Position numbers and translations under genes: made by a program | Origin: Vicingaceae bacterium | GTDB lineage: Bacteria > Bacteroidota > Bacteroidia > Flavobacteriales_E > Vicingaceae | Direction: 5' to 3' | Length of the DNA stretch: 64,000 nucleotides | Assembly (NCBI GenBank): GCA_037969435.1 | Contig: JBBKXK010000014.1 | Coordinates: 3,526 to 67,525, forward strand | Notes under the pieces: generated by a model | The model's input: the letters and a program-made list of their open reading frames with translations, nothing else | Databases searched by the model: none | Told to the model about the DNA's origin: nothing | Shown: one piece after another, positions 1 to 64,000 of the stretch | How positions within the stretch are numbered: position 1 is the stretch's first letter | Layout of the letters: the number at the start of each line of letters is the position of its first letter

Positions 1-1244
1 CTCTAACATACTTAATTCCACTTACACTACCCTTCTTCGGCTTTAACAGTATTAGCTGGAAAGTACTATCTGCTAATGCAGGATTAGTTTCATTTTATAT
101 GTTATTTGTTACAATAATGATTGTAAGGAAGGGTTATCAACCAGCTAAATATTTTCTGGTTGCTTGGTCAATATTTTTATTAGGAGTTATAGGCTTTGTT
201 CTCAAAAACGTAGGGATTTTACCTTTTAACGATTATACTCGATATACAATGCAAATTGGATCTGCTATAGAAACTATTTTACTTTCATTGGCGTTAGCAT
301 CAAGAATAAATCTATATAAAAAAGAACGACTTGAAGCTCTAGAAGGAAAAGAAAAATTAGTAAGGGAACAAAATATTGTTTTAGAAAAAACAGTAAGAGA
401 ACGTACACTTGAATTAGAAAACACATTGGTTGACTTAAAAGAAACTCAAAGTCAGTTAGTAGATGCTGAAAAAATGTCGTCATTAGGTCAGCTTACTGCA
501 GGCATTGCTCACGAAATAAATAACCCTATCAATTTTGTCTCTTCTAACATACCTCCCTTAAAACAAGATTTAGATGACATTAACACTATCCTAAAGAAAT
601 ACGAAGAAATAACCCCTACCAACATAGATAGTAAACTTAAAGAAATTGAGGCATTAAAAGAAGAATTAGATTTTGAATACCTAAAAGCAGAATTGCCCAC
701 TATAATTAGTGGTATTGAAGATGGAGCTAAACGAACCCAAGAAATTGTTCGTGGGTTAAGAAATTTTTCACGACTTGATGAAGTAGAATTCCAGTTAGCT
801 AATATTAATGAAGGTATTGAATCCACAGTAGTTTTAATTAAAAACAAATTAAATGATATTAAGTTGGTGAAAAAATTACAAGCTATACCAACTATAGAAT
901 GTTATCCTGGTAAATTGAATCAATTATTTATGAATATTATTGATAATGCTATTGGTGCTATAGAAGTAAAAAAATCAGCAGAAGTTGGTGAAATAACTAT
1001 TAACACATCTAACGATACAAGTTTTGTTTACATAACAATTAAAGACAATGGTATTGGAATGGACGCTAATTCTAAATCTAAAATGTTTGAACCTTTTTAC
1101 ACTACAAAACCTGTTGGATCTGGTACTGGATTAGGACTTTCAATTGCTCACACCATTATAAAAAACCATAAAGGTGAAATACAAGTTGAAACGGAAGAAA
1201 ACATTGGAACAGAAATAACTATTAAACTTGCCATAAAACAATAG
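1..1244 (+). CDS. Sensor histidine kinase with 7TMR-DISM-type membrane module (5' end cut by window edge)
   Basis: Frame is open from nt 3 up to the listed ATG at 99 (LTYLIPLTLPFFGF... continues a TM bundle), so the gene starts upstream of the window. Coiled coil, then H-box 'AGIAHEINNPINF', N-box 'NIIDNAIGA', G-boxes 'DNGIGM' and 'GSGTGLGLS'. Confidence 0.85.
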   Translation, partial: LTYLIPLTLPFFGFNSISWKVLSANAGLVSFYMLFVTIMIVRKGYQPAKYFLVAWSIFLLGVIGFVLKNVGILPFNDYTRYTMQIGSAIETILLSLALASRINLYKKERLEALEGKEKLVREQNIVLEKTVRERTLELENTLVDLKETQSQLVDAEKMSSLGQLTAGIAHEINNPINFVSSNIPPLKQDLDDINTILKKYEEITPTNIDSKLKEIEALKEELDFEYLKAELPTIISGIEDGAKRTQEIVRGLRNFSRLDEVEFQLANINEGIESTVVLIKNKLNDIKLVKKLQAIPTIECYPGKLNQLFMNIIDNAIGAIEVKKSAEVGEITINTSNDTSFVYITIKDNGIGMDANSKSKMFEPFYTTKPVGSGTGLGLSIAHTIIKNHKGEIQVETEENIGTEITIKLAIKQ

Positions 1245-1246
1245 TA

Positions 1247-2632
1247 ATGGAGAAAGTAAAAATACTTTACATAGATGATGAAATAGGGAATTTAAATGCA
1301 TTTAAAGCTTCCTTTAGGAGAGAGTTTAAAATTCATACAGCCCTTTCAGCCGGTGAAGGAATTGAAATTTTAAGAAATAATCCTATCGAAATAATTATTG
1401 CTGACCAACGAATGCCCGAAAAAACAGGAGTAGATTTTTTTGAATCAATTCTTAAAGAGTTTCCTAATCCTATCCGAATTTTATTAACGGGATATAGCGA
1501 TATTCATGCTACTATTGATGCTATTAATAAAGGAAGAATCTATCGATATGTAACTAAGCCATGGAATGAATTTGACCTAAAACTTACCATCGAAAATGCG
1601 CATCAATTATATCTTTTAAAAGAACATAACGACAAACTTACTTTAAAATATCAGCGTGTATTTTCTGAAACAACTGACCCTATTATTTTGTTTGATACCA
1701 AAGGGCGAATTATTGATTATAATAAAGCAACATTATCATTAGTAAACGAAGTAAGCAAAAGTTTAACTTTTTCATCTATAAATTCAACTATTCTTAATAA
1801 ATCAGATATAAAACATATTATCCATATAATTTGGGAAAAACGAATTATAAAAGACTATGAATGTGAGATAATAACTCAAACAGGTGAAAGAAAAACTTGT
1901 TTAATTTCTGGCAATACTATTAATAATAGTCATGGTAAAGTAATTAGCTACCTAGCTATTATTAAAGATATTACTGAAAGAAATAAAATGAATCAGTTGT
2001 TACTTAAAAAAACAATTGAAACACAAGAAGAAGAAAGAGAAAGAATTGCACGTGACTTACATGATGGAGTTGGTCAATCTTTAGCAGCCATCAAATTGCA
2101 ATTCGAAAGTTTGAAAGCCAATTATCATCAAGAAAAAAATATTAAAGCTAACCTAGAAGCTTTTCCAGAAATATTGCATGGCGCTATTCAAGAGTTAAGA
2201 CGTATTTGTTTTAATGCTTTACCTATCGTTTTACAAGAACATGGATTAATCAAAGCAATTGAAGAGATAAAAATAAATATGTCAACCCCTGATTTTATTA
2301 TAAAATCTAACTATCCTGATAAACCCATTATTATTGACAATTCTTTAGAAATATCCATTTTTAGAATTATTCAAGAATTTATAAATAATAGCGCTAAACA
2401 CAGTCATGCAACCGAAGTAAATATAAGCCTAAGCAATACCGCCCATTACCTAATTTTAAATTTAGAAGATAATGGTGTCGGCTTTGATACAAAAAAAATA
2501 TCAACAAAAAGCAGAGGGTTAAAAAACATTAAAAATAGAGTAGAATCCTTACAAGGAAAAATAGAAATAATAAGTAAACAAAATTTGGGAACAGAATTTA
2601 ATATCCAATTCCCTTCACACCAAATAAATTAA
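1247..2632 (+). CDS. Hybrid REC-PAS-histidine kinase (HisKA_3 / NarX-DegS-type H-box + HATPase_c)
   Basis: Receiver motifs 'ILYIDDE', 'IIIADQRMPEKTG', 'TKPW'. PAS-like middle region. H-box 'RIARDLHDGVGQSL'. ATPase boxes 'EDNGVGF' and 'GTEF'. Starts 2 nt after the upstream kinase stop. Confidence 0.85.
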   Translation: MEKVKILYIDDEIGNLNAFKASFRREFKIHTALSAGEGIEILRNNPIEIIIADQRMPEKTGVDFFESILKEFPNPIRILLTGYSDIHATIDAINKGRIYRYVTKPWNEFDLKLTIENAHQLYLLKEHNDKLTLKYQRVFSETTDPIILFDTKGRIIDYNKATLSLVNEVSKSLTFSSINSTILNKSDIKHIIHIIWEKRIIKDYECEIITQTGERKTCLISGNTINNSHGKVISYLAIIKDITERNKMNQLLLKKTIETQEEERERIARDLHDGVGQSLAAIKLQFESLKANYHQEKNIKANLEAFPEILHGAIQELRRICFNALPIVLQEHGLIKAIEEIKINMSTPDFIIKSNYPDKPIIIDNSLEISIFRIIQEFINNSAKHSHATEVNISLSNTAHYLILNLEDNGVGFDTKKISTKSRGLKNIKNRVESLQGKIEIISKQNLGTEFNIQFPSHQIN

Positions 2633-2637
2633 ACGTT

Positions 2638-3276
2638 ATGGAAAAAATAAATGTACTCTTAGTAGATGATCATAAATTAATTAGAGATGGTCTTAAATCA
2701 ATAATAAATACTACAAAAAATATAACTGTTGTTAACGAGTTTAGTGGTGGAAAAGATGCTATTAAATTTTTAGAAAAAGAAGCTAACAGTATTGATGTTA
2801 TTTTAATGGATATCACTATGCCTGAACTAAATGGTATTGACGCTACTGAAATAATAAAAAAATTACATCCTAAAATGAAAATCATTGCATTAACAATGCA
2901 TTCCGAAGAGGCTTACATTATTAAAATGATTAAAGCCGGTGCTTTAGGCTATATTTTAAAAGATTCTAGTAAAGAAATTTTAATTGAAGCGATTGAAACA
3001 GTGGCAAAAAATGAAAAGTATTATAGTTATGAAGTTTCCATGAAACTAATCACTATGTTTTTAGATGATGACAAACCTAATGACCCTCAGTTATCTGCTA
3101 GAGAATTAGAAATTATTAAACACATAGCTCAAGGTTGCACCAATAAAGAAATAGCTATACAAATAGATATTAGTGACAGAACGGTAGAAACCCATAGAAG
3201 AAACATCATTAAAAAACTAAATGTAAAAAATACAGCAGAACTAGTGAGTTATTCTTTAAAAAATGGACTAGCCTAG
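2638..3276 (+). CDS. LuxR/NarL-family response regulator (REC + LuxR HTH)
   Basis: 'VLLVDDH', 'VILMDITMPELNG', and C-terminal 'LSARELEIIKHIAQGCTNKEIAIQIDISDRTVETHRRNIIKKL'. Confidence 0.9.
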   Translation: MEKINVLLVDDHKLIRDGLKSIINTTKNITVVNEFSGGKDAIKFLEKEANSIDVILMDITMPELNGIDATEIIKKLHPKMKIIALTMHSEEAYIIKMIKAGALGYILKDSSKEILIEAIETVAKNEKYYSYEVSMKLITMFLDDDKPNDPQLSARELEIIKHIAQGCTNKEIAIQIDISDRTVETHRRNIIKKLNVKNTAELVSYSLKNGLA

Positions 3277-3295
3277 AGTTTTATTTTAATATTGA

Positions 3296-3326
3296 AAATA
3301 TTCATTTAATGAATATTTAATTTTTT
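3296..3326 (+). terminator. Weak AT-rich hairpin + T-run after the LuxR regulator
   Basis: aaatattca / tgaatattt 9-bp stem (3296-3304 / 3310-3318) followed by tttttt at 3321-3326. The stem is almost entirely A/T. Confidence 0.35.
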
Positions 3327-3525
3327 AATAATTTTTATTATCAAAATATAAATTTGATTTTTATATTTTATTCGAAACATTGAAACTTTTATTTCAAAAA
3401 ATAAGTATTAGTATATAGAGCTCCCAAACTAGTTTGATTTTTCGTTCTTAGAACTACATTAAATTGAAATTCATTACTTGAATTTTAGAGGCAAAAATAT
3501 TGGTTAAACTTAAAACTTAGAAATC

Positions 3526-4260
3526 ATGAAAACTATATACACATACTCCGTAATATTTGCATTTATTTTATTCAATTTAAACTTACACGCAAATAACCCC
3601 TCTATTCCTAAAGGAATTATCTATCAATTATCAGTAAAAAGTATAGACATTAATAAATCTCGTTCTGTAGTTGTTGAATACCCTTTTTTAAGAAAGGTTA
3701 TGACTAAAGGAACTTTCGAATATCAGTTTGGAAAATATGAAAACTATAATGCTGTAGATTCTGTTAAAACATTATTAGTAAATGTTGGTTGCACAGATGT
3801 AAAAGTATTGGCTTACAACAATCACATCGAAATACCTTTAACAGAAGCAATTTCTTTACAATACAAAGATGAAGTATTAACTAAAAATAACACCATTAAA
3901 AAAGTTGCTAAAACTATCACAACTAAAGAGGTTAACTATTTAATACAAGTTCAACAATCTGGTTTAAAACATTATTACTCGCTAGCAATTCCTGTTACAT
4001 CAGTAGAAACTGTAGATATGATTTTAGAAGAAATTGGCAACGAACAAGTAATAGAAATAAGTGTTGACAACAATCTATACTCTATTGGTAAATACACCTC
4101 TTTTGATGAAGTTATAGCAGCACGTAAGCAGTTTATTGAAAGTAAAATTTACGATGTATTTATAATGGCTCAAATAACTGATGACAGAATAAACCAAGAA
4201 GACTCTAATAATTTAGCTTTAACTATACAAACTGTAGTTAACGAATTAGCCTCTAAGTAA
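3526..4260 (+). CDS. Secreted hypothetical protein with two SPOR-like repeats (tentative)
   Basis: N-terminal signal-like peptide 'VIFAFILFNLNLHA'. Two segments fit the SPOR-style pattern (Y-x-L/I-Q ... G-K-Y ... A ... V/I): 'IYQLSV...YQFGKYENYNAVDSV' and 'YLIQVQQ...YSIGKYTSFDEVIAARKQF'. Confidence 0.5.
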   Translation: MKTIYTYSVIFAFILFNLNLHANNPSIPKGIIYQLSVKSIDINKSRSVVVEYPFLRKVMTKGTFEYQFGKYENYNAVDSVKTLLVNVGCTDVKVLAYNNHIEIPLTEAISLQYKDEVLTKNNTIKKVAKTITTKEVNYLIQVQQSGLKHYYSLAIPVTSVETVDMILEEIGNEQVIEISVDNNLYSIGKYTSFDEVIAARKQFIESKIYDVFIMAQITDDRINQEDSNNLALTIQTVVNELASK

Positions 4261-4291
4261 ACCTATGTTATCTTTGTGTATCTTTGCCTTA

Positions 4292-6175
4292 ATGGTAAAA
4301 GATACACATAAGGTAACTGATTGGCTTCCTACAACAAAAAAAGAAGCTGAATTAAGAGGTTGGGATGAATTAGATGTAATTCTCTTTAGCGGTGATGCTT
4401 ATGTTGACCACCCTGCTTTTGGTGCTGCTGTTGTTGGCAGAATTATAGAAAATATGGGCTTACGAATTGCCATTGTTCCACAACCAAACTGGAAAGATGA
4501 TTTAAGAGATTTTAAAAAATTAGGTACTCCTAGATTATTTTTTGGTGTAACTGCAGGTTGTATGGATCCTATGGTAAACCATTATACTGCTGGTAAAAGA
4601 AGAAGATCTAACGATGCCTATACACCTGGGGGAGAAGCTGGGTTTAGACCCGATTACGCAACAACTGTTTACAGTAATATTCTTAAAGATTTGTTTCCTG
4701 ATGTACCTATTGTAATTGGTGGTATTGAAGCTTCCTTGCGAAGAGTTACTCATTACGATTATTGGTCTGACCAATTAAAACCAAGTATTTTAGAAGACTC
4801 AAAAGCTGACTTGTTAATTTATGGAATGGGTGAGCAACCTCTTAGAGAAGTAATTACTTTATTAGAAAAAGGCTTGCCTTTTGACTCTTTAAAAACCATT
4901 AAACAAACAGCTTTTATACAAAACAGTAGTGTTCAATTACCAAAAAATAAAAATTGGGAAGATTTAAAATTAGCATCACACAAAGATTGCTTAGCAGACA
5001 AAAAAACGTTTGCTAGTAATTTTAAACATGTTGAACAAGAATCTAATAAATTATATGCCAACCGTTTGTTTCAAGAAATAGACGAGAAAACATTAGTCAT
5101 CAATCCTCCTTACCATACCATGACAGAAAAGGAAATTGATGCTTCTTTTGATTTACCATATACCCGATTACCTCATCCTAAATACAAAAAAAGAGGTCCT
5201 ATTCCTTCTTTTGAAATGATTAAGTTTTCCATTAATATGCATCGTGGTTGTTTTGGAGGGTGTAGTTTTTGTACCATTTCGGCACACCAAGGAAAGTTTA
5301 TTGCAAGCCGTTCTCAAGAATCCATTTTAAAGGAAGTAGATAAAGTAACGGCTATGGATGACTTTAAAGGATACATTAGTGATTTAGGAGGTCCTTCAGC
5401 CAACATGTACAAAATGAAAGGTAAGATACAATCCATCTGTGATAAATGTGTGAGTCCTTCTTGTATATCACCAACTATTTGCCACAATTTAGATACCTCA
5501 CACAAACCTTTAACTGAAATTTATAAAGCAGTTAACGAAAATCCAAAAGTAAAAAAAGCTTTTGTTGGCAGTGGTATTCGTTATGATATGTTGGTGCCAG
5601 AATTTAATAAAAAAGCAGATCCACAAGATTTGTTAGATTACACAGAGCAGGTTGTTAAAAATCATGTTTCGGGGCGATTAAAAGTTGCTCCAGAACATAC
5701 CTCTGATGATGTTTTAAAAATAATGAGAAAGCCTTCTTTTAAATATTTTCATTCATTCAAAAAAACATTTGACAACATTAACAAAAAGTATAATCTCAAC
5801 CAAAAATTGATTCCTTACTTTATTTCGAGCCACCCAGCTTGTAAACTAGAAGACATGGCAAATTTAGCTGCTGAGACTAAAGACATGGGCTTTCAGTTAG
5901 AGCAAGTAAACGATTTTACGCCAACACCAATGACGGTTGCCACTGTAATTTATTATTCTGGCTACCACCCTTATACGCTTAAACCAATAGCTACACCTAA
6001 AACTTCTAAAGAAAAAACTGACCAAAACCGTTTTTTCTTTTGGTATAAAAAAGAAAATCAAAGTTGGATTAAAGATGTTTTGTTAAAAACTGATAGGAAA
6101 GAACTCTTGAATAAATTATTGCCTCAAAATAGAAAGCCAGTCTTTTCTAAAAATAAAACACATAGTCGCAAATAA
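4292..6175 (+). CDS. ygiQ: YgiQ-family radical SAM protein (UPF0313)
   Basis: 'LPTTKKEAELRGWDELDVILFSGDAYVDHPAFG' N-terminus and radical-SAM cluster motif 'CFGGCSFCTISAHQG'. ATG at 4292 is preferred over the listed 4265 because two TAtcTTTG -7-like boxes lie at 4269-4276 and 4279-4286. Confidence 0.9.
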   Translation: MVKDTHKVTDWLPTTKKEAELRGWDELDVILFSGDAYVDHPAFGAAVVGRIIENMGLRIAIVPQPNWKDDLRDFKKLGTPRLFFGVTAGCMDPMVNHYTAGKRRRSNDAYTPGGEAGFRPDYATTVYSNILKDLFPDVPIVIGGIEASLRRVTHYDYWSDQLKPSILEDSKADLLIYGMGEQPLREVITLLEKGLPFDSLKTIKQTAFIQNSSVQLPKNKNWEDLKLASHKDCLADKKTFASNFKHVEQESNKLYANRLFQEIDEKTLVINPPYHTMTEKEIDASFDLPYTRLPHPKYKKRGPIPSFEMIKFSINMHRGCFGGCSFCTISAHQGKFIASRSQESILKEVDKVTAMDDFKGYISDLGGPSANMYKMKGKIQSICDKCVSPSCISPTICHNLDTSHKPLTEIYKAVNENPKVKKAFVGSGIRYDMLVPEFNKKADPQDLLDYTEQVVKNHVSGRLKVAPEHTSDDVLKIMRKPSFKYFHSFKKTFDNINKKYNLNQKLIPYFISSHPACKLEDMANLAAETKDMGFQLEQVNDFTPTPMTVATVIYYSGYHPYTLKPIATPKTSKEKTDQNRFFFWYKKENQSWIKDVLLKTDRKELLNKLLPQNRKPVFSKNKTHSRK

Positions 6176-6300
6176 AACTCTTCTTTATCATATTTCAAAT
6201 ATACAATTAACTAAAGTCAACAACCCGACAGTTATTTTAGTTAAGCATTCGTTACTTTGTATTAATTAGTTATCTTTAATGATAAACTAAAAAAGCATTT

Positions 6301-6981
6301 ATGGCTACAGAAACTAAGCTTTGGCACCTCGAAAATTTTAATCTTTTTAAAACGCTTTCTGCGTTAGAAAAAATAACCATGTCAACCAAAGTAAAGCATG
6401 ACCATTTAAAAAAGAATGAATACATCTATTTTCCTGATGACCCTTCTTCAGCTATTTTTTTCTTAAAAGGAGGGAGAGTGAAAATTGGTTCTTATTCTGA
6501 TAATGGAAAAGAAATTATTAAAGCCATTTTAAACCCAGGTGAAGTTTTTGGAGAATTAAGTTTAGCCGGAGAAGAAAAAAGAAATGATTTTGCCATTGCT
6601 TTAGACAACAAAATAACCGTTTGTTCTTTAAGTATGGAGGATATGGAAGCCATGATTGAAAAGAACCCAATGATAGGTTTAAAAATTACCAAGCTAATTG
6701 GTTTTAGGTTACAAAAAATTGAACGAAGGTTAGAGTCGTTAGTTTTTAAAGATGCTCGAAGTAGAATTGTAGATTTTATTGTTGATTTAGGTAATGAAAA
6801 AGGCAAAGCTATCGGTAAAGAAATATTGGTAAAGCATAATTTAACTCATTTAGATATTGCCAACCTAACCGCAACATCTCGACAAACGGTAACTACTGTT
6901 TTAAATGATTTAAAAGATAAAGATTTAATTTATTTAGAACGTAATCAATTTTTAATTAGAGAAATCAACCAATTAAAATAA
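6301..6981 (+). CDS. Crp/Fnr-family transcriptional regulator
   Basis: cNMP-binding-like beta-roll ('FFLKGGRVKI', 'GEVFGELSL') plus C-terminal HTH ('LTHLDIANLTATSRQTVTTVLNDL'). Confidence 0.85.
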   Translation: MATETKLWHLENFNLFKTLSALEKITMSTKVKHDHLKKNEYIYFPDDPSSAIFFLKGGRVKIGSYSDNGKEIIKAILNPGEVFGELSLAGEEKRNDFAIALDNKITVCSLSMEDMEAMIEKNPMIGLKITKLIGFRLQKIERRLESLVFKDARSRIVDFIVDLGNEKGKAIGKEILVKHNLTHLDIANLTATSRQTVTTVLNDLKDKDLIYLERNQFLIREINQLK

Positions 6982-7236
6982 TTGAAAAAGCTATCTTCAT
7001 ACCAACTATTTATTAGCTCCGCATGTAATTGTTGTGATAAAGTTATCCATCAATTAAAACATGACAAACTTGACATTACCACAGTTAATATTGATAAAGA
7101 CACTTACCAACTCCCTTTTAGCGTAATGATGTTGCCAGCTTTGATTAAAGAAGAAAAACTAATTGCTTACGGTGCCAACGATATTTTAAAACACCTAAAA
7201 GAACTTAATTGTAAGCAGGACATTCATAGTCTTTAG
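6982..7236 (+). CDS. Small thioredoxin-fold (glutaredoxin-like) protein, TTG start
   Basis: 84 aa with 'SACNCCD' (CxxC) near the N-terminus and a beta-alpha-beta pattern. Begins directly after the Crp/Fnr stop. Its 3' end overlaps the convergent PorP/SprF gene by 32 nt. Confidence 0.5.
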   Translation: MKKLSSYQLFISSACNCCDKVIHQLKHDKLDITTVNIDKDTYQLPFSVMMLPALIKEEKLIAYGANDILKHLKELNCKQDIHSL

Positions 7237-8143
7237 AGCCACCTGCTTCTCCCATCCCTCCACCTTTACAAGGACTAAAGCTAATCATAATTTCATGTCC
7301 ATAGTTTCCTTGTAATTGATTTAAAGGATAATCAAAAGCATAACCTATCCCAAATGTTCCAAAATTAAATTTTAATTGAGCAATGGCCGATTCCCCAACT
7401 CTATAGCCAACACCTAGGGTTATGTTTTGATAATATTGCCAAGCTAAATTTAAGTCTAAAGCTGGAGGCCCCATTACATTTTGCTTTAATAACGCTGATT
7501 TAAAAAAGGTCCAACTACCGTGTTTTGATTTATGTCCTGCACCAAAATAATATTGATTAATTTGTTTTTCTTCTTGACCTAAATTAATGTTTTTAAAATA
7601 TAATTGGTTAATAGAAAAACTCCAATACATGCTTTTACTATATAATAAAATGCCTGGCATAATATCTGGGTAACGAATAACAGAACCTGCAGCTGCTGCT
7701 AGAACAGGGTCAGGATTAATGTCTCCACCAAAAACATTGTCAGTAGAATATTGTTGTATTCCAGCAAAGATCCCTAACCCCATTGTATATTTTGATGATA
7801 TTTTTGTATGGTATGCATAACCTAATTTTAAAGCTGTTCTCGTTGTCAAATGCACATCATCTTGTTCTACATATATCCCAGCAGCATGTCTTCCTCTACC
7901 ACTCGTGTAAGTTCTTTTTCCTAATTTTTTATGTACACTAAAAAAAGAAGAACGAGGAGCCCCTCTAAAACCTAACCATTGTATTCTTGTTCCAGCTCTA
8001 ACATCTAAGCATTTTGATGTTCCAGCAAATGCTGGGTTATATCCAAAATTGTTAAATGTATATTGAGAATATTGAACAGATTGTTGAGCAAACAATACTA
8101 TTGAAAAGAAAAAAAAGAATATGAAAGTAAGGTTCTTATTCAT
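7205..8143 (-). CDS. PorP/SprF-family type IX secretion membrane protein
   Basis: Signal peptide, then the family-typical start 'QQSVQYSQYTFNNFGYNPAFAG'. Beta-barrel-like alternating pattern throughout. Confidence 0.85.
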   Translation of the reverse strand: MNKNLTFIFFFFFSIVLFAQQSVQYSQYTFNNFGYNPAFAGTSKCLDVRAGTRIQWLGFRGAPRSSFFSVHKKLGKRTYTSGRGRHAAGIYVEQDDVHLTTRTALKLGYAYHTKISSKYTMGLGIFAGIQQYSTDNVFGGDINPDPVLAAAAGSVIRYPDIMPGILLYSKSMYWSFSINQLYFKNINLGQEEKQINQYYFGAGHKSKHGSWTFFKSALLKQNVMGPPALDLNLAWQYYQNITLGVGYRVGESAIAQLKFNFGTFGIGYAFDYPLNQLQGNYGHEIMISFSPCKGGGMGEAGGSKDYECPAYN

Positions 8144-8980
8144 TTATCTAAAAACTGAAATTGGTCCTTGAAAAATCAGTTCATCCTGCTTTTCATATTT
8201 TATTTTAATAATATAATAATAGGTAGAAACAGGCATGTCAGTCCCAACATATTTTGCGTCCCATCCATCAGTATTATCATAACCTTTTTTATGATAAACT
8301 CGTTGCCCCCATCTATCAAAAACATAAACTTCATTGTTAGGATATAAATCTATAAAAGCAATTTTCCAGGTATCATTATTTCCATCCCCATTTGGAGTAA
8401 TAACCTCTGTGGGTATTGGTGTTGGACACTCTAAAACAGTCATATCCACCCAAAAAGTATCAACACAACCACCTCCATCTTGAATTACTAATGGATAGGA
8501 AGATACCGTTATATCAGAGTAAAGTTCTTGTTGCCCTAAATCTCCCGCATCAGTATAAAAATTATAAGTGAAAGGCGGATTATCACCAGTAACATTTAAA
8601 ATTTGCACATCAGCAACAGGCTGGTTACACTCTTCGATAATTACGGTGTATTCTACGTTTGTTTCAACGTTTATTAGATTATAACTCGAAAAAGCAGAAT
8701 CTAAAGGACATCCGCTTGAAGAAATCATATATAATTCGAGGTACAAAAAATTAGCCGAAGAAACTACAAAAGAAGCTGTTGAAACAGTATCTCCATTTAT
8801 TACCCAAAAATATTGAGGTGCTGCCCCTCCATTTGTTGGAACTGCAGTGTAAGTTACATCTGTATTTTTACATACTGGATTTGGGTGGCTTGCCGTAATT
8901 TGAACAGAAACTGGACATTGTGCATTAACTATTAATGCAGCAAATAAAAAAACAACAATTCCAGCAATTTTTTTCATCAC
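8144..8980 (-). CDS. T9SS type-B sorting-domain (gliding-motility-associated C-terminal domain) protein
   Basis: Signal peptide. C-terminal 'ITPNGDGNNDTWKI...VFDRWGQRVY...YYYIIKI...ISVFR'. Its stop abuts the PorP/SprF start (0 nt gap). Confidence 0.85.
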   Translation of the reverse strand: MMKKIAGIVVFLFAALIVNAQCPVSVQITASHPNPVCKNTDVTYTAVPTNGGAAPQYFWVINGDTVSTASFVVSSANFLYLELYMISSSGCPLDSAFSSYNLINVETNVEYTVIIEECNQPVADVQILNVTGDNPPFTYNFYTDAGDLGQQELYSDITVSSYPLVIQDGGGCVDTFWVDMTVLECPTPIPTEVITPNGDGNNDTWKIAFIDLYPNNEVYVFDRWGQRVYHKKGYDNTDGWDAKYVGTDMPVSTYYYIIKIKYEKQDELIFQGPISVFR

Positions 8981-9044
8981 ACAAACTTACTATTATTTTT
9001 TTCAGAATAATTTATTTTAATAAGCATATATTGTAATGCTAAAG

Positions 9045-9116
9045 TAGCCCCGCTAGGAATCGAACCTAGATCTACAGTTTAGGAAACTACTATTCTATCC
9101 ATTGAACTACGGGGCT
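9045..9116 (-). tRNA. tRNA-Arg (anticodon CCT)
   Basis: Hand-folded cloverleaf on the minus strand. Acceptor agccccg/cggggct, T-arm ctagg-ttcgatt-cctag, anticodon loop tt-CCT-aa. No encoded CCA. Confidence 0.85.
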
Positions 9117-9218
9117 AGAATTTAATAACAAAAATAAAGATTGTTTGTATTTTATTTAACCCCTATTTAATCTACTTTTAAAAGAGTTCTTTATATCTTT
9201 ACCTCATTATTTAAAGTG

Positions 9219-9629
9219 ATGTCTAAAATAATTTTAAGTTTAGAGGAAGATTACGATTTTGCTTTATTAGGCATAAGTTGTCATACGAAAGATTATAGAT
9301 TGTGTTGGGAGTTAAATAAAGTGCTTAACTTTGACTTAATTAGGTCTGAAGATTTAGAAATCAGTAAAGCCTCTATTGATAAATACTCTTTTTACGAGTT
9401 TATAGATGAAGATAATTATTTAGAATACTATTTAATTTCTAACAGAGGTAATAGTGGATATTTAGTGCCAGAACATAAAAAAGTAGATTTCTTTTTTATG
9501 ATAAAGGGTAATATTTCTGATTTCTTAATTGATGATATCTTATCTAAAGTAAACTCTTTAGCATTAGTTTTAACATCATTTAAAATAGATCCAAACCAAT
9601 TAAAATCAAAACAAAACTTATTGTTTTAA
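9219..9629 (+). CDS. IPExxxVDY-family conserved hypothetical protein (recalled family name)
   Basis: 'LVPEHKKVDFFFMIKG' fits the IPExxxVDY signature. Sits immediately upstream of pyk and overlaps it by 1 nt. Confidence 0.6.
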   Translation: MSKIILSLEEDYDFALLGISCHTKDYRLCWELNKVLNFDLIRSEDLEISKASIDKYSFYEFIDEDNYLEYYLISNRGNSGYLVPEHKKVDFFFMIKGNISDFLIDDILSKVNSLALVLTSFKIDPNQLKSKQNLLF

Positions 9630-11053
9630 TGAATAGAAGAACCAAAATAGTAGCCACAATTGGCCCAGCAACATCATCAAAAGAAATGCTAAAAAAAATA
9701 ATTTTAGCAGGTGTTAATGTATGCAGAATTAACTGTTCTCATGGTGCACATGAGGACCACGAACAAGTAATTAATTACATTCGAGAAATTAACCAAGAAG
9801 AAGGTTTGTTTACAGCTATTTTAGCTGATTTACAAGGCCCCAAAATTAGAGTTGGTAAAATCGAAAATGATAGTATTGATGTAAAAAATGGTGATGAAAT
9901 AACATTTACCTCAACCAAATGTGTTGGAACAAAAGAAAAAATTTACATCAGTTATCAAGGATTTCCAAAAGATGTATCACCAGGAGAGTCCATTTTATTA
10001 GATGACGGAAAATTAAACTTTACCATTAAAAGTACCAATGGAGTAGATGAGGTTGTTGCCATTGTAAAACATGGTGGAATTTTATCTTCAAATAAAGGTG
10101 TCAATTTACCCAACACTAAAATTTCTTTACCTTGTTTAACCGAAAAAGATTTAATCGACTTAGATTTTGCTTTACGAATGAATGTTTCATGGATAGGCTT
10201 ATCATTTGTAAGAAATGCCAGTGATATTATTGAGTTAAAAGAAATAATTGCCAAAGCAAATAAGAAGGCAAAAGTAGTAGCCAAAATTGAAAAACCTGAA
10301 GCAATTTTAGATATCGATAACATTATAATTGCGACAGATGCAATAATGGTTGCTCGTGGCGATTTAGGGGTAGAAATTCCTTTCCATCAAGTACCATTAA
10401 CCCAAAAAATGTTGGTTAAAAAAAGTATGAAAGCAGCCAAACCTGTTATTATTGCTACCCAAATGATGGAAAGCATGATTGATAATATAACACCAACACG
10501 TGCTGAGGTTAATGATGTTGCCAATGCAGTTTTAGATGGTGCAGATGCAGTAATGTTAAGCGGAGAAACATCTGTAGGGAAATTTCCTGTAAATGTAATT
10601 GAAGCGATGAGCAGTATTATTACAGATGTAGAGACAGATGATAGTCTTTATCATTACGAATACGCTCCAGACATTGACAATGAAGATAGATTTATTACTG
10701 ATAATATCTGTTTTAACTCTTGTAGGCTTGCACAAAGGGTCGATGCTAAAGGGATCGTAACCATGACTTTTTCTGGTTACACTGGTTTTAAAATAGCGAG
10801 TTTTAGACCAAAAGCAGGTATTTACGTATTTACAGGAAACCAAGAAATACTAAACATGTTAAGCTTAGTATGGGGTGTGAATGTTTTTTATTACAATAAA
10901 TTTGTAAGTACTGATGATACCATTACTGATATAAAAGCTATTTTAAAAGAAAAAAATGAAGTAAAAACCAATGACTTGGTAATTAATATTGCGAGTATGC
11001 CTATTTCAGATAAAGGCCAATCGAACATGATGAAATTAAGTACAATAGAATAA
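9629..11053 (+). CDS. pyk: Pyruvate kinase
   Basis: 'RRTKIVATIGPA', 'NCSHG', 'LQGPKIR', 'MVARGDLGVEIP', 'ATQMMESM', 'MLSGETSVGKFP'. Confidence 0.95.
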   Translation: MNRRTKIVATIGPATSSKEMLKKIILAGVNVCRINCSHGAHEDHEQVINYIREINQEEGLFTAILADLQGPKIRVGKIENDSIDVKNGDEITFTSTKCVGTKEKIYISYQGFPKDVSPGESILLDDGKLNFTIKSTNGVDEVVAIVKHGGILSSNKGVNLPNTKISLPCLTEKDLIDLDFALRMNVSWIGLSFVRNASDIIELKEIIAKANKKAKVVAKIEKPEAILDIDNIIIATDAIMVARGDLGVEIPFHQVPLTQKMLVKKSMKAAKPVIIATQMMESMIDNITPTRAEVNDVANAVLDGADAVMLSGETSVGKFPVNVIEAMSSIITDVETDDSLYHYEYAPDIDNEDRFITDNICFNSCRLAQRVDAKGIVTMTFSGYTGFKIASFRPKAGIYVFTGNQEILNMLSLVWGVNVFYYNKFVSTDDTITDIKAILKEKNEVKTNDLVINIASMPISDKGQSNMMKLSTIE

Positions 11054-11070
11054 TTAAAAAACGAAGACGA

Positions 11071-12120
11071 ATGCCAATAAATGTAGAATTATTAAAAGAG
11101 ATTGCTGAAGTTGCTGGAGCTCCAGGACACGAACAAAGAATTAGAGAGTTAGTATTAAGAGAAATTAAACCTTTAGTTGATGAAATTACCGTTGATAATA
11201 TGGGTAATGTTTATGCGATAAAAAAAGGTAAAAACGAAAAAAGAGTAATGGTTGGGGCTCACATGGATGAGATTGGCTTTATTGTTACACACGTTGATGA
11301 AAATGGTTTTGTCCGATTTCATACTTTAGGAGGTTTTGACCCTAAAACTTTAACGGCTCAGCGAGTAATTATACATGGTAAAAAAGATGTGATTGGTGTA
11401 ATGGGTTCTAAACCTATACACGTTATGAGTACTGAAGAAAGAGCTAAACTGCCAAAAACTACCGATTATTTTATTGACCTTGGAATGAAAAAAGAAGAGG
11501 TAGACAAAATAGTTACTATTGGCAACCCTATTACGAGAGAAAGAGGTTTAATAGAAATGGGTAATTGTGTTAACTGTAAATCGTTAGATAATAGATTAGC
11601 CGTTTTTATTTTAATAGAGACCCTTAGAATTTTAAAGAATAAAGAAGTGCCATACGATATTTATGGCGTTTTTACCGTGCAGGAAGAAGTTGGTGTTAGA
11701 GGTGCTAATGTAGCGGCTTTAGAAATTAAACCTCATTTTGGTTTTGGATTAGACACTACCATTGCTTTTGATGTGCCAGGAGCTAAACCCGAAGAAATGG
11801 TTACTAAATTAGGAGATGGTACTGCTATTAAAATTATGGATAGCTCTACTATTTGTGATTACCGTATGATTAAATACATGGAAGAAGTTGCCGAAAGAAA
11901 CAACATTAAAACACAAAAAGAAATTTTAACTGCTGGCGGAACTGATACTGCCGGAATACAACGTATGAATCCAGGAGGAGCTATTGCTGGAGCTATTTCT
12001 ATACCAACAAGACATATCCACCAATCTATTGAAATGGCTGATAAGGATGACATTAGAGGAAGTATAGATTTACTAACTGCCTGTTTATCGGAATTGGATA
12101 AAGGGAATTGGGCTTTTTAA
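11071..12120 (+). CDS. M42-family metallopeptidase (FrvX/glutamyl aminopeptidase-like)
   Basis: 'APGHEQRIRE', 'GAHMDEIGF', 'DNRLAV', 'VQEEVGVRGA', and the length match the M42 pattern. Confidence 0.85.
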   Translation: MPINVELLKEIAEVAGAPGHEQRIRELVLREIKPLVDEITVDNMGNVYAIKKGKNEKRVMVGAHMDEIGFIVTHVDENGFVRFHTLGGFDPKTLTAQRVIIHGKKDVIGVMGSKPIHVMSTEERAKLPKTTDYFIDLGMKKEEVDKIVTIGNPITRERGLIEMGNCVNCKSLDNRLAVFILIETLRILKNKEVPYDIYGVFTVQEEVGVRGANVAALEIKPHFGFGLDTTIAFDVPGAKPEEMVTKLGDGTAIKIMDSSTICDYRMIKYMEEVAERNNIKTQKEILTAGGTDTAGIQRMNPGGAIAGAISIPTRHIHQSIEMADKDDIRGSIDLLTACLSELDKGNWAF

Positions 12121-12140
12121 TTTAAAATGAAATTTGTTAG

Positions 12141-12169
12141 ATAAACCCTTCTATAATAGAAGGGTTTAT
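12141..12169. terminator. 12-bp perfect hairpin between convergent transcription units
   Basis: ataaacccttct (12141-12152) / agaagggtttat (12158-12169), 5-nt loop. Lies 21 nt after the M42 stop and 31 nt after the small minus-strand ORF. Confidence 0.6.
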
Positions 12170-12199
12170 CTTTAATTACAATATGTTTTTACTGGACCA

Positions 12200-12319
12200 T
12201 CAATAGAGGTAAAACTTTTCCCATTGTTCAGGCTCAGTTATTGGTGTTGGCATTTCCTCTTCTTTTTTTGAACAACTAAAAGCATGTATAACAAGAAATA
12301 ATATGATTAACCTTTTCAT
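12200..12319 (-). CDS. Candidate 39-aa lipoprotein (below ORF-track cutoff)
   Basis: My translation is MKRLIILFLVIHAFSCSKKEEEMPTPITEPEQWEKFYLY*. Lipobox-like 'AFSC'. Same strand as the cyclase gene, 72 nt downstream of it and upstream of the 12141-12169 hairpin. Confidence 0.4.
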   Translation of the reverse strand: MKRLIILFLVIHAFSCSKKEEEMPTPITEPEQWEKFYLY

Positions 12320-12391
12320 TATTTTTTAGCTTAAATAACTTTTATCAAAATACGGGAATTTTTTTTTCGAAGTTTCAAATAAGATGTATTA

Positions 12392-15300
12392 CTAGTACCC
12401 TTTCAATCTTTCCTTGATTTCGTTTAATCGGGCTATCTTGTTTTCTCTCCTTAAACTAATTGCCGTTTCAGTAAAATAGGTATGTGCTTCTAAAAATTTA
12501 ATTTGGAGTTCGTCCCATTGTTGATCTGTTTGCACCATGTCACGTTCCATTAATTCTCGTTTCAACTTATCTGCAATTAAATGAAACTCATCACCACCCA
12601 AATAATCTAAATCAGCATCACAAATTATTTGCTCTAAATGGTTCGTTGGTTTTTGAGGTACTTTTGTAGCTTGTATCAAGCTACAAATTTTATCTATTTG
12701 ATCTTCTGTATATCCAAACCTTGGTAATACTTCTCTAGCTAACGCTGCTCCAATGTCTTCGTTTTTGGAGTATTGATGTACAAAACCAGCATCATGGTAT
12801 AGCGCAGCTGTTTTTAATAAGAAGATATCATCACCTTCAATTCCTTCCATTAAAGCTAAACGCTCAACTGCCGCACAAACATCAGTAGTGTGTCTTAAAT
12901 CGTGATAATGTAGATTAGTAGGTAATTCCTTTTTTAATCGTTTTACGATGTATTTTTCTGCCTTACGGTAATTTATTCCACTATAAATATGTAAATCAAC
13001 ATACTTTCTAAATAGTTTGTTTGGTTTAATTCCTTCCCCTTTTTGCGATAACTCTGGTTTAATGGAATGGACAAAGTACATATCAATGTTCCCTTTGTTT
13101 TTTGCTTTTATTTTTCCGCGATACTCACAAGTAAAAAACTCTTTAACTAATTCATAAGTTGTTCCTGATATATTTACTTTACCAACATCTCCAGCAGCTT
13201 CAATTCTACTTGCAATGTTTACACTATCTCCCCAAATATCGTAAGCAAATCTTTTTATCCCAACAACCCCTGCAATCACACTCCCCGTATGTATTCCTAT
13301 TCTTAAGCCCCATCCTGTTTTTCCTTCTTGTCCTTTTAGTTTATGATAATGTGTCATAAATCGCTGAATTTCTAATCCAGCCAAAACAATATCAATCGGG
13401 TTACTTTTATTTCTAAGTGGAATTCCCCCTGCACACATATAGGCATCTCCAATAGTTTTAATTTTTTCTATATCGTGTTTTTCAATAATCTCATCAAACT
13501 TTATAAAGTAATTATCTAACTCAGCCACTAATTCTTGTGGATCAATGGTTTCTGCGATTTTGGTAAAACTTTTAAAATCGGTAAACATAATAGATGTCAT
13601 TCTATACTGACGCGCTGTTGCTTTTCCTTTAGATTTTAATTCCTCTGCTGTTTCATAAGGCAATATGTTTAACAGCAATTTTTCTGCTTTTTCTTTTTCA
13701 ACTTCTAATAATTCTTTTTGTTTAATCACCTCATAAGTTCTTTCCCTAACCTGTACCTCTAATAATTCTTTTTGTGATTGTACTTGGTTAATTCTATACC
13801 TAATTATTCCATAAATCATTAATAAAGGAATAAAAATGTAAAAAATGATAATAAACCATAAAGTTCGCCAAAAAGGAGGTTCTACTATTACTCTAATTTG
13901 AGCCACATCATCACTCCAAATACCATCGCTATTGGAAACTTTTACTTTAAAAACATATTCTCCCGGATCGAGATTAGTGTAATTTGCTCTTCTACTATTA
14001 CCGATATCTACCCAATCCTCATTAAAATTTTCGAGCATATATTTATGCTGATTTTTTAATGGGTATGAATAATGCAAAGCGGCAAACTCAAAAGAAATAA
14101 CATTTTGTTTGTGCTTTAATACAATCTCATCAGATTCTGAAATGTGTTTTTTTAACACTTCATTCTCACCAATTTTTACAGGTTTATTAAATAAATAAAA
14201 GTTAGTTATTAATGGTTTTGGTTTCGATTTATTAATATGGATATCTTCAGGATAAAAAGCATTAAACCCATTGATCCCACCAAAAAACAACTGCCCTGAT
14301 TCGCTTTTGTAATAAGCTCCATTATTAAATTCATTACTTTGAAGTCCATCACTTTCTTCGAAAATTCTAAACTGCTTTATCCTTTTTATAAATTGAGAAA
14401 TCCCTTTGTTTGTGCTCATCCAAAGGTTCCCCTCTTTATCTTCTTCTATACCATAAACAACATTGTTTGATAAACCATCTTTTTCGGTATACCTCCCAAA
14501 TTTTTCAGTTTTAGGATTAAAGGTATTTAACCCTCCTCCGAAAGTTCCCAACCATAAAATACCTTTTTTATCTTCAAAAATTGATAATACTGTGTTGTTA
14601 CTAATGGAGTTAATATTCTCTTGATTTTTTGAATAGACTTTAAATGTAATTTTTCCTTTTGTTTCTATTACTTTACAAAGACCCCCTCCATCAGTACCAA
14701 CCCATATTTGTCCACTTTTACTTTGAGCCATTGACCTTATTATATCACTTGATAATGCTCCTGCAGTATCTGAATTTGTAATAGTTTTAAAACTACGCCT
14801 ATCTTCAGATACAATTACTAATCCTTCTTTTGTACCTAACCATAACCTATTTTTTTTATCCTCTAAAATAACATAGGTTCTGTATTTATTTTGTTTGTTC
14901 TCACTTCCTCCTAAAGGTAATAACTTAGTATCTTCCAAAACATAAACACCCCCATCAGTACCAACCAAAATTTTATTATTATGGTCTTTATAGATAGACA
15001 TGATATTATTCGTCTTTTGCCAATTTTTAATTACTAATTCTGGTATTACATGTTTAACTTTTCCGGAGGATTTATCAAAAATATTTAACCCCTTATCAGT
15101 CCCTACTAAAATAGAAGATGTTTTGCTGTCTTGAAAAATTGACCAAACCATGTTGCTAATAATAGAATTAGTAATGTTTGTCCAATGTTGATAATGCTGA
15201 AAATATTGTTTTTGTTTGTCAAACTTATCAACTCCTGATTGGGTTCCTATCCAAATAATACCTGAATTATCTTCATATATTGTATTAACTTTATTACTAC

Positions 15301-16219
15301 TTAAACTAGTGGATACATTGGCACTATATAAATAATGATCTATGCTAGAAAATGTTTTTAGCTTAAATAATCCTTTCGACTCTGTTCCTACCCAAATTAT
15401 TCCTGATTTATCTTCATAAACACATTTTATAGCATCAGTCCCTATCGATAAGTCTAACTTATGGTTAGAGCTTACCCTGTTAGTAGTTAGGTCATAAAAA
15501 TTAATTCCATTATTTGTAGATACCCATATTGTCCCTTCAGAATCTTGAGTAATATCCCACACCATATTACTTTTTAACAAACTATTATCCTGATAAAACT
15601 GCTCAGTTTCTTCAGTTTCAATATTATACCTAATTATTCCATTACCTTCTGTCGCAATTAATAAGTCTCCTTGTTTTTTTAAATACAATAATTTTCTAAC
15701 TCTTAATTTTTTTATATCAGTACTAAGTAAAAGGGTTATTTTACTAGATTTATGTGTTTTTTTATCAATTTTAATTACTCCTTTTTCTGTGCCAACTAAT
15801 ATATATTTATCCGATTCGGTAATTGCCCAAACATTTTGTTTTTGCTTTATACTATTTTTTGAAGATAATATAGACTTAAACTCAAAAGTGTTCTTGTTAA
15901 AAATGTTTAGTCCGTTTTCAGTGCCTAACCAAATAACACTATCACTTGATTCAAAAATTGTGTGAATAAAATTGTTGGATATAGAAGTGGTGTCTATTAA
16001 ATCATGTGAAAATACCTGAAAATCAAACCCATTATAAAGGTTTAGTCCATCTTGTGTTCCAAACCACATTAGCCCTTTAGAATCTTGATGGATAGAAACT
16101 ACATCACTCTGTGAAAGCCCATCTTTTATCGTAAGGTGCCTGAATTTAATATTACTTTGTTGGGCCATCCCAAAAAAAGCAATGTGTAAAGCGAGAAAAA
16201 GAACAATAATATTTTTCAC
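12392..16219 (-). CDS. Sensor protein: periplasmic two-component-regulator beta-propeller repeats + Y_Y_Y-like domain + TM + coiled coil + class III adenylate/guanylate cyclase + HD domain
   Basis: About 14 repeats of the 'W(I/V)GT..G(L/I)' type. TM 'LWFIIIFYIFIPLLMIYGII'. Cyclase motifs 'IMFTDFKSFT', 'IKTIGDAYMCAGG', 'IGIHTGSVIAGVVG', 'YDIWGDSVNIASRIE'. HD motifs 'HDLRHTTDV', 'ALYHDAGF', 'DADLDYLG'. GTG start 4 nt after the upstream stop. Confidence 0.9.
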   Translation of the reverse strand: MKNIIVLFLALHIAFFGMAQQSNIKFRHLTIKDGLSQSDVVSIHQDSKGLMWFGTQDGLNLYNGFDFQVFSHDLIDTTSISNNFIHTIFESSDSVIWLGTENGLNIFNKNTFEFKSILSSKNSIKQKQNVWAITESDKYILVGTEKGVIKIDKKTHKSSKITLLLSTDIKKLRVRKLLYLKKQGDLLIATEGNGIIRYNIETEETEQFYQDNSLLKSNMVWDITQDSEGTIWVSTNNGINFYDLTTNRVSSNHKLDLSIGTDAIKCVYEDKSGIIWVGTESKGLFKLKTFSSIDHYLYSANVSTSLSSNKVNTIYEDNSGIIWIGTQSGVDKFDKQKQYFQHYQHWTNITNSIISNMVWSIFQDSKTSSILVGTDKGLNIFDKSSGKVKHVIPELVIKNWQKTNNIMSIYKDHNNKILVGTDGGVYVLEDTKLLPLGGSENKQNKYRTYVILEDKKNRLWLGTKEGLVIVSEDRRSFKTITNSDTAGALSSDIIRSMAQSKSGQIWVGTDGGGLCKVIETKGKITFKVYSKNQENINSISNNTVLSIFEDKKGILWLGTFGGGLNTFNPKTEKFGRYTEKDGLSNNVVYGIEEDKEGNLWMSTNKGISQFIKRIKQFRIFEESDGLQSNEFNNGAYYKSESGQLFFGGINGFNAFYPEDIHINKSKPKPLITNFYLFNKPVKIGENEVLKKHISESDEIVLKHKQNVISFEFAALHYSYPLKNQHKYMLENFNEDWVDIGNSRRANYTNLDPGEYVFKVKVSNSDGIWSDDVAQIRVIVEPPFWRTLWFIIIFYIFIPLLMIYGIIRYRINQVQSQKELLEVQVRERTYEVIKQKELLEVEKEKAEKLLLNILPYETAEELKSKGKATARQYRMTSIMFTDFKSFTKIAETIDPQELVAELDNYFIKFDEIIEKHDIEKIKTIGDAYMCAGGIPLRNKSNPIDIVLAGLEIQRFMTHYHKLKGQEGKTGWGLRIGIHTGSVIAGVVGIKRFAYDIWGDSVNIASRIEAAGDVGKVNISGTTYELVKEFFTCEYRGKIKAKNKGNIDMYFVHSIKPELSQKGEGIKPNKLFRKYVDLHIYSGINYRKAEKYIVKRLKKELPTNLHYHDLRHTTDVCAAVERLALMEGIEGDDIFLLKTAALYHDAGFVHQYSKNEDIGAALAREVLPRFGYTEDQIDKICSLIQATKVPQKPTNHLEQIICDADLDYLGGDEFHLIADKLKRELMERDMVQTDQQWDELQIKFLEAHTYFTETAISLRRENKIARLNEIKERLKGY

Positions 16220-16223
16220 TAAC

Positions 16224-18527
16224 CTACTTTAATTTAATAACCTTAAACTCTGTCCTTCTGTTTTTTGCTCTTCCGTCTGGGTTATCTTTACCATTTGGTA
16301 ATTCGTTAGGCGCAACTGGTTGAGTTTCTCCATAACCTTTTGCTATGATTTTTGATTTATCTATACCCTTTGACACAACATAATCAACAGCCTTATCAGC
16401 TCTTTTTTGCGACAACTCCATATTAAACTTATCACTTCCTTTAGAATCTGTATGAGAACTTAACTCAACCCCTATATCTTTATTTTTCTTTAAGATTAAA
16501 ACCAATTTATTTAACTCTAATCCTGCTGATTCATTAATTGCATCAGAATCATAATCATATAAAATTTTTGAAATCACAAAATTTTCATTTTCTGCAATTT
16601 TAATTACCTCATCAATTTCATTAATTAAGGTAATAACATTTTTATCAGATGCCAATCGAATGTATCTATATTTACCATCTATTAATCTTTTTGCAGCTTC
16701 TATTACTTTCCCATTTTCATCAACAATAATCATGTTTAAAGTTTCGTCATCCTCAGCAAGCATAAATAAATATTCTTCATCAGGTGATAGTTTATCAAAT
16801 TTAAATTTACCATCTTTATCTGCCTTTGCTTTACCAATAATTTTACCTTCATCATCTACCACCCAAACTTCCATTCCTCCTGAGTAATCTCCTGGTAATT
16901 TTTGATAAATTTGACCAAAAACACTAATAGTAAATAAACTTTCATCCTCTTCTTTTAACATTTCTAATCCATCATAATACGAATATGGTAAGGCTTGAAA
17001 CTTAAACTTACCTTTCCCCATTTTGTTGGCTAATAATACCTTTTGCCCTTTAGAGTTTGTTAAAAATAGTTTCGCATTCTCCAAAAAACTATCATCTGTA
17101 GCATCTAATGCTAATAAATAATTAGCGTCTAAATCCAATTTATCAAATTTAAACTTACCTAGTTCATCTGTTTTAAAAGATTTAAGCACATTATCATTTT
17201 CATCTAACAAATTAATTGTTGCTCCAGAAACACCTAATTTTTCATATTCTAAAAGCCCGGTAATTTCAGTTTTTGGAGTTAAACTATGCCATTTAAAACT
17301 ATAGATATCATCACTTCCAACTCCACCTTCTCTATCTGATGAAAAATATCCATTTTCATCATCTCTATAAAAAATACCAAAATCATCTTTGGATGAATTT
17401 AAAGGTGTTTTTAAATTTTCTGGTTTCGTCCATTTATTACTTTCTTTAACTTCAAAAACATCTAATCCCCCATATCCAGAAAGGCCGTTAGACGAAAAAT
17501 ATAAAATTCCTTTCCTAAAATATGGGAAAACTTCATCCTCAGGGGTGTTTACTTCTTTACCCAAATTAACTGGCTTGCCCCAACTTTCTCCCTCCTTATT
17601 AGAAACATAAATATCCATTCCTCCCTGTCCTCCAGGCATGTCAGAAGCAAAAAATAATTTTTTTCCATCTTCAGATATCCAAGGATGGGCTACAGAATAT
17701 TCTTGGCTATTATATGGAAATGGAGTAATATTCTTCCACTTATTACCATCTAATGTTGCAACATAAATTTTTAGTTTATTAGTGAAATTTTTACCCAACT
17801 CTTTTTTATCTACCCGGGTAAAATAAATGGTTTTTTTATCCGCAGATATTGAAACAGGTCCATCATGATAAATAGAGTTTAATTGATTAGAGAAACGTTT
17901 CGCTTTTTCATACTGCTTATCTTCTTTAGCATAAAAAATAGAAAGATAGGGCTTATTAGACATCCCATAATTATTCTCATTTACTAAATCTAAACCTCTT
18001 TCCGATACAAAAACTAACCCATCTTCATAAACCAACGGACAAAAATCAGAGTTTTTAGAGTTAATATTTTCAACTATAGTTACTTCAAAAGCTTTTTCTT
18101 CTGACTCCCACTCTTTAATATCTGCACAGGATTGTACCATAAGCTTTCCTATAAAACTAGTTGGATTTTTAGCTACAAATTTTTCAAACTGAACTTTTGC
18201 TTCTTTTACTTTATTATTATTTTTTAAAGTTTGTCCGTAATATAAATAATTGGTGCTTTCTTCAGGACTTATTTCAACTGCCTTAGCAAAATATGTTTCA
18301 GCACTTTGGTAATCTTTAATTTTACGGTAAGAGAGTGCAATTTTTTGATTAGCTTCTTTGTTGTTGGTTTCTTTTTTTAATACTTTTTGATAATATGTTA
18401 TCGCATCAATATATTTACCCTCTTCAAAATATTTATTTGCCTTATTTAATTGGGCAAAAGAAATTTGAACAACTCCAACTATAATAGCAAATGTTAACCC
18501 TATCTTTTTTATAATGTATTTCGTCAT
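16224..18527 (-). CDS. TPR + PD40/TolB-like beta-propeller + OmpA C-terminal peptidoglycan-binding protein
   Basis: N-terminal TPR units ('YFEEGKYIDAITYYQKVL'). PD40-like 'ISADKKTIYFTR' and 'ISEDGKKLFFASD'. OmpA_C 'ILYDYDSDAI...ELSSHTDSKGS...NMELSQKRADKAVDY...GYGETQP...NRRTEFKVI'. Confidence 0.85.
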   Translation of the reverse strand: MTKYIIKKIGLTFAIIVGVVQISFAQLNKANKYFEEGKYIDAITYYQKVLKKETNNKEANQKIALSYRKIKDYQSAETYFAKAVEISPEESTNYLYYGQTLKNNNKVKEAKVQFEKFVAKNPTSFIGKLMVQSCADIKEWESEEKAFEVTIVENINSKNSDFCPLVYEDGLVFVSERGLDLVNENNYGMSNKPYLSIFYAKEDKQYEKAKRFSNQLNSIYHDGPVSISADKKTIYFTRVDKKELGKNFTNKLKIYVATLDGNKWKNITPFPYNSQEYSVAHPWISEDGKKLFFASDMPGGQGGMDIYVSNKEGESWGKPVNLGKEVNTPEDEVFPYFRKGILYFSSNGLSGYGGLDVFEVKESNKWTKPENLKTPLNSSKDDFGIFYRDDENGYFSSDREGGVGSDDIYSFKWHSLTPKTEITGLLEYEKLGVSGATINLLDENDNVLKSFKTDELGKFKFDKLDLDANYLLALDATDDSFLENAKLFLTNSKGQKVLLANKMGKGKFKFQALPYSYYDGLEMLKEEDESLFTISVFGQIYQKLPGDYSGGMEVWVVDDEGKIIGKAKADKDGKFKFDKLSPDEEYLFMLAEDDETLNMIIVDENGKVIEAAKRLIDGKYRYIRLASDKNVITLINEIDEVIKIAENENFVISKILYDYDSDAINESAGLELNKLVLILKKNKDIGVELSSHTDSKGSDKFNMELSQKRADKAVDYVVSKGIDKSKIIAKGYGETQPVAPNELPNGKDNPDGRAKNRRTEFKVIKLK

Positions 18528-18533
18528 TCCTTA

Positions 18534-19451
18534 TTAAAAATATCTTGGTGAAATTACTTTAGATTTAAATAACCCTATGTCATATCCTAAAAATATTTCA
18601 AAAGAGCCCGAGGTAGAACTTGCAACATCACTATTATCAAAATCATATGCTGCCCCCATTCTTAAATTTTTTGTTAGATTTATTTCAGTTAATAACACTA
18701 AGGCATCTGTTGATCTTAATGTTAATCCAAATAAGATTTTATTCTTTATTAATATACTCCCATTAATATCAAGATTTCCTGCTGCTTTTGATCCTCTTAC
18801 TAACATAGATGTTTTAAGCACTAAGTTATCATTAAGAACAAATGCTTTACCTAATGTAAATGTTCCATGCACGGCTGTGTGAGCTGAAGATGTAACGCTA
18901 TCTTGCGTAGATAGTAAATTGAATTTTGATCTGTTTAAATGATCGAAAGCAAGCCCTGTATAAAAAGTATTAGTGTTATAATAAATACCAAAGTCGAAGT
19001 TCGGCCGCATAAAACTTTCTGGAGCTGTATTAGGTATCTCATCTTCTTGATCAATGTACTCAATTTTTTGCCAATCGTAATTAAAATTTTGAAGTCCTGC
19101 CCTTAATCCAAAAGCTAGTTTACCCGCCCCAAGCTTTATACGATATGCGTAAGAAGCAGATAAATGTTGAGTAGTTCTTGGTCCTATTTTATCATTAATT
19201 ATTTGCAAACCAATACCCATATTTTTATTTTTTAATGGGGTATTTATAGCTAAAGCTTGAGTTTCTGGAGCTCCTTCTAAACCTACCCATTGACTTCGAT
19301 GTATCAAAACTCCACTTAATACTTCTCGGCTACCTGCATAAGCTGGGTTAACAACCAATGGGTTAAACATATACAAACTATATTGAGGATCTTGCTGAGC
19401 AAAACTCTCTATAGAAATCAGTACTGTAATTATTAATATTAGTTTTTTCAT
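18534..19451 (-). CDS. PorP/SprF-family type IX secretion membrane protein
   Basis: Signal peptide, then 'QQDPQYSLYMFNPLVVNPAYAGS'. Ends '...SPRYF'. Confidence 0.9.
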   Translation of the reverse strand: MKKLILIITVLISIESFAQQDPQYSLYMFNPLVVNPAYAGSREVLSGVLIHRSQWVGLEGAPETQALAINTPLKNKNMGIGLQIINDKIGPRTTQHLSASYAYRIKLGAGKLAFGLRAGLQNFNYDWQKIEYIDQEDEIPNTAPESFMRPNFDFGIYYNTNTFYTGLAFDHLNRSKFNLLSTQDSVTSSAHTAVHGTFTLGKAFVLNDNLVLKTSMLVRGSKAAGNLDINGSILIKNKILFGLTLRSTDALVLLTEINLTKNLRMGAAYDFDNSDVASSTSGSFEIFLGYDIGLFKSKVISPRYF

Positions 19452-19463
19452 TTTTTTAAGTTC

Positions 19464-20204
19464 TTATTCTGTTAATTCTACCCAACCACTGTATGTTTTT
19501 CCAGCCACTTTTGCCACATAAAAATATGTAGCTGAATTCATCTTATCTCCATTATTCCCAAACCCTTCCCATACTACATTTGAATTGTCATATCCATCGG
19601 CACCCCAAACTTGCTGTCCCCATCTATTATAGATTTGAACATTATTATCTGGAAATTGTTCTATATTTTCTATAATCCACACATCATTTTTACCATCTCC
19701 GTTCGGAGTGATACCTGTATAAAATTTTAATGTACAATCTTCATCACTATCTAACCCAACAAAAATAGTGGTGGTATAACTACAGTTTGTTCCTCCTATT
19801 ATCGTAACATCATAATCACCTGTTCCTAAAGTGTCTTGTGAAACAACAGTTAAACTATCTCCAAAAGGTTTTATAATTATAGAATAAGGCCCTGGACAAC
19901 CATCAACATTATTAATAAAAATAGAACCATTTCTAGCTCCAGGACATGATTCATTAATAACTTCGTAATCAACTAAAGAGTCTTTTCTGCCTTCGGGTTG
20001 TTGAAATCCTTGAGTTAAAATTCCATTTACTGAAAATAACGATTGAACAACTGCTTCCCCAACAGTTGAAGATAATGACATGGCTGTTCCTACTTGGAAA
20101 CTACCAGTACTTCCAATTACTTGTCGTTCGATAGTAACTTGAGCAACACAAAAATTACTTATTGCAAATAATGCGATGATGGATATTAGTTTTATTTTTT
20201 TCAT
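19464..20204 (-). CDS. Small T9SS type-B sorting-domain protein (246 aa)
   Basis: Start moved to the ATG at 20204 (MKKIKLISIIALF..., signal peptide), because the listed start overlaps the upstream gene. N-terminal 'ILTQGFQQP' motif, Cys-containing SprB-repeat-like segment, and CTD 'ITPNGDGKNDVWII...IYNRWGQQVW...YFYVAKV'. Confidence 0.85.
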   Translation of the reverse strand: MKKIKLISIIALFAISNFCVAQVTIERQVIGSTGSFQVGTAMSLSSTVGEAVVQSLFSVNGILTQGFQQPEGRKDSLVDYEVINESCPGARNGSIFINNVDGCPGPYSIIIKPFGDSLTVVSQDTLGTGDYDVTIIGGTNCSYTTTIFVGLDSDEDCTLKFYTGITPNGDGKNDVWIIENIEQFPDNNVQIYNRWGQQVWGADGYDNSNVVWEGFGNNGDKMNSATYFYVAKVAGKTYSGWVELTE

Positions 20205-20211
20205 AAATATG

Positions 20212-23028
20212 TTATCTATAAATAATGTAATTAAATGTATATGTTCCCCCTGGTGCTGAAGCACCTGTAATATTAAATAAATTTAAACCGACCGTGTTTG
20301 CGGAAACTACAGAAGCACTAGTTAGCACAACTTGCGGAGCAGTTCCTCCTGCCATAGTAATAACAACATAATCACCAACAACTGCACCTGGAATATTTAT
20401 CGCTCTATAGTTATTACTTACACTTGACGTTAAAGCAGTAATTAAGGTCTGAACAGAACCCGCTAAATATTTAGAATTAACATTTCCTGTTGCTCCTAAT
20501 TTAAAAGTTCCGTTTACATCTAATTTTGCAGATGGTGTAATTGTTCCTACACCAAAATTTCCAGCATTAATAAAAGAAGGTAGCGTTGAATTTGCATCAA
20601 AATTAATATTAGTTGTCCCATTATCATTCATTAACAATCTTCCTCTTGTTCCATAACCAAATATTTTAACCGCATCAAATCCATTGTCCGACTCCCTTAC
20701 AGTTAAAGCAAACCCATCTACAGAAGAACGTACTACTAAAGGATCTCCAGAGTTAGATAAAATATTAGTGTTACCACTAACATCTAGTGTTACTGCAGGA
20801 TTAGTTGTTCCAACACCTACATTTCCACCTGTTTTCAATGTTACTACCGGGTTCCCGTTAGTCATAAACAGCACGTCATCATTACTACTTGTACCTATCA
20901 AACCACTGATACCGTTTGATCCAAAATCAACAATTTGTCCTGAAGGGTGCACAAATCTTAAGTATTTACCACCAGAACCCATTGGTGTAATTAATAAAGG
21001 AAATGATGCATTAGTACCAGAAAACATTTGAATATTACCCAAGGTTGGACTTCTAATGTCTAACAGTGCTGTTGGGGCGGATATCCCAATACCAACATTC
21101 CCATTATTTAAAATACTCATTCTAAGTGTTGAAGCAGTAAAGAAATTAAAATCAGTAGCATCAAATAAACTTAACCCACCAGAAAAAAGATTTAACTGAG
21201 ATGGGGCTATAATATCTGAATTAAAACCACCTACAAATTCAATTTCATTTCCAGCCTTAGTGTTAATTGTTAGTGGTGATGTTGGTGAAGTAGTTCCTAT
21301 ACCTATATTTCCATTTATTCCGCTAATAAACAAGCGAGTACCAACACCTGTTCCAAAATTATTCTGAAAAGATAAATTTTCACCTGAAATATGAGAAGTT
21401 AATGTTGGACCATTAGCTTTCATCCCAAAATCTAAAACCGAACCTAAAACCTGGTCTTTAAAAGCTATCGTTGCTCTCATCGCATTTCCTATTCCACTAA
21501 TGTCTTGTATTATAAGGTCAGGGTCACCATCTGCAATATGAAGTTTTTCTTGTGGAGAAGAAGTCCCTATTCCTACTAAATCAGTTGTATTATAAATTTT
21601 ACCTGCGCCAAAAGTCCAATCTCCATCACTTAAACTTGATAAAGGAAATGAATGGCGAACCCCTGCTTCAGTAATTACTAAACTATCACTAGTAGTATTC
21701 AATGCAAATGTTGAAATTCTTTCGTTATTTGGATCAGAATCTGCATCATTTACAGAATCTATTACTATCAATGGATTTCCAGAAGTTCCATTCCCAGATA
21801 TATTTGATCCTGATGAAATAACTACTTGACTGCCCCAATTGTCTCCAGCAGCTGAAGGTAATTGCCAACTAGCATTACCATTTGCATCAGAAGTTAATAT
21901 TTTATTATTTCCTTGGGTTCCGTCATTAATTTTTAGCTTTCCATTAATATGTATACTATCATTTGCAAAATCACCATATATCAATGGACTTGATGAGCTA
22001 GAATTTTCAATATATAACTTATTAGAACCTAATTCATTTTGACCAGCTTTTTCACCAATAGCTATATTACCTGAACCTAGAGTAAATCTTAAAGCCTCAT
22101 ATCCAATAGCAATGTTAGAAGTTCCTCCAACAACATTTTCAAGAGCACCTGTACCTATAGCGACATTACTATACCCTGTTGTCATGTTTTGTAAAGTAGC
22201 AAAACCTACTCCAACATTGTCAAAAGCAGTTGTAGCGTTTCTCATAGATATTTCTCCTATTCCTATGTTTCTATCTCCGGCAAATGAAGAACCACTTATA
22301 GCTCCGTTACCAACTGCAACATTACCGCTGGTTGTAACATTACCAATTAATGTGTTTTCCCCTATAGCTGTATTGGCGCCTCCAGAGATATTATTTTTTA
22401 ATGAGTTTGCACCTATTCCAACGTTTCCATTAAGTGAGAAATCATCATTACTACCCGAGTTTAAACCTATAAATACACTATTCCCGTTGTTATGAATATC
22501 AATCCTTCCTTGTTTAAATGTTACATACTCAACCCCTGCATTTATAAAATGAATTACATCATCATCAGTATTATTGCTATCAACCATTACTTTGGTGTCA
22601 GCATCTCCATCAACTAATTCTATACTATTACCACTTCCATTTAATGCTTGTTTTGCATAAAGTGCATATGGAACTGAAAGAAGTTGAGATGCTCCTATCG
22701 GGTTCCCGTCTACTTCTATGTATAAATAATAAGAACTTGTTCCCCAACTTATAGTGTTAAAAGCTCCTCCTAAAATTGTTCCTCCACCAATTTCTAGTGT
22801 AAACAAACCAAATGCATTAGTAGTTACGGCATGCGCTTCTTTGTAGACATCTGCTCCAGAAGCAGACCCTTGTCTTACCTCTATTACAACAGCTATAGCT
22901 TGAGACACCAATGGGGTCCCAGATAAATCTCTTGCAACGGCTTGATAATTTATCTTTTCTGGAGTTTGAGCAAAAACTCCTATTGTTAAAAACAATAAGA
23001 TTAGTAAAATGGAATATTTGTTTTTCAT
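20212..23028 (-). CDS. Tail-fibre-like giant secreted protein C (938 aa): shared N-terminal module, NxAxG-type repeats, GIGT-motif shaft, unknown C-terminal knob
   Basis: Signal peptide. N-module about 90% identical to protein B. Repeats such as 'NTAIGENTL', 'NVAVGNGAI', 'NIGIGEISM', 'NVAIGTGAL', 'NIAIGYEAL'. Five 'G(I/V)G(T/I)..P...L.(I/V)' motifs. One 'KILTSDANGNASWQ'. Confidence 0.85.
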   Translation of the reverse strand: MKNKYSILLILLFLTIGVFAQTPEKINYQAVARDLSGTPLVSQAIAVVIEVRQGSASGADVYKEAHAVTTNAFGLFTLEIGGGTILGGAFNTISWGTSSYYLYIEVDGNPIGASQLLSVPYALYAKQALNGSGNSIELVDGDADTKVMVDSNNTDDDVIHFINAGVEYVTFKQGRIDIHNNGNSVFIGLNSGSNDDFSLNGNVGIGANSLKNNISGGANTAIGENTLIGNVTTSGNVAVGNGAISGSSFAGDRNIGIGEISMRNATTAFDNVGVGFATLQNMTTGYSNVAIGTGALENVVGGTSNIAIGYEALRFTLGSGNIAIGEKAGQNELGSNKLYIENSSSSSPLIYGDFANDSIHINGKLKINDGTQGNNKILTSDANGNASWQLPSAAGDNWGSQVVISSGSNISGNGTSGNPLIVIDSVNDADSDPNNERISTFALNTTSDSLVITEAGVRHSFPLSSLSDGDWTFGAGKIYNTTDLVGIGTSSPQEKLHIADGDPDLIIQDISGIGNAMRATIAFKDQVLGSVLDFGMKANGPTLTSHISGENLSFQNNFGTGVGTRLFISGINGNIGIGTTSPTSPLTINTKAGNEIEFVGGFNSDIIAPSQLNLFSGGLSLFDATDFNFFTASTLRMSILNNGNVGIGISAPTALLDIRSPTLGNIQMFSGTNASFPLLITPMGSGGKYLRFVHPSGQIVDFGSNGISGLIGTSSNDDVLFMTNGNPVVTLKTGGNVGVGTTNPAVTLDVSGNTNILSNSGDPLVVRSSVDGFALTVRESDNGFDAVKIFGYGTRGRLLMNDNGTTNINFDANSTLPSFINAGNFGVGTITPSAKLDVNGTFKLGATGNVNSKYLAGSVQTLITALTSSVSNNYRAINIPGAVVGDYVVITMAGGTAPQVVLTSASVVSANTVGLNLFNITGASAPGGTYTFNYIIYR
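22636..22971 (-). repeat. Direct repeat copy 1 (N-terminal module of fibre C)
   Basis: Aligns without gaps to 25823-26158. I counted 10 aa differences in 112 aa. Nucleotide identity is roughly 80-85% by eye. Longest exact run seen is 26 nt (tataaataataagaacttgttcccca). Confidence 0.8.
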
Positions 23029-23044
23029 AAGTAGTTAGTTATGG

Positions 23045-26000
23045 TTATTTATTTTTTAATAATTCAACCTCTTTCTTTAATTCCTCAATCATCTTTTGTT
23101 GTTCTTTAATTGCATTAATAAGCATGTAAGTCATAGCTCCATTATCTACACCTAAATATTTTTCAGTACCTAACGACTCACCTGTTTCTTCGTTTGTTGA
23201 TGTATATTCCCATTCGTTTACCATATATGGAGCTATTTTTCTAAGTTCTTGTGCAATTATACCAACACCTGTTTCATTAGGCATACCTGCCTTACCATTA
23301 TAAGTAAACCAAACTGGATTTATTTTTAAGACATCATTTAAACCTCCCTGGAAAGGTTTTATGTCTTTTTTTAGACGAGCATCAGAAGCAACAGTCCATA
23401 CATTCGAAGTTGGTTTTGCAGCACTATTTGTATTTAAAGTTAATTTATATGCTGGTGCAACGTCATAATATAAAGCAGTGTTTCCATTATTTGCAACCAT
23501 AAAATTTGTGCCCCCATTAAGTTGTGCTCTAAAAATCGGATTAGTTCCTGTCTCATTTACCATTAATTTAGTTCCTCCTGCAGTAGCACCAATACCTACA
23601 TCTCCAGCAACAAGTAACCCATTTACTGGTGCAGTTATAGTTCCAGAATAAGTACCCCCAATAACAGCTGCACCTTCAACATCTAATCTGTTAACTGGAT
23701 TAAGAACCCCTATTCCAGTGTTTCCCACTATTGCGTTTTCCATATTCAAAGGGCCTGTTATATATAAACCATAAACATTACCTGAGGTAGTAGATCCGGA
23801 CGCATCTAACCTAAACCCATAAACATCTCCTGTTCCATCATGATCTAAACTATTATAACTTCCATACATATCCCCAGAACCGGAAGACTGTATACTACTA
23901 TATAAACCATACCTAGGTCCATTGCCGCCTGTTTGGATTAAATTTCTATAACCATATACCGTTGAAGATGAAGAAGCTGAAGGAGTCATATAGTTCCACA
24001 TACCAGTCATCCCCCCAGTTCCTGAAGCTATCATTCTATTATAATAGCCATACATTAAAGAACCTCCATTATATTCATTTAATGCTTCTATAGAAGTATA
24101 TATATTACTAGTTGTTGGAGTATGAATGTAAACCTTTGCACTTGCCGAGCTGTTTGAGACTGTTCCTATTCTAAGATTATCTTGTATATGCACATCTCCT
24201 GTATTAGCACCGCCTCCACCAAAAAAACCAGCCCAATTTCCTGTTCCAGCCGTTGACCATCCTCTAACCCCTATATTAGCAGCAGTTCCTGAAATTGCAA
24301 TTCCTTCAACACCTATATTATCCCCAGAAGACCCACCAGAAGCATTAAAAGAGCCTCCTTTATTGTCTCCTGTCCCCAATCCATTTATTGCAATACCGGT
24401 AACTCCTATCTTACTACTTGCTGAGTTAGTTCCTGAAGTTTCTATGTATGCTCCCCTAACATTTGTAGTTGTTCTAACTTCTAATGGAAATGTAGGCGAA
24501 GTTGTTCCTATTCCTACTTGGCCGGCATTACCATTGTATATATCAGTACCATTAACCAACCAAGCGCTACCTAAAGCAAGTGTTGAAGGATCGGTCCAAG
24601 TCATAACTCCTGATGCATTAGCAACAGGTATATATCCATTTACCGCACCTGTTCTCATTCTTATTTGTCCATTTACATCTAATTTTTCTGTTGGCACATT
24701 AGTACCGATACCAACATCTGAATTCCCTTTTACATATAACCCAGAAGCATTACCAACTGCACTAAATATTGTTCTTGCAGATACTGATGTGTTTGAGTAA
24801 ACTGATAATCCATCACCTGCAGTATTTCCTTGCTGAATGTAGGTTGCAAAAGCTGTTGAATTATCTTCAACATGTAGTTTTCTTGTTGGAGTAAAAACCC
24901 CTATACCAACATTACCTGCATTACCATTTCTAATTGCAATTCCATTTGGAATCCAATCACTGTCTGCAAAACTTGACATAGGTACTTGTCTAGTCCCACC
25001 ACCATCAGTAATTTCCAAATTTAGCCCATTAACAGCAAACCCAGTATTATACTCGTTTGATGGGTCAAAATCAGCATCATTTACATTATCAGTAGATGCA
25101 ATAGTAAAATTAGGATATGTTCCTGATACTGTTGTTGCTCCTGAACCAGTAATAGCTACAGTTTGGTCTGGCATTGTATTGGTAATAACGTTACTTACAA
25201 TACTAATTCCTGTGCCAGCTGTATATGTTGGTCCTGATAAACTACTTAAGTTAACTGTTCCACCCCCATTTGAAAGTGTTAAATTTGGAGTTGCAAAAGA
25301 CAATTGTTGAATTTCATTGGTAGATAGTGAATCTCCATCAGCAATACTAAAGGTTACCCCAGTTCCATTTTGTATATCAATGGTTTGGTTATTACCAGAT
25401 TTACCCCCATTAATCAAGTTTTGATTATCCGTATTTGCAGGTACAGTTTGTGCTACCCAATTTATCCCATTCCAGTATAAATAATCTCCTGTTGAAGGAG
25501 TTGTTGCAGATATATTTGCACCTGTTCCTTGTGTAATATTAATTGTATTTCCAGTAATTGATAAATCTTGCAACTCATTTGTACTATCTAAATCTCCTGT
25601 GTTACTAATAACATTTGCTAAAACACTAATTCCTGGTCCTCCTGTTAAACTACCTGCAGTTCCATCTTGTGCTAATATTTGCCATGTTGCACCATCCCAA
25701 ATAAAAGATTGTCCTGTGGTTGAATTATAATAAGCATCGTTTAAATTAGGTGTAGCTGGCGCTGAACTTAATGTTCCCAACCAATTTATTCCAATACCTT
25801 GAGGCCCTTGAGCTCCTGTTGGTCCATTTAAAGATTCTTTAGAATATAGTGCATAAGGTACAGAAAGTAATTGTGATGCCCCTATTGGGTTTCCATCTAC
25901 TTCTATATATAAATAATAAGAACTTGTTCCCCAGCTTATAGTATTAAAAGCTCCACCTAAAAGTGTACCTCCTCCAATTTCTAACGTAAATAATCCAAAT

Positions 26001-26209
26001 GCGTTAGTAGTTACTGCATGCGATTCTTTATAAACATCTCCTCCAGAAGCAGAGCCTTGTCTTACTTCAATAACTACTGAAATTGCTTGAGAAGCTACCG
26101 GATTACCTGATAAATCTCGAGCTACAGCCTGATAATTTATTTTTTCTGGAGTTTGAGCATAAACTCCTAAACATAAAAACATTAGTATTAAAGTAATTTT
26201 TGTTTTCAT
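23045..26209 (-). CDS. Tail-fibre-like giant secreted protein B (1054 aa) with C-terminal Peptidase_S74-type intramolecular chaperone domain
   Basis: Signal peptide, shared N-module, short collagen-like 'GPTGAQGPQGIG', five GIG(T/V/A) shaft motifs. C-terminal 113 aa 'SDARLKKDIKPF...GIIAQELRKIAP...YLGVDNGAMTYMLINAIKEQQKMIEELKKEVELLKNK'. Confidence 0.9.
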   Translation of the reverse strand: MKTKITLILMFLCLGVYAQTPEKINYQAVARDLSGNPVASQAISVVIEVRQGSASGGDVYKESHAVTTNAFGLFTLEIGGGTLLGGAFNTISWGTSSYYLYIEVDGNPIGASQLLSVPYALYSKESLNGPTGAQGPQGIGINWLGTLSSAPATPNLNDAYYNSTTGQSFIWDGATWQILAQDGTAGSLTGGPGISVLANVISNTGDLDSTNELQDLSITGNTINITQGTGANISATTPSTGDYLYWNGINWVAQTVPANTDNQNLINGGKSGNNQTIDIQNGTGVTFSIADGDSLSTNEIQQLSFATPNLTLSNGGGTVNLSSLSGPTYTAGTGISIVSNVITNTMPDQTVAITGSGATTVSGTYPNFTIASTDNVNDADFDPSNEYNTGFAVNGLNLEITDGGGTRQVPMSSFADSDWIPNGIAIRNGNAGNVGIGVFTPTRKLHVEDNSTAFATYIQQGNTAGDGLSVYSNTSVSARTIFSAVGNASGLYVKGNSDVGIGTNVPTEKLDVNGQIRMRTGAVNGYIPVANASGVMTWTDPSTLALGSAWLVNGTDIYNGNAGQVGIGTTSPTFPLEVRTTTNVRGAYIETSGTNSASSKIGVTGIAINGLGTGDNKGGSFNASGGSSGDNIGVEGIAISGTAANIGVRGWSTAGTGNWAGFFGGGGANTGDVHIQDNLRIGTVSNSSASAKVYIHTPTTSNIYTSIEALNEYNGGSLMYGYYNRMIASGTGGMTGMWNYMTPSASSSSTVYGYRNLIQTGGNGPRYGLYSSIQSSGSGDMYGSYNSLDHDGTGDVYGFRLDASGSTTSGNVYGLYITGPLNMENAIVGNTGIGVLNPVNRLDVEGAAVIGGTYSGTITAPVNGLLVAGDVGIGATAGGTKLMVNETGTNPIFRAQLNGGTNFMVANNGNTALYYDVAPAYKLTLNTNSAAKPTSNVWTVASDARLKKDIKPFQGGLNDVLKINPVWFTYNGKAGMPNETGVGIIAQELRKIAPYMVNEWEYTSTNEETGESLGTEKYLGVDNGAMTYMLINAIKEQQKMIEELKKEVELLKNK
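25823..26158 (-). repeat. Direct repeat copy 2 (N-terminal module of fibre B)
   Basis: See the 22636-22971 entry. Same orientation, about 3.2 kb apart. Confidence 0.8.
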
Positions 26210-26222
26210 AATAATCGTTTTT

Positions 26223-29200
26223 TTAATTAGCGTAAACTAAATGTCCACTAAACCATGTGCCTGCAGAAGATTGTACACTTGTGCCTGCGGGAGCAGAGTT
26301 TACCCTTATATCAATGGTGTCGCCAGCAGCTAATCTCATTGTTGTAACAAATGTAATATTATTTGGTTGTCCTGATGTTAAATATGCTGTTTGCTCTTTG
26401 TTATCAAGTCCATTTTTTCTCAGGGTTACATTTAAAGATCCATTTGATAAACTAACGATAGCCATTACAGATAGATTAAAAGAATAAATACCATTAACAG
26501 GGGCAGTAAACACGCTAGTAGCAGAATTATAATTTGCACCATCATCAAAAAATACAGTGCCAAATTGTAAGGCTCCTAAACTTAATGAAGGTAAGCCAGA
26601 AACATGTGCTTCAAAAGCTACTTGTCTCGTTTTCCAAGTAGCAAAGCCAGAAGCATCAGAGGTTAAAATTTTACCTGCCCCTTCTGTTCCATCAGTTAAT
26701 TTAAAAGTTCCATTTACATCTAGTTTAGCTGAAGGAATACCTGTACCAATACCAATATTACCATTAGGCGCAATTCTCATTGCTTCATTTGATACTCCAA
26801 TTCCAATAGGGGTTGTATGAAACTCAAGATGAGATCCATGGGCGGTACTTCCAAAAGTTTCATCAGCAAAAGCTCTAATACTAACCGCTTCAGATAAATT
26901 AAAAGCATTATCCATACCTATAAACTCTAGTTTACCTAATCTATCTCCATTTTGAACTCCAGCAGGAACTGCTGCTGTTCCTCTAGAACGAATTAAAGCT
27001 AAGCTACTTCCATCGGAAACATTGTTATTAAATGATTGTGCTGCAATAATTGTCTGACCATCTTTAGCTACATGAAGGCTTACAATAGGGCTTGTTGTTC
27101 CTATACCCACATTAACTGAATTAGCTCCTATTCCACCAAGTACCAAACTATTATTAGCACTTACTACAGAATTGGCTCCAATTGCTGTAGCATTAGTTAA
27201 ATTTGCGATTCCTGCATCTGCTGATTTTCCAATAAAAGTATTGTTATTACCCGATGTGAGAGTTATTCCTGCATCTGCTCCAAAACTAGAATTATTGCTT
27301 CCTGTAGAGTTTTGAAGTGATGCTGTACCAAATGCTGAATTTCTGTTTCCAGTAGAATTAAGTCTTAATACTTCATAACCTAATGAACTATTAAAAACTC
27401 CAGTTGTATTATTCTGACTTGCTCTAAATCCAACAGCAGTATTACTGCCTCCGGTATTTAACCTCAATGCTTCTCTACCTATAGCTGTGTTGGTTCCCCC
27501 TGACACATTGGAAAGTAATGCTGCTGATCCTAAAGCAACATTTTCAACACCTGTTGTATTGGAATTTCCTGCATCATGACCAATGAAAGTATTCAAATTA
27601 TTTGTTAAATCATCATTAAGCCCTGCACCTTGTCCAATAAAAACGCTATTTCCAGAATTTATTACTTCAAACCTAGGCCCTATCATTGTAAAGTACTCTG
27701 CTGCAGTATATCCTGTGCTGTTTCCAAGATTAAAATGGATAACATCTTGATCCGGTGCTGCTTCTAAATTAATATATGTGTCTCCATCAGCATCTATAAT
27801 AGAAGTATCATTACTTGAACTAAATGATGGTGTCTGCCAACTAGCATTACCTGAAGCATCAGAGGTTAAAATTTTATTTGCCCCTGCTCCTGTTGGTATT
27901 AATAATCCAACTGGAAATTCAGCCCTACCATCATTTAATAATCTTAAAGCCTGAACATTAGTGGTTGTCCCATTCATTATTGTATTAAATATTATTTCAC
28001 TACCAAATGAGGAGCTTGTAAAGTTTTCAGTAGCTTTAGCATAAATTTGTGGTCCTCCTCCAAATCCAGAAGAATGGTGCCCTGGGAAAGCTATTTGTCC
28101 TATCAGGTCTCCACTAACAATTGCACCTCTATTGGGTGAGGTAAAATTATTTCTTGCTGCTACCAAAAGACCAGGTTGATTAAATCCTTCTGAAATTATC
28201 CCATTACCAACAGTATTGTCATCCATAACATGAAAAGAACTTAGTGGGGGTGCAATATTGTTAATCCCTACTTTACTATCTCCATAAACTATGAAAGGAA
28301 TTTTATTAGTAACACCATTATTATATGCAATACTATAGCCAGAAGTTGCATCAACTGCATTAAGACCTGCTTCAACAATCCAATATTTGTTAGCAACTGT
28401 GTTAGTATGTTTAATCCTAGAAAATCCAGAAGATGTTTCGTGTAACTGTAAAGTTGGAATTGCGGTAGTGGAAGAATTTGCAATATGTAGTTTACCAGAA
28501 GCAGGGCCACCTATACCAACCTTAGTGGCAGTAATGCTCATTTCTCCTGATGTGGCAGAAATAATACTTCCAGTTGTTGTCCCACCATTTTGAAGTTTTA
28601 TACCTGCACTATTACTGCCAGTAGCATTAACATCAATTGTAGCCCCAAAAAAACCTGCTCTTTCAAATAAGGCTATAGTAGTTATGGCTGGATTTCCCCC
28701 TGACACATGAAATTTGTGAGAAGGTAAAGTTCCAACACCTACATTTCCTGTATTAAAATAAATATCTGGTGAGTTACTTTGCCATAAACTCCCACCTAAA
28801 CCTAAAGAATTTGGGTTTGTCCATTTCGCTTGTCCAAAACCATCATTAGCTAAAATCCAATTTGTACTATCCTTATTATTTCCAATTAAATAAAGTGAAT
28901 CTGTTACAAATGTTCCTTGATTAATATTAATAATGTTTCCTGTAGGTGATATATTAAAAATGGAGTCTGAATTATTATAAACAAAATCTTGAGCAACATT
29001 ACTTATAACCCTAGCATATGATGTTATTGTACTATCTGAACTAATGCCAATATGCCCTCCGTTTATATTATTACTTATTCCTAACAACTTTTGAGCTGGA
29101 TCTAATGCGATAATTGCAGTGTCTGTTCCTGATAAAAAAATTGTTCCAATTGTAGCCCCAGGGTTTGTATTAGATATCCCTATTATTGATGCTCCAGGAT

Positions 29201-30017
29201 TATTCCCTGTAAAACTTGCAATTATTGAATCTGAAGAGTTAATCGTTAATTTATGAACAGGTGTAGAAGTACCGACTCCAACATTACCGACAACATAATC
29301 AATACCTTGTGCATTTGTATTCCATAAACCACCACTTGAACTTGGCAAAACAACAAACCCTCCATTAGTTAAAAATATAGTATCATTTGAAATGCTTAAT
29401 GTTTGTAGCTCGTTGGTTGCTGAAGTATCATTATTATTCGCAGAGCCATCTAAACCATTACATATATAATATTGAATATCTCTTTCTAATGGTTGTAATA
29501 TGTTATCATCATTGTCATCCACTCCCATATATATTAGATAACCTCCATTTGGACAATTAATGCCTACAGGTTCTGCTACTGAATCAGCTAAATTTGCATG
29601 TCCATTTGCTCCAGGCATACCGCTTGCAGCAGTTTTTGCATGAAGCGCATAAGGCACAGATAATAATTGAGTGCCTGTCATTACGTCCCCATTTATTGTA
29701 ACTCTTAAATAATATATTCCTAAACTCCAATTTATTCCAGAAAAAGTTCCAAAAACAGGAGTTCCTCCTCCAATCTCAGCGGTAAATAATCCGAATTGAT
29801 TTGTAGATGACACATAAGTTTCACTATAAATAAGTGTGCCCGATGAGGATCCTTGTAAAACATCAAAAACTATATTTACAGGAGTTGTAATCAATGGATT
29901 CCCTGATAAATCTCTAGCAACTGCTTGATAATTTACAAGCTGTGGTGCTTGAGAAAAAGCATTATTGGTTAACAGGAGACTTACTGTTAAAACTAATAGT
30001 GTGAAAATATTCTTCAT
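26223..30017 (-). CDS. Tail-fibre-like giant secreted protein A (1264 aa) with C-terminal gC1q-like domain
   Basis: Signal peptide, diverged copy of the shared N-module, four GxGT shaft motifs, two 'KILTSDASG.A(S/T)W' motifs, an NxAxG repeat block. C-terminal 'VAFEAH...FFDDGANYNSATSVFTAPVNGIYSF...LRKNG...LAAGDTIDIRV...WFSGHLVYAN'. Confidence 0.9.
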   Translation of the reverse strand: MKNIFTLLVLTVSLLLTNNAFSQAPQLVNYQAVARDLSGNPLITTPVNIVFDVLQGSSSGTLIYSETYVSSTNQFGLFTAEIGGGTPVFGTFSGINWSLGIYYLRVTINGDVMTGTQLLSVPYALHAKTAASGMPGANGHANLADSVAEPVGINCPNGGYLIYMGVDDNDDNILQPLERDIQYYICNGLDGSANNNDTSATNELQTLSISNDTIFLTNGGFVVLPSSSGGLWNTNAQGIDYVVGNVGVGTSTPVHKLTINSSDSIIASFTGNNPGASIIGISNTNPGATIGTIFLSGTDTAIIALDPAQKLLGISNNINGGHIGISSDSTITSYARVISNVAQDFVYNNSDSIFNISPTGNIININQGTFVTDSLYLIGNNKDSTNWILANDGFGQAKWTNPNSLGLGGSLWQSNSPDIYFNTGNVGVGTLPSHKFHVSGGNPAITTIALFERAGFFGATIDVNATGSNSAGIKLQNGGTTTGSIISATSGEMSITATKVGIGGPASGKLHIANSSTTAIPTLQLHETSSGFSRIKHTNTVANKYWIVEAGLNAVDATSGYSIAYNNGVTNKIPFIVYGDSKVGINNIAPPLSSFHVMDDNTVGNGIISEGFNQPGLLVAARNNFTSPNRGAIVSGDLIGQIAFPGHHSSGFGGGPQIYAKATENFTSSSFGSEIIFNTIMNGTTTNVQALRLLNDGRAEFPVGLLIPTGAGANKILTSDASGNASWQTPSFSSSNDTSIIDADGDTYINLEAAPDQDVIHFNLGNSTGYTAAEYFTMIGPRFEVINSGNSVFIGQGAGLNDDLTNNLNTFIGHDAGNSNTTGVENVALGSAALLSNVSGGTNTAIGREALRLNTGGSNTAVGFRASQNNTTGVFNSSLGYEVLRLNSTGNRNSAFGTASLQNSTGSNNSSFGADAGITLTSGNNNTFIGKSADAGIANLTNATAIGANSVVSANNSLVLGGIGANSVNVGIGTTSPIVSLHVAKDGQTIIAAQSFNNNVSDGSSLALIRSRGTAAVPAGVQNGDRLGKLEFIGMDNAFNLSEAVSIRAFADETFGSTAHGSHLEFHTTPIGIGVSNEAMRIAPNGNIGIGTGIPSAKLDVNGTFKLTDGTEGAGKILTSDASGFATWKTRQVAFEAHVSGLPSLSLGALQFGTVFFDDGANYNSATSVFTAPVNGIYSFNLSVMAIVSLSNGSLNVTLRKNGLDNKEQTAYLTSGQPNNITFVTTMRLAAGDTIDIRVNSAPAGTSVQSSAGTWFSGHLVYAN

Positions 30018-30045
30018 TTATCGCTTAATTACAAAAGTTAAGCGA

Positions 30046-30076
30046 CAAATTTAAGCATCTTAAAGATGTTAGTCAA
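30046..30076 (-). promoter_or_regulatory. Candidate Bacteroidota sigma-A promoter for the fibre locus (-33 TTG / -7 TAaaTTTG)
   Basis: The minus strand reads cTTGac-N20-TAAATTTG. The -7 box is at 30046-30053, about 29 nt upstream of the ATG at 30017. Confidence 0.4.
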
Positions 30077-30113
30077 GTTTATTTTTCAGACCTAACCTGA
30101 TAAAGGTTTCATA

Positions 30114-31901
30114 CTAAGAAACATGCATGCCTATAACAAGAATATCATCTACTTGTTCAAGAGGTCCTCGCCAATGTTCAATGGTTTCATCTAAAAACTC
30201 TTTTTGAGCATTCATAGTTTTTCCATTTAACGTTAACAAATAATCTCTAAATCTTTTATACATAAACTTTTTACCTTTTGGCCCCCCAAATTGATCCGAG
30301 TATCCATCAGAAAAAACATAGATATAATCTTTTTCTTGTAGTTGAATTATATGATTAGTATATTTTTGATGCTCATTTCCATAATAACTTCCAATAGCAA
30401 ATTTATCTGCCTTAATTTGATTAACCTCACCATCTCTAACCAAATATAACGGATTATAAGCCCCAGCATATTGCAATTCTTTTGTTCTTGCATCATAACA
30501 ACATAACGACAAATCCATCCCGTCTTTCGTTTTAGAGCCAATTGCATTGTTATGTAATGTTTTACTAATTCCTTGATTTAATGCATCTAAAATACTAGCG
30601 GGATCATCATTGTTTCGAAGCGCTTCATTTAATGCGTTGTACCCAACAATACTCATGAAAGCACCAGGAACACCATGCCCTGTGCAATCAACAGCAGCAA
30701 AATAGACTTTATTATTCTTTTTTTCTACCCAATAAAAATCCCCACTAACAATATCTTTTGGTTTATACAAAATAAATGTATCCGGCATTACTTCTTTCAC
30801 AAACTCTTTAGGTGGTAGTATTGCTTCTTGCAAGCCTTTTGCATATTTTATACTATCTGTTACCTCTTCATATAATTCACTTATTTTTTCATTCTGCAAC
30901 TCTATTTCTTCTTTTTGCTTAACAACCTCCGCAGTTCTCTCCTTAACTTTTTGTTCAAGCATTCTTTCATTTTCAGCCAAATCATCACGCATTTTTATAA
31001 GCGTTTTACCTAAAGCATCGTCCCCACTCAGAGGTTCATAATGGGCGTCAAATTTTCCAGAACCAACAGATATAGCAAAATCCTTTGTGCTTTTTAACCC
31101 TGTGATTACTCTATTTAAAGCATTTGTCATTTCTCCAATTTCATCTTTTTTTGCCTTAATGGAATAATTAGGAATTATTCCCTTACTCAAGGTTAAAAGA
31201 ATTATTTTAAGTTTTTGAACCGGGCCTACAATTGTTCTCGTAGTATATATTGCTACCAACACACCAAAAATAACAAGGGCAATACCTAGCCATTTAGAAA
31301 GCCATTTTAAATCACTAAAAGATGTCTGCATATCTTCTGTAACTTTATCCGTGTTGAATTTTTGATTGCTTATTAAATCATCCAATTGAAACAATATTTC
31401 AGATGTCTTAAGCGAAATATCTCCGTCCTCACCTATTAAAAAATTGGCTAAAAATTTATTTTGAGAATCTTCATAGCTCGCCCAATCAGGCAGTAACATT
31501 TTAACTTCAGTCTGTAAATCAAATAGTTCATGAAGGTTTTTAAATACCTGTTTTATCCTTTCTCTATCATCTTCCTTCCAATAAATCGTGAGCTTTTTTA
31601 TGCTTTTTTCTAAATGTGGATAGTCTCGTTCTATTAGTCTATTTAATTTCTCTTTATCAGGATGATCAGCATGTGATTGAAAATAAATCCAATTAAAAAT
31701 AAGCATTTTAGATCGAACAGTAAGCAATTTAAGCTCCTCTAATGAAGCGACAGAAGGGCTATTAACATCAGTGATTTGATCGTTAATTTTAATGCTCTCA
31801 TTAAGTGTTTGGTAGGTGGTATAAAATACAATAACAATAAAAAAAAGTAGAACTCCAAAACCAGTTCCTATTTTTTTCCCTATTGTAAATCTAAATCCCA
31901 T
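30114..31901 (-). CDS. Membrane sensor with HAMP domain + coiled coil + PP2C/SpoIIE-type serine phosphatase
   Basis: Two TM segments flank an approx. 170-aa extracytoplasmic region. HAMP 'IVGPVQKLKIILLTLSKG...EIGEMTNALN'. Phosphatase motifs 'SGDFYW', 'AAVDCTGHGVPGAFMS', 'DGMD', 'FSDGYSDQFGG', 'DDILVIGM'. Confidence 0.85.
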   Translation of the reverse strand: MGFRFTIGKKIGTGFGVLLFFIVIVFYTTYQTLNESIKINDQITDVNSPSVASLEELKLLTVRSKMLIFNWIYFQSHADHPDKEKLNRLIERDYPHLEKSIKKLTIYWKEDDRERIKQVFKNLHELFDLQTEVKMLLPDWASYEDSQNKFLANFLIGEDGDISLKTSEILFQLDDLISNQKFNTDKVTEDMQTSFSDLKWLSKWLGIALVIFGVLVAIYTTRTIVGPVQKLKIILLTLSKGIIPNYSIKAKKDEIGEMTNALNRVITGLKSTKDFAISVGSGKFDAHYEPLSGDDALGKTLIKMRDDLAENERMLEQKVKERTAEVVKQKEEIELQNEKISELYEEVTDSIKYAKGLQEAILPPKEFVKEVMPDTFILYKPKDIVSGDFYWVEKKNNKVYFAAVDCTGHGVPGAFMSIVGYNALNEALRNNDDPASILDALNQGISKTLHNNAIGSKTKDGMDLSLCCYDARTKELQYAGAYNPLYLVRDGEVNQIKADKFAIGSYYGNEHQKYTNHIIQLQEKDYIYVFSDGYSDQFGGPKGKKFMYKRFRDYLLTLNGKTMNAQKEFLDETIEHWRGPLEQVDDILVIGMHVS

Positions 31902-31918
31902 GCTATAAACATACGAAT

Positions 31919-32812
31919 CTACTTATCTTTTTCCAAATCCGCTAATTCTTTTTTATACTCTTCTGATTTTATCATGTCATTTAAACCATAATATATGTTT
32001 GACAGACCAATTAGTGTTTCTTTTCTATTATAATTTAATTCATAAGATTTTTTCATGTATGGTAATGCTTCTAAAAATATAGTTACACAATGGTCTTGAA
32101 TCTCATTTAATTTATCAATATCCATGTCGTAATCCATATTATTAATTATATCAGCAGCTTCATTGTAATAAAGAATTGCCAAATTATAGTTAGCTACTGG
32201 GTTCTCTTTATCTAAAACTAAAATTTCAATGTATAATTTTTTTATTTGATGTGATTCTAAAGAATCTAATCCTTCACCCGTATCGGCAGGTCTATTCAAC
32301 ATTGAAGCTAATGCCAACTTAAACTTAACATCTTGAGATGTTAAATCAACTTGTGGTTCAGACAATAATATTGCTTCTTTATAATTATTATAATTCACAA
32401 CAGCAGTTAGATAATCCTCCGGTGTTAACATCCTTGCTGCATCATTATATAAAGTAGACGCTAAATATTTTACAATTTTTGAAGCACTTTCAGAAAACTC
32501 CTCTTTACCTTCCATGCCCCACATTTTTTTAAATGCATCTACTGCAGCAAGTCGGTAAGAAGAGGTTTTATTTTCTTTTTCATACGTTTTATAAAGCTCT
32601 TTATAGATAAACCCTTTATAATACCATGTCTTAGGCTGTTCTTTCAACTCTTCATTTTGTATGGCAAGATCAATATATTTTTTAGCACTATCTATTTCAT
32701 TCTTCTGCATATAAAATAATGAAACAGATAAGTCGTCTTTACCTATAAATTGACCAAACACAGTAGAACTGAGTAAAGCAATAAAAATTAATATGTAAAT
32801 TTTCTTTATCAT
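31919..32812 (-). CDS. Secreted TPR-like helical-repeat protein
   Basis: Signal peptide. Repeated 'A..Y...A' helical-hairpin pattern (e.g. 'AKKYIDLAIQ', 'ANYNLAILYYNEA', 'LSNIYYGLND'). Confidence 0.65.
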   Translation of the reverse strand: MIKKIYILIFIALLSSTVFGQFIGKDDLSVSLFYMQKNEIDSAKKYIDLAIQNEELKEQPKTWYYKGFIYKELYKTYEKENKTSSYRLAAVDAFKKMWGMEGKEEFSESASKIVKYLASTLYNDAARMLTPEDYLTAVVNYNNYKEAILLSEPQVDLTSQDVKFKLALASMLNRPADTGEGLDSLESHQIKKLYIEILVLDKENPVANYNLAILYYNEAADIINNMDYDMDIDKLNEIQDHCVTIFLEALPYMKKSYELNYNRKETLIGLSNIYYGLNDMIKSEEYKKELADLEKDK

Positions 32813-32814
32813 TA

Positions 32815-33333
32815 TTATTTTACAGTAAATGCTAACGATTCTAAATTAGAGCTTACCTTTAATTTATATTTTTCTACATTTTTCTTATTTAGTTCAAATT
32901 TCTGTCTATTATCTTTTACAATAAAATTTATCCCAGCCCCCTTATCCACCAAGCCTTTTTCTTCGGTAATTACTAATGTACTGTTAGTTTTGATTTTTTT
33001 TAAAACTTCTGATATCTCATTACTTTCATCCTTACTTAAGTAAAGTATATGACAATTACTGATTTCACTTGGAGATGTAAATTTTTTAATTTGAAGAGTT
33101 TGATTCGCAACTTTTTTTGTTTTTGCCATTTTAGATAATTCATCAAAAAGAGGTGATTCACCAACAACTCCAACAACAAAATTTCCTTCTCGATAAGATT
33201 GAGGCCACTCAATTAATTTGGTGAAATTCATTATAAAAATTGCCTTCATTTTAGAGTTCGTATCAACCACTGCTAACTTAAAGCTAGATGAGACTATCAA
33301 TAATAATAGTAATATGAAGTTGATTTTTTTCAC
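32815..33333 (-). CDS. YfiR-like (DUF4154) periplasmic protein
   Basis: Signal peptide, 'KAIFIMNFTKLIEWPQ', 'FVVGVVGESP', 'CHILYLS', 'LVITE'. 2-nt gap to the TPR-like gene. Confidence 0.7.
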   Translation of the reverse strand: MKKINFILLLLLIVSSSFKLAVVDTNSKMKAIFIMNFTKLIEWPQSYREGNFVVGVVGESPLFDELSKMAKTKKVANQTLQIKKFTSPSEISNCHILYLSKDESNEISEVLKKIKTNSTLVITEEKGLVDKGAGINFIVKDNRQKFELNKKNVEKYKLKVSSNLESLAFTVK

Positions 33334-33423
33334 TTAGAAGCTCTATAAACAAATTTTAAGCCAAATAATTATATTGCAATTTATAAAAAATATTTTGAAA
33401 CTAATTTAACACAAAAGAGGTGT

Positions 33424-33813
33424 TTATTCTTTTTTTCTACCCTTACCAGATTTTCTTCCTCCAGAAGAACTGTTTGGAGCTGAGCTTCCTTTGCCTTTAG
33501 GCTTAGTATTAACTGATTTATATCTTCTTTTAGATGAAGAAAAACCTGAACCTCTATTCTTTTTAAGACGTTTTTTCGAGACTGAATGAGAATATAACTT
33601 ACTTTTAGATTTCGTTCTTGGAGGTTTTGATGAATAAATGTTTGGCCCTTTCTTTGATTTTCCCGTAAATGAGTCTTTATTTTTTGGAGCTGAACCTCCC
33701 CCTCTTTTTGCAGATGCTGTGCCACTTTTTTTCTTCCAAAATTGAGCATGCGTATTGTTGCTTGAAACACAAAGCACAAACAAGCTTATTAATATGTATA
33801 TTAGGTATCTCAT
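33424..33813 (-). CDS. Secreted, extremely basic K/R/S/G-rich low-complexity protein (129 aa)
   Basis: Signal peptide 'MRYLIYILISLFVLCVSSNNTHA', then about 105 aa dominated by K, R, S, G (KKKSGTASAKRGGGSAPKNK...GGRKSGKGRKKE). The two overlapping alternative-frame ORFs were rejected. Confidence 0.55.
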   Translation of the reverse strand: MRYLIYILISLFVLCVSSNNTHAQFWKKKSGTASAKRGGGSAPKNKDSFTGKSKKGPNIYSSKPPRTKSKSKLYSHSVSKKRLKKNRGSGFSSSKRRYKSVNTKPKGKGSSAPNSSSGGRKSGKGRKKE

Positions 33814-33951
33814 AAAAACAAAAAATCCTCATGTCAAGGAACATAAACCATTCCAAAAACAACAAAAAGAAATTTATTTATCCGCTAATCTTAATAAATT
33901 CGAGTAAATGTAAAAAAGTTGGCACATTAAAACTGCATTTAAAACGCATTA

Positions 33952-33984
33952 GTTATTAACAATAAATACTGTCGTGTTAATAAC
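33952..33984 (-). terminator. Candidate hairpin after ferritin gene
   Basis: gttattaac (33952-33960) / gttaataac (33976-33984), 9-bp stem, 15-nt loop. No strong U-tract. Confidence 0.3.
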
Positions 33985-33987
33985 ATT

Positions 33988-34506
33988 TTACTTAGATTGC
34001 TTGTCTTGCCCATTTGATAATGATATGTTTTCAATGTCTCTATCAAACAAATAAAGTCCTCCTTTATCTTGTCCTATCATATTTAATTTATCCATAATAG
34101 TCCTAGCTAGGGCTTCCTCTTCTATTTGTTCAGCCACATACCATTGCATAAAATTATGTGTAGTGTAATCCTTTTCGTTTAAACATATTTCTACCAAGTT
34201 ATTTATCTCTCCTGAGACCATCACTTCATGGTCTAATAATGTTTGAAATAAGTTTGACAACGATTTGTAACTCGATTCTGGTTGTGATAATTGAGGAATT
34301 AATGCTTTTCCTCCTCGTTCATTAACATACTGAACTAACTTTAACATGTGCATTCTTTCTTCATCAGAATGTTTGTAAAGAAACTGCGCTGCTCCGCCTA
34401 AACCTTGGGTTTCTGCCCACGATGCCATTGCTAAATATATCTGAGACGATTGTCCTTCTGTTTTAATTTGACTATTTAAAGCCGCTTCTATTTTCTCTTT
34501 TAACAT
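33988..34506 (-). CDS. ftnA: Ferritin (non-haem, bacterial Ftn type)
   Basis: Ferroxidase-centre pattern 'QIYLAMASW', 'EERMHMLKL', 'LLDHEVMVS', 'FMQWYVAEQIEEE'. 172 aa. Confidence 0.9.
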   Translation of the reverse strand: MLKEKIEAALNSQIKTEGQSSQIYLAMASWAETQGLGGAAQFLYKHSDEERMHMLKLVQYVNERGGKALIPQLSQPESSYKSLSNLFQTLLDHEVMVSGEINNLVEICLNEKDYTTHNFMQWYVAEQIEEEALARTIMDKLNMIGQDKGGLYLFDRDIENISLSNGQDKQSK

Positions 34507-34563
34507 ATAGTTATTGTTTCTTCAAATATAAACATCAAAAAAAGAAATTAAAAAGTTTTCGTA

Positions 34564-35259
34564 CTATTTATGTATAATAAATCTAAAACCCCTTCCATGT
34601 ACATTCATTATTTCAATATTTTCATCTTCTTTTAAATGCTTTCTCAATTTTGCAATATAAACATCCATACTCCTTGCATTAAAATAGTTGTCATCCTCCC
34701 ATATTGCTTTTAACGCATAAGTTCTTTCTAAAGTTTTTCCTTCATTTAAACAAAGTAGCCTCAATAAATCATTTTCTTTTGATGTTAATTTATTTATTTC
34801 GCTTCCTACTATTAAAACTCTTTTTTGATAATCAAATGAGTATTTACCTATCGTAAAAATTGTTTGCTCTTGCTCTTTATTTTCGCCAATAGTTCTTCTT
34901 AATACAGCGCTTATTCTTGCCAACAATTCTTCCATACTAAATGGTTTAGTAATGTAGTCATCTGCTCCAGCTTGAAAGCCCTGCAAAGTATCTTCTTTCA
35001 TTGATTTGGCCGTTAAAAATATGATCGGAATTTTATCGTTAATTTTTCTGATTTCTTTTGCCAAAGTATAACCATCCTTTATAGGCATCATTACATCTAA
35101 TAAACACAAGTTGTAAGTTCCTTTTGCAAATAAATTAAATGCTTCTTCACCATTTGCTGCAAGCACCGTATGATAACCTTTTGCTTTTAAATAATCACAG
35201 AGTAAATTACCTAGGTTTGTATCATCTTCTGCTAATAATATTTTAATGTTTTTTTGCAT
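34564..35259 (-). CDS. OmpR/PhoB-family response regulator
   Basis: 'ILLAEDD', 'LCLLDVMMPIKDG', 'LTAKS', and winged-helix C-terminus 'LTSKENDLLRLL...MDVYIAKLRKHL...VHGRGFRF'. Confidence 0.9.
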   Translation of the reverse strand: MQKNIKILLAEDDTNLGNLLCDYLKAKGYHTVLAANGEEAFNLFAKGTYNLCLLDVMMPIKDGYTLAKEIRKINDKIPIIFLTAKSMKEDTLQGFQAGADDYITKPFSMEELLARISAVLRRTIGENKEQEQTIFTIGKYSFDYQKRVLIVGSEINKLTSKENDLLRLLCLNEGKTLERTYALKAIWEDDNYFNARSMDVYIAKLRKHLKEDENIEIMNVHGRGFRFIIHK

Positions 35260-35261
35260 AA

Positions 35262-36836
35262 TTATATGTTTTCATTATGGTTAAACGGGAGGTATATTTT
35301 AAAACTTGTTCCTTTACCAAAATCACTTGTTACATTAATTTCTCCACCATGTTTTTCAACAATGGCTTTTACGTAATTTAATCCTAAACCAAACCCTTTT
35401 ACATTATGAATGTTACCCGTTGGTACTCGATAAAATTTATCAAAAATTTTAGTAAGGTTTTCTCTCTTTATTCCAATGCCGTTATCAGAAACCAATAATA
35501 AAATCCCTTCTTTTTGATTTTTTGTTTCAATAATTATTTCAGGCGTTGAAGGGGTGTACTTATTAGCATTGTCTAATAAGTTATAGATAAGATTAGTAAT
35601 GTGTACCAAATCTGCCTTTAGTATGCTTTTTTCTGCATTTAAGCTTTTAAAGATATTACCTGATTTTGTTTTTACTTGAATAGATATATTTTCTGCTACT
35701 TGATTAATAACCTGATGTAAGTCAAAGCTTTCTTTCTTTAGCTTTAAATCTGCTTTATCCCATGTTGCGCTTTTTAAAACACTCTCAACCAAAATGCCCA
35801 ATCTTTTATTTTCTTGATTAATCATTCCTATATAACTATGTTGCACATCAATATTTTTAGAAACATCTTTATCTATGAGAGCTTCGCATGCTAATGATAT
35901 TGTTGCAATAGGCGTTTTTAATTCATGAGTCATATTACTTATAAAATCATTTTTTACCTCAGATAATTTTTTCTGTTTAAAAATAGTTTGAATAGTATAA
36001 GTAAAAGCCCAGACTATAATTATTAATAAAACAACTGAGGTTAACAACATCATCCACATTGTTTTTAAAAGATACCCTTTTTGATGTGGAAAATAAACAC
36101 TTAAAAAATGTGGATTTTCTAACACATCGTTTGGAAATAATTGTGAATAAAATCCTGATTGTCTTATCTTATTAATGTTGTCAACAGAATCAACAATTAT
36201 CTCATTTCCGTTAAAATCAAAAACACCATACTGAAATGTAGCTTTTATTCCTCTATCAAGCAACTCATTTTTTAATAAGGAATCTAAAATCACTTTGTCT
36301 ATTCTTTCTAAAATAGTTCGATATTGATTAGCTTCAAATAAATTTTGAAGCATTTCATTTAATACCGAAGATTCTCGTTGTTGTAACATAGCTAAAGAAT
36401 CATTACCTGCAGAAATTCTTACAGGACCAGAACCTTGTATACTGAGTTCAAACCCTACCTGCCCGTTTGGAGAAATGGTTTGCATAGATTTTTGGTAAAC
36501 CTTACCGTCTTTGGATTGCTTCTCACTTATTTTGTAAGTAATGCCATCTTGTTTAAAAACAGCAGCAGAATCAAAATTATTCTGAACAGAATTATTTAGT
36601 TGATTCATTTTTTGATTAAAAAGTTGCTGCCCTTTTTTATTCTCTTTAATTCTTTTAACAGCATCTATTCTTTCTAATTTACCACTTACCGAAAATAAAG
36701 CTGATCGAATATCCCTTTTAAATTCCTCTTCTTTTAACGTAACAGCATTATCTATCCAATAGATTTGAATAGCCACTAAGCCAATTAATGCACTCGTAAT
36801 TACTCCTATTAATATATAGATATATTGTTTTTTCAT
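35262..36836 (-). CDS. Sensor histidine kinase (partner of 34564-35259)
   Basis: Two TM segments. H-box 'FISNMTHELKTPIATI', N-box 'LLDNANKY', G-boxes 'DNGIGI' and 'GFGLGLNYV'. ATG at 36836 preferred over the listed TTG at 36845. Confidence 0.85.
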   Translation of the reverse strand: MKKQYIYILIGVITSALIGLVAIQIYWIDNAVTLKEEEFKRDIRSALFSVSGKLERIDAVKRIKENKKGQQLFNQKMNQLNNSVQNNFDSAAVFKQDGITYKISEKQSKDGKVYQKSMQTISPNGQVGFELSIQGSGPVRISAGNDSLAMLQQRESSVLNEMLQNLFEANQYRTILERIDKVILDSLLKNELLDRGIKATFQYGVFDFNGNEIIVDSVDNINKIRQSGFYSQLFPNDVLENPHFLSVYFPHQKGYLLKTMWMMLLTSVVLLIIIVWAFTYTIQTIFKQKKLSEVKNDFISNMTHELKTPIATISLACEALIDKDVSKNIDVQHSYIGMINQENKRLGILVESVLKSATWDKADLKLKKESFDLHQVINQVAENISIQVKTKSGNIFKSLNAEKSILKADLVHITNLIYNLLDNANKYTPSTPEIIIETKNQKEGILLLVSDNGIGIKRENLTKIFDKFYRVPTGNIHNVKGFGLGLNYVKAIVEKHGGEINVTSDFGKGTSFKIYLPFNHNENI

Positions 36837-36877
36837 TTCTAACAAAAATACGCTTAATGCTTAGATAGTCTTTGGTG

Positions 36878-36913
36878 TTAACATTTTTTAACTTTTGTTA
36901 ACGGAGATTTAAC
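36878..36913. promoter_or_regulatory. Four helically phased TTAAC direct repeats upstream of the HK/RR operon
   Basis: TTAAC at 36878, 36888, 36898 and 36909 (spacing 10, 10, 11 bp), 42-77 nt upstream of the kinase ATG. Confidence 0.35.
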
Positions 36914-37017
36914 ATTATAACAAATGGATTACACGTACTTTTGATATGTATTTAAAGATATAAATATTACCACCCCAATCCCGATAACTATCGGGAACCT
37001 TCCTGTTTAGTTAGTGC

Positions 37018-37042
37018 AAAAAAGCCTCCGAAAGGGGGCTTT
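37018..37042 (-). terminator. Rho-independent terminator of comF
   Basis: The minus strand reads aaagccccc-tttc-ggaggcttt followed by tttgc. 9-bp GC-rich stem, tetraloop, U-tract. Begins 4 nt after the comF stop. Confidence 0.7.
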
Positions 37043-37046
37043 ACTT

Positions 37047-37718
37047 TTATGCGTAAGCCAATGTTACCACATAAATTTTACATCCTTTTTCAGACAAGAC
37101 TTGAGCACAAGCCTCAATAGTCGCTCCTGTCGTTAAAACATCATCAACTAATAAAATACTTTTATTATTAAAATTTCCATCTAAGACACCAAAAATATCT
37201 CCTACATTTTCCCAGCGTTTATACCTACTCTTTTTAGTTTGGGTTTTAGAATCCACTTTCCTATATAAAACATCTAATCTTAATGGTATATTCATTGATT
37301 CTGACAAACCTTTTGCAATCCATTCACTTTGATTGTAACCCCTTTTCTTTAATTTATTTTTATGCAGTGGTACAGGAACTATAAAGTCCAAATCTTTAAA
37401 AAAATCAGACTCTTTTAAATCAAAACCATAGAGTTTACCAACCACACTACCTATATCTTTTACTCCTTTATATTTTAAATGATGTAACAAGTTTTGTACT
37501 CTGCTTTCCTTGCTAAAAACATAAAATGAAGCCGCCATTTCTATTTGCACCCTTCCCCAAAAAACCTTATTAACAGGATTTTCTTTGTCTAAATGAAAAT
37601 TAGTTTTAGGAAGAGTAACAATACAGTTAGTACAAATTATATTTTCATGTTTTAGCAAAGTTAAATTGCAAGAACAACATAACCGAGGAAATAATAAATT
37701 AAAAAAATCGTTAATCAT
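37047..37718 (-). CDS. comF: ComF-family protein (phosphoribosyltransferase fold)
   Basis: N-terminal Cys pairs 'CCSC...CTNC' and the PRPP-binding loop 'ILLVDDVLTTGATI'. Confidence 0.8.
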   Translation of the reverse strand: MINDFFNLLFPRLCCSCNLTLLKHENIICTNCIVTLPKTNFHLDKENPVNKVFWGRVQIEMAASFYVFSKESRVQNLLHHLKYKGVKDIGSVVGKLYGFDLKESDFFKDLDFIVPVPLHKNKLKKRGYNQSEWIAKGLSESMNIPLRLDVLYRKVDSKTQTKKSRYKRWENVGDIFGVLDGNFNNKSILLVDDVLTTGATIEACAQVLSEKGCKIYVVTLAYA

Positions 37719-37789
37719 AAAACAGATTTATGCACAAGTATCTATGTATAACTTTAGTTTAAGAAACATTTAATGGCTACAAATTAATA

Positions 37790-37797
37790 TATTTTTG
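37790..37797 (+). promoter_or_regulatory. -7 box TAttTTTG
   Basis: Matches TAnnTTTG, 20 nt upstream of the ATG at 37817. Confidence 0.3.
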
Positions 37798-37816
37798 ATT
37801 TAAAATAAGTTTTCAG

Positions 37817-38740
37817 ATGGAAAAACAAGAAAATAACTCAATAACTGAACAAAAAGGATCAAAAACTAATAAGTTTTTGGTTGTTGTAACCATCCTTTTA
37901 TTAGGATTTTGTGGGTATTTGATTTGGCAAAATTTAGAATTGCAAAAACATTTGAATGATAAAGAAATTCAATATGTTGAGGTTTCTGGTGAAAGAGATC
38001 AAGTTAAAAGTGAATTAGAGAGTATGCTTGCACAGTACCAAGAAATGGAAACTAATAATCAGCAATTAAGTGAAGAATTAGCCGCAGAAAAAGCAAAAAT
38101 AGAGGATTTACTAAAAAAAGCGAAAGGAAAAGACTGGTCTATTTATAAACTTAGAAAAGAAACAGAAACGCTAAGAACAATTATGAAAGGTTATGTTGTT
38201 CAAATAGACTCCCTAAATCAAATAAATGGTAGGTTAACAGAAGAGAACAATGTAGTAAAAACAGAGCTGTCTTCAGAAAAAAATAAAACTAAAAACCTTA
38301 CCGAGAAAAATGAAAATTTATCAGACATGGTAACTGTAGCTTCTTATTTAAAAACAGTTGGACTAACTGCTTATGCGGTAAAAGTTAAAAGTGATAACAC
38401 TGGAAAAGAAACTGATAGAGCAAAAAAAACTGGAAAACTAAGAACTGATTTTACAATACAGAAAAACAGCATTACTATACCTGGCAATAAATGGATTTAT
38501 GTAAGAATATTAACTCCAGATGGTAGAGTTTTATCCGAAAAAACAGATGACAGCAACAAGTTTGACTTTAACGGAGTTAGGGGTTTATACTCTTCTAAAA
38601 AGCAAATCAACTATAAAAATCAAGAAGTTTCATTATCAATCGATTGGGTTAAAACCGATGAATTTCCTGTTGGGGAATATAATGTGGAAGTTTATGCCGA
38701 TGGTGTAGATATAGGAAAAACCAAATTTACGCTAAAATAA
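37817..38740 (+). CDS. Membrane-anchored coiled-coil protein with C-terminal beta-rich domain (hypothetical)
   Basis: TM 'FLVVVTILLLGFCGYLIW', then about 130 aa of heptad-like E/K/L/Q-rich sequence and a beta-rich C-terminus. Confidence 0.65.
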   Translation: MEKQENNSITEQKGSKTNKFLVVVTILLLGFCGYLIWQNLELQKHLNDKEIQYVEVSGERDQVKSELESMLAQYQEMETNNQQLSEELAAEKAKIEDLLKKAKGKDWSIYKLRKETETLRTIMKGYVVQIDSLNQINGRLTEENNVVKTELSSEKNKTKNLTEKNENLSDMVTVASYLKTVGLTAYAVKVKSDNTGKETDRAKKTGKLRTDFTIQKNSITIPGNKWIYVRILTPDGRVLSEKTDDSNKFDFNGVRGLYSSKKQINYKNQEVSLSIDWVKTDEFPVGEYNVEVYADGVDIGKTKFTLK

Positions 38741-38755
38741 ACTCCTTATTTTACT

Positions 38756-38763
38756 TAGTTTTG
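38756..38763 (+). promoter_or_regulatory. -7 box TAgtTTTG
   Basis: Matches TAnnTTTG, 28 nt upstream of the ATG at 38792. Confidence 0.3.
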
Positions 38764-38791
38764 CCGCTTATTTAAAAAAAGCAACTTAAAA

Positions 38792-39751
38792 ATGGTAAAA
38801 AAAATAGTCTTTATTACTATCCTATTCCTTTTTACAGGAAACGTTATAGCACAAACTACTGAAGCTGAAGATAAATTAAAAAAACAAGCTGCTGACTCTC
38901 TTGATGGATGGAAAACTGGAGGTGTTATTTCAATTAATTTAACCCAAGTTAGTTTAACAAATTGGGCTGCAGGTGGCAATAATTCTATTTCTGTAAATGG
39001 AATATTAAGTTTGTTTGCAAACCTTAAAAAAGGCAATTCCACTTGGGATAATTCTTTAGATTTATCTTATGGAATGCTACAACAGGGCAATGAATCTATG
39101 AGAAAAACTGATGACAAAATAGATTTTACATCTAAATATGGTCAAAAAGCTTTTAAAAATTGGTATTATGCTGGTTTAGTAAATTTTAAATCACAAATGA
39201 CTCCTGGGTATAACTATCCTAACGATTCAACAAAAATTTCAGATTTTATGGCTCCTGCATATACTTTAGTAGCAATTGGTATGGATTATAAGCCAAGTGA
39301 TGTTTTTACATTATTTATATCTCCCCTTACAATGAAAACAACCTTTGTAAACGATCAAACTTTGGCTGACGCTGGAGCCTATGGTGTTGACCCTGCTGAG
39401 TATGATGATTTTGGAATGTTACTTAAATCTGGAAAAAATATCCGATCTGAGTACGGGGGTTATTTAAGGGCACAATTTAAAAAAGACATAATGGAGAATA
39501 TTAATCTTCAATCTAAATTGGAATTATTTTCTAACTATGCAGAAAACCCAGATTATGTTGATGTTAACTGGGAGGTATTAATTGCAATGAAAGTAAATAA
39601 ATATATTTCTGCAACATTATCAACTCAATTAATTTATGACCACGACATTGACATTGGTGTAGACACTAATGGTGATGATGTTATTGACAAAGTAGGCCCA
39701 AGGACTCAGTTTAAGGAAGTCTTAGGTGTAGGATTAGCTTATAAGTTTTAA
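38792..39751 (+). CDS. DUF3078-like outer-membrane beta-barrel protein (recalled family)
   Basis: Signal peptide, 'WKTGGVISINLTQVSLTNWAAGGNNSISVNG', alternating beta pattern, terminal 'GVGLAYKF'. Confidence 0.7.
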   Translation: MVKKIVFITILFLFTGNVIAQTTEAEDKLKKQAADSLDGWKTGGVISINLTQVSLTNWAAGGNNSISVNGILSLFANLKKGNSTWDNSLDLSYGMLQQGNESMRKTDDKIDFTSKYGQKAFKNWYYAGLVNFKSQMTPGYNYPNDSTKISDFMAPAYTLVAIGMDYKPSDVFTLFISPLTMKTTFVNDQTLADAGAYGVDPAEYDDFGMLLKSGKNIRSEYGGYLRAQFKKDIMENINLQSKLELFSNYAENPDYVDVNWEVLIAMKVNKYISATLSTQLIYDHDIDIGVDTNGDDVIDKVGPRTQFKEVLGVGLAYKF

Positions 39752-39774
39752 CTTACAGTCCAAATAAAAATTAA

Positions 39775-39802
39775 CCCAAAGAAATTCTCTTTGGGTTTTT
39801 TG
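39775..39802 (+). terminator. Rho-independent terminator
   Basis: cccaaaga (39775-39782) / tctttggg (39788-39795), then tttttt. Confidence 0.7.
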
Positions 39803-39850
39803 TTTTATACATTTACACCTATAACGCAACCTATATAAAAGTAATGCAAG

Positions 39851-39876
39851 GCAACCAAAAATATAAACTAACGTCT
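39851..39876 (+). promoter_or_regulatory. ECF-type promoter GCAAC-N16-CGTCT (site 1, upstream of the ECF sigma gene)
   Basis: GCAAC at 39851-39855, 16-nt spacer, CGTCT at 39872-39876. ATG at 39889. Confidence 0.6.
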
Positions 39877-39888
39877 TTGAAATAAATA

Positions 39889-40461
39889 ATGGATTCTAAT
39901 GATCAGCATATTTTAGATGACATAGTTAAAAAATGTGTCAAAGGTGATCGTAAGGCTCAGCATGAACTGTATAAAAGATTTTACAGTAAAATGATGGGGG
40001 TGTGTTATAAGTATTCTAACAATGCTGAAGATGCACGAGATTTATTACAAGATGGATTTGTAAAAGTTTATAGTAACATACACAAATACAATTTTGAAGG
40101 TTCTTTAGAAGGTTGGATTAGAAGAATAATGGTAAATACTGCCATTGACCATTTTAGAAAAAACAAAAATGTTTATATGGTTAATGATGAAGATGACTAT
40201 ATTCTTGAAAACAGCAAGGTAGAAAGTGCTGACTCTATTTATAGCCAATTTGGTGAAAAAGTAATAATGGAAGCCATACAATCTTTAAGCCCTGCTTACA
40301 AAACTGTTTTTAACTTAAATGTTATTGAAGGTTATCAGCACAAAGAAATAGCTGAAAAATTAAACATAAGTGAAGGCACATCGAAATCAAACCTTGCTAA
40401 AGCAAAGCAAAATTTAAAAAAAATATTAGAAGAAAAAGAAGCACGATTAAGACATGAATAA
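39889..40461 (+). CDS. ECF-subfamily RNA polymerase sigma-70 factor
   Basis: Region 2 'ARDLLQDGFVKVY...EGWIRRIMVNTAIDHFRK'. Region 4 'YKTVFNLNVIEGYQHKEIAEKLNISEGTSKSNLAKAKQNLK'. Confidence 0.9.
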   Translation: MDSNDQHILDDIVKKCVKGDRKAQHELYKRFYSKMMGVCYKYSNNAEDARDLLQDGFVKVYSNIHKYNFEGSLEGWIRRIMVNTAIDHFRKNKNVYMVNDEDDYILENSKVESADSIYSQFGEKVIMEAIQSLSPAYKTVFNLNVIEGYQHKEIAEKLNISEGTSKSNLAKAKQNLKKILEEKEARLRHE

Positions 40462-41716
40462 TTTTGAAAAAATAATACGCGACAAAGTAGAACAATTTGA
40501 GGTTCCATACAATGATGCTCATTGGGCAGAAATGGAAGGAAAATTAAACTCAATTCGTACTGCAAAAATTAGAAAAAACATTTTAACTGCTGTTGGAATA
40601 ATAGCTGTTTTAGGTGTTTCTAGTTATTTACTAATTACTAATAATGGTGTTGAAACAACTAACAAAACTGTTGTTACTAATAACCTAAACAAATCTAGTG
40701 TTTCTGAGGTAAATAATATAGATGCTTCAACAAACGCTAATAATAACTTTAATAAAACAGTAAATACAACTGTTGAACAAAATAATTCTGAAAAAACGAA
40801 TACTCCTATTAATGAAACCGAAATTAATCTAAATAACGAAATAACTCCAAATATAATCCCTGAAAAATCAACCACTATTGAAAACAATGAAGTTAACAAA
40901 TCAACTGTTGAAATAAATGCTGATTTTATTGTTTACAACAATACTATTTGCTTGGGAGAAACTGTCAGTTTTGAGTCTTTAGAAAAAAATTCACCTGTAT
41001 CTTATACCTGGGATTTTGGAGATGGAGCAACATCAAACAAAGCAAACCCAAGGCATACCTACAACGATGATGGAATATATTCTGTAACACTTACATTAAA
41101 AAATAGACAATCAGGAAAAGAAGTAAAATCTAAACAATCGAATGTGGTAAATATCTTACCTGCTCCTAATGTTGATTTTTCATATGATGAATTATCTTTA
41201 AAACAAGATAACAACAAGTTAAAATATCCTTATACTTCTTTTGAGATTAAAGGAATTGATGCAAACTATTCTTATAGCTGGGAATTTGGTAATGGTAAAA
41301 ATGCTAAAACTAAAAACACTAAAACCATTTACGAAAAAGCAGGAAACTATAAAGTAGCATTAATTGCAAAAACTGAAAATGGATGTTCAAGTATCACAAC
41401 CAAAAATGTTGTTGTGAAAAATGGAATTGATTTATATGCCCCAACTGGATTTAAACCGAATACCGCAATAAGTACCGAATCTGAAACATTTATACCAATG
41501 GCATTACTAGGGTGGGAAGTTCAGTTTACTATGACAATAGTAGACAATTCTGGTAAAACTGTTTACAAAACATCTGACCGAAATGCTCCTTGGAATGGTA
41601 AAATAAACAATACTGGTCAATTGTTAAACGAAGGTGTTTATGTTTGGCAAGTAATTGTTTATGATGCTGAAGGAGATCAACATGCACATAGAGGAAATGT
41701 TACACTATTAAAATAA
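40454..41716 (+). CDS. Anti-sigma-like single-pass membrane protein with two PKD-like domains and a type-B T9SS CTD-like C-terminus
   Basis: Overlaps the sigma gene by 8 nt. About 44-aa cytoplasmic head, TM 'ILTAVGIIAVLGVSSYLLI', N/T-rich linker. PKD 'YTWDFGDGATSNKANPRHTYNDDGIYSVTLTLKN' and 'YSWEFGNGKNAKTK...GNYKVALIAKT'. C-terminus 'APWNGKINN...GVYVWQVIVYDAEG...GNVTLLK'. Confidence 0.8.
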   Translation: MNNFEKIIRDKVEQFEVPYNDAHWAEMEGKLNSIRTAKIRKNILTAVGIIAVLGVSSYLLITNNGVETTNKTVVTNNLNKSSVSEVNNIDASTNANNNFNKTVNTTVEQNNSEKTNTPINETEINLNNEITPNIIPEKSTTIENNEVNKSTVEINADFIVYNNTICLGETVSFESLEKNSPVSYTWDFGDGATSNKANPRHTYNDDGIYSVTLTLKNRQSGKEVKSKQSNVVNILPAPNVDFSYDELSLKQDNNKLKYPYTSFEIKGIDANYSYSWEFGNGKNAKTKNTKTIYEKAGNYKVALIAKTENGCSSITTKNVVVKNGIDLYAPTGFKPNTAISTESETFIPMALLGWEVQFTMTIVDNSGKTVYKTSDRNAPWNGKINNTGQLLNEGVYVWQVIVYDAEGDQHAHRGNVTLLK

Positions 41717-41741
41717 CTCAATAATATTATACAAACAACAG

Positions 41742-41767
41742 GCAACGATAAAATGATTATACCGTCT
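41742..41767 (+). promoter_or_regulatory. ECF-type promoter GCAAC-N16-CGTCT (site 2)
   Basis: GCAAC at 41742-41746, 16-nt spacer, CGTCT at 41763-41767. ATG at 41797. Confidence 0.6.
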
Positions 41768-41796
41768 AAGTTGTAAATTTATTTAAGAAACTCTTT

Positions 41797-44358
41797 ATGA
41801 AAAAATTAATTTTATTAGCTACAATAACTGTTTTAACAGTTTCATCAATATTTGCCCAAACTAATGTTTTGGTTATTGATTATAACAATAATTTTTCTAG
41901 TGACCAATCGAATAATCAAAGTCGTATTTACAATAGATTGTTAACTACACAAACTAGTGTTGTTAGAGTTAACGCAATACCTGCAACTATTAATCAAGCA
42001 ACCTATCAACAGGTTTGGATTTTTGGAAATATGGGAGTTCCTAGTCCTGCTACTTTAAACCCTATTATTGCTTACATGAACAATGGTGGTGCTGTTTATA
42101 TTCAATCAGAAGTAAGTTGTTGCAACAACCCTGCTGCTTTTGCCGATCAATTAATTGATGCAACAGTAACTGTTGGGGGTTCTATATCTCACAATATAAT
42201 GAAATCAGGAAATTATGAGTATAAACTATATTCTCCTTTACTATGCACACCATTTCTAAGTCATGGTGCTGCTGTTAGACCATTTGTAGGAGCAACACAA
42301 CAAAACATTCTTTATGAAGCCACTCCTACTTGTGGAAGCGCAATTACCACAGGAGATGTAGTAGGAGTAAAATTTAAAGCCTGTGATATGATTACTGGTG
42401 AAGGTGCTTTAGTAGTTAATGGTGATTTTAATATTTTCCCAGTAGGAGGAAGCTGTAGTAGTGTTGGTATTTTAGGAACCCCTAATAACTTTCAAGTAAT
42501 AGATATAATCGCTGACATGTTGCCAGCTATGGCATGTAGCCAATTAACAAATCCTGGTGGAGGCACACTAACTTTAACAGCTAATCCTCAATATTTTTGT
42601 GGATCAACTCAATTAGGATGGAATTATACTGGAAATCCAGGTTGTCCTATACTTGGATGTGATACAACTACACATTATAAATGGACTGTTGTATCAGGTG
42701 AACCTATGAATGTTCCTGTTAACTTTAGTTGTGATACCTGTCCTTATCCTATTGCATCTCCAAGTATTATTACTACTTACACTTTAGCTATCACTAAAGG
42801 AGATACAAACCTTAACTGCCCTAGAACATCAACCGTTATACCTATTACAGTGTATCCTGGTGCCCAAACTACAAATGCTGGTTTAGATACTACAATTTGT
42901 TTTGGTGATTTTGTTACTATTGGAGGTTCTCCAACAGCTACAGGATCCGGCCCTTTTACTTATAGTTGGACACCTATAACAGGATTAAACAATCCAACTT
43001 TAGCTAACCCTATTTGTACGCCTCCAGCTGTAGGTTCTATAACTTATATTGTACAAGCTAATGGTACTTGTACTGGTTATGACACTATAACTGTAAATGC
43101 AATAAGTTGTTGTGTAGTAACAATTACTGACACAACCAACATAAATGCAAAATGTTTTGGATCATGTGACGGATCAATAAGCCTTACAACAACAGGTGGT
43201 GCAACACAATTTAGTATTGATAATGGAATAACTTGGCAAGCAAGTAATACTTTTAATGGGTTATGTGCTGGTACTTATACAATATTAGCTTCCGATGGAA
43301 ATTGTTCTGATGCAGTAACTGTTACTATTTACGAACCTACACAAATAACCATACCTAATGTTGTTACTGATGCCAGTTGTTTTGGCGGTAGTGATGGACA
43401 AATAGTAGTCGCCCCTCAAGGTGGTACACCGGCTTACAACTACAGTTGGTCTGTACCAGGGCAAGGAAACTCTCCTACAGCTAATAATTTATCAGCAGGT
43501 ATAGTAACGGTAACTGTTACTGATGCAAATGGTTGTACTGAAGATTCTACTTTTACTATAAACGAGCCAGGCCCTGTTGCTTTTGGATCGTTTGACGCAG
43601 ATGTTTATTCTGGTTGCTCTCCTTTAGATGTTGAGTTTACTAATACTACAAACCCTACATTATACTCAAGTTTTTCTTTCAATCTAGGAAATGGAGTAAA
43701 CTCTTCTAGCACGCCAGTTACTACAACATATACTACTCCCGGAACTTATGATGTAACATTAACTGTTACAGATAATAATGGATGTATTGGTGTTCTAGTT
43801 CAGCCCGCATTTATTACTGTTTACCCTGATCCAATAGCTAATTTCACAACTTGGCCAAGTAGAGTTACAGTATTTGACCCTACAGTTAATTTTACGGATT
43901 TATCTCAATCTAATATTGTAACTTGGGATTGGGACTTCAATGGCCTAGGTAACAGTTCTATTCAAAATCCAAGCTTTAGATTTGCAGAAGATACTGCTAC
44001 ATATAATGTAGAGTTAATAGTTGAAGATAATAATGGATGTAAAGACACTATTACTAAGAGTGTTGAAATTAAAGGAGAGTATGCTGTATATGTTCCTAAT
44101 GCCTTTACTCCTGACCAAGATGGGTTAAATGAAGGCTTTCATCCAGATGGTTTCGGTATTTCTGAATTTGGTTATTCGTTTACAATATTTGATAGATGGG
44201 GTGAAGTAATCTTTAAATCAAATAAAAGATTCGATCCATGGAATGGAACATACAAAGGAAAATTAGTAGAGAATGGTGTTTATATCTGGTCTCTTAACTT
44301 TAAAGACTTAGATGGTTTAGACCATAAAAAAGTAGGTCATCTTACCATTATTAAGTAA
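41797..44358 (+). CDS. Large T9SS type-B cargo (853 aa): N-terminal alpha/beta-like domain, Cys-rich module, SprB repeats, PKD domains, type-B CTD
   Basis: Signal peptide. SprB-repeat patterns 'CFGSCDGSISLTTTGGA' and 'CFGGSDGQIVVAPQGGTPAYNYSW'. PKD 'YDVTLTVTDNNGC' and 'WDWDFNG...YNVELIVEDNNGC'. CTD 'FTPDQDGLNE...IFDRWGEVIF...PWNGTYKG...GVYIW...GHLTIIK'. Confidence 0.9.
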   Translation: MKKLILLATITVLTVSSIFAQTNVLVIDYNNNFSSDQSNNQSRIYNRLLTTQTSVVRVNAIPATINQATYQQVWIFGNMGVPSPATLNPIIAYMNNGGAVYIQSEVSCCNNPAAFADQLIDATVTVGGSISHNIMKSGNYEYKLYSPLLCTPFLSHGAAVRPFVGATQQNILYEATPTCGSAITTGDVVGVKFKACDMITGEGALVVNGDFNIFPVGGSCSSVGILGTPNNFQVIDIIADMLPAMACSQLTNPGGGTLTLTANPQYFCGSTQLGWNYTGNPGCPILGCDTTTHYKWTVVSGEPMNVPVNFSCDTCPYPIASPSIITTYTLAITKGDTNLNCPRTSTVIPITVYPGAQTTNAGLDTTICFGDFVTIGGSPTATGSGPFTYSWTPITGLNNPTLANPICTPPAVGSITYIVQANGTCTGYDTITVNAISCCVVTITDTTNINAKCFGSCDGSISLTTTGGATQFSIDNGITWQASNTFNGLCAGTYTILASDGNCSDAVTVTIYEPTQITIPNVVTDASCFGGSDGQIVVAPQGGTPAYNYSWSVPGQGNSPTANNLSAGIVTVTVTDANGCTEDSTFTINEPGPVAFGSFDADVYSGCSPLDVEFTNTTNPTLYSSFSFNLGNGVNSSSTPVTTTYTTPGTYDVTLTVTDNNGCIGVLVQPAFITVYPDPIANFTTWPSRVTVFDPTVNFTDLSQSNIVTWDWDFNGLGNSSIQNPSFRFAEDTATYNVELIVEDNNGCKDTITKSVEIKGEYAVYVPNAFTPDQDGLNEGFHPDGFGISEFGYSFTIFDRWGEVIFKSNKRFDPWNGTYKGKLVENGVYIWSLNFKDLDGLDHKKVGHLTIIK

Positions 44359-44375
44359 TCCTTTTTTTTAATGCA

Positions 44376-44417
44376 AAAATCCTTCTTATCTATTTGATAC
44401 AGAGGGATTTTTGTTTT
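44376..44417 (+). terminator. Hairpin + T-run after the 853-aa cargo gene
   Basis: aaaatccttc (44376-44385) / gagggatttt (44402-44411), one G-U pair, 16-nt loop, then ttgtttt. Confidence 0.5.
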
Positions 44418-44437
44418 AAAAAATATTAATTTTTAAT

Positions 44438-44463
44438 GCAACCATTAAAATAGAAATGCGTCT
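44438..44463 (+). promoter_or_regulatory. ECF-type promoter GCAAC-N16-CGTCT (site 3)
   Basis: GCAAC at 44438-44442, 16-nt spacer, CGTCT at 44459-44463. ATG at 44543. Confidence 0.6.
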
Positions 44464-44542
44464 TTCATACAAAGAAATAAACTAACTAATTATTTCTTAT
44501 TTACTATCTTTAAAATCTAAATTATTAACTTAAAAAATTATT

Positions 44543-46075
44543 ATGAAATTCTTAAAATCAACAGCATTTTTATTTGTGCTTTTATCTTTTTTTGCGGTAA
44601 AAAAAAGTTACGCATGCCACCCTTTGCCTTTGGTTAATTTTAACCAAATTCAGTATATACCTGGTACAGGTTTGCAAATTAGAGCTGCTTCTGATTCACC
44701 TACCTGTGGATGTGCCGCCTATTGGTTAGACATGGAAATAAGATGTAATGGAGACATTATGAATGGAAATGGTTTATTTGCAGGTGTTTGGGATTCAATA
44801 TACTGTTTCCCTTTTTACCAATCTGCTCAAATGTTAAAACCAAATTGTGTTATTCAAGACTATCCATGGGTAACCGTTCCTGACAGTATTCTTTGTCCTG
44901 GTCAAACTTATCAATACAGAATAAGAGAAAATCACAATTTTTCTGTTGGTCCTTGGACTCCAATTATGAATTACACAATGCCCGGAACTCTTGATACAAA
45001 TTTAGGCCATTTGACAATAACTGCTGATAACAGTTCTGCTAGCCCAGTTTTCTTTTGTGGAGCAACTCAATTAGGATGGACTTTCAATGCAGGAACAGGG
45101 TGTATATCAACTGGATGTAATACAGACACTACTTACCAATGGATAGTTATCTCTGGAGAACCTATTAATGTGCCTGTGAACTTTAGTTGTGACACTTGCC
45201 CTTACCCTATTGCTTCACCAAGCATCACTACTACTTATGCCTTAAATATGTTTATTGGTGATACCAATGCTTGTGGTCACGGTGTTTATACCCAAACCCC
45301 TATAACAGTTTCGCCATTACCTTATCCAACTAATGGAATAATTAGTGCTGTCCCTGATTGCAAAAGTAATGTTCAATTAAATATTACGGGAGCATTCGAC
45401 ACTCTTCAATGGCAATCATCTATAAACAGCGGTCCTTTTAACGACTTAATTGGTGAAGACTCCAGTAATACTTTTCAATCAAATGTAGCGCCAGGGACTT
45501 GTTATCGAGTTAAAATATCTACACAATGTGCCACCATTTATTCCGATACAATCTGTCCAACCATTTTAGCCGGACCAACTGCTGCTTTTTCAACAAACCC
45601 AGCAATACAAAGTTTAAATGGTGTACCTATAACATTTACAGATAACTCTAGTGGTAATATAATAGCATGGGAATGGACGTTTGGTGATGGAGATAGCTCC
45701 AACATACAACACCCAGTTCATACTTACCAAAACCAAGGATTATACACTATTCAATTAATTGTAACTGATGCTAATGGTTGCCAAGATACCATTACAATGA
45801 GTTATTTAATTGTATCTCAAGTAATTGTTCCAAACATAATTACACCTAATGGAGATGGTCAAAATGATAACCTTGTCTTTAAAAATTTAGAATTTTACGA
45901 CAATCACCTACAAGTTTTTAACCGTTGGGGCACAATGATTTTTGAAAAAGAAAATTATCAAAACGATTGGAATGGAAACGGAATAACAGAAGGAACCTAC
46001 TTTTTTATTCTTGAGATCAAAAAAGATGATAATGAAGTTGAACTTCATAAAGGAGCAATAAACGTTTTAAGGTAA
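44543..46075 (+). CDS. T9SS type-B cargo (510 aa) sharing a Cys-rich module with the 853-aa protein; PKD domain; type-B CTD
   Basis: Signal peptide. 'FCGATQLGW...NVPVNFSCDTCPYPIASPSI'. PKD 'WEWTFGDGDSSNIQHPVHTYQNQGLYTIQLIVTDANGC'. CTD 'ITPNGDGQNDNLVF...VFNRWGTMIF...GTYFFILEI...GAINVLR'. Confidence 0.9.
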   Translation: MKFLKSTAFLFVLLSFFAVKKSYACHPLPLVNFNQIQYIPGTGLQIRAASDSPTCGCAAYWLDMEIRCNGDIMNGNGLFAGVWDSIYCFPFYQSAQMLKPNCVIQDYPWVTVPDSILCPGQTYQYRIRENHNFSVGPWTPIMNYTMPGTLDTNLGHLTITADNSSASPVFFCGATQLGWTFNAGTGCISTGCNTDTTYQWIVISGEPINVPVNFSCDTCPYPIASPSITTTYALNMFIGDTNACGHGVYTQTPITVSPLPYPTNGIISAVPDCKSNVQLNITGAFDTLQWQSSINSGPFNDLIGEDSSNTFQSNVAPGTCYRVKISTQCATIYSDTICPTILAGPTAAFSTNPAIQSLNGVPITFTDNSSGNIIAWEWTFGDGDSSNIQHPVHTYQNQGLYTIQLIVTDANGCQDTITMSYLIVSQVIVPNIITPNGDGQNDNLVFKNLEFYDNHLQVFNRWGTMIFEKENYQNDWNGNGITEGTYFFILEIKKDDNEVELHKGAINVLR

Positions 46076-46082
46076 ATATAAC

Positions 46083-46110
46083 AAGGAGCTTCAATAATTT
46101 GAAGCTCCTT
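46083..46110 (+). terminator. 12-bp hairpin terminator
   Basis: aaggagcttcaa (46083-46094) / ttgaagctcctt (46099-46110), 4-nt loop, 7 nt after the stop. Confidence 0.6.
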
Positions 46111-46185
46111 TCATTAACAACCACTTGTTTAAACTTAAAATTAAATTTAAGTATAGCTGTTTTAAATAATTTACTTTTGTAAGTG

Positions 46186-46458
46186 ATGAAAACTGACCTT
46201 TCAAACAATAAAATTAAATCACAAAAATTGGTTGTTAAACCATTCTTATCTATTAATGATTTAAGAGATAAGGATTTTAATAATCATGAATTAACACACC
46301 AAGAAAGATTAGCCTTAAAGAACTTTGATCGCTATAGAATAAATGAATTAAATAAACAAACTACAGAAAATTTATTCAATCAAAAATACTTGCATTTACA
46401 AGTAATGGCCAACCTCCACCCCTATAATGAGTTTTTAAAAGAATCTTATTTCTTGTAA
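46186..46458 (+). CDS. Hypothetical 90-aa protein
   Basis: ORF with an ATG at 46186 and a TActTTTG -7 box at 46172-46179, which implies a leaderless or very short leader. No recognisable motifs. Confidence 0.45.
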   Translation: MKTDLSNNKIKSQKLVVKPFLSINDLRDKDFNNHELTHQERLALKNFDRYRINELNKQTTENLFNQKYLHLQVMANLHPYNEFLKESYFL

Positions 46459-46503
46459 AAAGAAATATTTGTTATTTTTACAAGAAACATATCTTAATTA
46501 ATT

Positions 46504-47586
46504 ATGAAAAAATTATATACTTTTTTGATTGGTGCTTTTATTACTAGTACTGTAATTATTGCTCAACCTGTTTTAACTTCTGCTAATTTTACCCTCTCCA
46601 TTGGAGATACTCAAATGTTTCATGTGGCAGATTCTAATACATCTGTAGACCCAACTGTTGGGGCAAATGTTACTTTTAATTATGGTGGGATGCTTGGTTA
46701 TGGTGCAACTCAAACACAATATGTTATAGATCCAACTACAACTACTTATACTGGAGACTTTCCTTCAGCAACCTATGCAGATACTACTGGTGGATCTCCT
46801 ATTAACACTAATTACACTAAAGTTGAAGCAACTGACAGCTTAACAAACATTGGCTTTATTGTTGATTTACCAACCTACGGAACTGTAAAAGTTAGGTATA
46901 ATACAGACCCTGAAATTACTATGAAGTTTCCTTTTAATTTTGGAGATAATTATTCTGATAATTATTCTGGTGTTTTTACAGTTCAATCTCAAAACACTAA
47001 TGGAGAAGGAACAGCTATGGTAAGTGCTGATGCTTGGGGAACTTTAGTTTTGCCTATGGGTGTAAGTATTGATTCTGTAATAAGAATAAGAACAGTTGAA
47101 CATTTAGTTACTGATACAATTGTTATTCCTTTTCCTCCTATTACCATTTTACCTGTAGAAATTGATGCTGAATATATTAACTATTACAAACCTAGTTTGA
47201 GTAAATTTCCTTTATTATCATTTATTTCAGGAACATACACACAGGACAATAACACGTTAGATTCTTCTACAGTTGTAATTTCTCAATACCCTATGTATGG
47301 AGTAAATGTGAATGAATTAGAAACCAATTTAATTGATTTTAATTTATACCCAAACCCTACTAACAAAGAAAACGTAACATTAAGTTTAGAGTTAGAAAAA
47401 AATTCAACTTTAAAAATCGAATTACTTAATAAATTAGGTCAACACGTAAACACTATTTATAACGGAAATTCTTCCGTTGGGATAAACAAATTTGAAATTA
47501 ACACTAGCAGCTTATCTGCTGGAATTTATTTTGTTAATACGACTATAAACGGTAATACTGCGACAAAAAAGTTAGTTGTTCAATAA
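46504..47586 (+). CDS. Secreted protein with T9SS type-A (Por_Secre_tail) C-terminal sorting domain
   Basis: Signal peptide. C-terminal 'FNLYPNPTNKENVTLSLELEKNSTLKIELLNKLGQHVNTIYNG...LSAGIYFVNTTINGNTATKKLVVQ'. Confidence 0.85.
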   Translation: MKKLYTFLIGAFITSTVIIAQPVLTSANFTLSIGDTQMFHVADSNTSVDPTVGANVTFNYGGMLGYGATQTQYVIDPTTTTYTGDFPSATYADTTGGSPINTNYTKVEATDSLTNIGFIVDLPTYGTVKVRYNTDPEITMKFPFNFGDNYSDNYSGVFTVQSQNTNGEGTAMVSADAWGTLVLPMGVSIDSVIRIRTVEHLVTDTIVIPFPPITILPVEIDAEYINYYKPSLSKFPLLSFISGTYTQDNNTLDSSTVVISQYPMYGVNVNELETNLIDFNLYPNPTNKENVTLSLELEKNSTLKIELLNKLGQHVNTIYNGNSSVGINKFEINTSSLSAGIYFVNTTINGNTATKKLVVQ

Positions 47587-47602
47587 CAACAAATAACACA
47601 AT

Positions 47603-47637
47603 AAAAAAAGGGAGTTAATAATTAACTCCCTTTTTTT
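47603..47637. terminator. Bidirectional hairpin terminator (A-run / stem / T-run)
   Basis: aaaaaaa-gggagttaa...ttaactccc-ttttttt, centred at about 47620. Confidence 0.7.
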
Positions 47638-47672
47638 ATAACATTTTATATAGTTTTTACGTTCTACATATT

Positions 47673-47786
47673 ATGACTACACTTATCCATAAAATAGAAC
47701 ATTTCGAGTTATGGTTTAACAAGCATTTTGGTTGGTTTTTTATAAATGGACGAAAACAAAGTGAGAAACTTAACACAAATAGATAA
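47673..47786 (+). CDS. Candidate 37-aa small ORF (below ORF-track cutoff)
   Basis: My translation is MTTLIHKIEHFELWFNKHFGWFFINGRKQSEKLNTNR*. It fills the gap between the terminator and the convergent membrane-protein gene. No promoter motif verified. Confidence 0.25.
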   Translation: MTTLIHKIEHFELWFNKHFGWFFINGRKQSEKLNTNR

Positions 47787-47787
47787 A

Positions 47788-48621
47788 TTAATCTAAAATA
47801 GGTTTTGATTCAAATGATAATATTTTTCCAATTGGTTCAAAATTTATAAACGTTAATTCCATTTTATCATCTTTATATCTTCCATTAAATAATTGCTCAG
47901 TCCCTCTCATTATAAATACTGAATCTTCAGTTGAATAATAATATATCCCCGTCAATTTTTCATCTTTAATTTTTAACTCAATCCCGCCCTGAGGCATAAA
48001 GTATATTTGATCATTTGACTCTAATGAATCCCAACGGTTTGGATTATTCTCTAACCAATCTCCCACTAAATTGTTTTGTTCAAGAGAGTAATTATAATAT
48101 TTTTCACCAAAATACCCAATCCCAACTATAAGTATCAATGACATTATTATCGCTTCTTTTTTAGAATTAATTTTTTCGGGAATTAATTTTTTAAATACCG
48201 TCAAAATTATTCTCCAATTAAAAGCAAGCAAAATTAGATTCCCAAATAATAACAATAAAGATATTTTTATGGTTTGATTCCATAAATCTAAGCCAAAATT
48301 AACCAATACAATATTTAAAATTATTGGGAAAAGAAATAATGCTCCTAATAAATAAGTTTTACGATACATCAATAAAATTGCTCCACCCAATTCAAAACAA
48401 CCTAAAAGAATTTCAAACCATGAGTTGTAGCTTAAAAATCGCCAAGCAATTAAAGATCCTGGTATTTCAGAAAGGGGAACTTCCCAATAAGAAAAAGGAT
48501 ATATGGTAAATTGTGTTCTAAATATTTTGGTGAGGGCATATGGTAAAAGAGCAATAGCTAAAGAAAACCTAGTGGGGAAAATAATTATCCACTCTTTCAA
48601 ATTATTTGATTTAAAATACAT
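47788..48621 (-). CDS. Integral membrane protein (4-5 TM) with C-terminal soluble beta-rich domain, hypothetical
   Basis: Hydrophobic segments through about aa 185, then a soluble tail. ATG at 48621 shares one nucleotide with the ALDH TGA stop (GTGATG context), so translational coupling is likely. Confidence 0.65.
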   Translation of the reverse strand: MYFKSNNLKEWIIIFPTRFSLAIALLPYALTKIFRTQFTIYPFSYWEVPLSEIPGSLIAWRFLSYNSWFEILLGCFELGGAILLMYRKTYLLGALFLFPIILNIVLVNFGLDLWNQTIKISLLLLFGNLILLAFNWRIILTVFKKLIPEKINSKKEAIIMSLILIVGIGYFGEKYYNYSLEQNNLVGDWLENNPNRWDSLESNDQIYFMPQGGIELKIKDEKLTGIYYYSTEDSVFIMRGTEQLFNGRYKDDKMELTFINFEPIGKILSFESKPILD

Positions 48622-50063
48622 CACAACTTAACACAAACATTTTTCGGTTCGGTAAAAAAGTCTAAAGCTTCAAAACCACCTTCACGACCAATGCCAGAGT
48701 TTTTAACTCCGCCAAAAGGAGTTCTTAAATCTCTTAACAGCCAGCAGTTTATCCAAACTATACCTGCATGTATTTGCGAAGCCATTCTATGTGCTTTGGT
48801 AATATCTTGAGTCCAAACAGTAGAAGCTAATCCATAAACCGTAGAATTCGCCATCATTAACACTTCTTCTTCAGTATCAAAAGGCATTATAGTAGTTACT
48901 GGTCCAAAAATTTCTTCTTGATTTGTTCTGCAATCATAACTTAACCCTTCAATTATAGTTGGAGCAATGTAATAGCCATTTGCAAATTCTCCTGTTAATT
49001 TAACTTGATGGCCTCCAACTAAAACAGTTCCACCTTCTTCTTTTGCTAGCTCAACATAACTTAATACTTTTTCCATGTGTGGTTTTGAAACCACGGCACC
49101 TAAATTAGTAGTTTCATCTAAAGGGTTTCCAACTTTAAGTTTTTTAGTTTTTTCTACAAAGGCATCTCTAAATTTTTCATAAATCCCTCTTTGTACAAAT
49201 ATTCTAGATCCACACAAACATATCTGACCTTGATTAGCAAAAGATGAATGAACTGTTGTTTTTAAAGCTTTATCAAAATCACAATCATCAAAAATAATGT
49301 TAGGGTTTTTACCACCTAACTCTAAGGACAACTTCTTAAACATTGGTCCTGCTGTACTTATAATTTGTTTTCCTGTTACTGTCCCTCCAGTAAATGAAAT
49401 AACAGGAATATCTGTATGTTCAGTAATTGCAGCACCAACTTTATGGCCTAACCCATGCACAATATTTAAAACACCTTTAGGCAAACCTGCTTCAATACAA
49501 AGTTCTGATAAAAGATAAGCTGTATATGGCGTAACTTCAGATGGCTTAGCAACCACAGTATTACCTGCAGCTAATGCTGGAGCAATTTTCCAACTAAATA
49601 AATACAAAGGTAAATTCCATGGGGAAATACAACCACAAACCCCGATAGGTTCACGCAATGTATAATTTATAGCTGTCCCTTCCATACTATGAGCTTGCGA
49701 AGCATAATGTAAAATACCTGTAGCATAAAAATTAAAATTAGCTGCCGCTCTTGGTATATCTACCGTTTTAGCAAGAGACAAAGGCTTTCCATTGTCTTTC
49801 GATTCTGCCAAGGCCAACCTATCTAAATTATCTTCTATTAATCTTGCTAACTTTTGTAGTATTCTTGATCGAGTTTCTTTAGGTGTTTTACTCCACTCTG
49901 GGAAAGCAGCTTTTGCAGCCTTAGTCGCTAACTCAACATCTGCTGCATCTGAATCTGGAATTAAGGAATAAACCTGTCCTGTTGCCGGATTAAAATTGTC
50001 AATATATTGTCCTGCTACAGGACAAATTAACTCACCATTTATGTAATTTTTAATCTTTTCCAT
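48621..50063 (-). CDS. NAD(P)-dependent aldehyde dehydrogenase family protein
   Basis: '[11 protein letters not shown]', '[11 protein letters not shown]', catalytic Cys context '[15 protein letters not shown]', 'EEIFGPV'. Confidence 0.9.
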
Positions 50064-50116
50064 AACACCTATTTATAGAGTAAAGGTATTATTTTTAAAA
50101 TAATTTATTCAATTTC

Positions 50117-50148
50117 TTGGAACATATATAAAAAATTATATATATTTG
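50117..50148 (+). promoter_or_regulatory. Candidate promoter of the ArsR-led sulfur cluster (-33 TTG / -7 TAtaTTTG)
   Basis: TTG at 50117-50119, 21-nt spacer, TATATTTG at 50141-50148. ATG at 50174. Confidence 0.4.
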
Positions 50149-50173
50149 CATATAGATATATAGATGTTTAGAT

Positions 50174-50461
50174 ATGAATATAGATATTAAGAAGCTTGAA
50201 TCAGCAGCAGAAACACTTAAAGCCATTGCTCACCCTATCAGAATTTCAATAGTAGGTCTGTTAGACAAGGACAATGAGCTAAGTGTTACAGAAATTTATG
50301 AAAGTTTAAAAATAGAGCAAGCTGTTGCTTCTCATCATTTAAGTATATTAAAAAATAAAGATGTTTTAATTGTTAATCGAGTAGGTAAAAATTGTTTTTA
50401 TAAATTAAAACATCCTCAACTTTCTCAAATTATTACATGCATAGAAACTTGTCAGAAATAA
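50174..50461 (+). CDS. ArsR/SmtB-family HTH transcriptional regulator
   Basis: 'LKAIAHPIRISIVGLL...ELSVTEIYESLKIEQAVASHHLSILKNKDVL'. 95 aa. Confidence 0.85.
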   Translation: MNIDIKKLESAAETLKAIAHPIRISIVGLLDKDNELSVTEIYESLKIEQAVASHHLSILKNKDVLIVNRVGKNCFYKLKHPQLSQIITCIETCQK

Positions 50462-50482
50462 AAGAATTAAATCGAAAAAATT

Positions 50483-50950
50483 ATGAAAAACTTAGTAGGA
50501 ATAGACCAAGAAAAAGCAAAAGAATTAGCAACAATGTTAAATCAACTATTAGCAGATTATCAATTATTTTATCAAAACCTTAGAGGTCTACATTGGAACA
50601 TAAAAGGACGAGAATTTTTTGAATTACACTTAAAATTTGAAGAGTTATATAATGATGCAATAATTAAAGTAGATGAAATAGCCGAACGTATTTTAACTTT
50701 AGAAGGAGAACCACTTCACACTTTTTCTGATTACTTAAAAACTTCACAGATTAAAGAGGAAAAAGGTGTTACAAATGGAATTGATGGCGTTAAAGTGGTG
50801 GTTAACAACTTCTCTACTTTAATTATATTAGAAAGAGAAATTTTAGCAAAAGCAAGTAACGCTGATGACGAAGGGACAGTTAGTTTAATGAGTGATTATA
50901 TTTCGCAGACGGAAAAAACACTTTGGATGTTAAACTCATATCTAAAATAA
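50483..50950 (+). CDS. dps: Dps-family DNA-protection/ferritin-like protein
   Basis: 'YQNLRGLHWNIKGREFFELHLKFEELY...DEIAERILTLEG'. Confidence 0.9.
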   Translation: MKNLVGIDQEKAKELATMLNQLLADYQLFYQNLRGLHWNIKGREFFELHLKFEELYNDAIIKVDEIAERILTLEGEPLHTFSDYLKTSQIKEEKGVTNGIDGVKVVVNNFSTLIILEREILAKASNADDEGTVSLMSDYISQTEKTLWMLNSYLK

Positions 50951-50953
50951 TTA

Positions 50954-51745
50954 ATGGAGTATTTAGGTTACTTTTTAGCAATTTTAGTAGGGTTATGTTC
51001 AGGCTTAATAGGCGCTGGAGGATCAATTCTTACTATACCAATATTGGTTTATGTACTTGGGGTAGAAGCTGCTGTTACAGCTCCCGCATACTCTCTATTT
51101 ATTGTTGGTTTTGCTAGTTTTATAGGCACTTTTTTAAAAAACAAAAAAAATGAAGTGAATTTTAAAGCCGCTTTATTTTTTGGAATACCAACAATAATAG
51201 GAATATATATAACCAGAAAATTTGGAGTGCCCTTAATTCCTGATGTTCTTTTTGAAGTAAATTCCTTTATGCTAACAAAACGACTATTAATAATGGGGGT
51301 TTTTGCCATCATTATGATTGCTGCAGCTATTATTATGATTAGAGGCCCATTAAATGTAAACTCTAATAAAACCAGCAAAAACATAAACATAACAAGTTTT
51401 ATAGGAGGCTTAATTGTTGGCGGATTGAGTGGATTGGTTGGTGCTGGAGGGGGGTTTTTAATTATTCCTGCATTAATTAAATTTAAAAAAATGGATATGA
51501 AAATTGCTATAGGAACTTCATTAGCAATAATAACACTTAATTCGTTTTTTGGCTTTGTTGGAAGTATTGGAACAACTACAATAAACTGGCAAATGCTATT
51601 AATATTTACTGCCATTGCAACTTTAGGAATCGTTATCGGAAATCAATTTTCTAAAAAAGTAAACAGTCAAAATCTAAAAAAAGGATTCGGGTGGTTTGTA
51701 CTCTTCATGGGTGCTTTTATAATACTTAAAGAAATAATAAATTAA
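50954..51745 (+). CDS. TauE/SafE-family sulfite/anion exporter
   Basis: Eight-TM-like profile with duplicated 'G.GGG...P' motifs ('GLIGAGGSILTIPIL', 'GLVGAGGGFLIIPAL'). Confidence 0.85.
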   Translation: MEYLGYFLAILVGLCSGLIGAGGSILTIPILVYVLGVEAAVTAPAYSLFIVGFASFIGTFLKNKKNEVNFKAALFFGIPTIIGIYITRKFGVPLIPDVLFEVNSFMLTKRLLIMGVFAIIMIAAAIIMIRGPLNVNSNKTSKNINITSFIGGLIVGGLSGLVGAGGGFLIIPALIKFKKMDMKIAIGTSLAIITLNSFFGFVGSIGTTTINWQMLLIFTAIATLGIVIGNQFSKKVNSQNLKKGFGWFVLFMGAFIILKEIIN

Positions 51746-51755
51746 ACTAATAATT

Positions 51756-53156
51756 ATGTACGTAAAACAATTATACACGGGGTGCTTAGCAGAAGCTGCT
51801 TATTACATTGAATCAAACGGAGAGGCTGCGATAATTGATCCTATAAGAGAAACTGAACCTTACACTGCATTGGCAGCTGAACGAGGGGCAAAAATAAAAT
51901 ACGTTTTTGAAACACATTTTCATGCTGATTTTGTTTCAGGTCATATCGATTTAGCCAAAAAAGTTGGTGCAACAATCGTTTATGGGCCAACTGCAAATCC
52001 TTCTTATGATGTTCATGTTGGAACAGACAATGAAGAATTTAAAATTGGTGATGTTACCATCAAATTATTACATACTCCTGGGCATACTCCCGAATCTTCC
52101 ACTTACTTATTGATTGATGAAAATGGAAAAGAAGAGGCTATTTTTACTGGAGACACCTTATTTTTAGGAGATGTTGGAAGGCCTGACCTTGCTATCAAAT
52201 CTGATATAACGGAAAAAGATTTAGCAGGAATGTTATTTGATTCTTTAAGAAACAAAATAATGCCTTTAGCTGATGATGTTACTGTTTACCCTGGTCATGG
52301 AGCTGGTTCAGCTTGTGGAAAAAGCATGAGTAGTGAAACCATAGGAACTTTAGGAGACCAAAAAAAGACAAACTATGCGCTTCGTGCAAATATGACAAGG
52401 GAAGAATTTATTACAGAAGTTTTAGATGGTATATCAGCCCCCCCACAATACTTCCCTAAAAATGCAATGCTAAACAAAACTGGTTATAAAAGCATTGATG
52501 ATATTATGACCTCAAGCGTCAAAGCTCTATCATTAAATGATTTTGAAAACAACTTGTCTGACGCTTTAATACTTGATACACGATCTAATTTAGATTTTGT
52601 AAAAGGGTTTATTCCTAATGCAATATCTATTGGAATAAATGGATCTTTTGCAGTATGGGTAGGAGCTTTAATTGAAGATTTACACCAAAAAATTATGATT
52701 ATAGCAGATGAAGGAAAAGAAGAAGAAGTAGTATTAAGATTAGCTCGTGTTGGTTATGATAATTGTATAGGTTATTTAGAAGGTGGGGTTGAAACTTGGA
52801 AAAATGCAGGAAAAGAAATAGATACTATTGAATCTATTCAAGCTTCAAAATTAAAAGCCCGTTTAAATGAAACAAGCCAAATAGTAGATGTAAGAAAGCC
52901 TGGGGAGTATGATGCTGAGCATGTTGAAGGAGCCATAAGTTTCCCTTTAGATTCCATTAATAATCATCTTACTGATTTAGATGCTGAAAAGGAACAATTA
53001 GTTCATTGTAAAAGCGGATACCGATCAGTTATTGCAGCTTCAATATTAAAAAAACAAGGTTATAAAAATGTTGTTGATATTGCTGGTGGATTTCAAGCAA
53101 TTAGTGAAGACGCTTCATTACCTATAACGGCATTTGTTTGTCCTTCAACTTTATAA
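51756..53156 (+). CDS. MBL-fold hydrolase (persulfide-dioxygenase-like) fused to two rhodanese domains
   Basis: 'ETHFHADFVSGH', 'HTPGHTPES', 'GDTLFLGDVGRPDL', 'YPGHGAGSACG'. C-terminal rhodanese with active-site loop 'HCKSGYRS'. Confidence 0.85.
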   Translation: MYVKQLYTGCLAEAAYYIESNGEAAIIDPIRETEPYTALAAERGAKIKYVFETHFHADFVSGHIDLAKKVGATIVYGPTANPSYDVHVGTDNEEFKIGDVTIKLLHTPGHTPESSTYLLIDENGKEEAIFTGDTLFLGDVGRPDLAIKSDITEKDLAGMLFDSLRNKIMPLADDVTVYPGHGAGSACGKSMSSETIGTLGDQKKTNYALRANMTREEFITEVLDGISAPPQYFPKNAMLNKTGYKSIDDIMTSSVKALSLNDFENNLSDALILDTRSNLDFVKGFIPNAISIGINGSFAVWVGALIEDLHQKIMIIADEGKEEEVVLRLARVGYDNCIGYLEGGVETWKNAGKEIDTIESIQASKLKARLNETSQIVDVRKPGEYDAEHVEGAISFPLDSINNHLTDLDAEKEQLVHCKSGYRSVIAASILKKQGYKNVVDIAGGFQAISEDASLPITAFVCPSTL

Positions 53157-53159
53157 AAT

Positions 53160-53714
53160 ATGGATTTAATAAATGAGCCTTGGCCTTGGTATGTTGCAGG
53201 TCCTTTAATTGGACTTTTTATACCTTTATTATTAGTTGTTGGAAACAAATCTTTTGGTATTTCCTCTAGCTTTAAACATATCTGTGCTGCATGTTTACCA
53301 GTTAAAAAAATTGAATTTTTTAATTACAATTGGAAAGCTCAAAGCTGGAATATTTTTTTAGTCATTGGAGTTTTCTTTGGAGCATTAATAACAGGTCTAT
53401 TAATCAATCTGAATTATGAAATTGGAATCAGCCCCGAAACTAAAAATACTTTAATAATGCTAGGGATTTCAAACTTTAACGGATTTATTCCTAGTGATTT
53501 ATTTAGTTGGGAAACCTTGTCCTTAAAATCTTTATTTATCTTAATTGGTGGTGGTTTTTTAGTTGGGTTTGGAACACGTTATTCCAATGGGTGTACTTCT
53601 GGGCATGCCATCATGGGGTTGTCATTATTAAGTTTTGGTTCATTAATAGCCGTAATTGGATTTTTTATTGGTGGCCTTTTAATGACACACATTTTATTCC
53701 CTTTTATCTTTTAA
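53160..53714 (+). CDS. YeeE/YedE-family sulfur-compound transporter subunit
   Basis: Polytopic membrane protein with 'GFGTRYSNGCTSGH', the conserved Cys motif of the family. Confidence 0.8.
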   Translation: MDLINEPWPWYVAGPLIGLFIPLLLVVGNKSFGISSSFKHICAACLPVKKIEFFNYNWKAQSWNIFLVIGVFFGALITGLLINLNYEIGISPETKNTLIMLGISNFNGFIPSDLFSWETLSLKSLFILIGGGFLVGFGTRYSNGCTSGHAIMGLSLLSFGSLIAVIGFFIGGLLMTHILFPFIF

Positions 53715-53717
53715 AAA

Positions 53718-54128
53718 ATGAAAAATATTAAATTTTTAATACTCGGTGCCATTTTCGGAATAATTCTAATTAAATCAGAAGTTGTTTCTTGGTTTAGAAT
53801 TCAAGAGATGTTTCGATTTCAGTCATTCCACATGTATGGAATAATAGGTTCTGCAATTATAATAGGTGCGATAAGTATTCTTATCATCAAAAAATTAAAC
53901 ATTAAAACCATAAAAGGAGAAACCATTAATCCAACAGCAAAACCTTTTCAGAAAAGTAATTTAATTGGCGGTGTAATTTTCGGATTAGGCTGGGCATTAA
54001 TAGGAGCTTGCCCAGGCCCGCTATATGCGTTAGTAGGAGCTGGAAACACTATAATTATTTTACCAATTATTGGAGCATTTATAGGTGTTCTTATTTATGG
54101 GGTATTAAAAAATAAATTACCACATTAA
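53718..54128 (+). CDS. YeeE/YedE-like membrane protein (second half-transporter; DUF6691 by recollection)
   Basis: 4 TM segments, 'GLGWALIGACPGP'. Confidence 0.7.
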   Translation: MKNIKFLILGAIFGIILIKSEVVSWFRIQEMFRFQSFHMYGIIGSAIIIGAISILIIKKLNIKTIKGETINPTAKPFQKSNLIGGVIFGLGWALIGACPGPLYALVGAGNTIIILPIIGAFIGVLIYGVLKNKLPH

Positions 54129-54138
54129 AAATATAAAA

Positions 54139-54414
54139 ATGGAAAATATAAATTTAAATTTAAAAGAAGCAACAATAATTGACGTAAGAGAACCTTTTGA
54201 GTTCCAAATGGGAAAAGTAGAGGGGTCAATCAATATTCCTTTAGGCCAAATCCCTGAAAAAATAGAAGAATTAAAAAATATGAAAAAACCATTAGTACTT
54301 TGTTGTGCATCTGGAAACAGAAGCGAACAGGCAACTCAATTTTTAAAAGCGAATGATTTTGAAGACGTTCACAATGGAGGAGCTTGGAAAATGGTACAAA
54401 TCCAAATGATATAA
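54139..54414 (+). CDS. Single-domain rhodanese sulfurtransferase
   Basis: Active-site loop 'CCASGNRS'. Confidence 0.85.
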   Translation: MENINLNLKEATIIDVREPFEFQMGKVEGSINIPLGQIPEKIEELKNMKKPLVLCCASGNRSEQATQFLKANDFEDVHNGGAWKMVQIQMI

Positions 54415-54416
54415 CT

Positions 54417-54716
54417 ATGAGTTTTTTAAGAAAAATATTTGGTTTAGGAGAAAAAGTAAACCATCACGAATTGCTAGAAAATGGAGCTATCCTTATTGAT
54501 GTTAGAACACCAGCAGAATTTAAGCAAGGACACAGCAAAGGCGCTAAGAATGTGCCTCTAGATACTATTAGCAACAAGATTCAAAAAATAGAACAGCTAA
54601 AAAAGCCTATCGTTTTATGTTGCAGGTCTGGTATGAGAAGCGGGCAAGCAACAGCTATTCTAAAAAGAAATGGAATTGATGCTTACAACGGAGGTCCGTG
54701 GAATAAATTTGCTTAA
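54417..54716 (+). CDS. Single-domain rhodanese sulfurtransferase
   Basis: Active-site loop 'CCRSGMRS'. Start moved to the ATG at 54417 (MSFLRKIF), 2 nt after the upstream stop. Confidence 0.85.
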   Translation: MSFLRKIFGLGEKVNHHELLENGAILIDVRTPAEFKQGHSKGAKNVPLDTISNKIQKIEQLKKPIVLCCRSGMRSGQATAILKRNGIDAYNGGPWNKFA

Positions 54717-54931
54717 TGAAGAATTGGTTAATAAATAAGAAAGTATCCATACTAATCGCCCTATTAGGCTCTATAAGTGGTTACTTGTATTGGTATTTTG
54801 TAGGCTGCGAAAGCGGCAATTGTGCTATTACTTCAGTATGGTACAGAACTACAATTTACGGAGCAATAATGGGGTGGCTTGTTGGCGAAATGATTAATGA
54901 TAAACTTAAAAATAAACCCAATGAAAACTAA
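54716..54931 (+). CDS. Small two-TM protein with 'CESGNCAI' motif (DUF6132-like by recollection)
   Basis: 71 aa. Its ATG overlaps the upstream TAA. Conserved position within the sulfur cluster. Confidence 0.5.
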   Translation: MKNWLINKKVSILIALLGSISGYLYWYFVGCESGNCAITSVWYRTTIYGAIMGWLVGEMINDKLKNKPNEN

Positions 54932-55514
54932 ATTAATTTACTTATTCCCTCTTTTAGCTTTATGCCTATTTGCATGTAATAATTCTGAACAACAAGTTTC
55001 TGATACAACACAAGAAGTTGTAGAAAAAATAGATACTGATTATATAAGAGAAGGAAAAATGATTGCAGAAACTACATTTAAGGTGTTGAGTTCAAATTTA
55101 CAACAAGCCATGGCTGATGGAGGAATAGAAAATGCCCTAAATTACTGTAATGTTAAAGCAATGCCATTAACAGATTCTTTATCGGAGCATTATAATGTAT
55201 CCATAAAAAGAGTTTCAAACAAAACAAGAAACCTTTTAAACCAAGCTACAGAAAGCGAGAAGATTATTTTAAATGATTATTTAGCAAGTAATGAAAATAG
55301 AAACCCTGTTATAAAAATAAACAAAAATGGCAATTCTACTTTTTATGCACCAATAACTACCAAAGGCTTGTGCTTAAGCTGTCATGGTATAGTTGGCGAA
55401 TCGTTACTCTTAGAAAATTATGAAAAAATTAAAACTTTGTACCCTCAAGATCAAGCAACAGGGTATAACCTTGATGAATTAAGGGGTATGTGGAGTATAG
55501 AATTTAAAAAATAA
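54921..55514 (+). CDS. DUF3365-like periplasmic protein with a c-type haem motif
   Basis: Lipoprotein-like signal 'LALCLFAC'. Single 'CLSCH' (CxxCH) near the C-terminus. Start taken at MKTKLIY. Confidence 0.6.
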   Translation: MKTKLIYLFPLLALCLFACNNSEQQVSDTTQEVVEKIDTDYIREGKMIAETTFKVLSSNLQQAMADGGIENALNYCNVKAMPLTDSLSEHYNVSIKRVSNKTRNLLNQATESEKIILNDYLASNENRNPVIKINKNGNSTFYAPITTKGLCLSCHGIVGESLLLENYEKIKTLYPQDQATGYNLDELRGMWSIEFKK

Positions 55515-55518
55515 AATT

Positions 55519-55815
55519 ATGTCAAAATTTAATGAATTAATCAATTCAGATGTGCCAGTATTGGTAGATTTCTATGCAACTTGGTGTGGACCATGTAAAA
55601 CAATGTCGCCTATTTTAGATGATGTTGCTAAACAAGTACAAGGCAAAGCCAAAGTAATAAAAATTGATGTAGATAAAAATCAAGCAGCAGCAGCAACTTA
55701 TCAAGTAAGAGGAGTTCCTACCTTAATTTTATTTAAAAATGGGAAACAAATTTGGAAACAATCAGGTGTTGTACCTGCAAATGATTTAGTAACATTGATT
55801 AATCAAAATATATAA
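55519..55815 (+). CDS. trxA: Thioredoxin
   Basis: 'VLVDFYATWCGPCKTMSP', 98 aa. Confidence 0.9.
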   Translation: MSKFNELINSDVPVLVDFYATWCGPCKTMSPILDDVAKQVQGKAKVIKIDVDKNQAAAATYQVRGVPTLILFKNGKQIWKQSGVVPANDLVTLINQNI

Positions 55816-55816
55816 T

Positions 55817-56257
55817 ATGAAAAATATAATTTTAGTTTTAGCAAGTATATTAACCCTTGTAATTTATTCTTGTTCAAACAATACAAATGCAGAAATTGCA
55901 CCTTTAGATGAAATTGCTGCCTTAATGCAGCAGCAAAAAGTAATTATTAATGTAAATGTTGAGCAATTTAAAAAGTTAGTTACTTCAGAGAAAGGAACTG
56001 TGTTAGATGTTAGAACCCCTGGAGAATGGGCTGAAGGAACAATCGCTAACGCAGAAAAAATTGATTATTATAATGATAATTTTGCCACAGAAATTGAAAA
56101 ACTAGATAAAACAAAACCTGTTTTTGTTTATTGCAAAAAAGGTGGAAGAAGCTCAAGTGCAGCTGAAATTTTAAAAGAAAAAGGGTTTACTAAGGTTTTT
56201 AATTTGGATGGTGGTATTTCTGCTTGGTTAGATGCAGGACAAGAAATTGTAAAATAA
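55817..56257 (+). CDS. Rhodanese-domain lipoprotein
   Basis: Lipobox 'VIYSCS'. Active-site loop 'CKKGGRS'. Confidence 0.85.
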   Translation: MKNIILVLASILTLVIYSCSNNTNAEIAPLDEIAALMQQQKVIINVNVEQFKKLVTSEKGTVLDVRTPGEWAEGTIANAEKIDYYNDNFATEIEKLDKTKPVFVYCKKGGRSSSAAEILKEKGFTKVFNLDGGISAWLDAGQEIVK

Positions 56258-56262
56258 AAACT

Positions 56263-56307
56263 GTTCATGAGTTGTGGAAAATTACTTCTCATGAACTCAT
56301 TTTTTTG
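56263..56307 (+). terminator. Terminator of the sulfur cluster
   Basis: gttcatgag (56263-56271) / ctcatgaac (56288-56296), then tcattttttt. Confidence 0.6.
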
Positions 56308-56329
56308 ATGCCTACTCTATAAAAATGAC

Positions 56330-56337
56330 TACTTTTG
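56330..56337 (+). promoter_or_regulatory. -7 box TActTTTG upstream of purF
   Basis: Matches TAnnTTTG, 29 nt upstream of the ATG at 56367. Confidence 0.35.
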
Positions 56338-56366
56338 TACCTTCATTTCACGGCTAAAATTATAAA

Positions 56367-58265
56367 ATGAGTGACGCTATCAAACACGAATGTGGTATTG
56401 CATTAGTAAGACTTTTAAAACCTTTAGATTATTACATTGAAAAGTACGGAACGGCTACTTATGCCCTAGACAAAATGTACTTGTTAATGGAAAAGCAACA
56501 CAATCGTGGACAAGATGGAGCTGGTATTGCCAATATTAAATTTGATGTAGAACCAGGTGAACGATATATTAGCCGTTACCGATCAAACGATGCCAACCCA
56601 ATTAAAGACATTTTTGGCAAAATCAATCAAAAATTTCAACAAGTACATGATTACAACCCTGAGTTATTAAAAGACACAAAATGGCTAAAGAAAAACGTAG
56701 CCTTTACTGGCGAGTTATTTTTAGGTCATTTACGTTACGGAACTTATGGTGGCAATAGTATTGAACAGTGTCATCCTTTTTTGCGTCAAAACAACTGGAT
56801 GACTAAAAACTTGGTAGTTGCTGGTAACTTTAACTTAACCAATGTTGATGAGCTATTTGATATTCTAGTAGAAATTGGTCAACACCCAAAACAAAAATCA
56901 GATACCGTTACGGTAATGGAAAAAATTGGACATTACTTAGATGAAGGCAACCAAGCTTTGTACGATAAATATAAAGCTGAAGGACATACCCGTCAAGAAA
57001 TATCAAAATTAATAGCCGACAATTTAGACTTACAAATAATATTACAAAATTCAGCAGCAGATTGGGATGGTGGTTACGCAATGGCAGGCTTGTTAGGTCA
57101 TGGAGATGCCTTTGTATTGAGAGATCCTTCTGGAATTAGACCCGCTTTTTGGTACCAAGATGATGAAGTGGTAGTAGTAACCTCAGAGCGACCAGTTATC
57201 CAAACTGCTTTTAATGTGCCTATCGACACCATTAAAGAAATTACACCAGGACACGCCTTAATTATTCGTAAAAATGGTGAAGTTGCTGAAAAAATGGTTA
57301 GAGAACCTTTGCCAAAAACAGCTTGTTCTTTCGAGCGAATTTATTTTTCGAGAGGTAGTGATAAGGATATTTATGTAGAGAGAAAACAATTGGGAAGAAA
57401 TGTTGTTCCTCAAGTTTTGGAATCGATAAATATGGATTTAAAAAATTCTGTTTTTTCTTTTATTCCGAACACTGCCGAAATTTCTTTTTACGGTTTAATG
57501 AAAGGAATGCAAGATACCCTGAACGAAATAAAACTTAAAAAAATAAAAGCTTTAGGTGATAATCCTTCAGATGAAGCCTTGCAAGAAGTTTTAGCATTAA
57601 GAAACCGTATCGAAAAAATTGCCATTAAAGATGCCAAGCTAAGAACCTTTATTACCCAAGATAAAAGCAGAAACGATTTAGTAACACACGTTTACGACAT
57701 AACTTATGGCAGTGTTTATCCAACTGATAATTTAGTAATTATTGATGATTCGATAGTTAGAGGAACTACACTAAAACAAAGTATTTTAAGAATTTTAGAC
57801 CGTCTAAACCCTAAAAAAATAGTAGTAGTTTCTTCTGCCCCTCAAATTAGGTATTTAGATTGTTACGGAATTGACATGGCAAAATTGGGCGATTTTATTG
57901 CATTTCAAGCAGCAATTGCATTACTAAAAGAGCAAGGTAAACAAAGCATTATTGATGACGTTTACCAAAAATGTAAAGTACAAGAAAACCTTCCATCTAC
58001 AAAAATGGTTAACAATGTAAAAGACATTTACGCACCTTATACAGCAGAAGAAATTTCTAAAAAAATATCACAATTATTAACTCCTGAAAATATGAATGCA
58101 GAGGTTGATATTGTTTACCAAAGCATTGAAGGCTTGCACCATGCTTGCCCTAACCATACAGGCGATTGGTATTTTACAGGCAATTACCCAACCCCAGGCG
58201 GCAACAAAGTAATTAACCGAGCATTTATTTATTACTACGAAGGCATTAATAAACGAGCTTACTAG
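56367..58265 (+). CDS. purF: Amidophosphoribosyltransferase (long, Bacteroidota-type class II GATase form)
   Basis: N-terminal 'KHECGIALV' (Ntn Cys after a short propeptide), 'HLRYGTYG', PRPP loop 'LVIIDDSIVRGTT'. Confidence 0.9.
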   Translation: MSDAIKHECGIALVRLLKPLDYYIEKYGTATYALDKMYLLMEKQHNRGQDGAGIANIKFDVEPGERYISRYRSNDANPIKDIFGKINQKFQQVHDYNPELLKDTKWLKKNVAFTGELFLGHLRYGTYGGNSIEQCHPFLRQNNWMTKNLVVAGNFNLTNVDELFDILVEIGQHPKQKSDTVTVMEKIGHYLDEGNQALYDKYKAEGHTRQEISKLIADNLDLQIILQNSAADWDGGYAMAGLLGHGDAFVLRDPSGIRPAFWYQDDEVVVVTSERPVIQTAFNVPIDTIKEITPGHALIIRKNGEVAEKMVREPLPKTACSFERIYFSRGSDKDIYVERKQLGRNVVPQVLESINMDLKNSVFSFIPNTAEISFYGLMKGMQDTLNEIKLKKIKALGDNPSDEALQEVLALRNRIEKIAIKDAKLRTFITQDKSRNDLVTHVYDITYGSVYPTDNLVIIDDSIVRGTTLKQSILRILDRLNPKKIVVVSSAPQIRYLDCYGIDMAKLGDFIAFQAAIALLKEQGKQSIIDDVYQKCKVQENLPSTKMVNNVKDIYAPYTAEEISKKISQLLTPENMNAEVDIVYQSIEGLHHACPNHTGDWYFTGNYPTPGGNKVINRAFIYYYEGINKRAY

Positions 58266-58332
58266 TTTTTATTATATTTAGTAAACGCATAATATGCTTC
58301 ATTAAAAAATCAGATTGCATTAAGAAATCAAG

Positions 58333-58779
58333 ATGACAAAAGAATCTATTAATAAACTCGATAGAATAATTAATGTAGCAGCTGATCTTCTTTTGGAAAT
58401 AAGTGACGAAGAATTTTCAGGAAAAGCTTCTCCAGATAAATGGAGTAAAAAAGAAATCCTTGGTCATTTAATAGACAGTGCCACAAATAATCATCAAAGA
58501 TTCATCCGAGTTCAGTTTGAATCAAACCCAGAGATTGTCTATGACCAGAACAAATGGAATAAATTCAATTTTTATCAAGAAATGGAGAGTGTTCAAATAA
58601 TAAATTTCTGGACAATTTATAATAGACAGCTAATTGAAATCATTAAACGAATACCCAAAGAGAGTATGATGAAACAGGTTAGAGTTGGTGAAAGCCTATT
58701 GAGTTTGGAATTTATTATAGGTGATTATGTTGAACATTTAGAACACCATTTAAAACAAATCATAGATTATAAACAATGA
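58333..58779 (+). CDS. DinB-family protein
   Basis: His triad pattern 'ILGHLIDSATNNHQRF ... EHLEHHLKQI'. Confidence 0.75.
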   Translation: MTKESINKLDRIINVAADLLLEISDEEFSGKASPDKWSKKEILGHLIDSATNNHQRFIRVQFESNPEIVYDQNKWNKFNFYQEMESVQIINFWTIYNRQLIEIIKRIPKESMMKQVRVGESLLSLEFIIGDYVEHLEHHLKQIIDYKQ

Positions 58780-59096
58780 TAGCAAATACACCTAAACCGC
58801 CTTATTATGCGGTTATTTTTTCTTCAATGAGAACCGAGATAGACGATAACTATTATGAAGTAGCCGATAAGATGGTTGAGTTAGCAAAAGTTCAAGATGG
58901 TTTTTTAGGTATTGAATTCGCAAGAATTGAACTTGGTATTACAGTTTCATATTGGAGAGATTTGGAGTCAATAAAAAAGTGGAAGGAAAATGCTGACCAT
59001 TCGATTGCAAGAGAAAAAGGTCGAAAAGAATGGTATAGTGCATTCAAAACAAGGATAGCAAAAGTGGAAAGAGACTATGGATTTGAAAAAGAATAA
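58776..59096 (+). CDS. Antibiotic-biosynthesis-monooxygenase (ABM) family protein
   Basis: About 105 aa, ferredoxin-like pattern 'YYAVIFSS...GFLGIE...SYWRDLESIKKWKENADH'. ATGA overlap with the DinB gene. Confidence 0.7.
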   Translation: MIANTPKPPYYAVIFSSMRTEIDDNYYEVADKMVELAKVQDGFLGIEFARIELGITVSYWRDLESIKKWKENADHSIAREKGRKEWYSAFKTRIAKVERDYGFEKE

Positions 59097-59111
59097 CGAA
59101 AGTACAACAAC

Positions 59112-59156
59112 GTATATGAAATCATAGCACCCTGCGGGATGCTACGCTTCATATAC
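59112..59156. other. 45-nt extended imperfect hairpin (locally GC-richer) in an intergenic region
   Basis: Nested stems gtatatgaa/ttcatatac (9 bp), tagca/tgcta (5 bp) and ccc/ggg (3 bp) around a tgc loop. Confidence 0.5.
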
Positions 59157-59267
59157 TAACCGTTAGGTGCAATCAGAACAAACAATACACAATTGAAGAA
59201 ATAACAGTAAATCGAACCGAGAATAGAAATATTAGAAGACAAAAAACTGATTGGTTATAGACTGAAA

Positions 59268-59687
59268 ATGAGTTTGACCGACAATAAAACTGATCAACTT
59301 TGGGGCAGCTTTTTACCTAAAATCAAAGACATTAAAAATAGACTTACCACTGATAAAATTTCAATGCAAGTTTATGATACTTCATATCATAGCGATTTTA
59401 ACCCCAATAACGAATTCGAAAAATGGGCAACGGTTGAAGTAGCAAACTTCAATGATACTCCAAAAGAAATGGGAACCTTTACCTTGACTGGTGGTGAATA
59501 TGCCGTTTTCGATTATATCGGTTCAAGTAATGACAGCAGTATTTTTCAGTACATTTTTATGACTTGGCTCCCTAACTCAGACTATCAATTGGATAACAGA
59601 CCCCATTTTGAAGTTTTAGGAGAAAAGTACAAGAATAATGACTCAGCTTCTGAAGAAGAAATATGGATTCCAATAAAAAAGAAATAA
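59268..59687 (+). CDS. GyrI-like small-molecule-binding domain protein (N-terminus probably extends to 59211)
   Basis: 'NEFEKWATVEV...GGEYAVFDY.GS......F...W...SDYQLDNRPHFEVLGEKY' fits the GyrI-like/AraC effector-binding fold. See the finding on the missing start codon. Confidence 0.7.
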   Translation: MSLTDNKTDQLWGSFLPKIKDIKNRLTTDKISMQVYDTSYHSDFNPNNEFEKWATVEVANFNDTPKEMGTFTLTGGEYAVFDYIGSSNDSSIFQYIFMTWLPNSDYQLDNRPHFEVLGEKYKNNDSASEEEIWIPIKKK

Positions 59688-59764
59688 AGCTATCACCTAA
59701 GAGAAACTAAGCTTCATAAACTAAACATTAACAACCTAGGCACTTTTATTGTAACTTTAACTTC

Positions 59765-61405
59765 ATGAAAAAATTATTGTTACTTTTTACTTTCAGCTTT
59801 TTACTTTTAACGCTCAACTGTGCTTTAGCCCAAAAGTTTACCCATCAAGATACTTTGCGAGGAACTATTACTACTGAACGTAGTTGGTGGGATTTAACTT
59901 ATTATCATTTAAGTGTAAAAGTTGATATCGCAACCAAAAGTATTTCGGGCAGCAATGTCATTCAGTACAAAGTATTAAAACCTCACCAGCTTTTACAAAT
60001 TGAATTGCAAGCGCCTTTAAAAATTTCAAAAATAGAAGAAGAAGGAAAGCCAATAACTTTTAAAAAAGATGGTTATACCTACTTTATCGAACTTCAAAAA
60101 AAACAAGAAATTGGAGCCATTAACGAGCTAACTGTTTTTTATGAGGGCAAACCTCAAGAAAGTAAAAATCCGCCTTGGAGTGGTGGTTTAACTTGGAAAA
60201 AAGACAGTAATGGAAATGATTGGGTAGTAACTACTTGCCAAGGAGATGGTGCAAGTTTGTGGTGGCCAAATAAAGATCATGCTTACGATGAACCTGATAG
60301 TATGCACATTAGTATTACAATTCCTAAACATTTAACCGATGTAAGCAATGGTAGATTAAAAAGTGTTATAGAAAATAATGATGCTAATAAAACTTTTAAC
60401 TGGTTTGTCTCCAACCCCATCAACAACTATGGGGTTAATATAAACATTGGGGATTATGTGCATTTTAATGAAGTTTATAAAGGCTTAAAAGGCAATTTAG
60501 ATTGCGATTATTATGTCTTAAGAGACAACCTCAACAAAGCAAAAAAACAATTTAAAGAAGTCCCAAGAATGTTAGAAGCTTTTGAGCATTGGTTTGGTCC
60601 TTACCCATTTTATGAGGATGGTTACAAATTAGTAGAAGTGCCTTATGCAGGCATGGAACATCAAAGTTCTGTTACTTATGGCAATGGTTTTAAAAATGGC
60701 TATTTAGGCAGAGATGTTAGTGGTACTGGCTGGGGCAATAAATTTGATTTTATTATAGTGCATGAATCTGGTCATGAATGGTTTGCCAACAACATTACTC
60801 ACCAAGATGTTGCAGATATGTGGATACATGAAAGTTTTACTGCTTATGCTGAAAATTTATTTTTAAATTACCATTATGGAACTGCTGCAAGTAGTGAATA
60901 TGTAATTGGTACTCGCAAAAACATTATGAACGACAAACCTATTATTGGGACTTACAATGTTCATCAAGAAGGATCAGGAGATATGTATTACAAAGGATCT
61001 AACATACTACATACTTTACGCCAACTAATAGCTGACGATAGTTTATGGAAAGAAATTTTAACGGGATTAAACAAGGAATTTTACCACCAAACTGTTACTA
61101 GTAAACAAATAGAAAACTATATTATTGAAGCAACAAAAAAAGATTTGTCTGCTTTTTTCAATCAATATTTAAGAACTAAAGAAGTACCTAATTTAGAATA
61201 TTTTTTAACCAAAAATTCTCTAAAATTTAGGTACATTAATATTGTTCCTGATTTTGAAATGCCCCTGAAAGTTTATATCAATAATAAAGCAGAATGGCTT
61301 TTTCCTTCCAAAAATTGGCAAACAAAAATGTTATCCGACAAATTAACCTCCTTTGAACTAGATTCAAACTTTTATATTAACCATTCTGTAGTAAAAGCAC
61401 CATAA
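59765..61405 (+). CDS. M1-family zinc metallopeptidase (aminopeptidase N-like)
   Basis: Signal peptide. 'GMEHQS' (GxMEN-like), 'HESGHEWF' and the downstream 'WIHESFTAY' glutamate. Confidence 0.85.
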   Translation: MKKLLLLFTFSFLLLTLNCALAQKFTHQDTLRGTITTERSWWDLTYYHLSVKVDIATKSISGSNVIQYKVLKPHQLLQIELQAPLKISKIEEEGKPITFKKDGYTYFIELQKKQEIGAINELTVFYEGKPQESKNPPWSGGLTWKKDSNGNDWVVTTCQGDGASLWWPNKDHAYDEPDSMHISITIPKHLTDVSNGRLKSVIENNDANKTFNWFVSNPINNYGVNINIGDYVHFNEVYKGLKGNLDCDYYVLRDNLNKAKKQFKEVPRMLEAFEHWFGPYPFYEDGYKLVEVPYAGMEHQSSVTYGNGFKNGYLGRDVSGTGWGNKFDFIIVHESGHEWFANNITHQDVADMWIHESFTAYAENLFLNYHYGTAASSEYVIGTRKNIMNDKPIIGTYNVHQEGSGDMYYKGSNILHTLRQLIADDSLWKEILTGLNKEFYHQTVTSKQIENYIIEATKKDLSAFFNQYLRTKEVPNLEYFLTKNSLKFRYINIVPDFEMPLKVYINNKAEWLFPSKNWQTKMLSDKLTSFELDSNFYINHSVVKAP

Positions 61406-61422
61406 TTTTCTATATTTGGTTA

Positions 61423-63597
61423 GTGAAACTACAAATTAAAATATCCTTCCTTCTTATCTTTTCTTTAATTTTTGTTAATTTAAGTATTGCTCAAAATTTT
61501 GCTGACAAGCAATACTATATAGTAGATAGTTTAGAGATGGACAAAGTATCAGCTGCTGACAAATTAATGTTAGATAGTTGTTTAAGCTTGTTTTATAAAG
61601 CTAAAAACGATACCGATAAAATAAACTTGATAAGTTATATTGTTGAAAAAAGTTGGGATGATAAGGTATGGTCTAAATACAATATTTGGATATATAATTT
61701 CACTCAAGCTCAATTAAAAAAATCCCTAACAACCAAAGAGAAAGAGAAAACTTCTTTTGCGCTAGCAACCTCTATTAATAATAGCGGATATTACTACAGT
61801 ACTAAAGGCAACTTTGCTGAAGCCCTAAAATATTATCACAAGAGTTTAAAGCTTCAAGTAAAACTAAACGACAGCGAAGGTATTGCCACTTCTTACAATA
61901 ACATTGGCGCAATTCATAACAAACAAGGAGACATCCCCAATGCCTTAGAATATTATCATAAAAGTTTAAAACAATATGAAGAAATAAGTAATAAAGAGGG
62001 ATTAGCTCAATGCTTAAATAACATCGGTCATATCTACCAAAGTCAAAATGAAACTAATTTAGCGTTAGAGTATTTCCACAAAAGTTTAAAGTTATTTGAA
62101 GAAAGTAATAATCAAAGAGGCGTTGCCACACTATTAAATAGTATTGGGTTTGCATATTTTAACATCGACAATCATGATAAAGCTTTAAATTACTACAACC
62201 AATCACTTAAAATACGTGAAGAAACTAATGATAAAAAAGGTGTTGCTTCATCTTTAAATAATATAGCCGCTGCATATGAACGGAATAAAGAAAATTCACA
62301 AGCAATTGATTATTATTTAAAAGCTTTAAGCATTTACGAAACAATAGATGATAAAAATGGCCGATCTATAATCCTCAGTAATATTGGTAGAATTTATTTT
62401 GATCAAGGAAAACTAACCCAAGCCAAAGAATATGCAGAAGAAGGATTTCAAATTTCTAAAGAATTAGGCTTACCTGAAAATTTAAAAGGGATAGCTCATA
62501 CTCTCAGTAAAATATATGAAAAAGAAGGCAAAGGCATAGAAGCCTTAAAAATGTATAAACTTCATGTTTTAATGCGCGATAGTGTTAATAATGAACAAAA
62601 TGCGATTGCTGCAGCAAAAGAACAATCAAAATACGAGTATGAAAAAAATAAAGCAATTGATGACGCAGAGTATGATAAAATCATTACCATAAAAAATAAA
62701 GAAAAAGAAAAACAAATTATAATCTCCATAGCAACAGCTTTTGGGTTGCTACTTGTGGTGGTATTTTTAATTTTTGTTTTCAATCGTTTAAAAATTACCA
62801 ACCGTCAAAAACTAGTTATTGAAACACAAAACAGAGAGATTGTTGACTCTATTACCTATGCTAAACGAATTCAAGATGCGATTTTACCAGCAAAAACTTT
62901 TGTAGACGAATGCTTACCCAACAACTTTGTTTTATACAAACCAAAAGACATTGTTGCGGGTGATTTTTATTGGGTACAACAGCAAAACGATTCCATTTTA
63001 TTTGCTGCAGCTGATTGCACTGGACATGGTGTTCCTGGGGCAATGGTAAGTGTGGTTTGCCACAATGCAATGGATAGAGCAATTAGAGAATTTAACCTTA
63101 CCACACCTGGGGAAATCTTAGATAAAACTAGACTTTTTGTAGAAACACAATTAAACAAATCCAACAATAATGATATAAAAAATATGCGTGACGGGATGGA
63201 TATTGCATTTTGCTCTTTAAATAAGCTTACCTATGAGTTGGAATATGCAGGAGCATTCAACCCACTTTGGATAATAAGAAATGGTTCATCAGAAATTGAA
63301 GAAATAAAAGCCACTAGACAATCCATTGGTCGAATAGAAAACCCAAAACATTTTACAAATCATAAAATAAAACTAAACAAAGGTGATAGTTTTTATATTT
63401 TTTCCGATGGCTATGCTGATCAATTTGGAGGGACAGAAGGTAAAAAAATGATGAGTAAACGATTTAGAGAATTATTAATAAGTATCCAACATGAAACCAT
63501 GATTAACCAATTAAGTTTGATTGACAGATACTTTGAAAACTGGAAAGGAAAGATAGAACAAATTGATGATGTATGCGTAATAGGTGTTAGAATATGA
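61423..63597 (+). CDS. TPR-repeat sensor + TM + PP2C/SpoIIE-type serine phosphatase
   Basis: GTG start. About 7 TPR units of the type 'A..YY.KSLK...'. TM 'IISIATAFGLLLVVVFLIFVF'. Phosphatase motifs 'AGDFYW', 'AAADCTGHGVPGAMVS', 'DGMD', 'FSDGYADQFGG', 'DDVCVIGV'. Confidence 0.85.
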   Translation: MKLQIKISFLLIFSLIFVNLSIAQNFADKQYYIVDSLEMDKVSAADKLMLDSCLSLFYKAKNDTDKINLISYIVEKSWDDKVWSKYNIWIYNFTQAQLKKSLTTKEKEKTSFALATSINNSGYYYSTKGNFAEALKYYHKSLKLQVKLNDSEGIATSYNNIGAIHNKQGDIPNALEYYHKSLKQYEEISNKEGLAQCLNNIGHIYQSQNETNLALEYFHKSLKLFEESNNQRGVATLLNSIGFAYFNIDNHDKALNYYNQSLKIREETNDKKGVASSLNNIAAAYERNKENSQAIDYYLKALSIYETIDDKNGRSIILSNIGRIYFDQGKLTQAKEYAEEGFQISKELGLPENLKGIAHTLSKIYEKEGKGIEALKMYKLHVLMRDSVNNEQNAIAAAKEQSKYEYEKNKAIDDAEYDKIITIKNKEKEKQIIISIATAFGLLLVVVFLIFVFNRLKITNRQKLVIETQNREIVDSITYAKRIQDAILPAKTFVDECLPNNFVLYKPKDIVAGDFYWVQQQNDSILFAAADCTGHGVPGAMVSVVCHNAMDRAIREFNLTTPGEILDKTRLFVETQLNKSNNNDIKNMRDGMDIAFCSLNKLTYELEYAGAFNPLWIIRNGSSEIEEIKATRQSIGRIENPKHFTNHKIKLNKGDSFYIFSDGYADQFGGTEGKKMMSKRFRELLISIQHETMINQLSLIDRYFENWKGKIEQIDDVCVIGVRI

Positions 63598-64000
63598 AAA
63601 AATTAATCTTTATAATTTTCTTGTTTTTTAACCTTTTTGCTTACAGCCAATTTAGCACAGCCATTGATTCCTTAAATGCATTAATACCTTCTGCAAAGTC
63701 AGACTCCGTAAAAGCTAATTTGTTTTTAGATTTAGGAATTGAGTATTTTTCAATTGATAATTTAAACTTATCAGAAAAATCATTTTTTAAAGCAAAATCA
63801 TTAGCAAAAAAAATAAATAACCTTGAATTAGAAATAAATATTACCGGAGAATATGTTAGCCGTTTTATTTACTTAAGTTCTTCTACCAAGGGTATTGAAA
63901 TGACATTAAAATTAAAAGAAGAAGCAAAAAAACAAAAAAATGATTCTTTATTATTTAATGTTTATGCATTAATTATTCAGCAGTACACAATTTTAGGGAT
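63594..64000 (+). CDS. Partial ORF (3' end beyond window): signal peptide + TPR-like repeats
   Basis: The ATG overlaps the upstream TGA (ATGA). My translation is MKKLIFIIFLFFNLFAYSQFSTAIDSLNALIPS...NLFLDLGIEYFS... with no stop up to nt 64000. Confidence 0.55.
   Translation, partial: MKKLIFIIFLFFNLFAYSQFSTAIDSLNALIPSAKSDSVKANLFLDLGIEYFSIDNLNLSEKSFFKAKSLAKKINNLELEINITGEYVSRFIYLSSSTKGIEMTLKLKEEAKKQKNDSLLFNVYALIIQQYTILG

What the first reader, a model, noticed from the sequence alone, without database searches (positions are those of the whole stretch)
12200..30076. 17.6-kb tightly packed locus: three tail-fibre-like giant surface proteins, a type-B T9SS cargo/PorP-SprF/OmpA module and a cyclic-nucleotide sensor
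Seen in sequence:
- Seven co-directional minus-strand genes have intergenic gaps of 13, 16, 7, 12, 6 and 4 nt.
- One candidate promoter (TTG-N20-TAAATTTG) lies upstream of the first gene.
- No hairpin terminator appears until 12141-12169. A candidate 39-aa lipoprotein ORF sits in between.
- The three largest products (1264, 1054 and 938 aa) have Sec signal peptides and phage tail-fibre hallmarks: an S74 chaperone, a C1q-like tip, and repeated GIGT..P...L.V shaft motifs.
- No other phage gene is nearby.
- None of the three ends in a recognisable type-A or type-B T9SS sorting domain.

Established knowledge: PorP/SprF-like proteins act with the adjacent type-B-CTD cargo. The SprB/SprF system of Flavobacterium johnsoniae is the paradigm.

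Inference: this is a domesticated, trimeric-fibre adhesin/receptor-binding system displayed through a dedicated type-B T9SS shuttle. Its expression or function may be coupled to cAMP/cGMP sensing by the last gene. I do not recognise this gene combination as a described system.
Basis: partly seen in the sequence, partly recalled or inferred. Interest (0 to 1): 0.85.

Follow-up and report, generated by a model that had tools for sequence, protein, structure and literature searches.

The report
Surface fibres with separate secretion tag
Three long tail-fibre-like proteins with no export tag sit next to a tiny protein that is little more than a short conserved stub plus a type IX secretion tag, and because this pairing recurs across the phylum Bacteroidota, the stub protein probably carries or docks the fibres on the cell surface.

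Summary
Seven co-directional minus-strand genes have gaps of 13, 16, 7, 12, 6 and 4 nt, one Bacteroidetes-type promoter match and a strong distal hairpin.

The three large proteins are relatives of the Bdellovibrio MAT (mosaic adhesive trimer) chimeric fibres. All share a ~112-aa N-module that matches Bdello_MAT_N, and two have shaft segments matching solved MAT structures. None has a T9SS sorting domain.

The last gene is not a cNMP sensor. It is a periplasmic-sensor adenylate cyclase with an HD domain.

The new point is the 246-aa type-B-CTD protein. Its first ~50 mature residues form an unannotated "mini-domain" family of about 6,700 clusters, always just after a signal peptide and nearly always followed by a T9SS CTD (43 of 51 type A, 4 type B).
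- Mini-domain genes lie beside N-module fibre genes in 47 of 80 loci chosen by the fibre.
- The reverse holds in 37 of 49 loci chosen by the mini-domain.
- None of 109 N-module proteins has a CTD.

Best reading (about 0.5): the mini-domain protein supplies the T9SS signal and anchor in trans. Here that anchor is PorP/SprF plus a PorE-like wall anchor. Binding between the two is inferred, not shown.

The parts
30046..30076 (-). Bacteroidetes-type promoter match TTG-N20-TAAATTTG, 29 nt upstream of the first fibre gene
   Evidence: It is the only full match on this strand between 12000 and 30300. The sequence was read. This is a consensus match only; no transcript data are available.
26223..30017 (-). 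Fibre 1 (1264 aa). Layout: signal peptide, N-module (residues 22-133, nt 29619-29954), DUF7151, shaft with 4 GIGT-type motifs, and a C1q/TNF-like tip (residues 1148-1261, nt 26235-26576). It has no T9SS CTD.
   Evidence: Pfam finds C1q and DUF7151. The N-module HMM scores E = 1.4e-39. Residues 1000-1107 match the Bd2439 MAT structure 8OL4 at E = 8e-14, and also match Bd1334 and Bd2133. An orthologous first fibre with DUF7151 + C1q is present in L213-L215.
23045..26209 (-). Fibre 2 (1054 aa). Layout: signal peptide, N-module (residues 18-129, nt 25823-26158), short collagen-like run, shaft with 4 motifs, and a self-cleaving S74 intramolecular chaperone (residues 942-997, nt 23219-23386; SDxxxK at S942). 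It has no T9SS CTD.
   Evidence: Pfam Peptidase_S74 scores 46.3 bits. Motifs were counted. NCBIfam Bdello_MAT_N scores 35 bits on the N-module alone. The AF2 model of residues 1-133 is a beta-sandwich with pLDDT 84.7.
20212..23028 (-). Fibre 3 (938 aa). Layout: signal peptide, N-module (residues 20-130, nt 22639-22971; 90% identical to that of fibre 2), shaft with 5 motifs, and a tip with no recognised family. It has no T9SS CTD.
   Evidence: Pairwise BLAST shows a mosaic of shared segments among the three fibres. Residues 582-667 match Bd1334 structures 8ON4 and 8OML. No Pfam family is found.
19464..20204 (-). Mini-domain / type B CTD protein (246 aa). Layout: signal peptide, conserved ~50-aa mini-domain (residues 22-75, nt 19980-20141), one Cys-rich Ig-like module (residues ~78-150), and a CHU_C type B T9SS sorting domain (residues 160-244, nt 19473-19727). 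Proposed role: in-trans sorting adaptor or anchor for the fibres.
   Evidence: CHU_C scores 85.4 bits and TIGR04131 53.3 bits. The mini-domain HMM scores E = 5.8e-21 and this is the only such domain in the window. In the AF2 model the mini-domain has pLDDT below 50 despite its invariant residues, while the other two domains are confident.
18534..19451 (-). PorP/SprF-family outer-membrane protein, the presumed cognate shuttle or anchor for the type B CTD encoded immediately upstream.
   Evidence: PF11751 scores 242.8 bits and TIGR03519 247.8 bits against a cut-off of 90.55. Every type B mini-domain gene whose downstream DNA was available has a porP-like gene directly after it: the window, L001, L003, L100, L107, L193 and L213-L215.
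16224..18527 (-). PorE-like protein (767 aa) with TPR, PD40 beta-propeller, carboxypeptidase-regulatory-like and OmpA_C peptidoglycan-binding parts. Presumed cell-wall anchor for the PorP complex. It has an SPI-type signal peptide and no lipobox Cys.
   Evidence: Pfam finds OmpA, TPR, PD40 and CarboxypepD_reg. NCBIfam CHU_0125_OmpA scores 449.5 bits and T9SS_PorE 351.6 bits, both below their cut-offs of 620 and 600. It is therefore a PorE paralogue, not the PorE orthologue. It is 69-79% identical in relatives.
12392..16219 (-). Sensor adenylate cyclase (1275 aa). Layout: signal peptide, periplasmic Reg_prop beta-propellers and Y_Y_Y domain (to about residue 780), one transmembrane segment (residues 783-806), class III cyclase domain (869-1051), and HD phosphohydrolase domain (1109-1203).
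   Evidence: Pfam scores are Reg_prop 178 bits, Y_Y_Y 66.7, Guanylate_cyc 169.4 and HD 25.1. Hydrophobic windows were located. The best PDB relatives are adenylate cyclases AC8, AC9 and AC5 and mycobacterial Cya (E = 1e-40 to 1e-53). The gene keeps this position in L001, L003 and L213-L215 although the downstream flanks differ.
12141..12169 (.). Strong hairpin between the convergent cyclase and M42 peptidase genes; a candidate bidirectional terminator.
   Evidence: It folds at -20.9 kcal/mol, z = -6.4, with 0 of 200 shuffles folding as well. The T-run is weak, so the terminator scan did not call it.
30114..31901 (-). Conserved upstream neighbour: a SiaA-like HAMP + PP2C (SpoIIE) membrane phosphatase. 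Whether it belongs to the system is uncertain.
   Evidence: PF07228 scores 74.7 bits. NCBIfam SiaA scores 223.9 bits, below its cut-off of 700. It lies directly upstream of the fibres in L001, L003, L022, L075 and L213-L215.

Best explanation
The locus encodes a cell-surface fibre array built from two kinds of protein.

The three large proteins are MAT-like trimeric fibres. Each has a Sec signal peptide, a conserved N-terminal beta-sandwich 'N-module', a mosaic shaft, and a variable distal tip (C1q/TNF-like, S74-capped, or unknown). [quoted passage not shown]

That signal is supplied in trans by the small protein encoded next to them. Its N-terminal ~50-residue mini-domain is proposed to bind the shared N-module in the periplasm. 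Its C-terminal T9SS domain would then take the complex through the translocon and fix it on the surface.

In most Bacteroidota the small protein has a type A domain, which implies attachment through the PorV/PorU route. In this Vicingaceae-like lineage it has a type B domain. The operon therefore also carries its own PorP/SprF partner and a PorE-like peptidoglycan anchor, which predicts static, wall-anchored fibres.

The last gene adds a periplasmic-sensor adenylate cyclase, so that an envelope or extracellular cue is turned into cAMP alongside fibre production.

Shown: the gene layout, the domain identities, the homology to MAT fibres, the absence of a CTD in the fibres, and the genomic pairing in both directions. 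Inferred: physical binding of the mini-domain to the N-module, co-export through the T9SS, anchoring, adhesin function, and the role of cAMP.
For: 1. The fibres are MAT relatives. All 21 N-module sequences hit NCBIfam Bdello_MAT_N (best E = 5.7e-15). Fibre 1 and fibre 3 shafts match solved Bd2439, Bd1334 and Bd2133 structures. The S74 and non-S74 tips mirror the two MAT subfamilies (PMC10769870).

2. The two proteins have complementary features.
- None of 109 N-module proteins has a type A or type B CTD, although 39 unrelated ORFs in the same loci do.
- 43 of 51 mini-domain proteins have a type A CTD and 4 a type B CTD.

3. Linkage, starting from the fibre. 47 of 80 genome loci carry a mini-domain gene, nearly always co-directional and within 100 nt of a fibre gene.

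4. Linkage, starting from the mini-domain.
- 3 of 4 proteins picked only for contig length have an N-module gene 8-13 nt downstream.
- 37 of 49 metagenome loci with at least 600 nt on both sides have one within 350 nt, and 41 of 49 have one somewhere in the locus.

5. One mini-domain gene serves arrays of 2-5 fibres whose N-modules stay conserved while the rest is mosaic. In the window, fibres 2 and 3 are 90% identical in the N-module only.

6. The CTD type and the adjacent shuttle gene co-vary.
- Every type B mini-domain gene with downstream DNA available (all but L037) is followed by porP-like genes.
- Several type A ones (L120, L177, L209) are followed by a PorV gene that passes the curated cut-off, giving the order mini, PorV, fibre.
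- At the same chromosomal site L075 has a type A mini-domain gene where the window has a type B one.

7. The mini-domain is strongly conserved yet predicted unstructured on its own (pLDDT below 50), while the rest of the same protein is confident. This is as expected for a segment that folds on a partner.

8. Static wall-anchored complexes of type B cargo, PorP-like and PorE-like proteins are proposed in the literature (PMC9143113, PMC12618676).

9. The whole block from the SiaA-like gene through fibres, mini-CTD-B, PorP and PorE-like protein to the cyclase is kept in L001, L003 and L213-L215. The machinery genes are 60-83% identical, but the fibres align only in pieces at 31-60%.
Against: - No direct evidence of binding or co-export exists. 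Only monomer models could be made.
- The mirror-tree test gave r(mini, N-module) = 0.57 but r(CTD, N-module) = 0.67. That shows co-inheritance of the cassette, not specific co-evolution of the proposed interface.
- About a quarter of fibre loci and of mini-domain loci with adequate flanks lack the partner nearby.
- Some mini-domain proteins are 450-1350 aa with their own passenger domains, so the mini-domain is not only an adaptor.
- Bdellovibrio MAT fibres are reported on the cell surface (PMC10769870); from my own knowledge, not checked here, Bdellovibrio has no T9SS, so on that premise an N-module does not need a T9SS as such.
- I found no published case of a T9SS substrate carried by a CTD supplied in trans. 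The library searched is limited.
- Low pLDDT may simply be a modelling failure.
- The single-operon reading rests on short gaps and one promoter match.
Confidence: 0.5

Rival explanations
1. Dock only. The mini-domain protein is exported by the T9SS on its own and serves as a surface stub. The fibres cross the outer membrane by another, unknown route, as MAT fibres must do in Bdellovibrio, and then bind the stub through the N-module.
For: The gene pairing and feature complementarity are the same as for the best explanation. MAT fibres are found on the Bdellovibrio surface and their N-domain is thought to bind an unidentified surface element (PMC10769870). From my own knowledge, not checked here, Bdellovibrio has no T9SS.
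Against: No general route for non-lipoprotein, CTD-less proteins across the Bacteroidota outer membrane is known (my own knowledge). The fibres have SPI-type signal peptides, not lipoprotein ones. Tight gene coupling with gaps of 3-30 nt is more typical of complexes that assemble as they are made.
Confidence: 0.2
2. Linked function without a structural complex. The small CTD protein would be a signalling ligand, a maturation factor or a regulator for the fibres. The precedent is PorA, a small T9SS cargo that is a ligand of the PorXY system. In this window it could feed the adjacent periplasmic-sensor cyclase.
For: PorA shows that a small CTD protein can act as a signal (PMC7712824, PMC12152298). 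A sensor cyclase and a SiaA-like phosphatase flank this locus and stay there in relatives. The mirror-tree test gives no interface-specific signal.
Against: In most lineages no sensor gene accompanies the pair. The complementarity 'CTD but no passenger' against 'passenger but no CTD' is left unexplained. No NCBIfam family other than CTD models matched the mini-domain proteins.
Confidence: 0.12
3. The fibres are not displayed on the producer's surface. They would be periplasmic or packed into outer-membrane vesicles, as MATs were first found in a Bdellovibrio vesicle, and the T9SS genes next to them would be an unrelated adhesin module.
For: MATs were identified in vesicle preparations (PMC10769870). 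The fibres lack any recognised outer-membrane sorting signal.
Against: The pairing with the mini-domain gene is specific. It holds with either CTD type and in both directions, far beyond what neighbouring but unrelated genes would show. A second CTD-B/PorP pair in the same window has no mini-domain and no fibres.
Confidence: 0.08
4. The locus is a prophage, tailocin or contractile-injection remnant whose tail fibres happen to lie beside T9SS genes.
For: S74 chaperone, C1q-like tip and shaft repeats are tail-fibre hallmarks. Five IMG/VR contigs with real phage genes (tail protein, endolysin, DnaB-like helicase) carry an N-module gene, and three of them have the mini-domain gene upstream.
Against: - No phage structural gene lies in the flanks.
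- The N-module has no match in 50,697 isolated phage genomes.
- At least 593 genome hits were found, and the best 80 are all Bacteroidota chromosomal contigs.
- All the fibres have signal peptides.
- The chromosomal position is stable across related genomes.
- Structure search of the N-module against viral models gives only generic Ig-like matches with TM at most 0.45.
Confidence: 0.03

Closest known systems
Bdellovibrio bacteriovorus MAT (mosaic adhesive trimer) chimeric fibres (Caulton et al. 2024, PMC10769870; NCBIfam NF053851)
   Same: - A signal peptide is followed at once by a conserved beta-rich N-domain of about 110-130 aa.
- The shafts are long and mosaic, with segments that match solved MAT structures.
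- There are several paralogues with swapped tips.
- Tips are either S74-capped or not, including TNF/C1q-like tips.
   Different: - The host is Bacteroidota, not a predator.
- Scores to the Bdellovibrio N-domain model are below its curated cut-off and cover only about the first half of the model.
- The genes are clustered in one operon with T9SS parts.
- A conserved neighbouring candidate partner, the mini-domain CTD protein, is present. In Bdellovibrio the partner of the N-domain is unknown.
Type B CTD cargo / PorP-SprF-like / PorE-like operons: F. johnsoniae Fjoh_3952-3951-3950 and P. gingivalis PG1035-PorP-PorE (PMC12618676, PMC9143113)
   Same: The gene order is CHU_C-type cargo, then a porP/sprF-like gene directly downstream, then a PorE-like TPR / propeller / OmpA protein. 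The described systems are proposed to form static, wall-anchored complexes.
   Different: Here the 'cargo' is only a 50-aa mini-domain plus one Ig-like module. It is preceded by three large CTD-less fibres and followed by a sensor cyclase. The PorE-like protein scores below the PorE and CHU_0125 cut-offs and is not a lipoprotein.
Phage tail fibres and tailspikes with a C-terminal S74 intramolecular chaperone (endosialidase, T5 pb1 type)
   Same: Peptidase_S74 domain with an SDxxxK motif, trimeric fibre-like repeats, and a distal receptor-binding tip.
   Different: The fibres have Sec signal peptides, a chromosomal conserved context and no virion genes. The N-terminal module is not a recognisable phage attachment domain.
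Signal-in-trans ('hitchhiker') export, as in the Tat pathway (for example PaoABC, PMC4273604)
   Same: The logic is the same: a folded partner without a signal rides on a subunit that has one.
   Different: It is a different machine and membrane, and its signal is N-terminal. For the T9SS no such case turned up in the literature searched. Here it is only inferred.
PorA, the small T9SS cargo that signals to PorXY in P. gingivalis (PMC7712824, PMC12152298)
   Same: It is a very small passenger fused to a T9SS CTD whose role lies in interaction rather than catalysis.
   Different: No sequence relation was detected, since only CTD models matched the mini-domain proteins. PorA is not reported next to fibre genes.
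Periplasmic Reg_prop / Y_Y_Y sensors of Bacteroidota hybrid two-component systems, and class III adenylate cyclases
   Same: The sensor architecture is a double beta-propeller, a Y_Y_Y domain and one transmembrane helix. The catalytic domain is closest to adenylate cyclases.
   Different: The output is a cyclase plus an HD domain instead of a kinase, receiver and AraC module. Its position as the last gene of a fibre/T9SS operon is conserved only in this lineage.

Membership tests
MAT (mosaic adhesive trimer) fibre family | A conserved beta-rich N-domain of about 130 aa immediately after the signal peptide | tested here: met
   The N-module follows the signal peptide in all three fibres. All 21 of 21 family members hit Bdello_MAT_N, with best E = 5.7e-15. 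The AF2 model is a beta-sandwich with pLDDT 84.7.
MAT (mosaic adhesive trimer) fibre family | Score above the curated NCBIfam NF053851 cut-off (60 bits) | tested here: not met
   Full-length proteins score 23.7-28.2 bits and the isolated N-module 35 bits. Only model positions ~3-80 of 162 are matched. These are relatives of the Bdellovibrio subfamily, not members of it.
MAT (mosaic adhesive trimer) fibre family | Chimeric shaft homologous to solved MAT fibres, with swappable S74 or non-S74 tips | tested here: met
   Fibre 1 residues 1000-1107 match Bd2439 (8OL4) at E = 8e-14, plus Bd1334 and Bd2133. Fibre 3 residues 582-667 match Bd1334. Segments are shared in mosaic fashion. Tips are S74, C1q and unknown.
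MAT (mosaic adhesive trimer) fibre family | Trimeric fibre on the cell surface that binds target-cell epitopes | not testable with these tools
   This needs multimer modelling, EM and binding assays.
T9SS type B cargo with cognate PorP/SprF shuttle | C-terminal type B sorting domain (TIGR04131 / PF13585) above cut-off | tested here: met
   In the 246-aa protein TIGR04131 scores 53.3 bits (cut-off 35) and CHU_C 85.4 bits (cut-off 27). The AF2 model of this domain is confident.
T9SS type B cargo with cognate PorP/SprF shuttle | A porP/sprF-like gene directly downstream of the cargo gene | tested here: met
   The gap is 12 nt. TIGR03519 scores 247.8 bits against a cut-off of 90.55. The arrangement recurs in L001, L003, L100, L107, L193 and L213-L215.
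T9SS type B cargo with cognate PorP/SprF shuttle | Secretion depends on the T9SS and on the cognate PorP/SprF protein | not testable with these tools
   This needs genetics and secretion assays.
T9SS substrates (applied to the three fibres themselves) | A C-terminal type A, B or C sorting domain | tested here: not met
   No CTD model hits the fibres at E <= 0.01. None of 109 N-module proteins has one. The fibres are not canonical T9SS substrates.
PorE (T9SS component) orthologue | Four-part architecture of TPR, beta-propeller, carboxypeptidase-regulatory-like and OmpA_C domains | tested here: met
   Pfam finds TPR, PD40, CarboxypepD_reg and OmpA. The architecture is as described in PMC9143113 and PMC12773672.
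PorE (T9SS component) orthologue | Score above the NCBIfam T9SS_PorE (600 bits) or CHU_0125 (620 bits) cut-off, and a lipoprotein signal | tested here: not met
   The scores are 351.6 and 449.5 bits. The N-terminus has no Cys lipobox. I file it as a PorE-like paralogue.
Prophage / tailocin tail-fibre gene | Embedded among capsid, tail, sheath or baseplate genes, and related to fibres in phage genomes | tested here: not met
   The flanks are pyruvate kinase, an M42 peptidase, a PP2C phosphatase, a two-component system and ferritin. No phage-genome match exists for the N-module. Only five IMG/VR contigs carry it.
Class III adenylate cyclase | Guanylate_cyc catalytic domain above cut-off, closest to adenylate cyclases | tested here: met
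   PF00211 scores 169.4 bits. The best PDB relatives are AC8, AC9, AC5 and mycobacterial adenylate cyclases. The Lys/Asp substrate-specifying pattern was judged by eye only.
   No such domain was found. The domains are Reg_prop, Y_Y_Y, cyclase and HD.

The most novel reading that the evidence does not exclude
The type IX secretion system can export and anchor large trimeric proteins that have no sorting domain of their own, by using a dedicated mini-protein that supplies the CTD in trans. This split-signal cassette (mini-domain CTD protein plus MAT-like fibres) would be a widespread, so far unnamed surface-fibre system of Bacteroidota. The mini-domain would be the first identified partner class for the conserved N-domain of MAT-type fibres.
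Probability: 0.45. Interest if true: 0.85.

Novelty: new variant of a known kind. Interest (0 to 1): 0.75.

Why it matters
T9SS substrates are defined by a C-terminal sorting domain. A cargo class that borrows this domain from a partner would widen what counts as the T9SS secretome. It would also explain how proteins whose C-terminus must stay free or is self-cleaved (receptor-binding tips, S74 chaperones) can still use this system.

It would give a concrete, testable candidate for the unknown surface partner of the MAT fibre N-domain, a question left open in the Bdellovibrio work.

The cassette is common: about 6,700 mini-domain clusters at 50% identity and hundreds of Bacteroidota genomes. 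It is modular and has fast-changing tips, so it is likely to matter for adhesion to particles, hosts or other microbes.

The A-type, B-type and PorV-linked versions offer natural experiments on how the CTD type sets the final location of a surface structure.

Tried and rejected
1. A word-index protein search with the N-module returned only short fragments: 36 candidates, all under 200 aa. It gave no architecture information.

I replaced it with a degenerate DNA pattern for LTQGFQQP. That pattern samples only the 'TQGFQQP' subtype.

3. The mirror-tree test for co-evolution was inconclusive. The CTD correlates with the N-module at least as well as the mini-domain does.

4. Structure searches of the N-module model against the PDB and viral models gave only generic Ig-like sandwiches: no PDB match at E <= 0.001, a single BFVD match at 3.6e-4, and TM at most 0.45. 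They gave no functional lead.

5. No natural fusion of a mini-domain and an N-module was found among the 275 proteins held.

6. Multimer modelling was not available.

7. The exact look-up of the window's own small protein found no contig on record, so the source organism is inferred only from the closest named relatives, Vicingus and Vicingaceae.

8. The 39-aa lipoprotein-like ORF is dropped as part of the system, because it has no counterpart in L213-L215.

9. The association of fibre cassettes with Reg_prop sensors outside this lineage (10 of 80 loci) is not claimed. Such sensors are abundant in the phylum and I could not compute a proper background.

10. In L071 a fibre gene follows a 2008-aa CHU_C protein, PorP and PorE without a mini-domain. 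I treat this as possibly coincidental.

Full report
WHAT IS THERE

The region holds seven co-directional minus-strand genes:
- 26223-30017 (1264 aa)
- 23045-26209 (1054 aa)
- 20212-23028 (938 aa)
- 19464-20204 (246 aa)
- 18534-19451 (305 aa)
- 16224-18527 (767 aa)
- 12392-16219 (1275 aa)

The gaps between them are 13, 16, 7, 12, 6 and 4 nt. The only full Bacteroidetes-type promoter match (TTG-N20-TAAATTTG) on that strand between 12000 and 30300 lies at 30076-30046, 29 nt before the first ATG. Terminator-like sites inside the locus are at chance level. A strong hairpin (-20.9 kcal/mol, z = -6.4) sits at 12141-12169, between the last gene and the convergent M42 peptidase gene. The 39-aa lipoprotein-like ORF at 12200-12319 is real as an ORF but has no counterpart in three close relatives. 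The single-operon reading is therefore plausible but rests on sequence features only.

THE FIBRES

Pfam gives C1q and DUF7151 for the 1264-aa protein, Peptidase_S74 for the 1054-aa protein, and nothing for the 938-aa protein. The S74 domain carries the SDxxxK motif at S942. The GIGT..P...L.V-type shaft motif occurs 4, 4 and 5 times, against about 0.002 expected.

The three proteins share a ~112-residue N-module directly after the signal peptide. It is 90% identical between fibres 2 and 3 and about 52% identical to fibre 1. The proteins otherwise share segments in a mosaic pattern.

NCBIfam gives one weak hit for each fibre, Bdello_MAT_N. When 21 N-module sequences were scanned, all 21 hit that model, with best E = 5.7e-15. 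A PDB sequence search then matched fibre 1 residues 1000-1107 to Bd2439 (8OL4, E = 8e-14), Bd1334 and Bd2133. It matched fibre 3 residues 582-667 to Bd1334. These are the MAT structures of Caulton et al. 2024.

That paper describes 21 MATs. All have a conserved beta-rich ~130-aa domain right after the signal peptide, S74 or non-S74 tips, and an N-domain that 'would presumably tightly bind a surface element' still unidentified.

The window's fibres are thus Bacteroidota relatives of MAT fibres. They score below the curated cut-off of the Bdellovibrio model, so they are not members of that subfamily. The AF2 model of the N-module is a confident beta-sandwich (pLDDT 84.7) with no specific structural relative in the PDB or in viral models. 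None of the three fibres has a T9SS sorting domain.

THE T9SS MODULE

The 246-aa protein has a type B CTD, the next gene is a PorP/SprF-family protein, and the 767-aa protein has the TPR / propeller / carboxypeptidase-regulatory-like / OmpA_C architecture of PorE. It scores below the PorE and CHU_0125 cut-offs.

This three-gene arrangement is known. F. johnsoniae has five such operons. Fjoh_3952-3951-3950 and P. gingivalis PG1035-PorP-PorE are proposed to form static complexes anchored to the cell wall.

THE LAST GENE

It is not a cyclic-nucleotide sensor. It has a signal peptide, periplasmic Reg_prop propellers and a Y_Y_Y domain, one transmembrane segment at residues 783-806, a class III cyclase domain closest to adenylate cyclases, and an HD domain. 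It should convert a periplasmic or extracellular input into cAMP. The HD domain may degrade a nucleotide; that is an inference.

THE KEY RESULT

I fetched 80 genome loci through the N-module. A single-sequence search with the non-CTD part of the 246-aa protein hit a ~160-aa ORF next to the fibre gene in 18 loci. After HMM iteration, 47 of the 80 loci had such a gene. Nearly all were co-directional and within 100 nt of a fibre gene, usually just upstream.

These small proteins consist of a signal peptide, a ~50-residue conserved 'mini-domain', a short linker and a T9SS sorting domain. The mini-domain motifs are Q..VI.S.G...LS.T.GE...TQGFQQP, or a GVQQPYE variant.
- 43 of 51 carry type A (TIGR04183 / PF18962).
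- 4 carry type B: the window, L001, L003 and L037.
- No Pfam or NCBIfam model covers the mini-domain itself.

Conversely, none of 109 N-module proteins in these loci has a type A or type B CTD, although 39 other ORFs there do.

The mini-domain family is large and unnamed. There are 2,889 word-index hits, called only 'T9SS type A sorting domain-containing protein' or 'hypothetical'. An exhaustive profile search found 6,738 representative clusters at E <= 1e-3. In the 150 best hits listed the domain begins within about 100 residues of the N-terminus, mostly at residues ~20-25, with a modal protein length near 162 aa.

THE REVERSE TEST

Of four mini-domain proteins chosen only for long contigs, three have an N-module gene 8-13 nt downstream. 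A metagenome scan for the DNA pattern of LTQGFQQP gave 120 loci, of which 113 contained a mini-domain. Of the 49 mini-domain genes with at least 600 nt on both sides:
- 37 have a co-directional N-module gene within 350 nt (30 downstream, 7 upstream).
- 41 have one somewhere in the locus.

The exceptions are informative.
- In L120, L177 and L209 the order is mini-domain (type A), then PorV, then fibre. The PorV genes of L120 and L177 pass the curated T9SS_OM_PorV cut-off; L209's was identified only by phmmer similarity to L120's.
- Type B mini-domain genes are followed by porP-like genes wherever downstream DNA was available (L001, L003, L100, L107, L193, L213-L215).

The cassette therefore tends to carry the shuttle that fits its CTD type.

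LINEAGE CONTEXT

The closest named relatives of the small protein are from Vicingus and Vicingaceae, order Flavobacteriales. The following order is kept in L001, L003, L213, L214 and L215, although the downstream flanks differ:
1. YfiR-like protein
2. 297-aa protein
3. SiaA-like HAMP-PP2C phosphatase
4. two or three fibres
5. mini-domain type B CTD protein
6. PorP
7. PorE-like protein
8. sensor cyclase

The machinery genes are 60-83% identical, whereas the fibres align only in pieces at 31-60%. This is the pattern expected of fast-changing receptor-binding proteins on a stable chassis.

L075 shares the upstream backbone. It has a type A mini-domain gene in front of a fibre, and no PorP or PorE in the DNA available. 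This is a natural swap of the sorting type at one chromosomal site.

HOW IT MOST LIKELY WORKS

A T9SS signal must be C-terminal. These fibres attach by the N-terminus and use the C-terminus as the tip, or cleave it off through S74. The simplest model is that the mini-domain binds the shared N-module and supplies the CTD in trans. The complex would pass the T9SS translocon and stay fixed by PorP and the PorE-like protein in this lineage, or by the type A route elsewhere.

Supporting observations:
- One mini-domain gene serves arrays of 2-5 fibres with conserved N-modules.
- In the AF2 model of the 246-aa protein the highly conserved mini-domain is the only low-confidence part (pLDDT below 50), as expected for a segment that folds on a partner.

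Against it:
- There is no direct evidence of binding.
- The mirror-tree test shows only co-inheritance.
- About a quarter of loci are unpaired.
- Some mini-domain proteins are large.
- Bdellovibrio displays MATs on its surface (PMC10769870); from my own knowledge, not checked here, it has no T9SS.
- I found no published precedent for a CTD in trans.

I put this model at about 0.5. The rivals are:
- Dock only (fibres exported separately): 0.2.
- Non-structural partner, such as a PorA-like signal (PMC7712824, PMC12152298): 0.12.
- Non-surface location: 0.08.
- Phage remnant: 0.03.

PHAGE ORIGIN

The N-module has no match in 50,697 isolated phage genomes and occurs in only 5 IMG/VR contigs. Those five do carry phage genes, and three also carry the mini-domain gene. 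A few phages may therefore move the cassette, but it is overwhelmingly chromosomal.

VERDICT

The parts are all of known kinds: MAT-like fibres, T9SS CTDs, PorP, a PorE-like protein and a class III cyclase. The conserved split between a CTD-only mini-protein and CTD-less fibres appears undescribed and is directly testable. I rate it a new variant of a known kind, with interest 0.75.

Noticed in passing
window 7205-8980 (minus strand): A second, separate pair: a type B CTD protein (278 aa, 8144-8980; TIGR04131 68.4 bits) followed by a PorP/SprF gene (7205-8143). It has no PorE-like gene, no mini-domain and no fibres. It serves as an internal control showing that not every CTD-B/PorP pair carries the mini-domain.
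   Followed up: partly
window 30114-33333 (minus strand): A conserved signalling trio directly upstream of the fibres: a YfiR-like periplasmic protein (32815-33333; TOL_0243 family, 117.8 bits against a cut-off of 125), a 297-aa protein with no family (31919-32812), and a SiaA-like HAMP-PP2C phosphatase (30114-31901). All three keep this position in L001, L003, L022 and L215. L075 shows the 297-aa and SiaA-like genes, and L213 and L214 only the SiaA-like gene, before the fetched DNA ends. A link to fibre regulation is possible but untested.
   Followed up: partly
L081-L085 (IMG/VR contigs): Five phage-like contigs, with PHROG hits to tail protein, endolysin, DnaB-like helicase and methyltransferases, carry an N-module gene. 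In L081, L083 and L085 a mini-domain type A CTD gene lies just upstream. This suggests phages sometimes carry the whole cassette, perhaps as a lysogenic-conversion gene pair.
   Followed up: partly
L120 1739-3403; L177 3269-4932; L209 467-2265; L162: A type A mini-domain gene is immediately followed by a PorV gene, with a fibre gene next in L120, L177 and L209. The L120 and L177 genes score 394 and 349 bits on NCBIfam T9SS_OM_PorV against a cut-off of 250. The L209 and L162 genes were identified only by phmmer similarity to L120's, and in L162 no fibre gene was seen. It is unknown whether this is the genome's only porV or a dedicated paralogue.
   Followed up: partly
L091 79-3455; L092: Here the mini-domain gene is preceded by a 943-aa protein with faint YadA_head hits and no N-module. 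The mini-domain may therefore have alternative partners.
   Followed up: no
L108 299-4901; L123 6341-11055: A type A mini-domain gene is followed by a ~1290-aa protein with SprB-repeat-like N-terminal modules and a weak CHU_C match, instead of an N-module fibre.
   Followed up: no
window 12200-12319 (minus strand): A 39-aa ORF with a lipoprotein-like signal (…HAFSC) followed by SKKEEE, which resembles a Bacteroidota surface-lipoprotein export motif. L213-L215 give no significant match to it (best tblastn E = 1.0), so it may be spurious or strain-specific.
   Followed up: yes
window 46504-47586 (plus strand): A 360-aa ORF with a type A T9SS CTD by the local HMM (E = 2.7e-11). This is independent evidence that the organism uses a T9SS.
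   Followed up: no
window 20000-30000: The fibre genes have a higher G+C content (0.34-0.37) than the flanks (0.29-0.32). This may reflect Gly/Ala/Thr/Ser-rich composition rather than foreign origin.
   Followed up: no

Follow-up and report, generated by a model that had tools for sequence, protein, structure and literature searches.

A conserved ECF-type promoter motif likely to place two T9SS type B surface-protein genes of a Vicingaceae bacterium under an adjacent sigma factor

To our knowledge, little has been learned about how Bacteroidota choose among their many T9SS-secreted adhesins, and the ECF sigma factor links to the T9SS that we know of concern the machinery genes and not the cargo. 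The locus analyzed here raises the question of whether such cargo may have a sigma factor of its own. It lies in a stretch of 64,000 nucleotides from a Vicingaceae bacterium (contig JBBKXK010000014.1), referred to below as the window, and comprises a gene for an ECF sigma factor, an overlapping gene for a 420-aa membrane protein and two genes for secreted proteins of 853 and 510 aa. A preliminary description had proposed that a motif present three times in this region, GCAAC-N16-CGTCT, marks the promoters of a compact sigma regulon made up of these four genes. The features of the locus are collected in Table 1.

Table 1. Features of the sigma locus (positions are those of the window).
Feature	Coordinates	Strand	Remarks
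Intrinsic terminator of upstream DUF3078 gene	39773..39807	+	Stem-loop AACCCAAAGA...TCTTTGGGTT then TTTTTTGTTTT
P1, autoregulatory ECF-type promoter (predicted)	39851..39876	+	-35 GCAAC 39851-39855, N16, -10 CGTCT 39872-39876
ECF (group IV) sigma-70 factor, 190 aa	39889..40461	+	Pfam and NCBIfam
Putative membrane-anchored anti-sigma factor, 420 aa	40454..41716	+	Start overlaps sigma stop by 8 nt
P2, ECF-type promoter (predicted)	41742..41767	+	29 nt before 853-aa gene; exact match, 21.4 bits
Secreted adhesin-like protein, 853 aa	41797..44358	+	Signal peptide, SprB repeats, PKD domains, type B sorting domain
Intrinsic terminator after 853-aa gene	44372..44419	+	Hairpin -22.6 kcal/mol, z -7.5, then U-run
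P3, ECF-type promoter (predicted)	44438..44463	+	79 nt before 510-aa gene; exact match, 22.6 bits
Secreted protein, 510 aa	44543..46075	+	Signal peptide, PKD domain, T9SS type B sorting domain
Strong hairpin closing 510-aa unit	46083..46110	+	-18.3 kcal/mol, z -7.8

ECF promoters typically carry AAC in the -35 element and CGT in the -10 element, with a gap of about 16-17 nt. A pattern search of the 64 kb for GCAAC-N16-CGTCT returned three exact matches, all on the + strand, and confirmed what the preliminary description had reported on their positions, on the absence of any further full motif from the window and on the distances from CGTCT to the ATG codons at 39889, 41797, and 44543 (12, 29, and 79 nt, respectively). 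All three sites are intergenic and lie on the coding strand, 12-79 nt 5' of the start codons. The motif is not frequent at random positions of the 64 kb, given that dinucleotide shuffles contained it 0.01 times on average and reached three copies in 0 of 100. Tolerating one mismatch added a single match in the 64 kb, intragenic and on the - strand, and loosening the pattern to N15-18 with CGTC also added one, antisense within the 853-aa gene. A position-weight matrix was then trained solely on sigma-upstream sites from other loci, leaving out the window's own sites. It ranked P1 (30.0 bits), P3 and P2 first to third in the window, and the top score in 30 shuffles was 19.5 bits. A candidate at 43594-43617 on the - strand (20.5 bits, 15-nt spacer), antisense in the 853-aa gene, barely exceeds this maximum and was taken as chance; no - strand site was found at 12 bits or more in the related locus L156, nor at 17 bits or more in L075. 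A recent duplication was also ruled out as the origin of P1-P3, because their spacers and flanks are unrelated. The matrix scan found no site upstream of the type A CTD gene at 46504 or of its orthologues, none in the other T9SS cluster of the window (12392-30017) and none before the PorP/SprF gene (18534-19451), which is the only T9SS component gene and the only PorP/SprF gene of the window and belongs to another cluster.

The 190-aa protein had been described as an ECF sigma factor, and this identity is well supported by TIGR02937, which scored 108.5 bits (cutoff 42.9), as well as by Sigma70_r2 (residues 27-93, 62.7 bits) and Sigma70_r4_2 (residues 126-176, 57.3 bits). It has regions sigma-2 and sigma-4 alone, which fits the ECF size class of about 170-200 aa. 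All named NCBIfam equivalog or subfamily models stayed below their cutoffs on this protein, the best being TIGR02985 (100.2 vs. 126.4); the sigma_PG0214 model gave 83.6 against a cutoff of 130. The autoregulatory motif proposed for the sigma gene holds throughout its family, since, of 77 distinct regions upstream of sigma homologues (45-91% identity, from genomes and metagenomes), 76 contained a relaxed form, G[CG][AG]AC-N15-17-CGT[CAT], which occurred in 0.45% of shuffles. The family consensus is aGGCAACC-N15/16-CGTCTT, located 8-20 nt 5' of the sigma start codon, and the spacer measured 16 nt in 57 and 15 nt in 16 of the 75 distinct family sites. P1 itself is identical in the close relatives L154 and L155 and has one changed spacer base in L156. 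Because just 12 nt separate P1 from the sigma ATG, the mRNA predicted from it has hardly any leader; a length of only about 5-7 nt is unusual, yet the gap from CGTN to ATG is 8-20 nt family-wide.

With respect to the genes behind P2 and P3, their earlier assignment to the T9SS type B cargo agrees with the profile scores of the 853-aa protein (CHU_C 49.8 bits; TIGR04131 45.0 bits at residues 766-852, cutoff 35; SprB 44.8 bits; PKD_4 69.5 bits) and of the 510-aa protein (CHU_C 78.1 and TIGR04131 38.7 bits, both above the curated cutoffs). The two proteins have in common a 111-aa module with 57% identity (BLASTP), and their signal peptides, MKKLILLATITVLTVSSIFAQ... and MKFLKSTAFLFVLLSFFAV..., were read by eye from the translations. 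No PorP/SprF gene lies directly downstream of the cargo genes, where the second cargo gene, a 91-aa ORF and the gene of a type A CTD protein are found instead. As the downstream genes include no porP/sprF-like gene, both cargo proteins are "orphan" type B substrates in the sense of PMC12618676. P2 is kept in L154, L155, and L156 with changes within the spacer only, and P3 is retained in the same three loci while its spacer changes; in L154, TGCAACC and CGTCTT of P3 are preserved despite about 9 changes among the 16 bases of the spacer. The 510-aa protein has an orthologue in L154, and the orthologue of the 853-aa gene in L075, 6.2 kb from the sigma gene, is preceded by GCAAC-N16-CGTCT at 55 nt. 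The assignment of P2 and P3 as promoters of the cargo genes is thus supported by a motif that persists before the orthologues in close relatives, with diverged spacers.

The transcription units would be bounded by the terminators at 39773, 44372, and 46083. The first of them (-13.6 kcal/mol, z -4.0 by folding) is predicted to isolate the sigma operon from read-through of the DUF3078 gene. The structure of the second is maintained in L154, with some paired positions changed in both arms, and the hairpin at 46083 has a weak U-tail on the + strand, a consensus scan calling it terminator-like on the - strand only. P1 and P3 are each located directly 3' of a terminator hairpin. Since no terminator separates the stop codon of the 420-aa gene from P2, read-through from P1 into the 853-aa gene is also possible. 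Positions 38500-48000 hold no known RNA element, as Rfam at a permissive threshold gave just one sub-threshold chance match there.

The extent of the regulon was assessed in the relatives. In 79 non-identical family loci, the matrix found 14 extra sites of at least 17 bits (about 2.4 expected), of which 13 were on the sigma strand; each of the sigma-strand sites examined was placed 4-207 nt 5' of an ORF with a signal-peptide-like N-terminus. According to Pfam, the genes behind the extra sites, mostly T9SS cargo, encode type B cargo, type A cargo and collagen/S74 proteins, and there are also small secreted proteins. Many relatives with a full 10-kb flank have the autoregulatory site only, and a cargo gene (1338 aa) adjoining the locus in L075 has no motif; therefore, the target set is variable among relatives. 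Given that the motif of the relatives also precedes type A, collagen-repeat and small secreted proteins, the description "secreted surface proteins" suits the regulon better than a strict limit to type B. The compact regulon proposed earlier stands within the 64-kb window, but its restriction to type B cargo does not carry over to the relatives.

The 420-aa protein is a single-pass membrane protein encoded directly after the ECF sigma gene and co-conserved with the ECF sigma. Residues 1-42 form a cytoplasmic module and 43-61 a TM helix; these are followed by a disordered linker rich in Asn and Thr (62-150), a pair of PKD domains and, at the C-terminus, a CHU_C candidate. The AF2 model of the protein has helices at 3-14 and 21-61, disorder at 62-150 and confident beta domains. 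PKD_4 scored 95 bits in Pfam. CHU_C reached 27.0 bits, equal to its cutoff, over profile positions 28-85, and 31.6 bits with the last 97 aa alone, and TIGR04131 gave 17.8 bits against a cutoff of 35. Most of the homologues have a precomputed PF13585 match and their alignment keeps FxPNxDGxNxxF, WNG, GxYxW and GxhxLhK, the window's copy having lost the DGxN of this sorting-domain motif. The last 149 aa of the window's copy can be aligned over their whole length with the C-terminus of the 853-aa cargo (31% identity, E 2e-19). All this hints at a candidate T9SS type B sorting domain, paralogous to that C-terminus. It must be noted that this candidate domain on an anti-sigma-like protein had been overlooked in the preliminary description. 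A PDB fold search with the AF2 model gave generic tandem PKD/Ig matches only, with GhpA fragments as the best, and shed no light on the C-terminal domain or the N-terminal module.

The pairing of the sigma factor with an anti-sigma factor, as claimed from the outset, is supported by the 8-nt gene overlap and by the co-conserved N-terminal module, the anti-sigma role being putative. From its place and conservation, the 420-aa protein would be a membrane anti-sigma factor that binds the sigma. It might instead be an ordinary co-transcribed T9SS type B cargo protein, the sigma being controlled otherwise, and in this regard its C-terminal half is paralogous to the cargo C-terminus, its homologues are publicly annotated as "PKD domain-containing" or "gliding motility-associated-like", and it has no recognizable anti-sigma domain (HxxxCxxC zinc-binding, RskA or FecR). 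Residues 1-42 contain no Cys, residues 1-65 had no match in Pfam even at E up to 10, and the N-terminal module had none in NCBIfam. We nevertheless consider plain cargo an unlikely description. The best conserved part of the protein is its N-terminal module, the first 42 residues ahead of the hydrophobic helix, and a full-length homologue is found 3' of the sigma gene in the family loci down to 45% sigma identity. The module also lies directly 3' of an ECF sigma gene in 5 of 5 further informative contexts examined, whatever the C-terminal domain; elsewhere it is fused to PorP/SprF or other outer-membrane barrels, always beside an ECF sigma gene. Among relatives, the number of module copies rises to about nine, with roughly 290 residues ahead of the TM helix (protein P0129), and such an N-terminus cannot be a cleavable signal peptide. 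Not all sigma factors that are paired with the N-terminal module have the promoter motif, as the distant L158 (49% identity), whose partner is of the outer-membrane-barrel type, lacks it.

In attention to the sites themselves, we regard it as likely that P1-P3 are promoters read by RNA polymerase with the adjacent ECF sigma, P1 autoregulating the operon and P2 and P3 driving the cargo genes. Position and co-conservation suggest that the reader would be this sigma and not a paralogue. The sites could also be genuine ECF-type promoters read mainly by other or several overlapping ECF sigma factors, given that AAC/CGT promoters of the GCAAC/CGTC type are common to several ECF groups, that Bacteroidota have on average 22.5 ECF sigma factors per genome (PMC7826278), that one CGT-box motif of Flavobacterium psychrophilum may serve several of them (PMC9723704) and that most Streptomyces coelicolor sigma-E targets are just partly sigE-dependent (PMC6767563). 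This seems improbable to us, because the motif tracks the adjacent sigma family in nearly all homologues down to 45% identity and is absent 5' of the more distant ECF genes from the same scan (L012-L034 and others), and because the extra sites gather on the sigma strand, no more than 10 kb away from the sigma gene. A far less probable explanation is that the motif is the site of a DNA-binding repressor or activator, with transcription starting from ordinary Bacteroidota sigma-A promoters. A GTTGC-N5-GCAAC inverted repeat that overlaps the -35 element in several orthologues and another conserved box about 20 nt upstream would suit such a regulator. Against it, the half-sites differ in sequence and keep a fixed gap of 15-16 nt, the orientation to the downstream gene is strict (13 of the 14 extra sites on the gene strand), and the geometry matches the -35/-10 of validated ECF promoters (PMC6767563). 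Moreover, a scan for sigma-70 sites of the E. coli type, not of the Bacteroidota sigma-A type (TTG/TAnnTTTG), showed no excess (49 vs. 49.1 expected), and P1 leaves too little space for a second promoter.

Under control by the adjacent sigma, P1 would confer positive autoregulation on the sigma/anti-sigma operon through an almost leaderless transcript, and P2 and P3 would subject two adhesin-like genes of the "orphan" T9SS type B class to control by that factor. As long as the system is at rest, the 42 cytoplasmic residues of the 420-aa protein probably keep the sigma tethered to the inner membrane. An envelope signal would free it, leading to amplification through P1 and to the switch-on of the two surface proteins. 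The fusions of the N-terminal module to PorP/SprF or other barrels suggest an envelope-spanning signaling system tied to the T9SS. More tentatively, and with clear doubts on our part, the sigma and the 420-aa protein may constitute a previously undescribed signaling device of this kind, in which engagement with secretion frees the sigma. The anti-sigma would be anchored in the inner membrane via its sigma-binding module, and the disordered linker of roughly 90 residues would present the type B domain to the translocon or to a PorP/SprF shuttle; in the sister systems, the shuttle-like barrel is itself fused to the N-terminal module. The secretion apparatus might then release the sigma by engaging, pulling or cleaving the anti-sigma, so that the orphan type B adhesins would be expressed in step with the capacity for secretion or shuttling. 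Our literature searches turned up no anti-sigma factor that carries a T9SS CTD or PorP/SprF.

In this locus, the orphan type B adhesins would have a sigma factor dedicated to them. Furthermore, aGGCAACC-N16-CGTCTT is a sharply defined and widely conserved word that can be used for regulon prediction in any genome of the group. The analysis also draws attention to a family of membrane proteins linked to sigma factors, with T9SS sorting domains, PorP/SprF barrels or other outer-membrane barrels as their outer parts. If it is true that these proteins are secretion-sensing anti-sigma factors, they would provide a direct feedback link from a secretion system to transcription.

Among known systems, sigma-M of Bacillus subtilis also has an autoregulated promoter of the GGCAACC-N16/17-CGTCTT type. 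The resemblance to known ECF promoters that had been pointed out is borne out by the sigma-E promoters of S. coelicolor, which were S1-mapped or transcribed in vitro and among which hrdD reads GGCAACC...CGTCTT; the motif equals this validated type (PMC6767563). The sigma-E type shares with our locus the -35 and -10 words and their spacing, as well as a promoter of its own 5' of the ECF sigma gene, a co-transcribed membrane anti-sigma and envelope or surface targets (PMC6767563); in our locus, the last three are predictions. Unlike sigma-E, the present sigma belongs to Bacteroidota (Vicingaceae-like Flavobacteriales), falls below the cutoff of all named NCBIfam equivalogs and has a predicted leader that is nearly absent, and its putative targets are T9SS-secreted surface proteins whereas those of sigma-E are cell-wall enzymes.

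An ECF sigma is likewise tied to the T9SS in PorXY-SigP of Porphyromonas gingivalis, in which the CTD-bearing protein PorA feeds into the signaling (PMC7712824), and in F. psychrophilum the CGT-box promoter class of the SM6 regulon drives gldN, porU and a sigma/anti-sigma pair (PMC9723704). Both control secretion-machinery genes, whereas here the motif precedes cargo genes and no machinery gene of the window; in addition, SigP works with a two-component system, whereas in our case the membrane partner itself has a sorting-domain candidate. The orphan type B CTD substrates of Flavobacterium johnsoniae and their PorP/SprF shuttles are among the closest known systems, and no ECF sigma link to those substrates was described in the literature that we found. 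A functional and speculative likeness exists to FecI/FecR, in which an ECF sigma is held by a single-pass inner-membrane protein that reaches an outer-membrane partner. Our locus differs in having neither a FecR domain nor a TonB-dependent transducer; instead, the periplasmic part would be PKD-PKD-type B CTD, and in the relatives it is PorP/SprF or another barrel within the same polypeptide.

The pattern search of the 64-kb window returned exactly three matches to GCAAC-N16-CGTCT, all of them on the + strand, at 39851 (P1), 41742 (P2) and 44438 (P3), located 12, 29 and 79 nt from the start codons of the genes for an ECF sigma factor, an 853-aa protein and a 510-aa protein, respectively. Both sites and distances were as claimed in the preliminary description, which had also reported no further occurrence of the full motif. 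Dinucleotide-preserving shuffles gave a mean of 0.01 matches, and 0 out of 100 reached three. Allowing one mismatch added a single match, intragenic and on the other strand, and relaxing the spacer added one more, antisense within the 853-aa gene. When a position-weight matrix made solely from the sigma-upstream sites of loci other than the window was applied, P1 to P3 scored 30.0, 22.6 and 21.4 bits and occupied ranks 1 to 3, the top score among 30 shuffles being 19.5. The next match (43594-43617, - strand, in the 853-aa gene; GCAACC-N15-CGTC, 20.5 bits) lay just over the shuffle maximum and is probably due to chance, given that - strand scans of the relatives covering the region (L156 and L075) showed no counterpart. 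It must be noted that the spacers of P1, P2 and P3 are unrelated in sequence, which rules out that the three sites are copies of one another.

Features of the window and of related loci
Feature	Position (strand)	Energy (kcal/mol)	Description
1275-aa protein	12392-16219 (-)		Reg_prop/Y_Y_Y sensor propellers, adenylate/guanylate cyclase, HD domain
PorP/SprF	18534-19451
938-aa ORF + 266-aa CHU_C ORF	19464-23028 (-)		53-nt overlap, different frames
Large surface proteins	23045-30017 (-)		Phage tail-fibre-like Peptidase_S74 chaperone domain, C1q domain
Hairpin	39773-39797	-13.6	End of upstream DUF3078 gene; followed by U-run
ECF sigma factor, 190 aa	39889-40461		Sigma70_r2 and r4_2; TIGR02937 108.5 bits (cutoff 42.9)
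Partner protein, 420 aa	40454-41716		8-nt overlap with sigma stop; two PKD domains, marginal CHU_C match
853-aa protein	41797-44358		SprB repeats, PKD, CHU_C; signal peptide; type B sorting domain over Pfam and NCBIfam cutoffs
Hairpin	44372-44415	-22.6	End of 853-aa gene; followed by U-run
510-aa protein	44543-46075		PKD, CHU_C; signal peptide; type B sorting domain over Pfam and NCBIfam cutoffs
Hairpin	46083-46110	-18.3	End of 510-aa gene; weak U-tail
91-93-aa ORF	46183-46458 (+)		In L007, ~12815-13083; in L075, 18966-19247; in L154, 6543-6821
Type A CTD gene	46504-47586

The 190-aa sigma factor was under the cutoff for all named equivalogs of NCBIfam. From the positions of the hairpins, the layout of the region is terminator, P1, sigma and partner genes, P2, first cargo gene, terminator, P3, second cargo gene and hairpin. 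As CGTCT lies so close to the sigma ATG, the sigma mRNA would have a leader of ~5-7 nt, taking the usual −10 to +1 distance. A 111-residue module (57% identity) is common to both cargo proteins, and no porP/sprF-like gene was found directly after either of their genes; therefore, they are 'orphan' type B substrates, as the term is used for Flavobacterium johnsoniae (PMC12618676). The leader of the 510-aa gene was ~85% identical to that in L154, a locus of one of the closest relatives, and included at 44472-44500 a 9-bp A/U-rich hairpin (AAGAAAUAA...UUAUUUCUU) whose folding energy was not significant (z -1.5). In addition, a conserved 91-93-aa ORF (...INDLRDK...LQVMANL.P..EFLKE.Y), with neither signal peptide nor upstream motif, always separated the variable cargo genes from the type A CTD gene.

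The sigma protein as query yielded 72 loci from species genomes, 10 of them orthologous (Vicingaceae/Flavobacteriales MAGs, 74-91% identity), and an alignment of the orthologues recovered 80 more metagenome loci (45-91% identity). The relaxed motif G[CG][AG]AC-N15-17-CGT[CAT] was present at most 130 nt from the sigma start in 76 of the 77 distinct upstream regions vs. 0.45% of shuffled ones, the sole exception being a contig whose start falls inside the sigma gene, and the strict GCAAC...CGTC form in 55/77 vs. 0.026%. In the consensus, a-G-GCAAC-C and CGTC-T-T are separated by 16 nt in 57 sites and by 15 nt in 16, and CGTN lies 8-20 nt from the ATG in all sites. More distant ECF genes from the same scan (Saprospiraceae, Cytophagales and others) had neither the motif nor the partner protein, indicating that the motif tracks this sigma family. 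Orthologues with sigma identity of at least 74% also displayed a conserved box, TTACTTTCACTTTAAT, ~20 nt 5' of the −35 element (ACATTTACACCTATAA in the window, ~39800-39850; L002, an orthologous locus, 5420-5452), and in several of them a GTTGC-N5-GCAAC inverted repeat overlaps the −35 element; these features may represent an additional regulatory site or a basal promoter. Another bipartite word, TTAAGGGTA-N about 15-AATCGTTAT, occurred twice before small ORFs downstream of the partner gene in the related locus L003 (~11950-11990 and ~12370-12410) and may represent promoters for a different ECF sigma factor.

The target sites were also conserved. In the three metagenome contigs closest to the window (partner protein 71-73% identical, same flanking genes), P1 and P2 were kept at the same positions, as was P3 where the contig extends that far. 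Changes in P2 were limited to the spacer, and in P3 ~9/16 spacer bases had changed with TGCAACC and CGTCTT intact. In L075, the 853-aa orthologue (70% identity) lies 6.2 kb from the sigma gene, after another cargo gene, and despite this relocation retains GCAAC-N16-CGTCT 55 nt upstream. Scanning 79 non-identical family loci (0.92 Mb, at least 17 bits) disclosed 14 further sites, 13 on the sigma strand, with ~2.4 expected on both strands combined. Each sigma-strand site examined was 4-207 nt upstream of an ORF with a signal-peptide-like N-terminus, and the products, according to Pfam, included type B proteins (SprB/PKD/CHU_C), FG-GAP/BACON proteins bearing type A sorting domains, collagen-repeat/Peptidase_S74 proteins and small secreted proteins. 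Several relatives had the autoregulatory site alone within 10 kb, and the adjacent cargo gene of one lacked the motif. Hence, the proposal of a sigma regulon of type B cargo is supported for the 64-kb window, where both targets are of this type and the functional steps are predicted, but given the targets in relatives the regulon is better described as one of secreted surface proteins, mostly T9SS cargo, whose predicted content differs from lineage to lineage.

The window contains a separate classical type B cluster on the other strand (12392-30017), comprising large surface proteins, a CHU_C protein, PorP/SprF and an OmpA-like protein, in which neither the motif nor the matrix scan gave any site. 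Its 938-aa and 266-aa ORFs, upstream of PorP/SprF and the OmpA/TPR protein, look like a single type B cargo gene that a frameshift or sequencing error has interrupted. The signalling architecture of the 1275-aa protein is unusual, and it adjoins the T9SS cargo cluster. In the related locus L100 (14036-17728), the sigma motif with a 17-nt spacer precedes collagen-repeat/Peptidase_S74 proteins; the window's copies have no motif.

A full-length partner protein follows the sigma gene across the family. In its AlphaFold2 model (52 homologues, mean pLDDT 73.5), N-terminal helices 3-14 and 21-61, the second including a hydrophobic segment (43-61), are followed by a disordered Asn/Thr-rich stretch (62-150) and three confident beta domains. 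Residues 1-42 are the best conserved region of the family (majority-residue frequency 0.68 vs. 0.25 for the linker) and matched no known domain in Pfam or NCBIfam. The 149 C-terminal residues match the C-terminus of the 853-aa cargo protein from end to end (31% identity, E 2e-19). PF13585 is present in nearly all partner homologues (P0001-P0101), and aligning them with genuine type B domains gave the common words FxPNxDGxNxxF, WNG, GxYxW and GxhxLhK; the loss of the DGxN part in the window's copy explains its borderline CHU_C score.

Residues 1-65 were compared with 1.84 billion representative proteins, and 120 proteins were retrieved, with a ~35-residue module (FExxIKxKhExFEVPYNxxxWxxMxxxL) in 1 to ~9 tandem copies, invariably before a hydrophobic helix; proteins with the module include P0129, P0133, P0135, P0138 and P0141. 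An N-terminal region of such length, built of repeats, speaks against a cleavable signal peptide. Among the 79 module representatives of at least 300 residues, 31 ended in an outer-membrane beta-barrel (OMP_b-brl_2), 22 in PKD plus CHU_C and 5 in PorP/SprF, the shuttle family for type B substrates. The module gene came directly after an ECF sigma gene in 5/5 readable contexts, namely two PorP/SprF types, one barrel type and one five-repeat PKD/CHU_C type on two contigs; a sixth contig, which begins too near the module gene, was left out. At one related locus (L157), AGCAACC-N16-CGTCTT precedes a sigma gene whose product is 53% identical to that of the window, followed by a PorP/SprF-type partner and a small type B lipoprotein. 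That the module recurs next to sigma genes is the chief reason for considering it a putative sigma-binding (anti-sigma) domain.

Sigma would be held by the membrane partner protein and, once freed, would act on P1, in positive autoregulation, and on P2 and P3, co-inducing the two orphan type B adhesins; we regard this sigma-dependent control of the three promoters as the most likely mechanism. It is a rather doubtful possibility that signalling is coupled to secretion, the T9SS or a PorP/SprF shuttle engaging the partner's sorting domain, which would be carried on a linker long enough to span the periplasm, and thereby controlling sigma release. PorA of Porphyromonas gingivalis, a CTD protein active in T9SS signalling (PMC7712824), is a loose precedent. 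In the literature, the coverage of which was incomplete, no paper linking anti-sigma factors to type B domains or PorP/SprF was found; as far as we found, sigma factors of this family paired with partners that bear a T9SS sorting domain or a PorP/SprF barrel have gone undescribed.

The reading of P1, P2 and P3 as predicted ECF promoters, already advanced in the preliminary description, is supported by their sequence class, geometry, orientation and co-conservation, with strong phylogenetic footprinting of both sigma-upstream and target sites. The class is well known. Promoters of Flavobacterium psychrophilum with a −10 CGT box drive T9SS component genes and a sigma/anti-sigma pair (PMC9723704), and the sigma-E promoters of Streptomyces coelicolor (hrdD, sco2974 and cwg; GGCAACC...CGTCTT), S1-mapped and transcribed in vitro (PMC6767563), have the same two words at the same spacing as the window motif.
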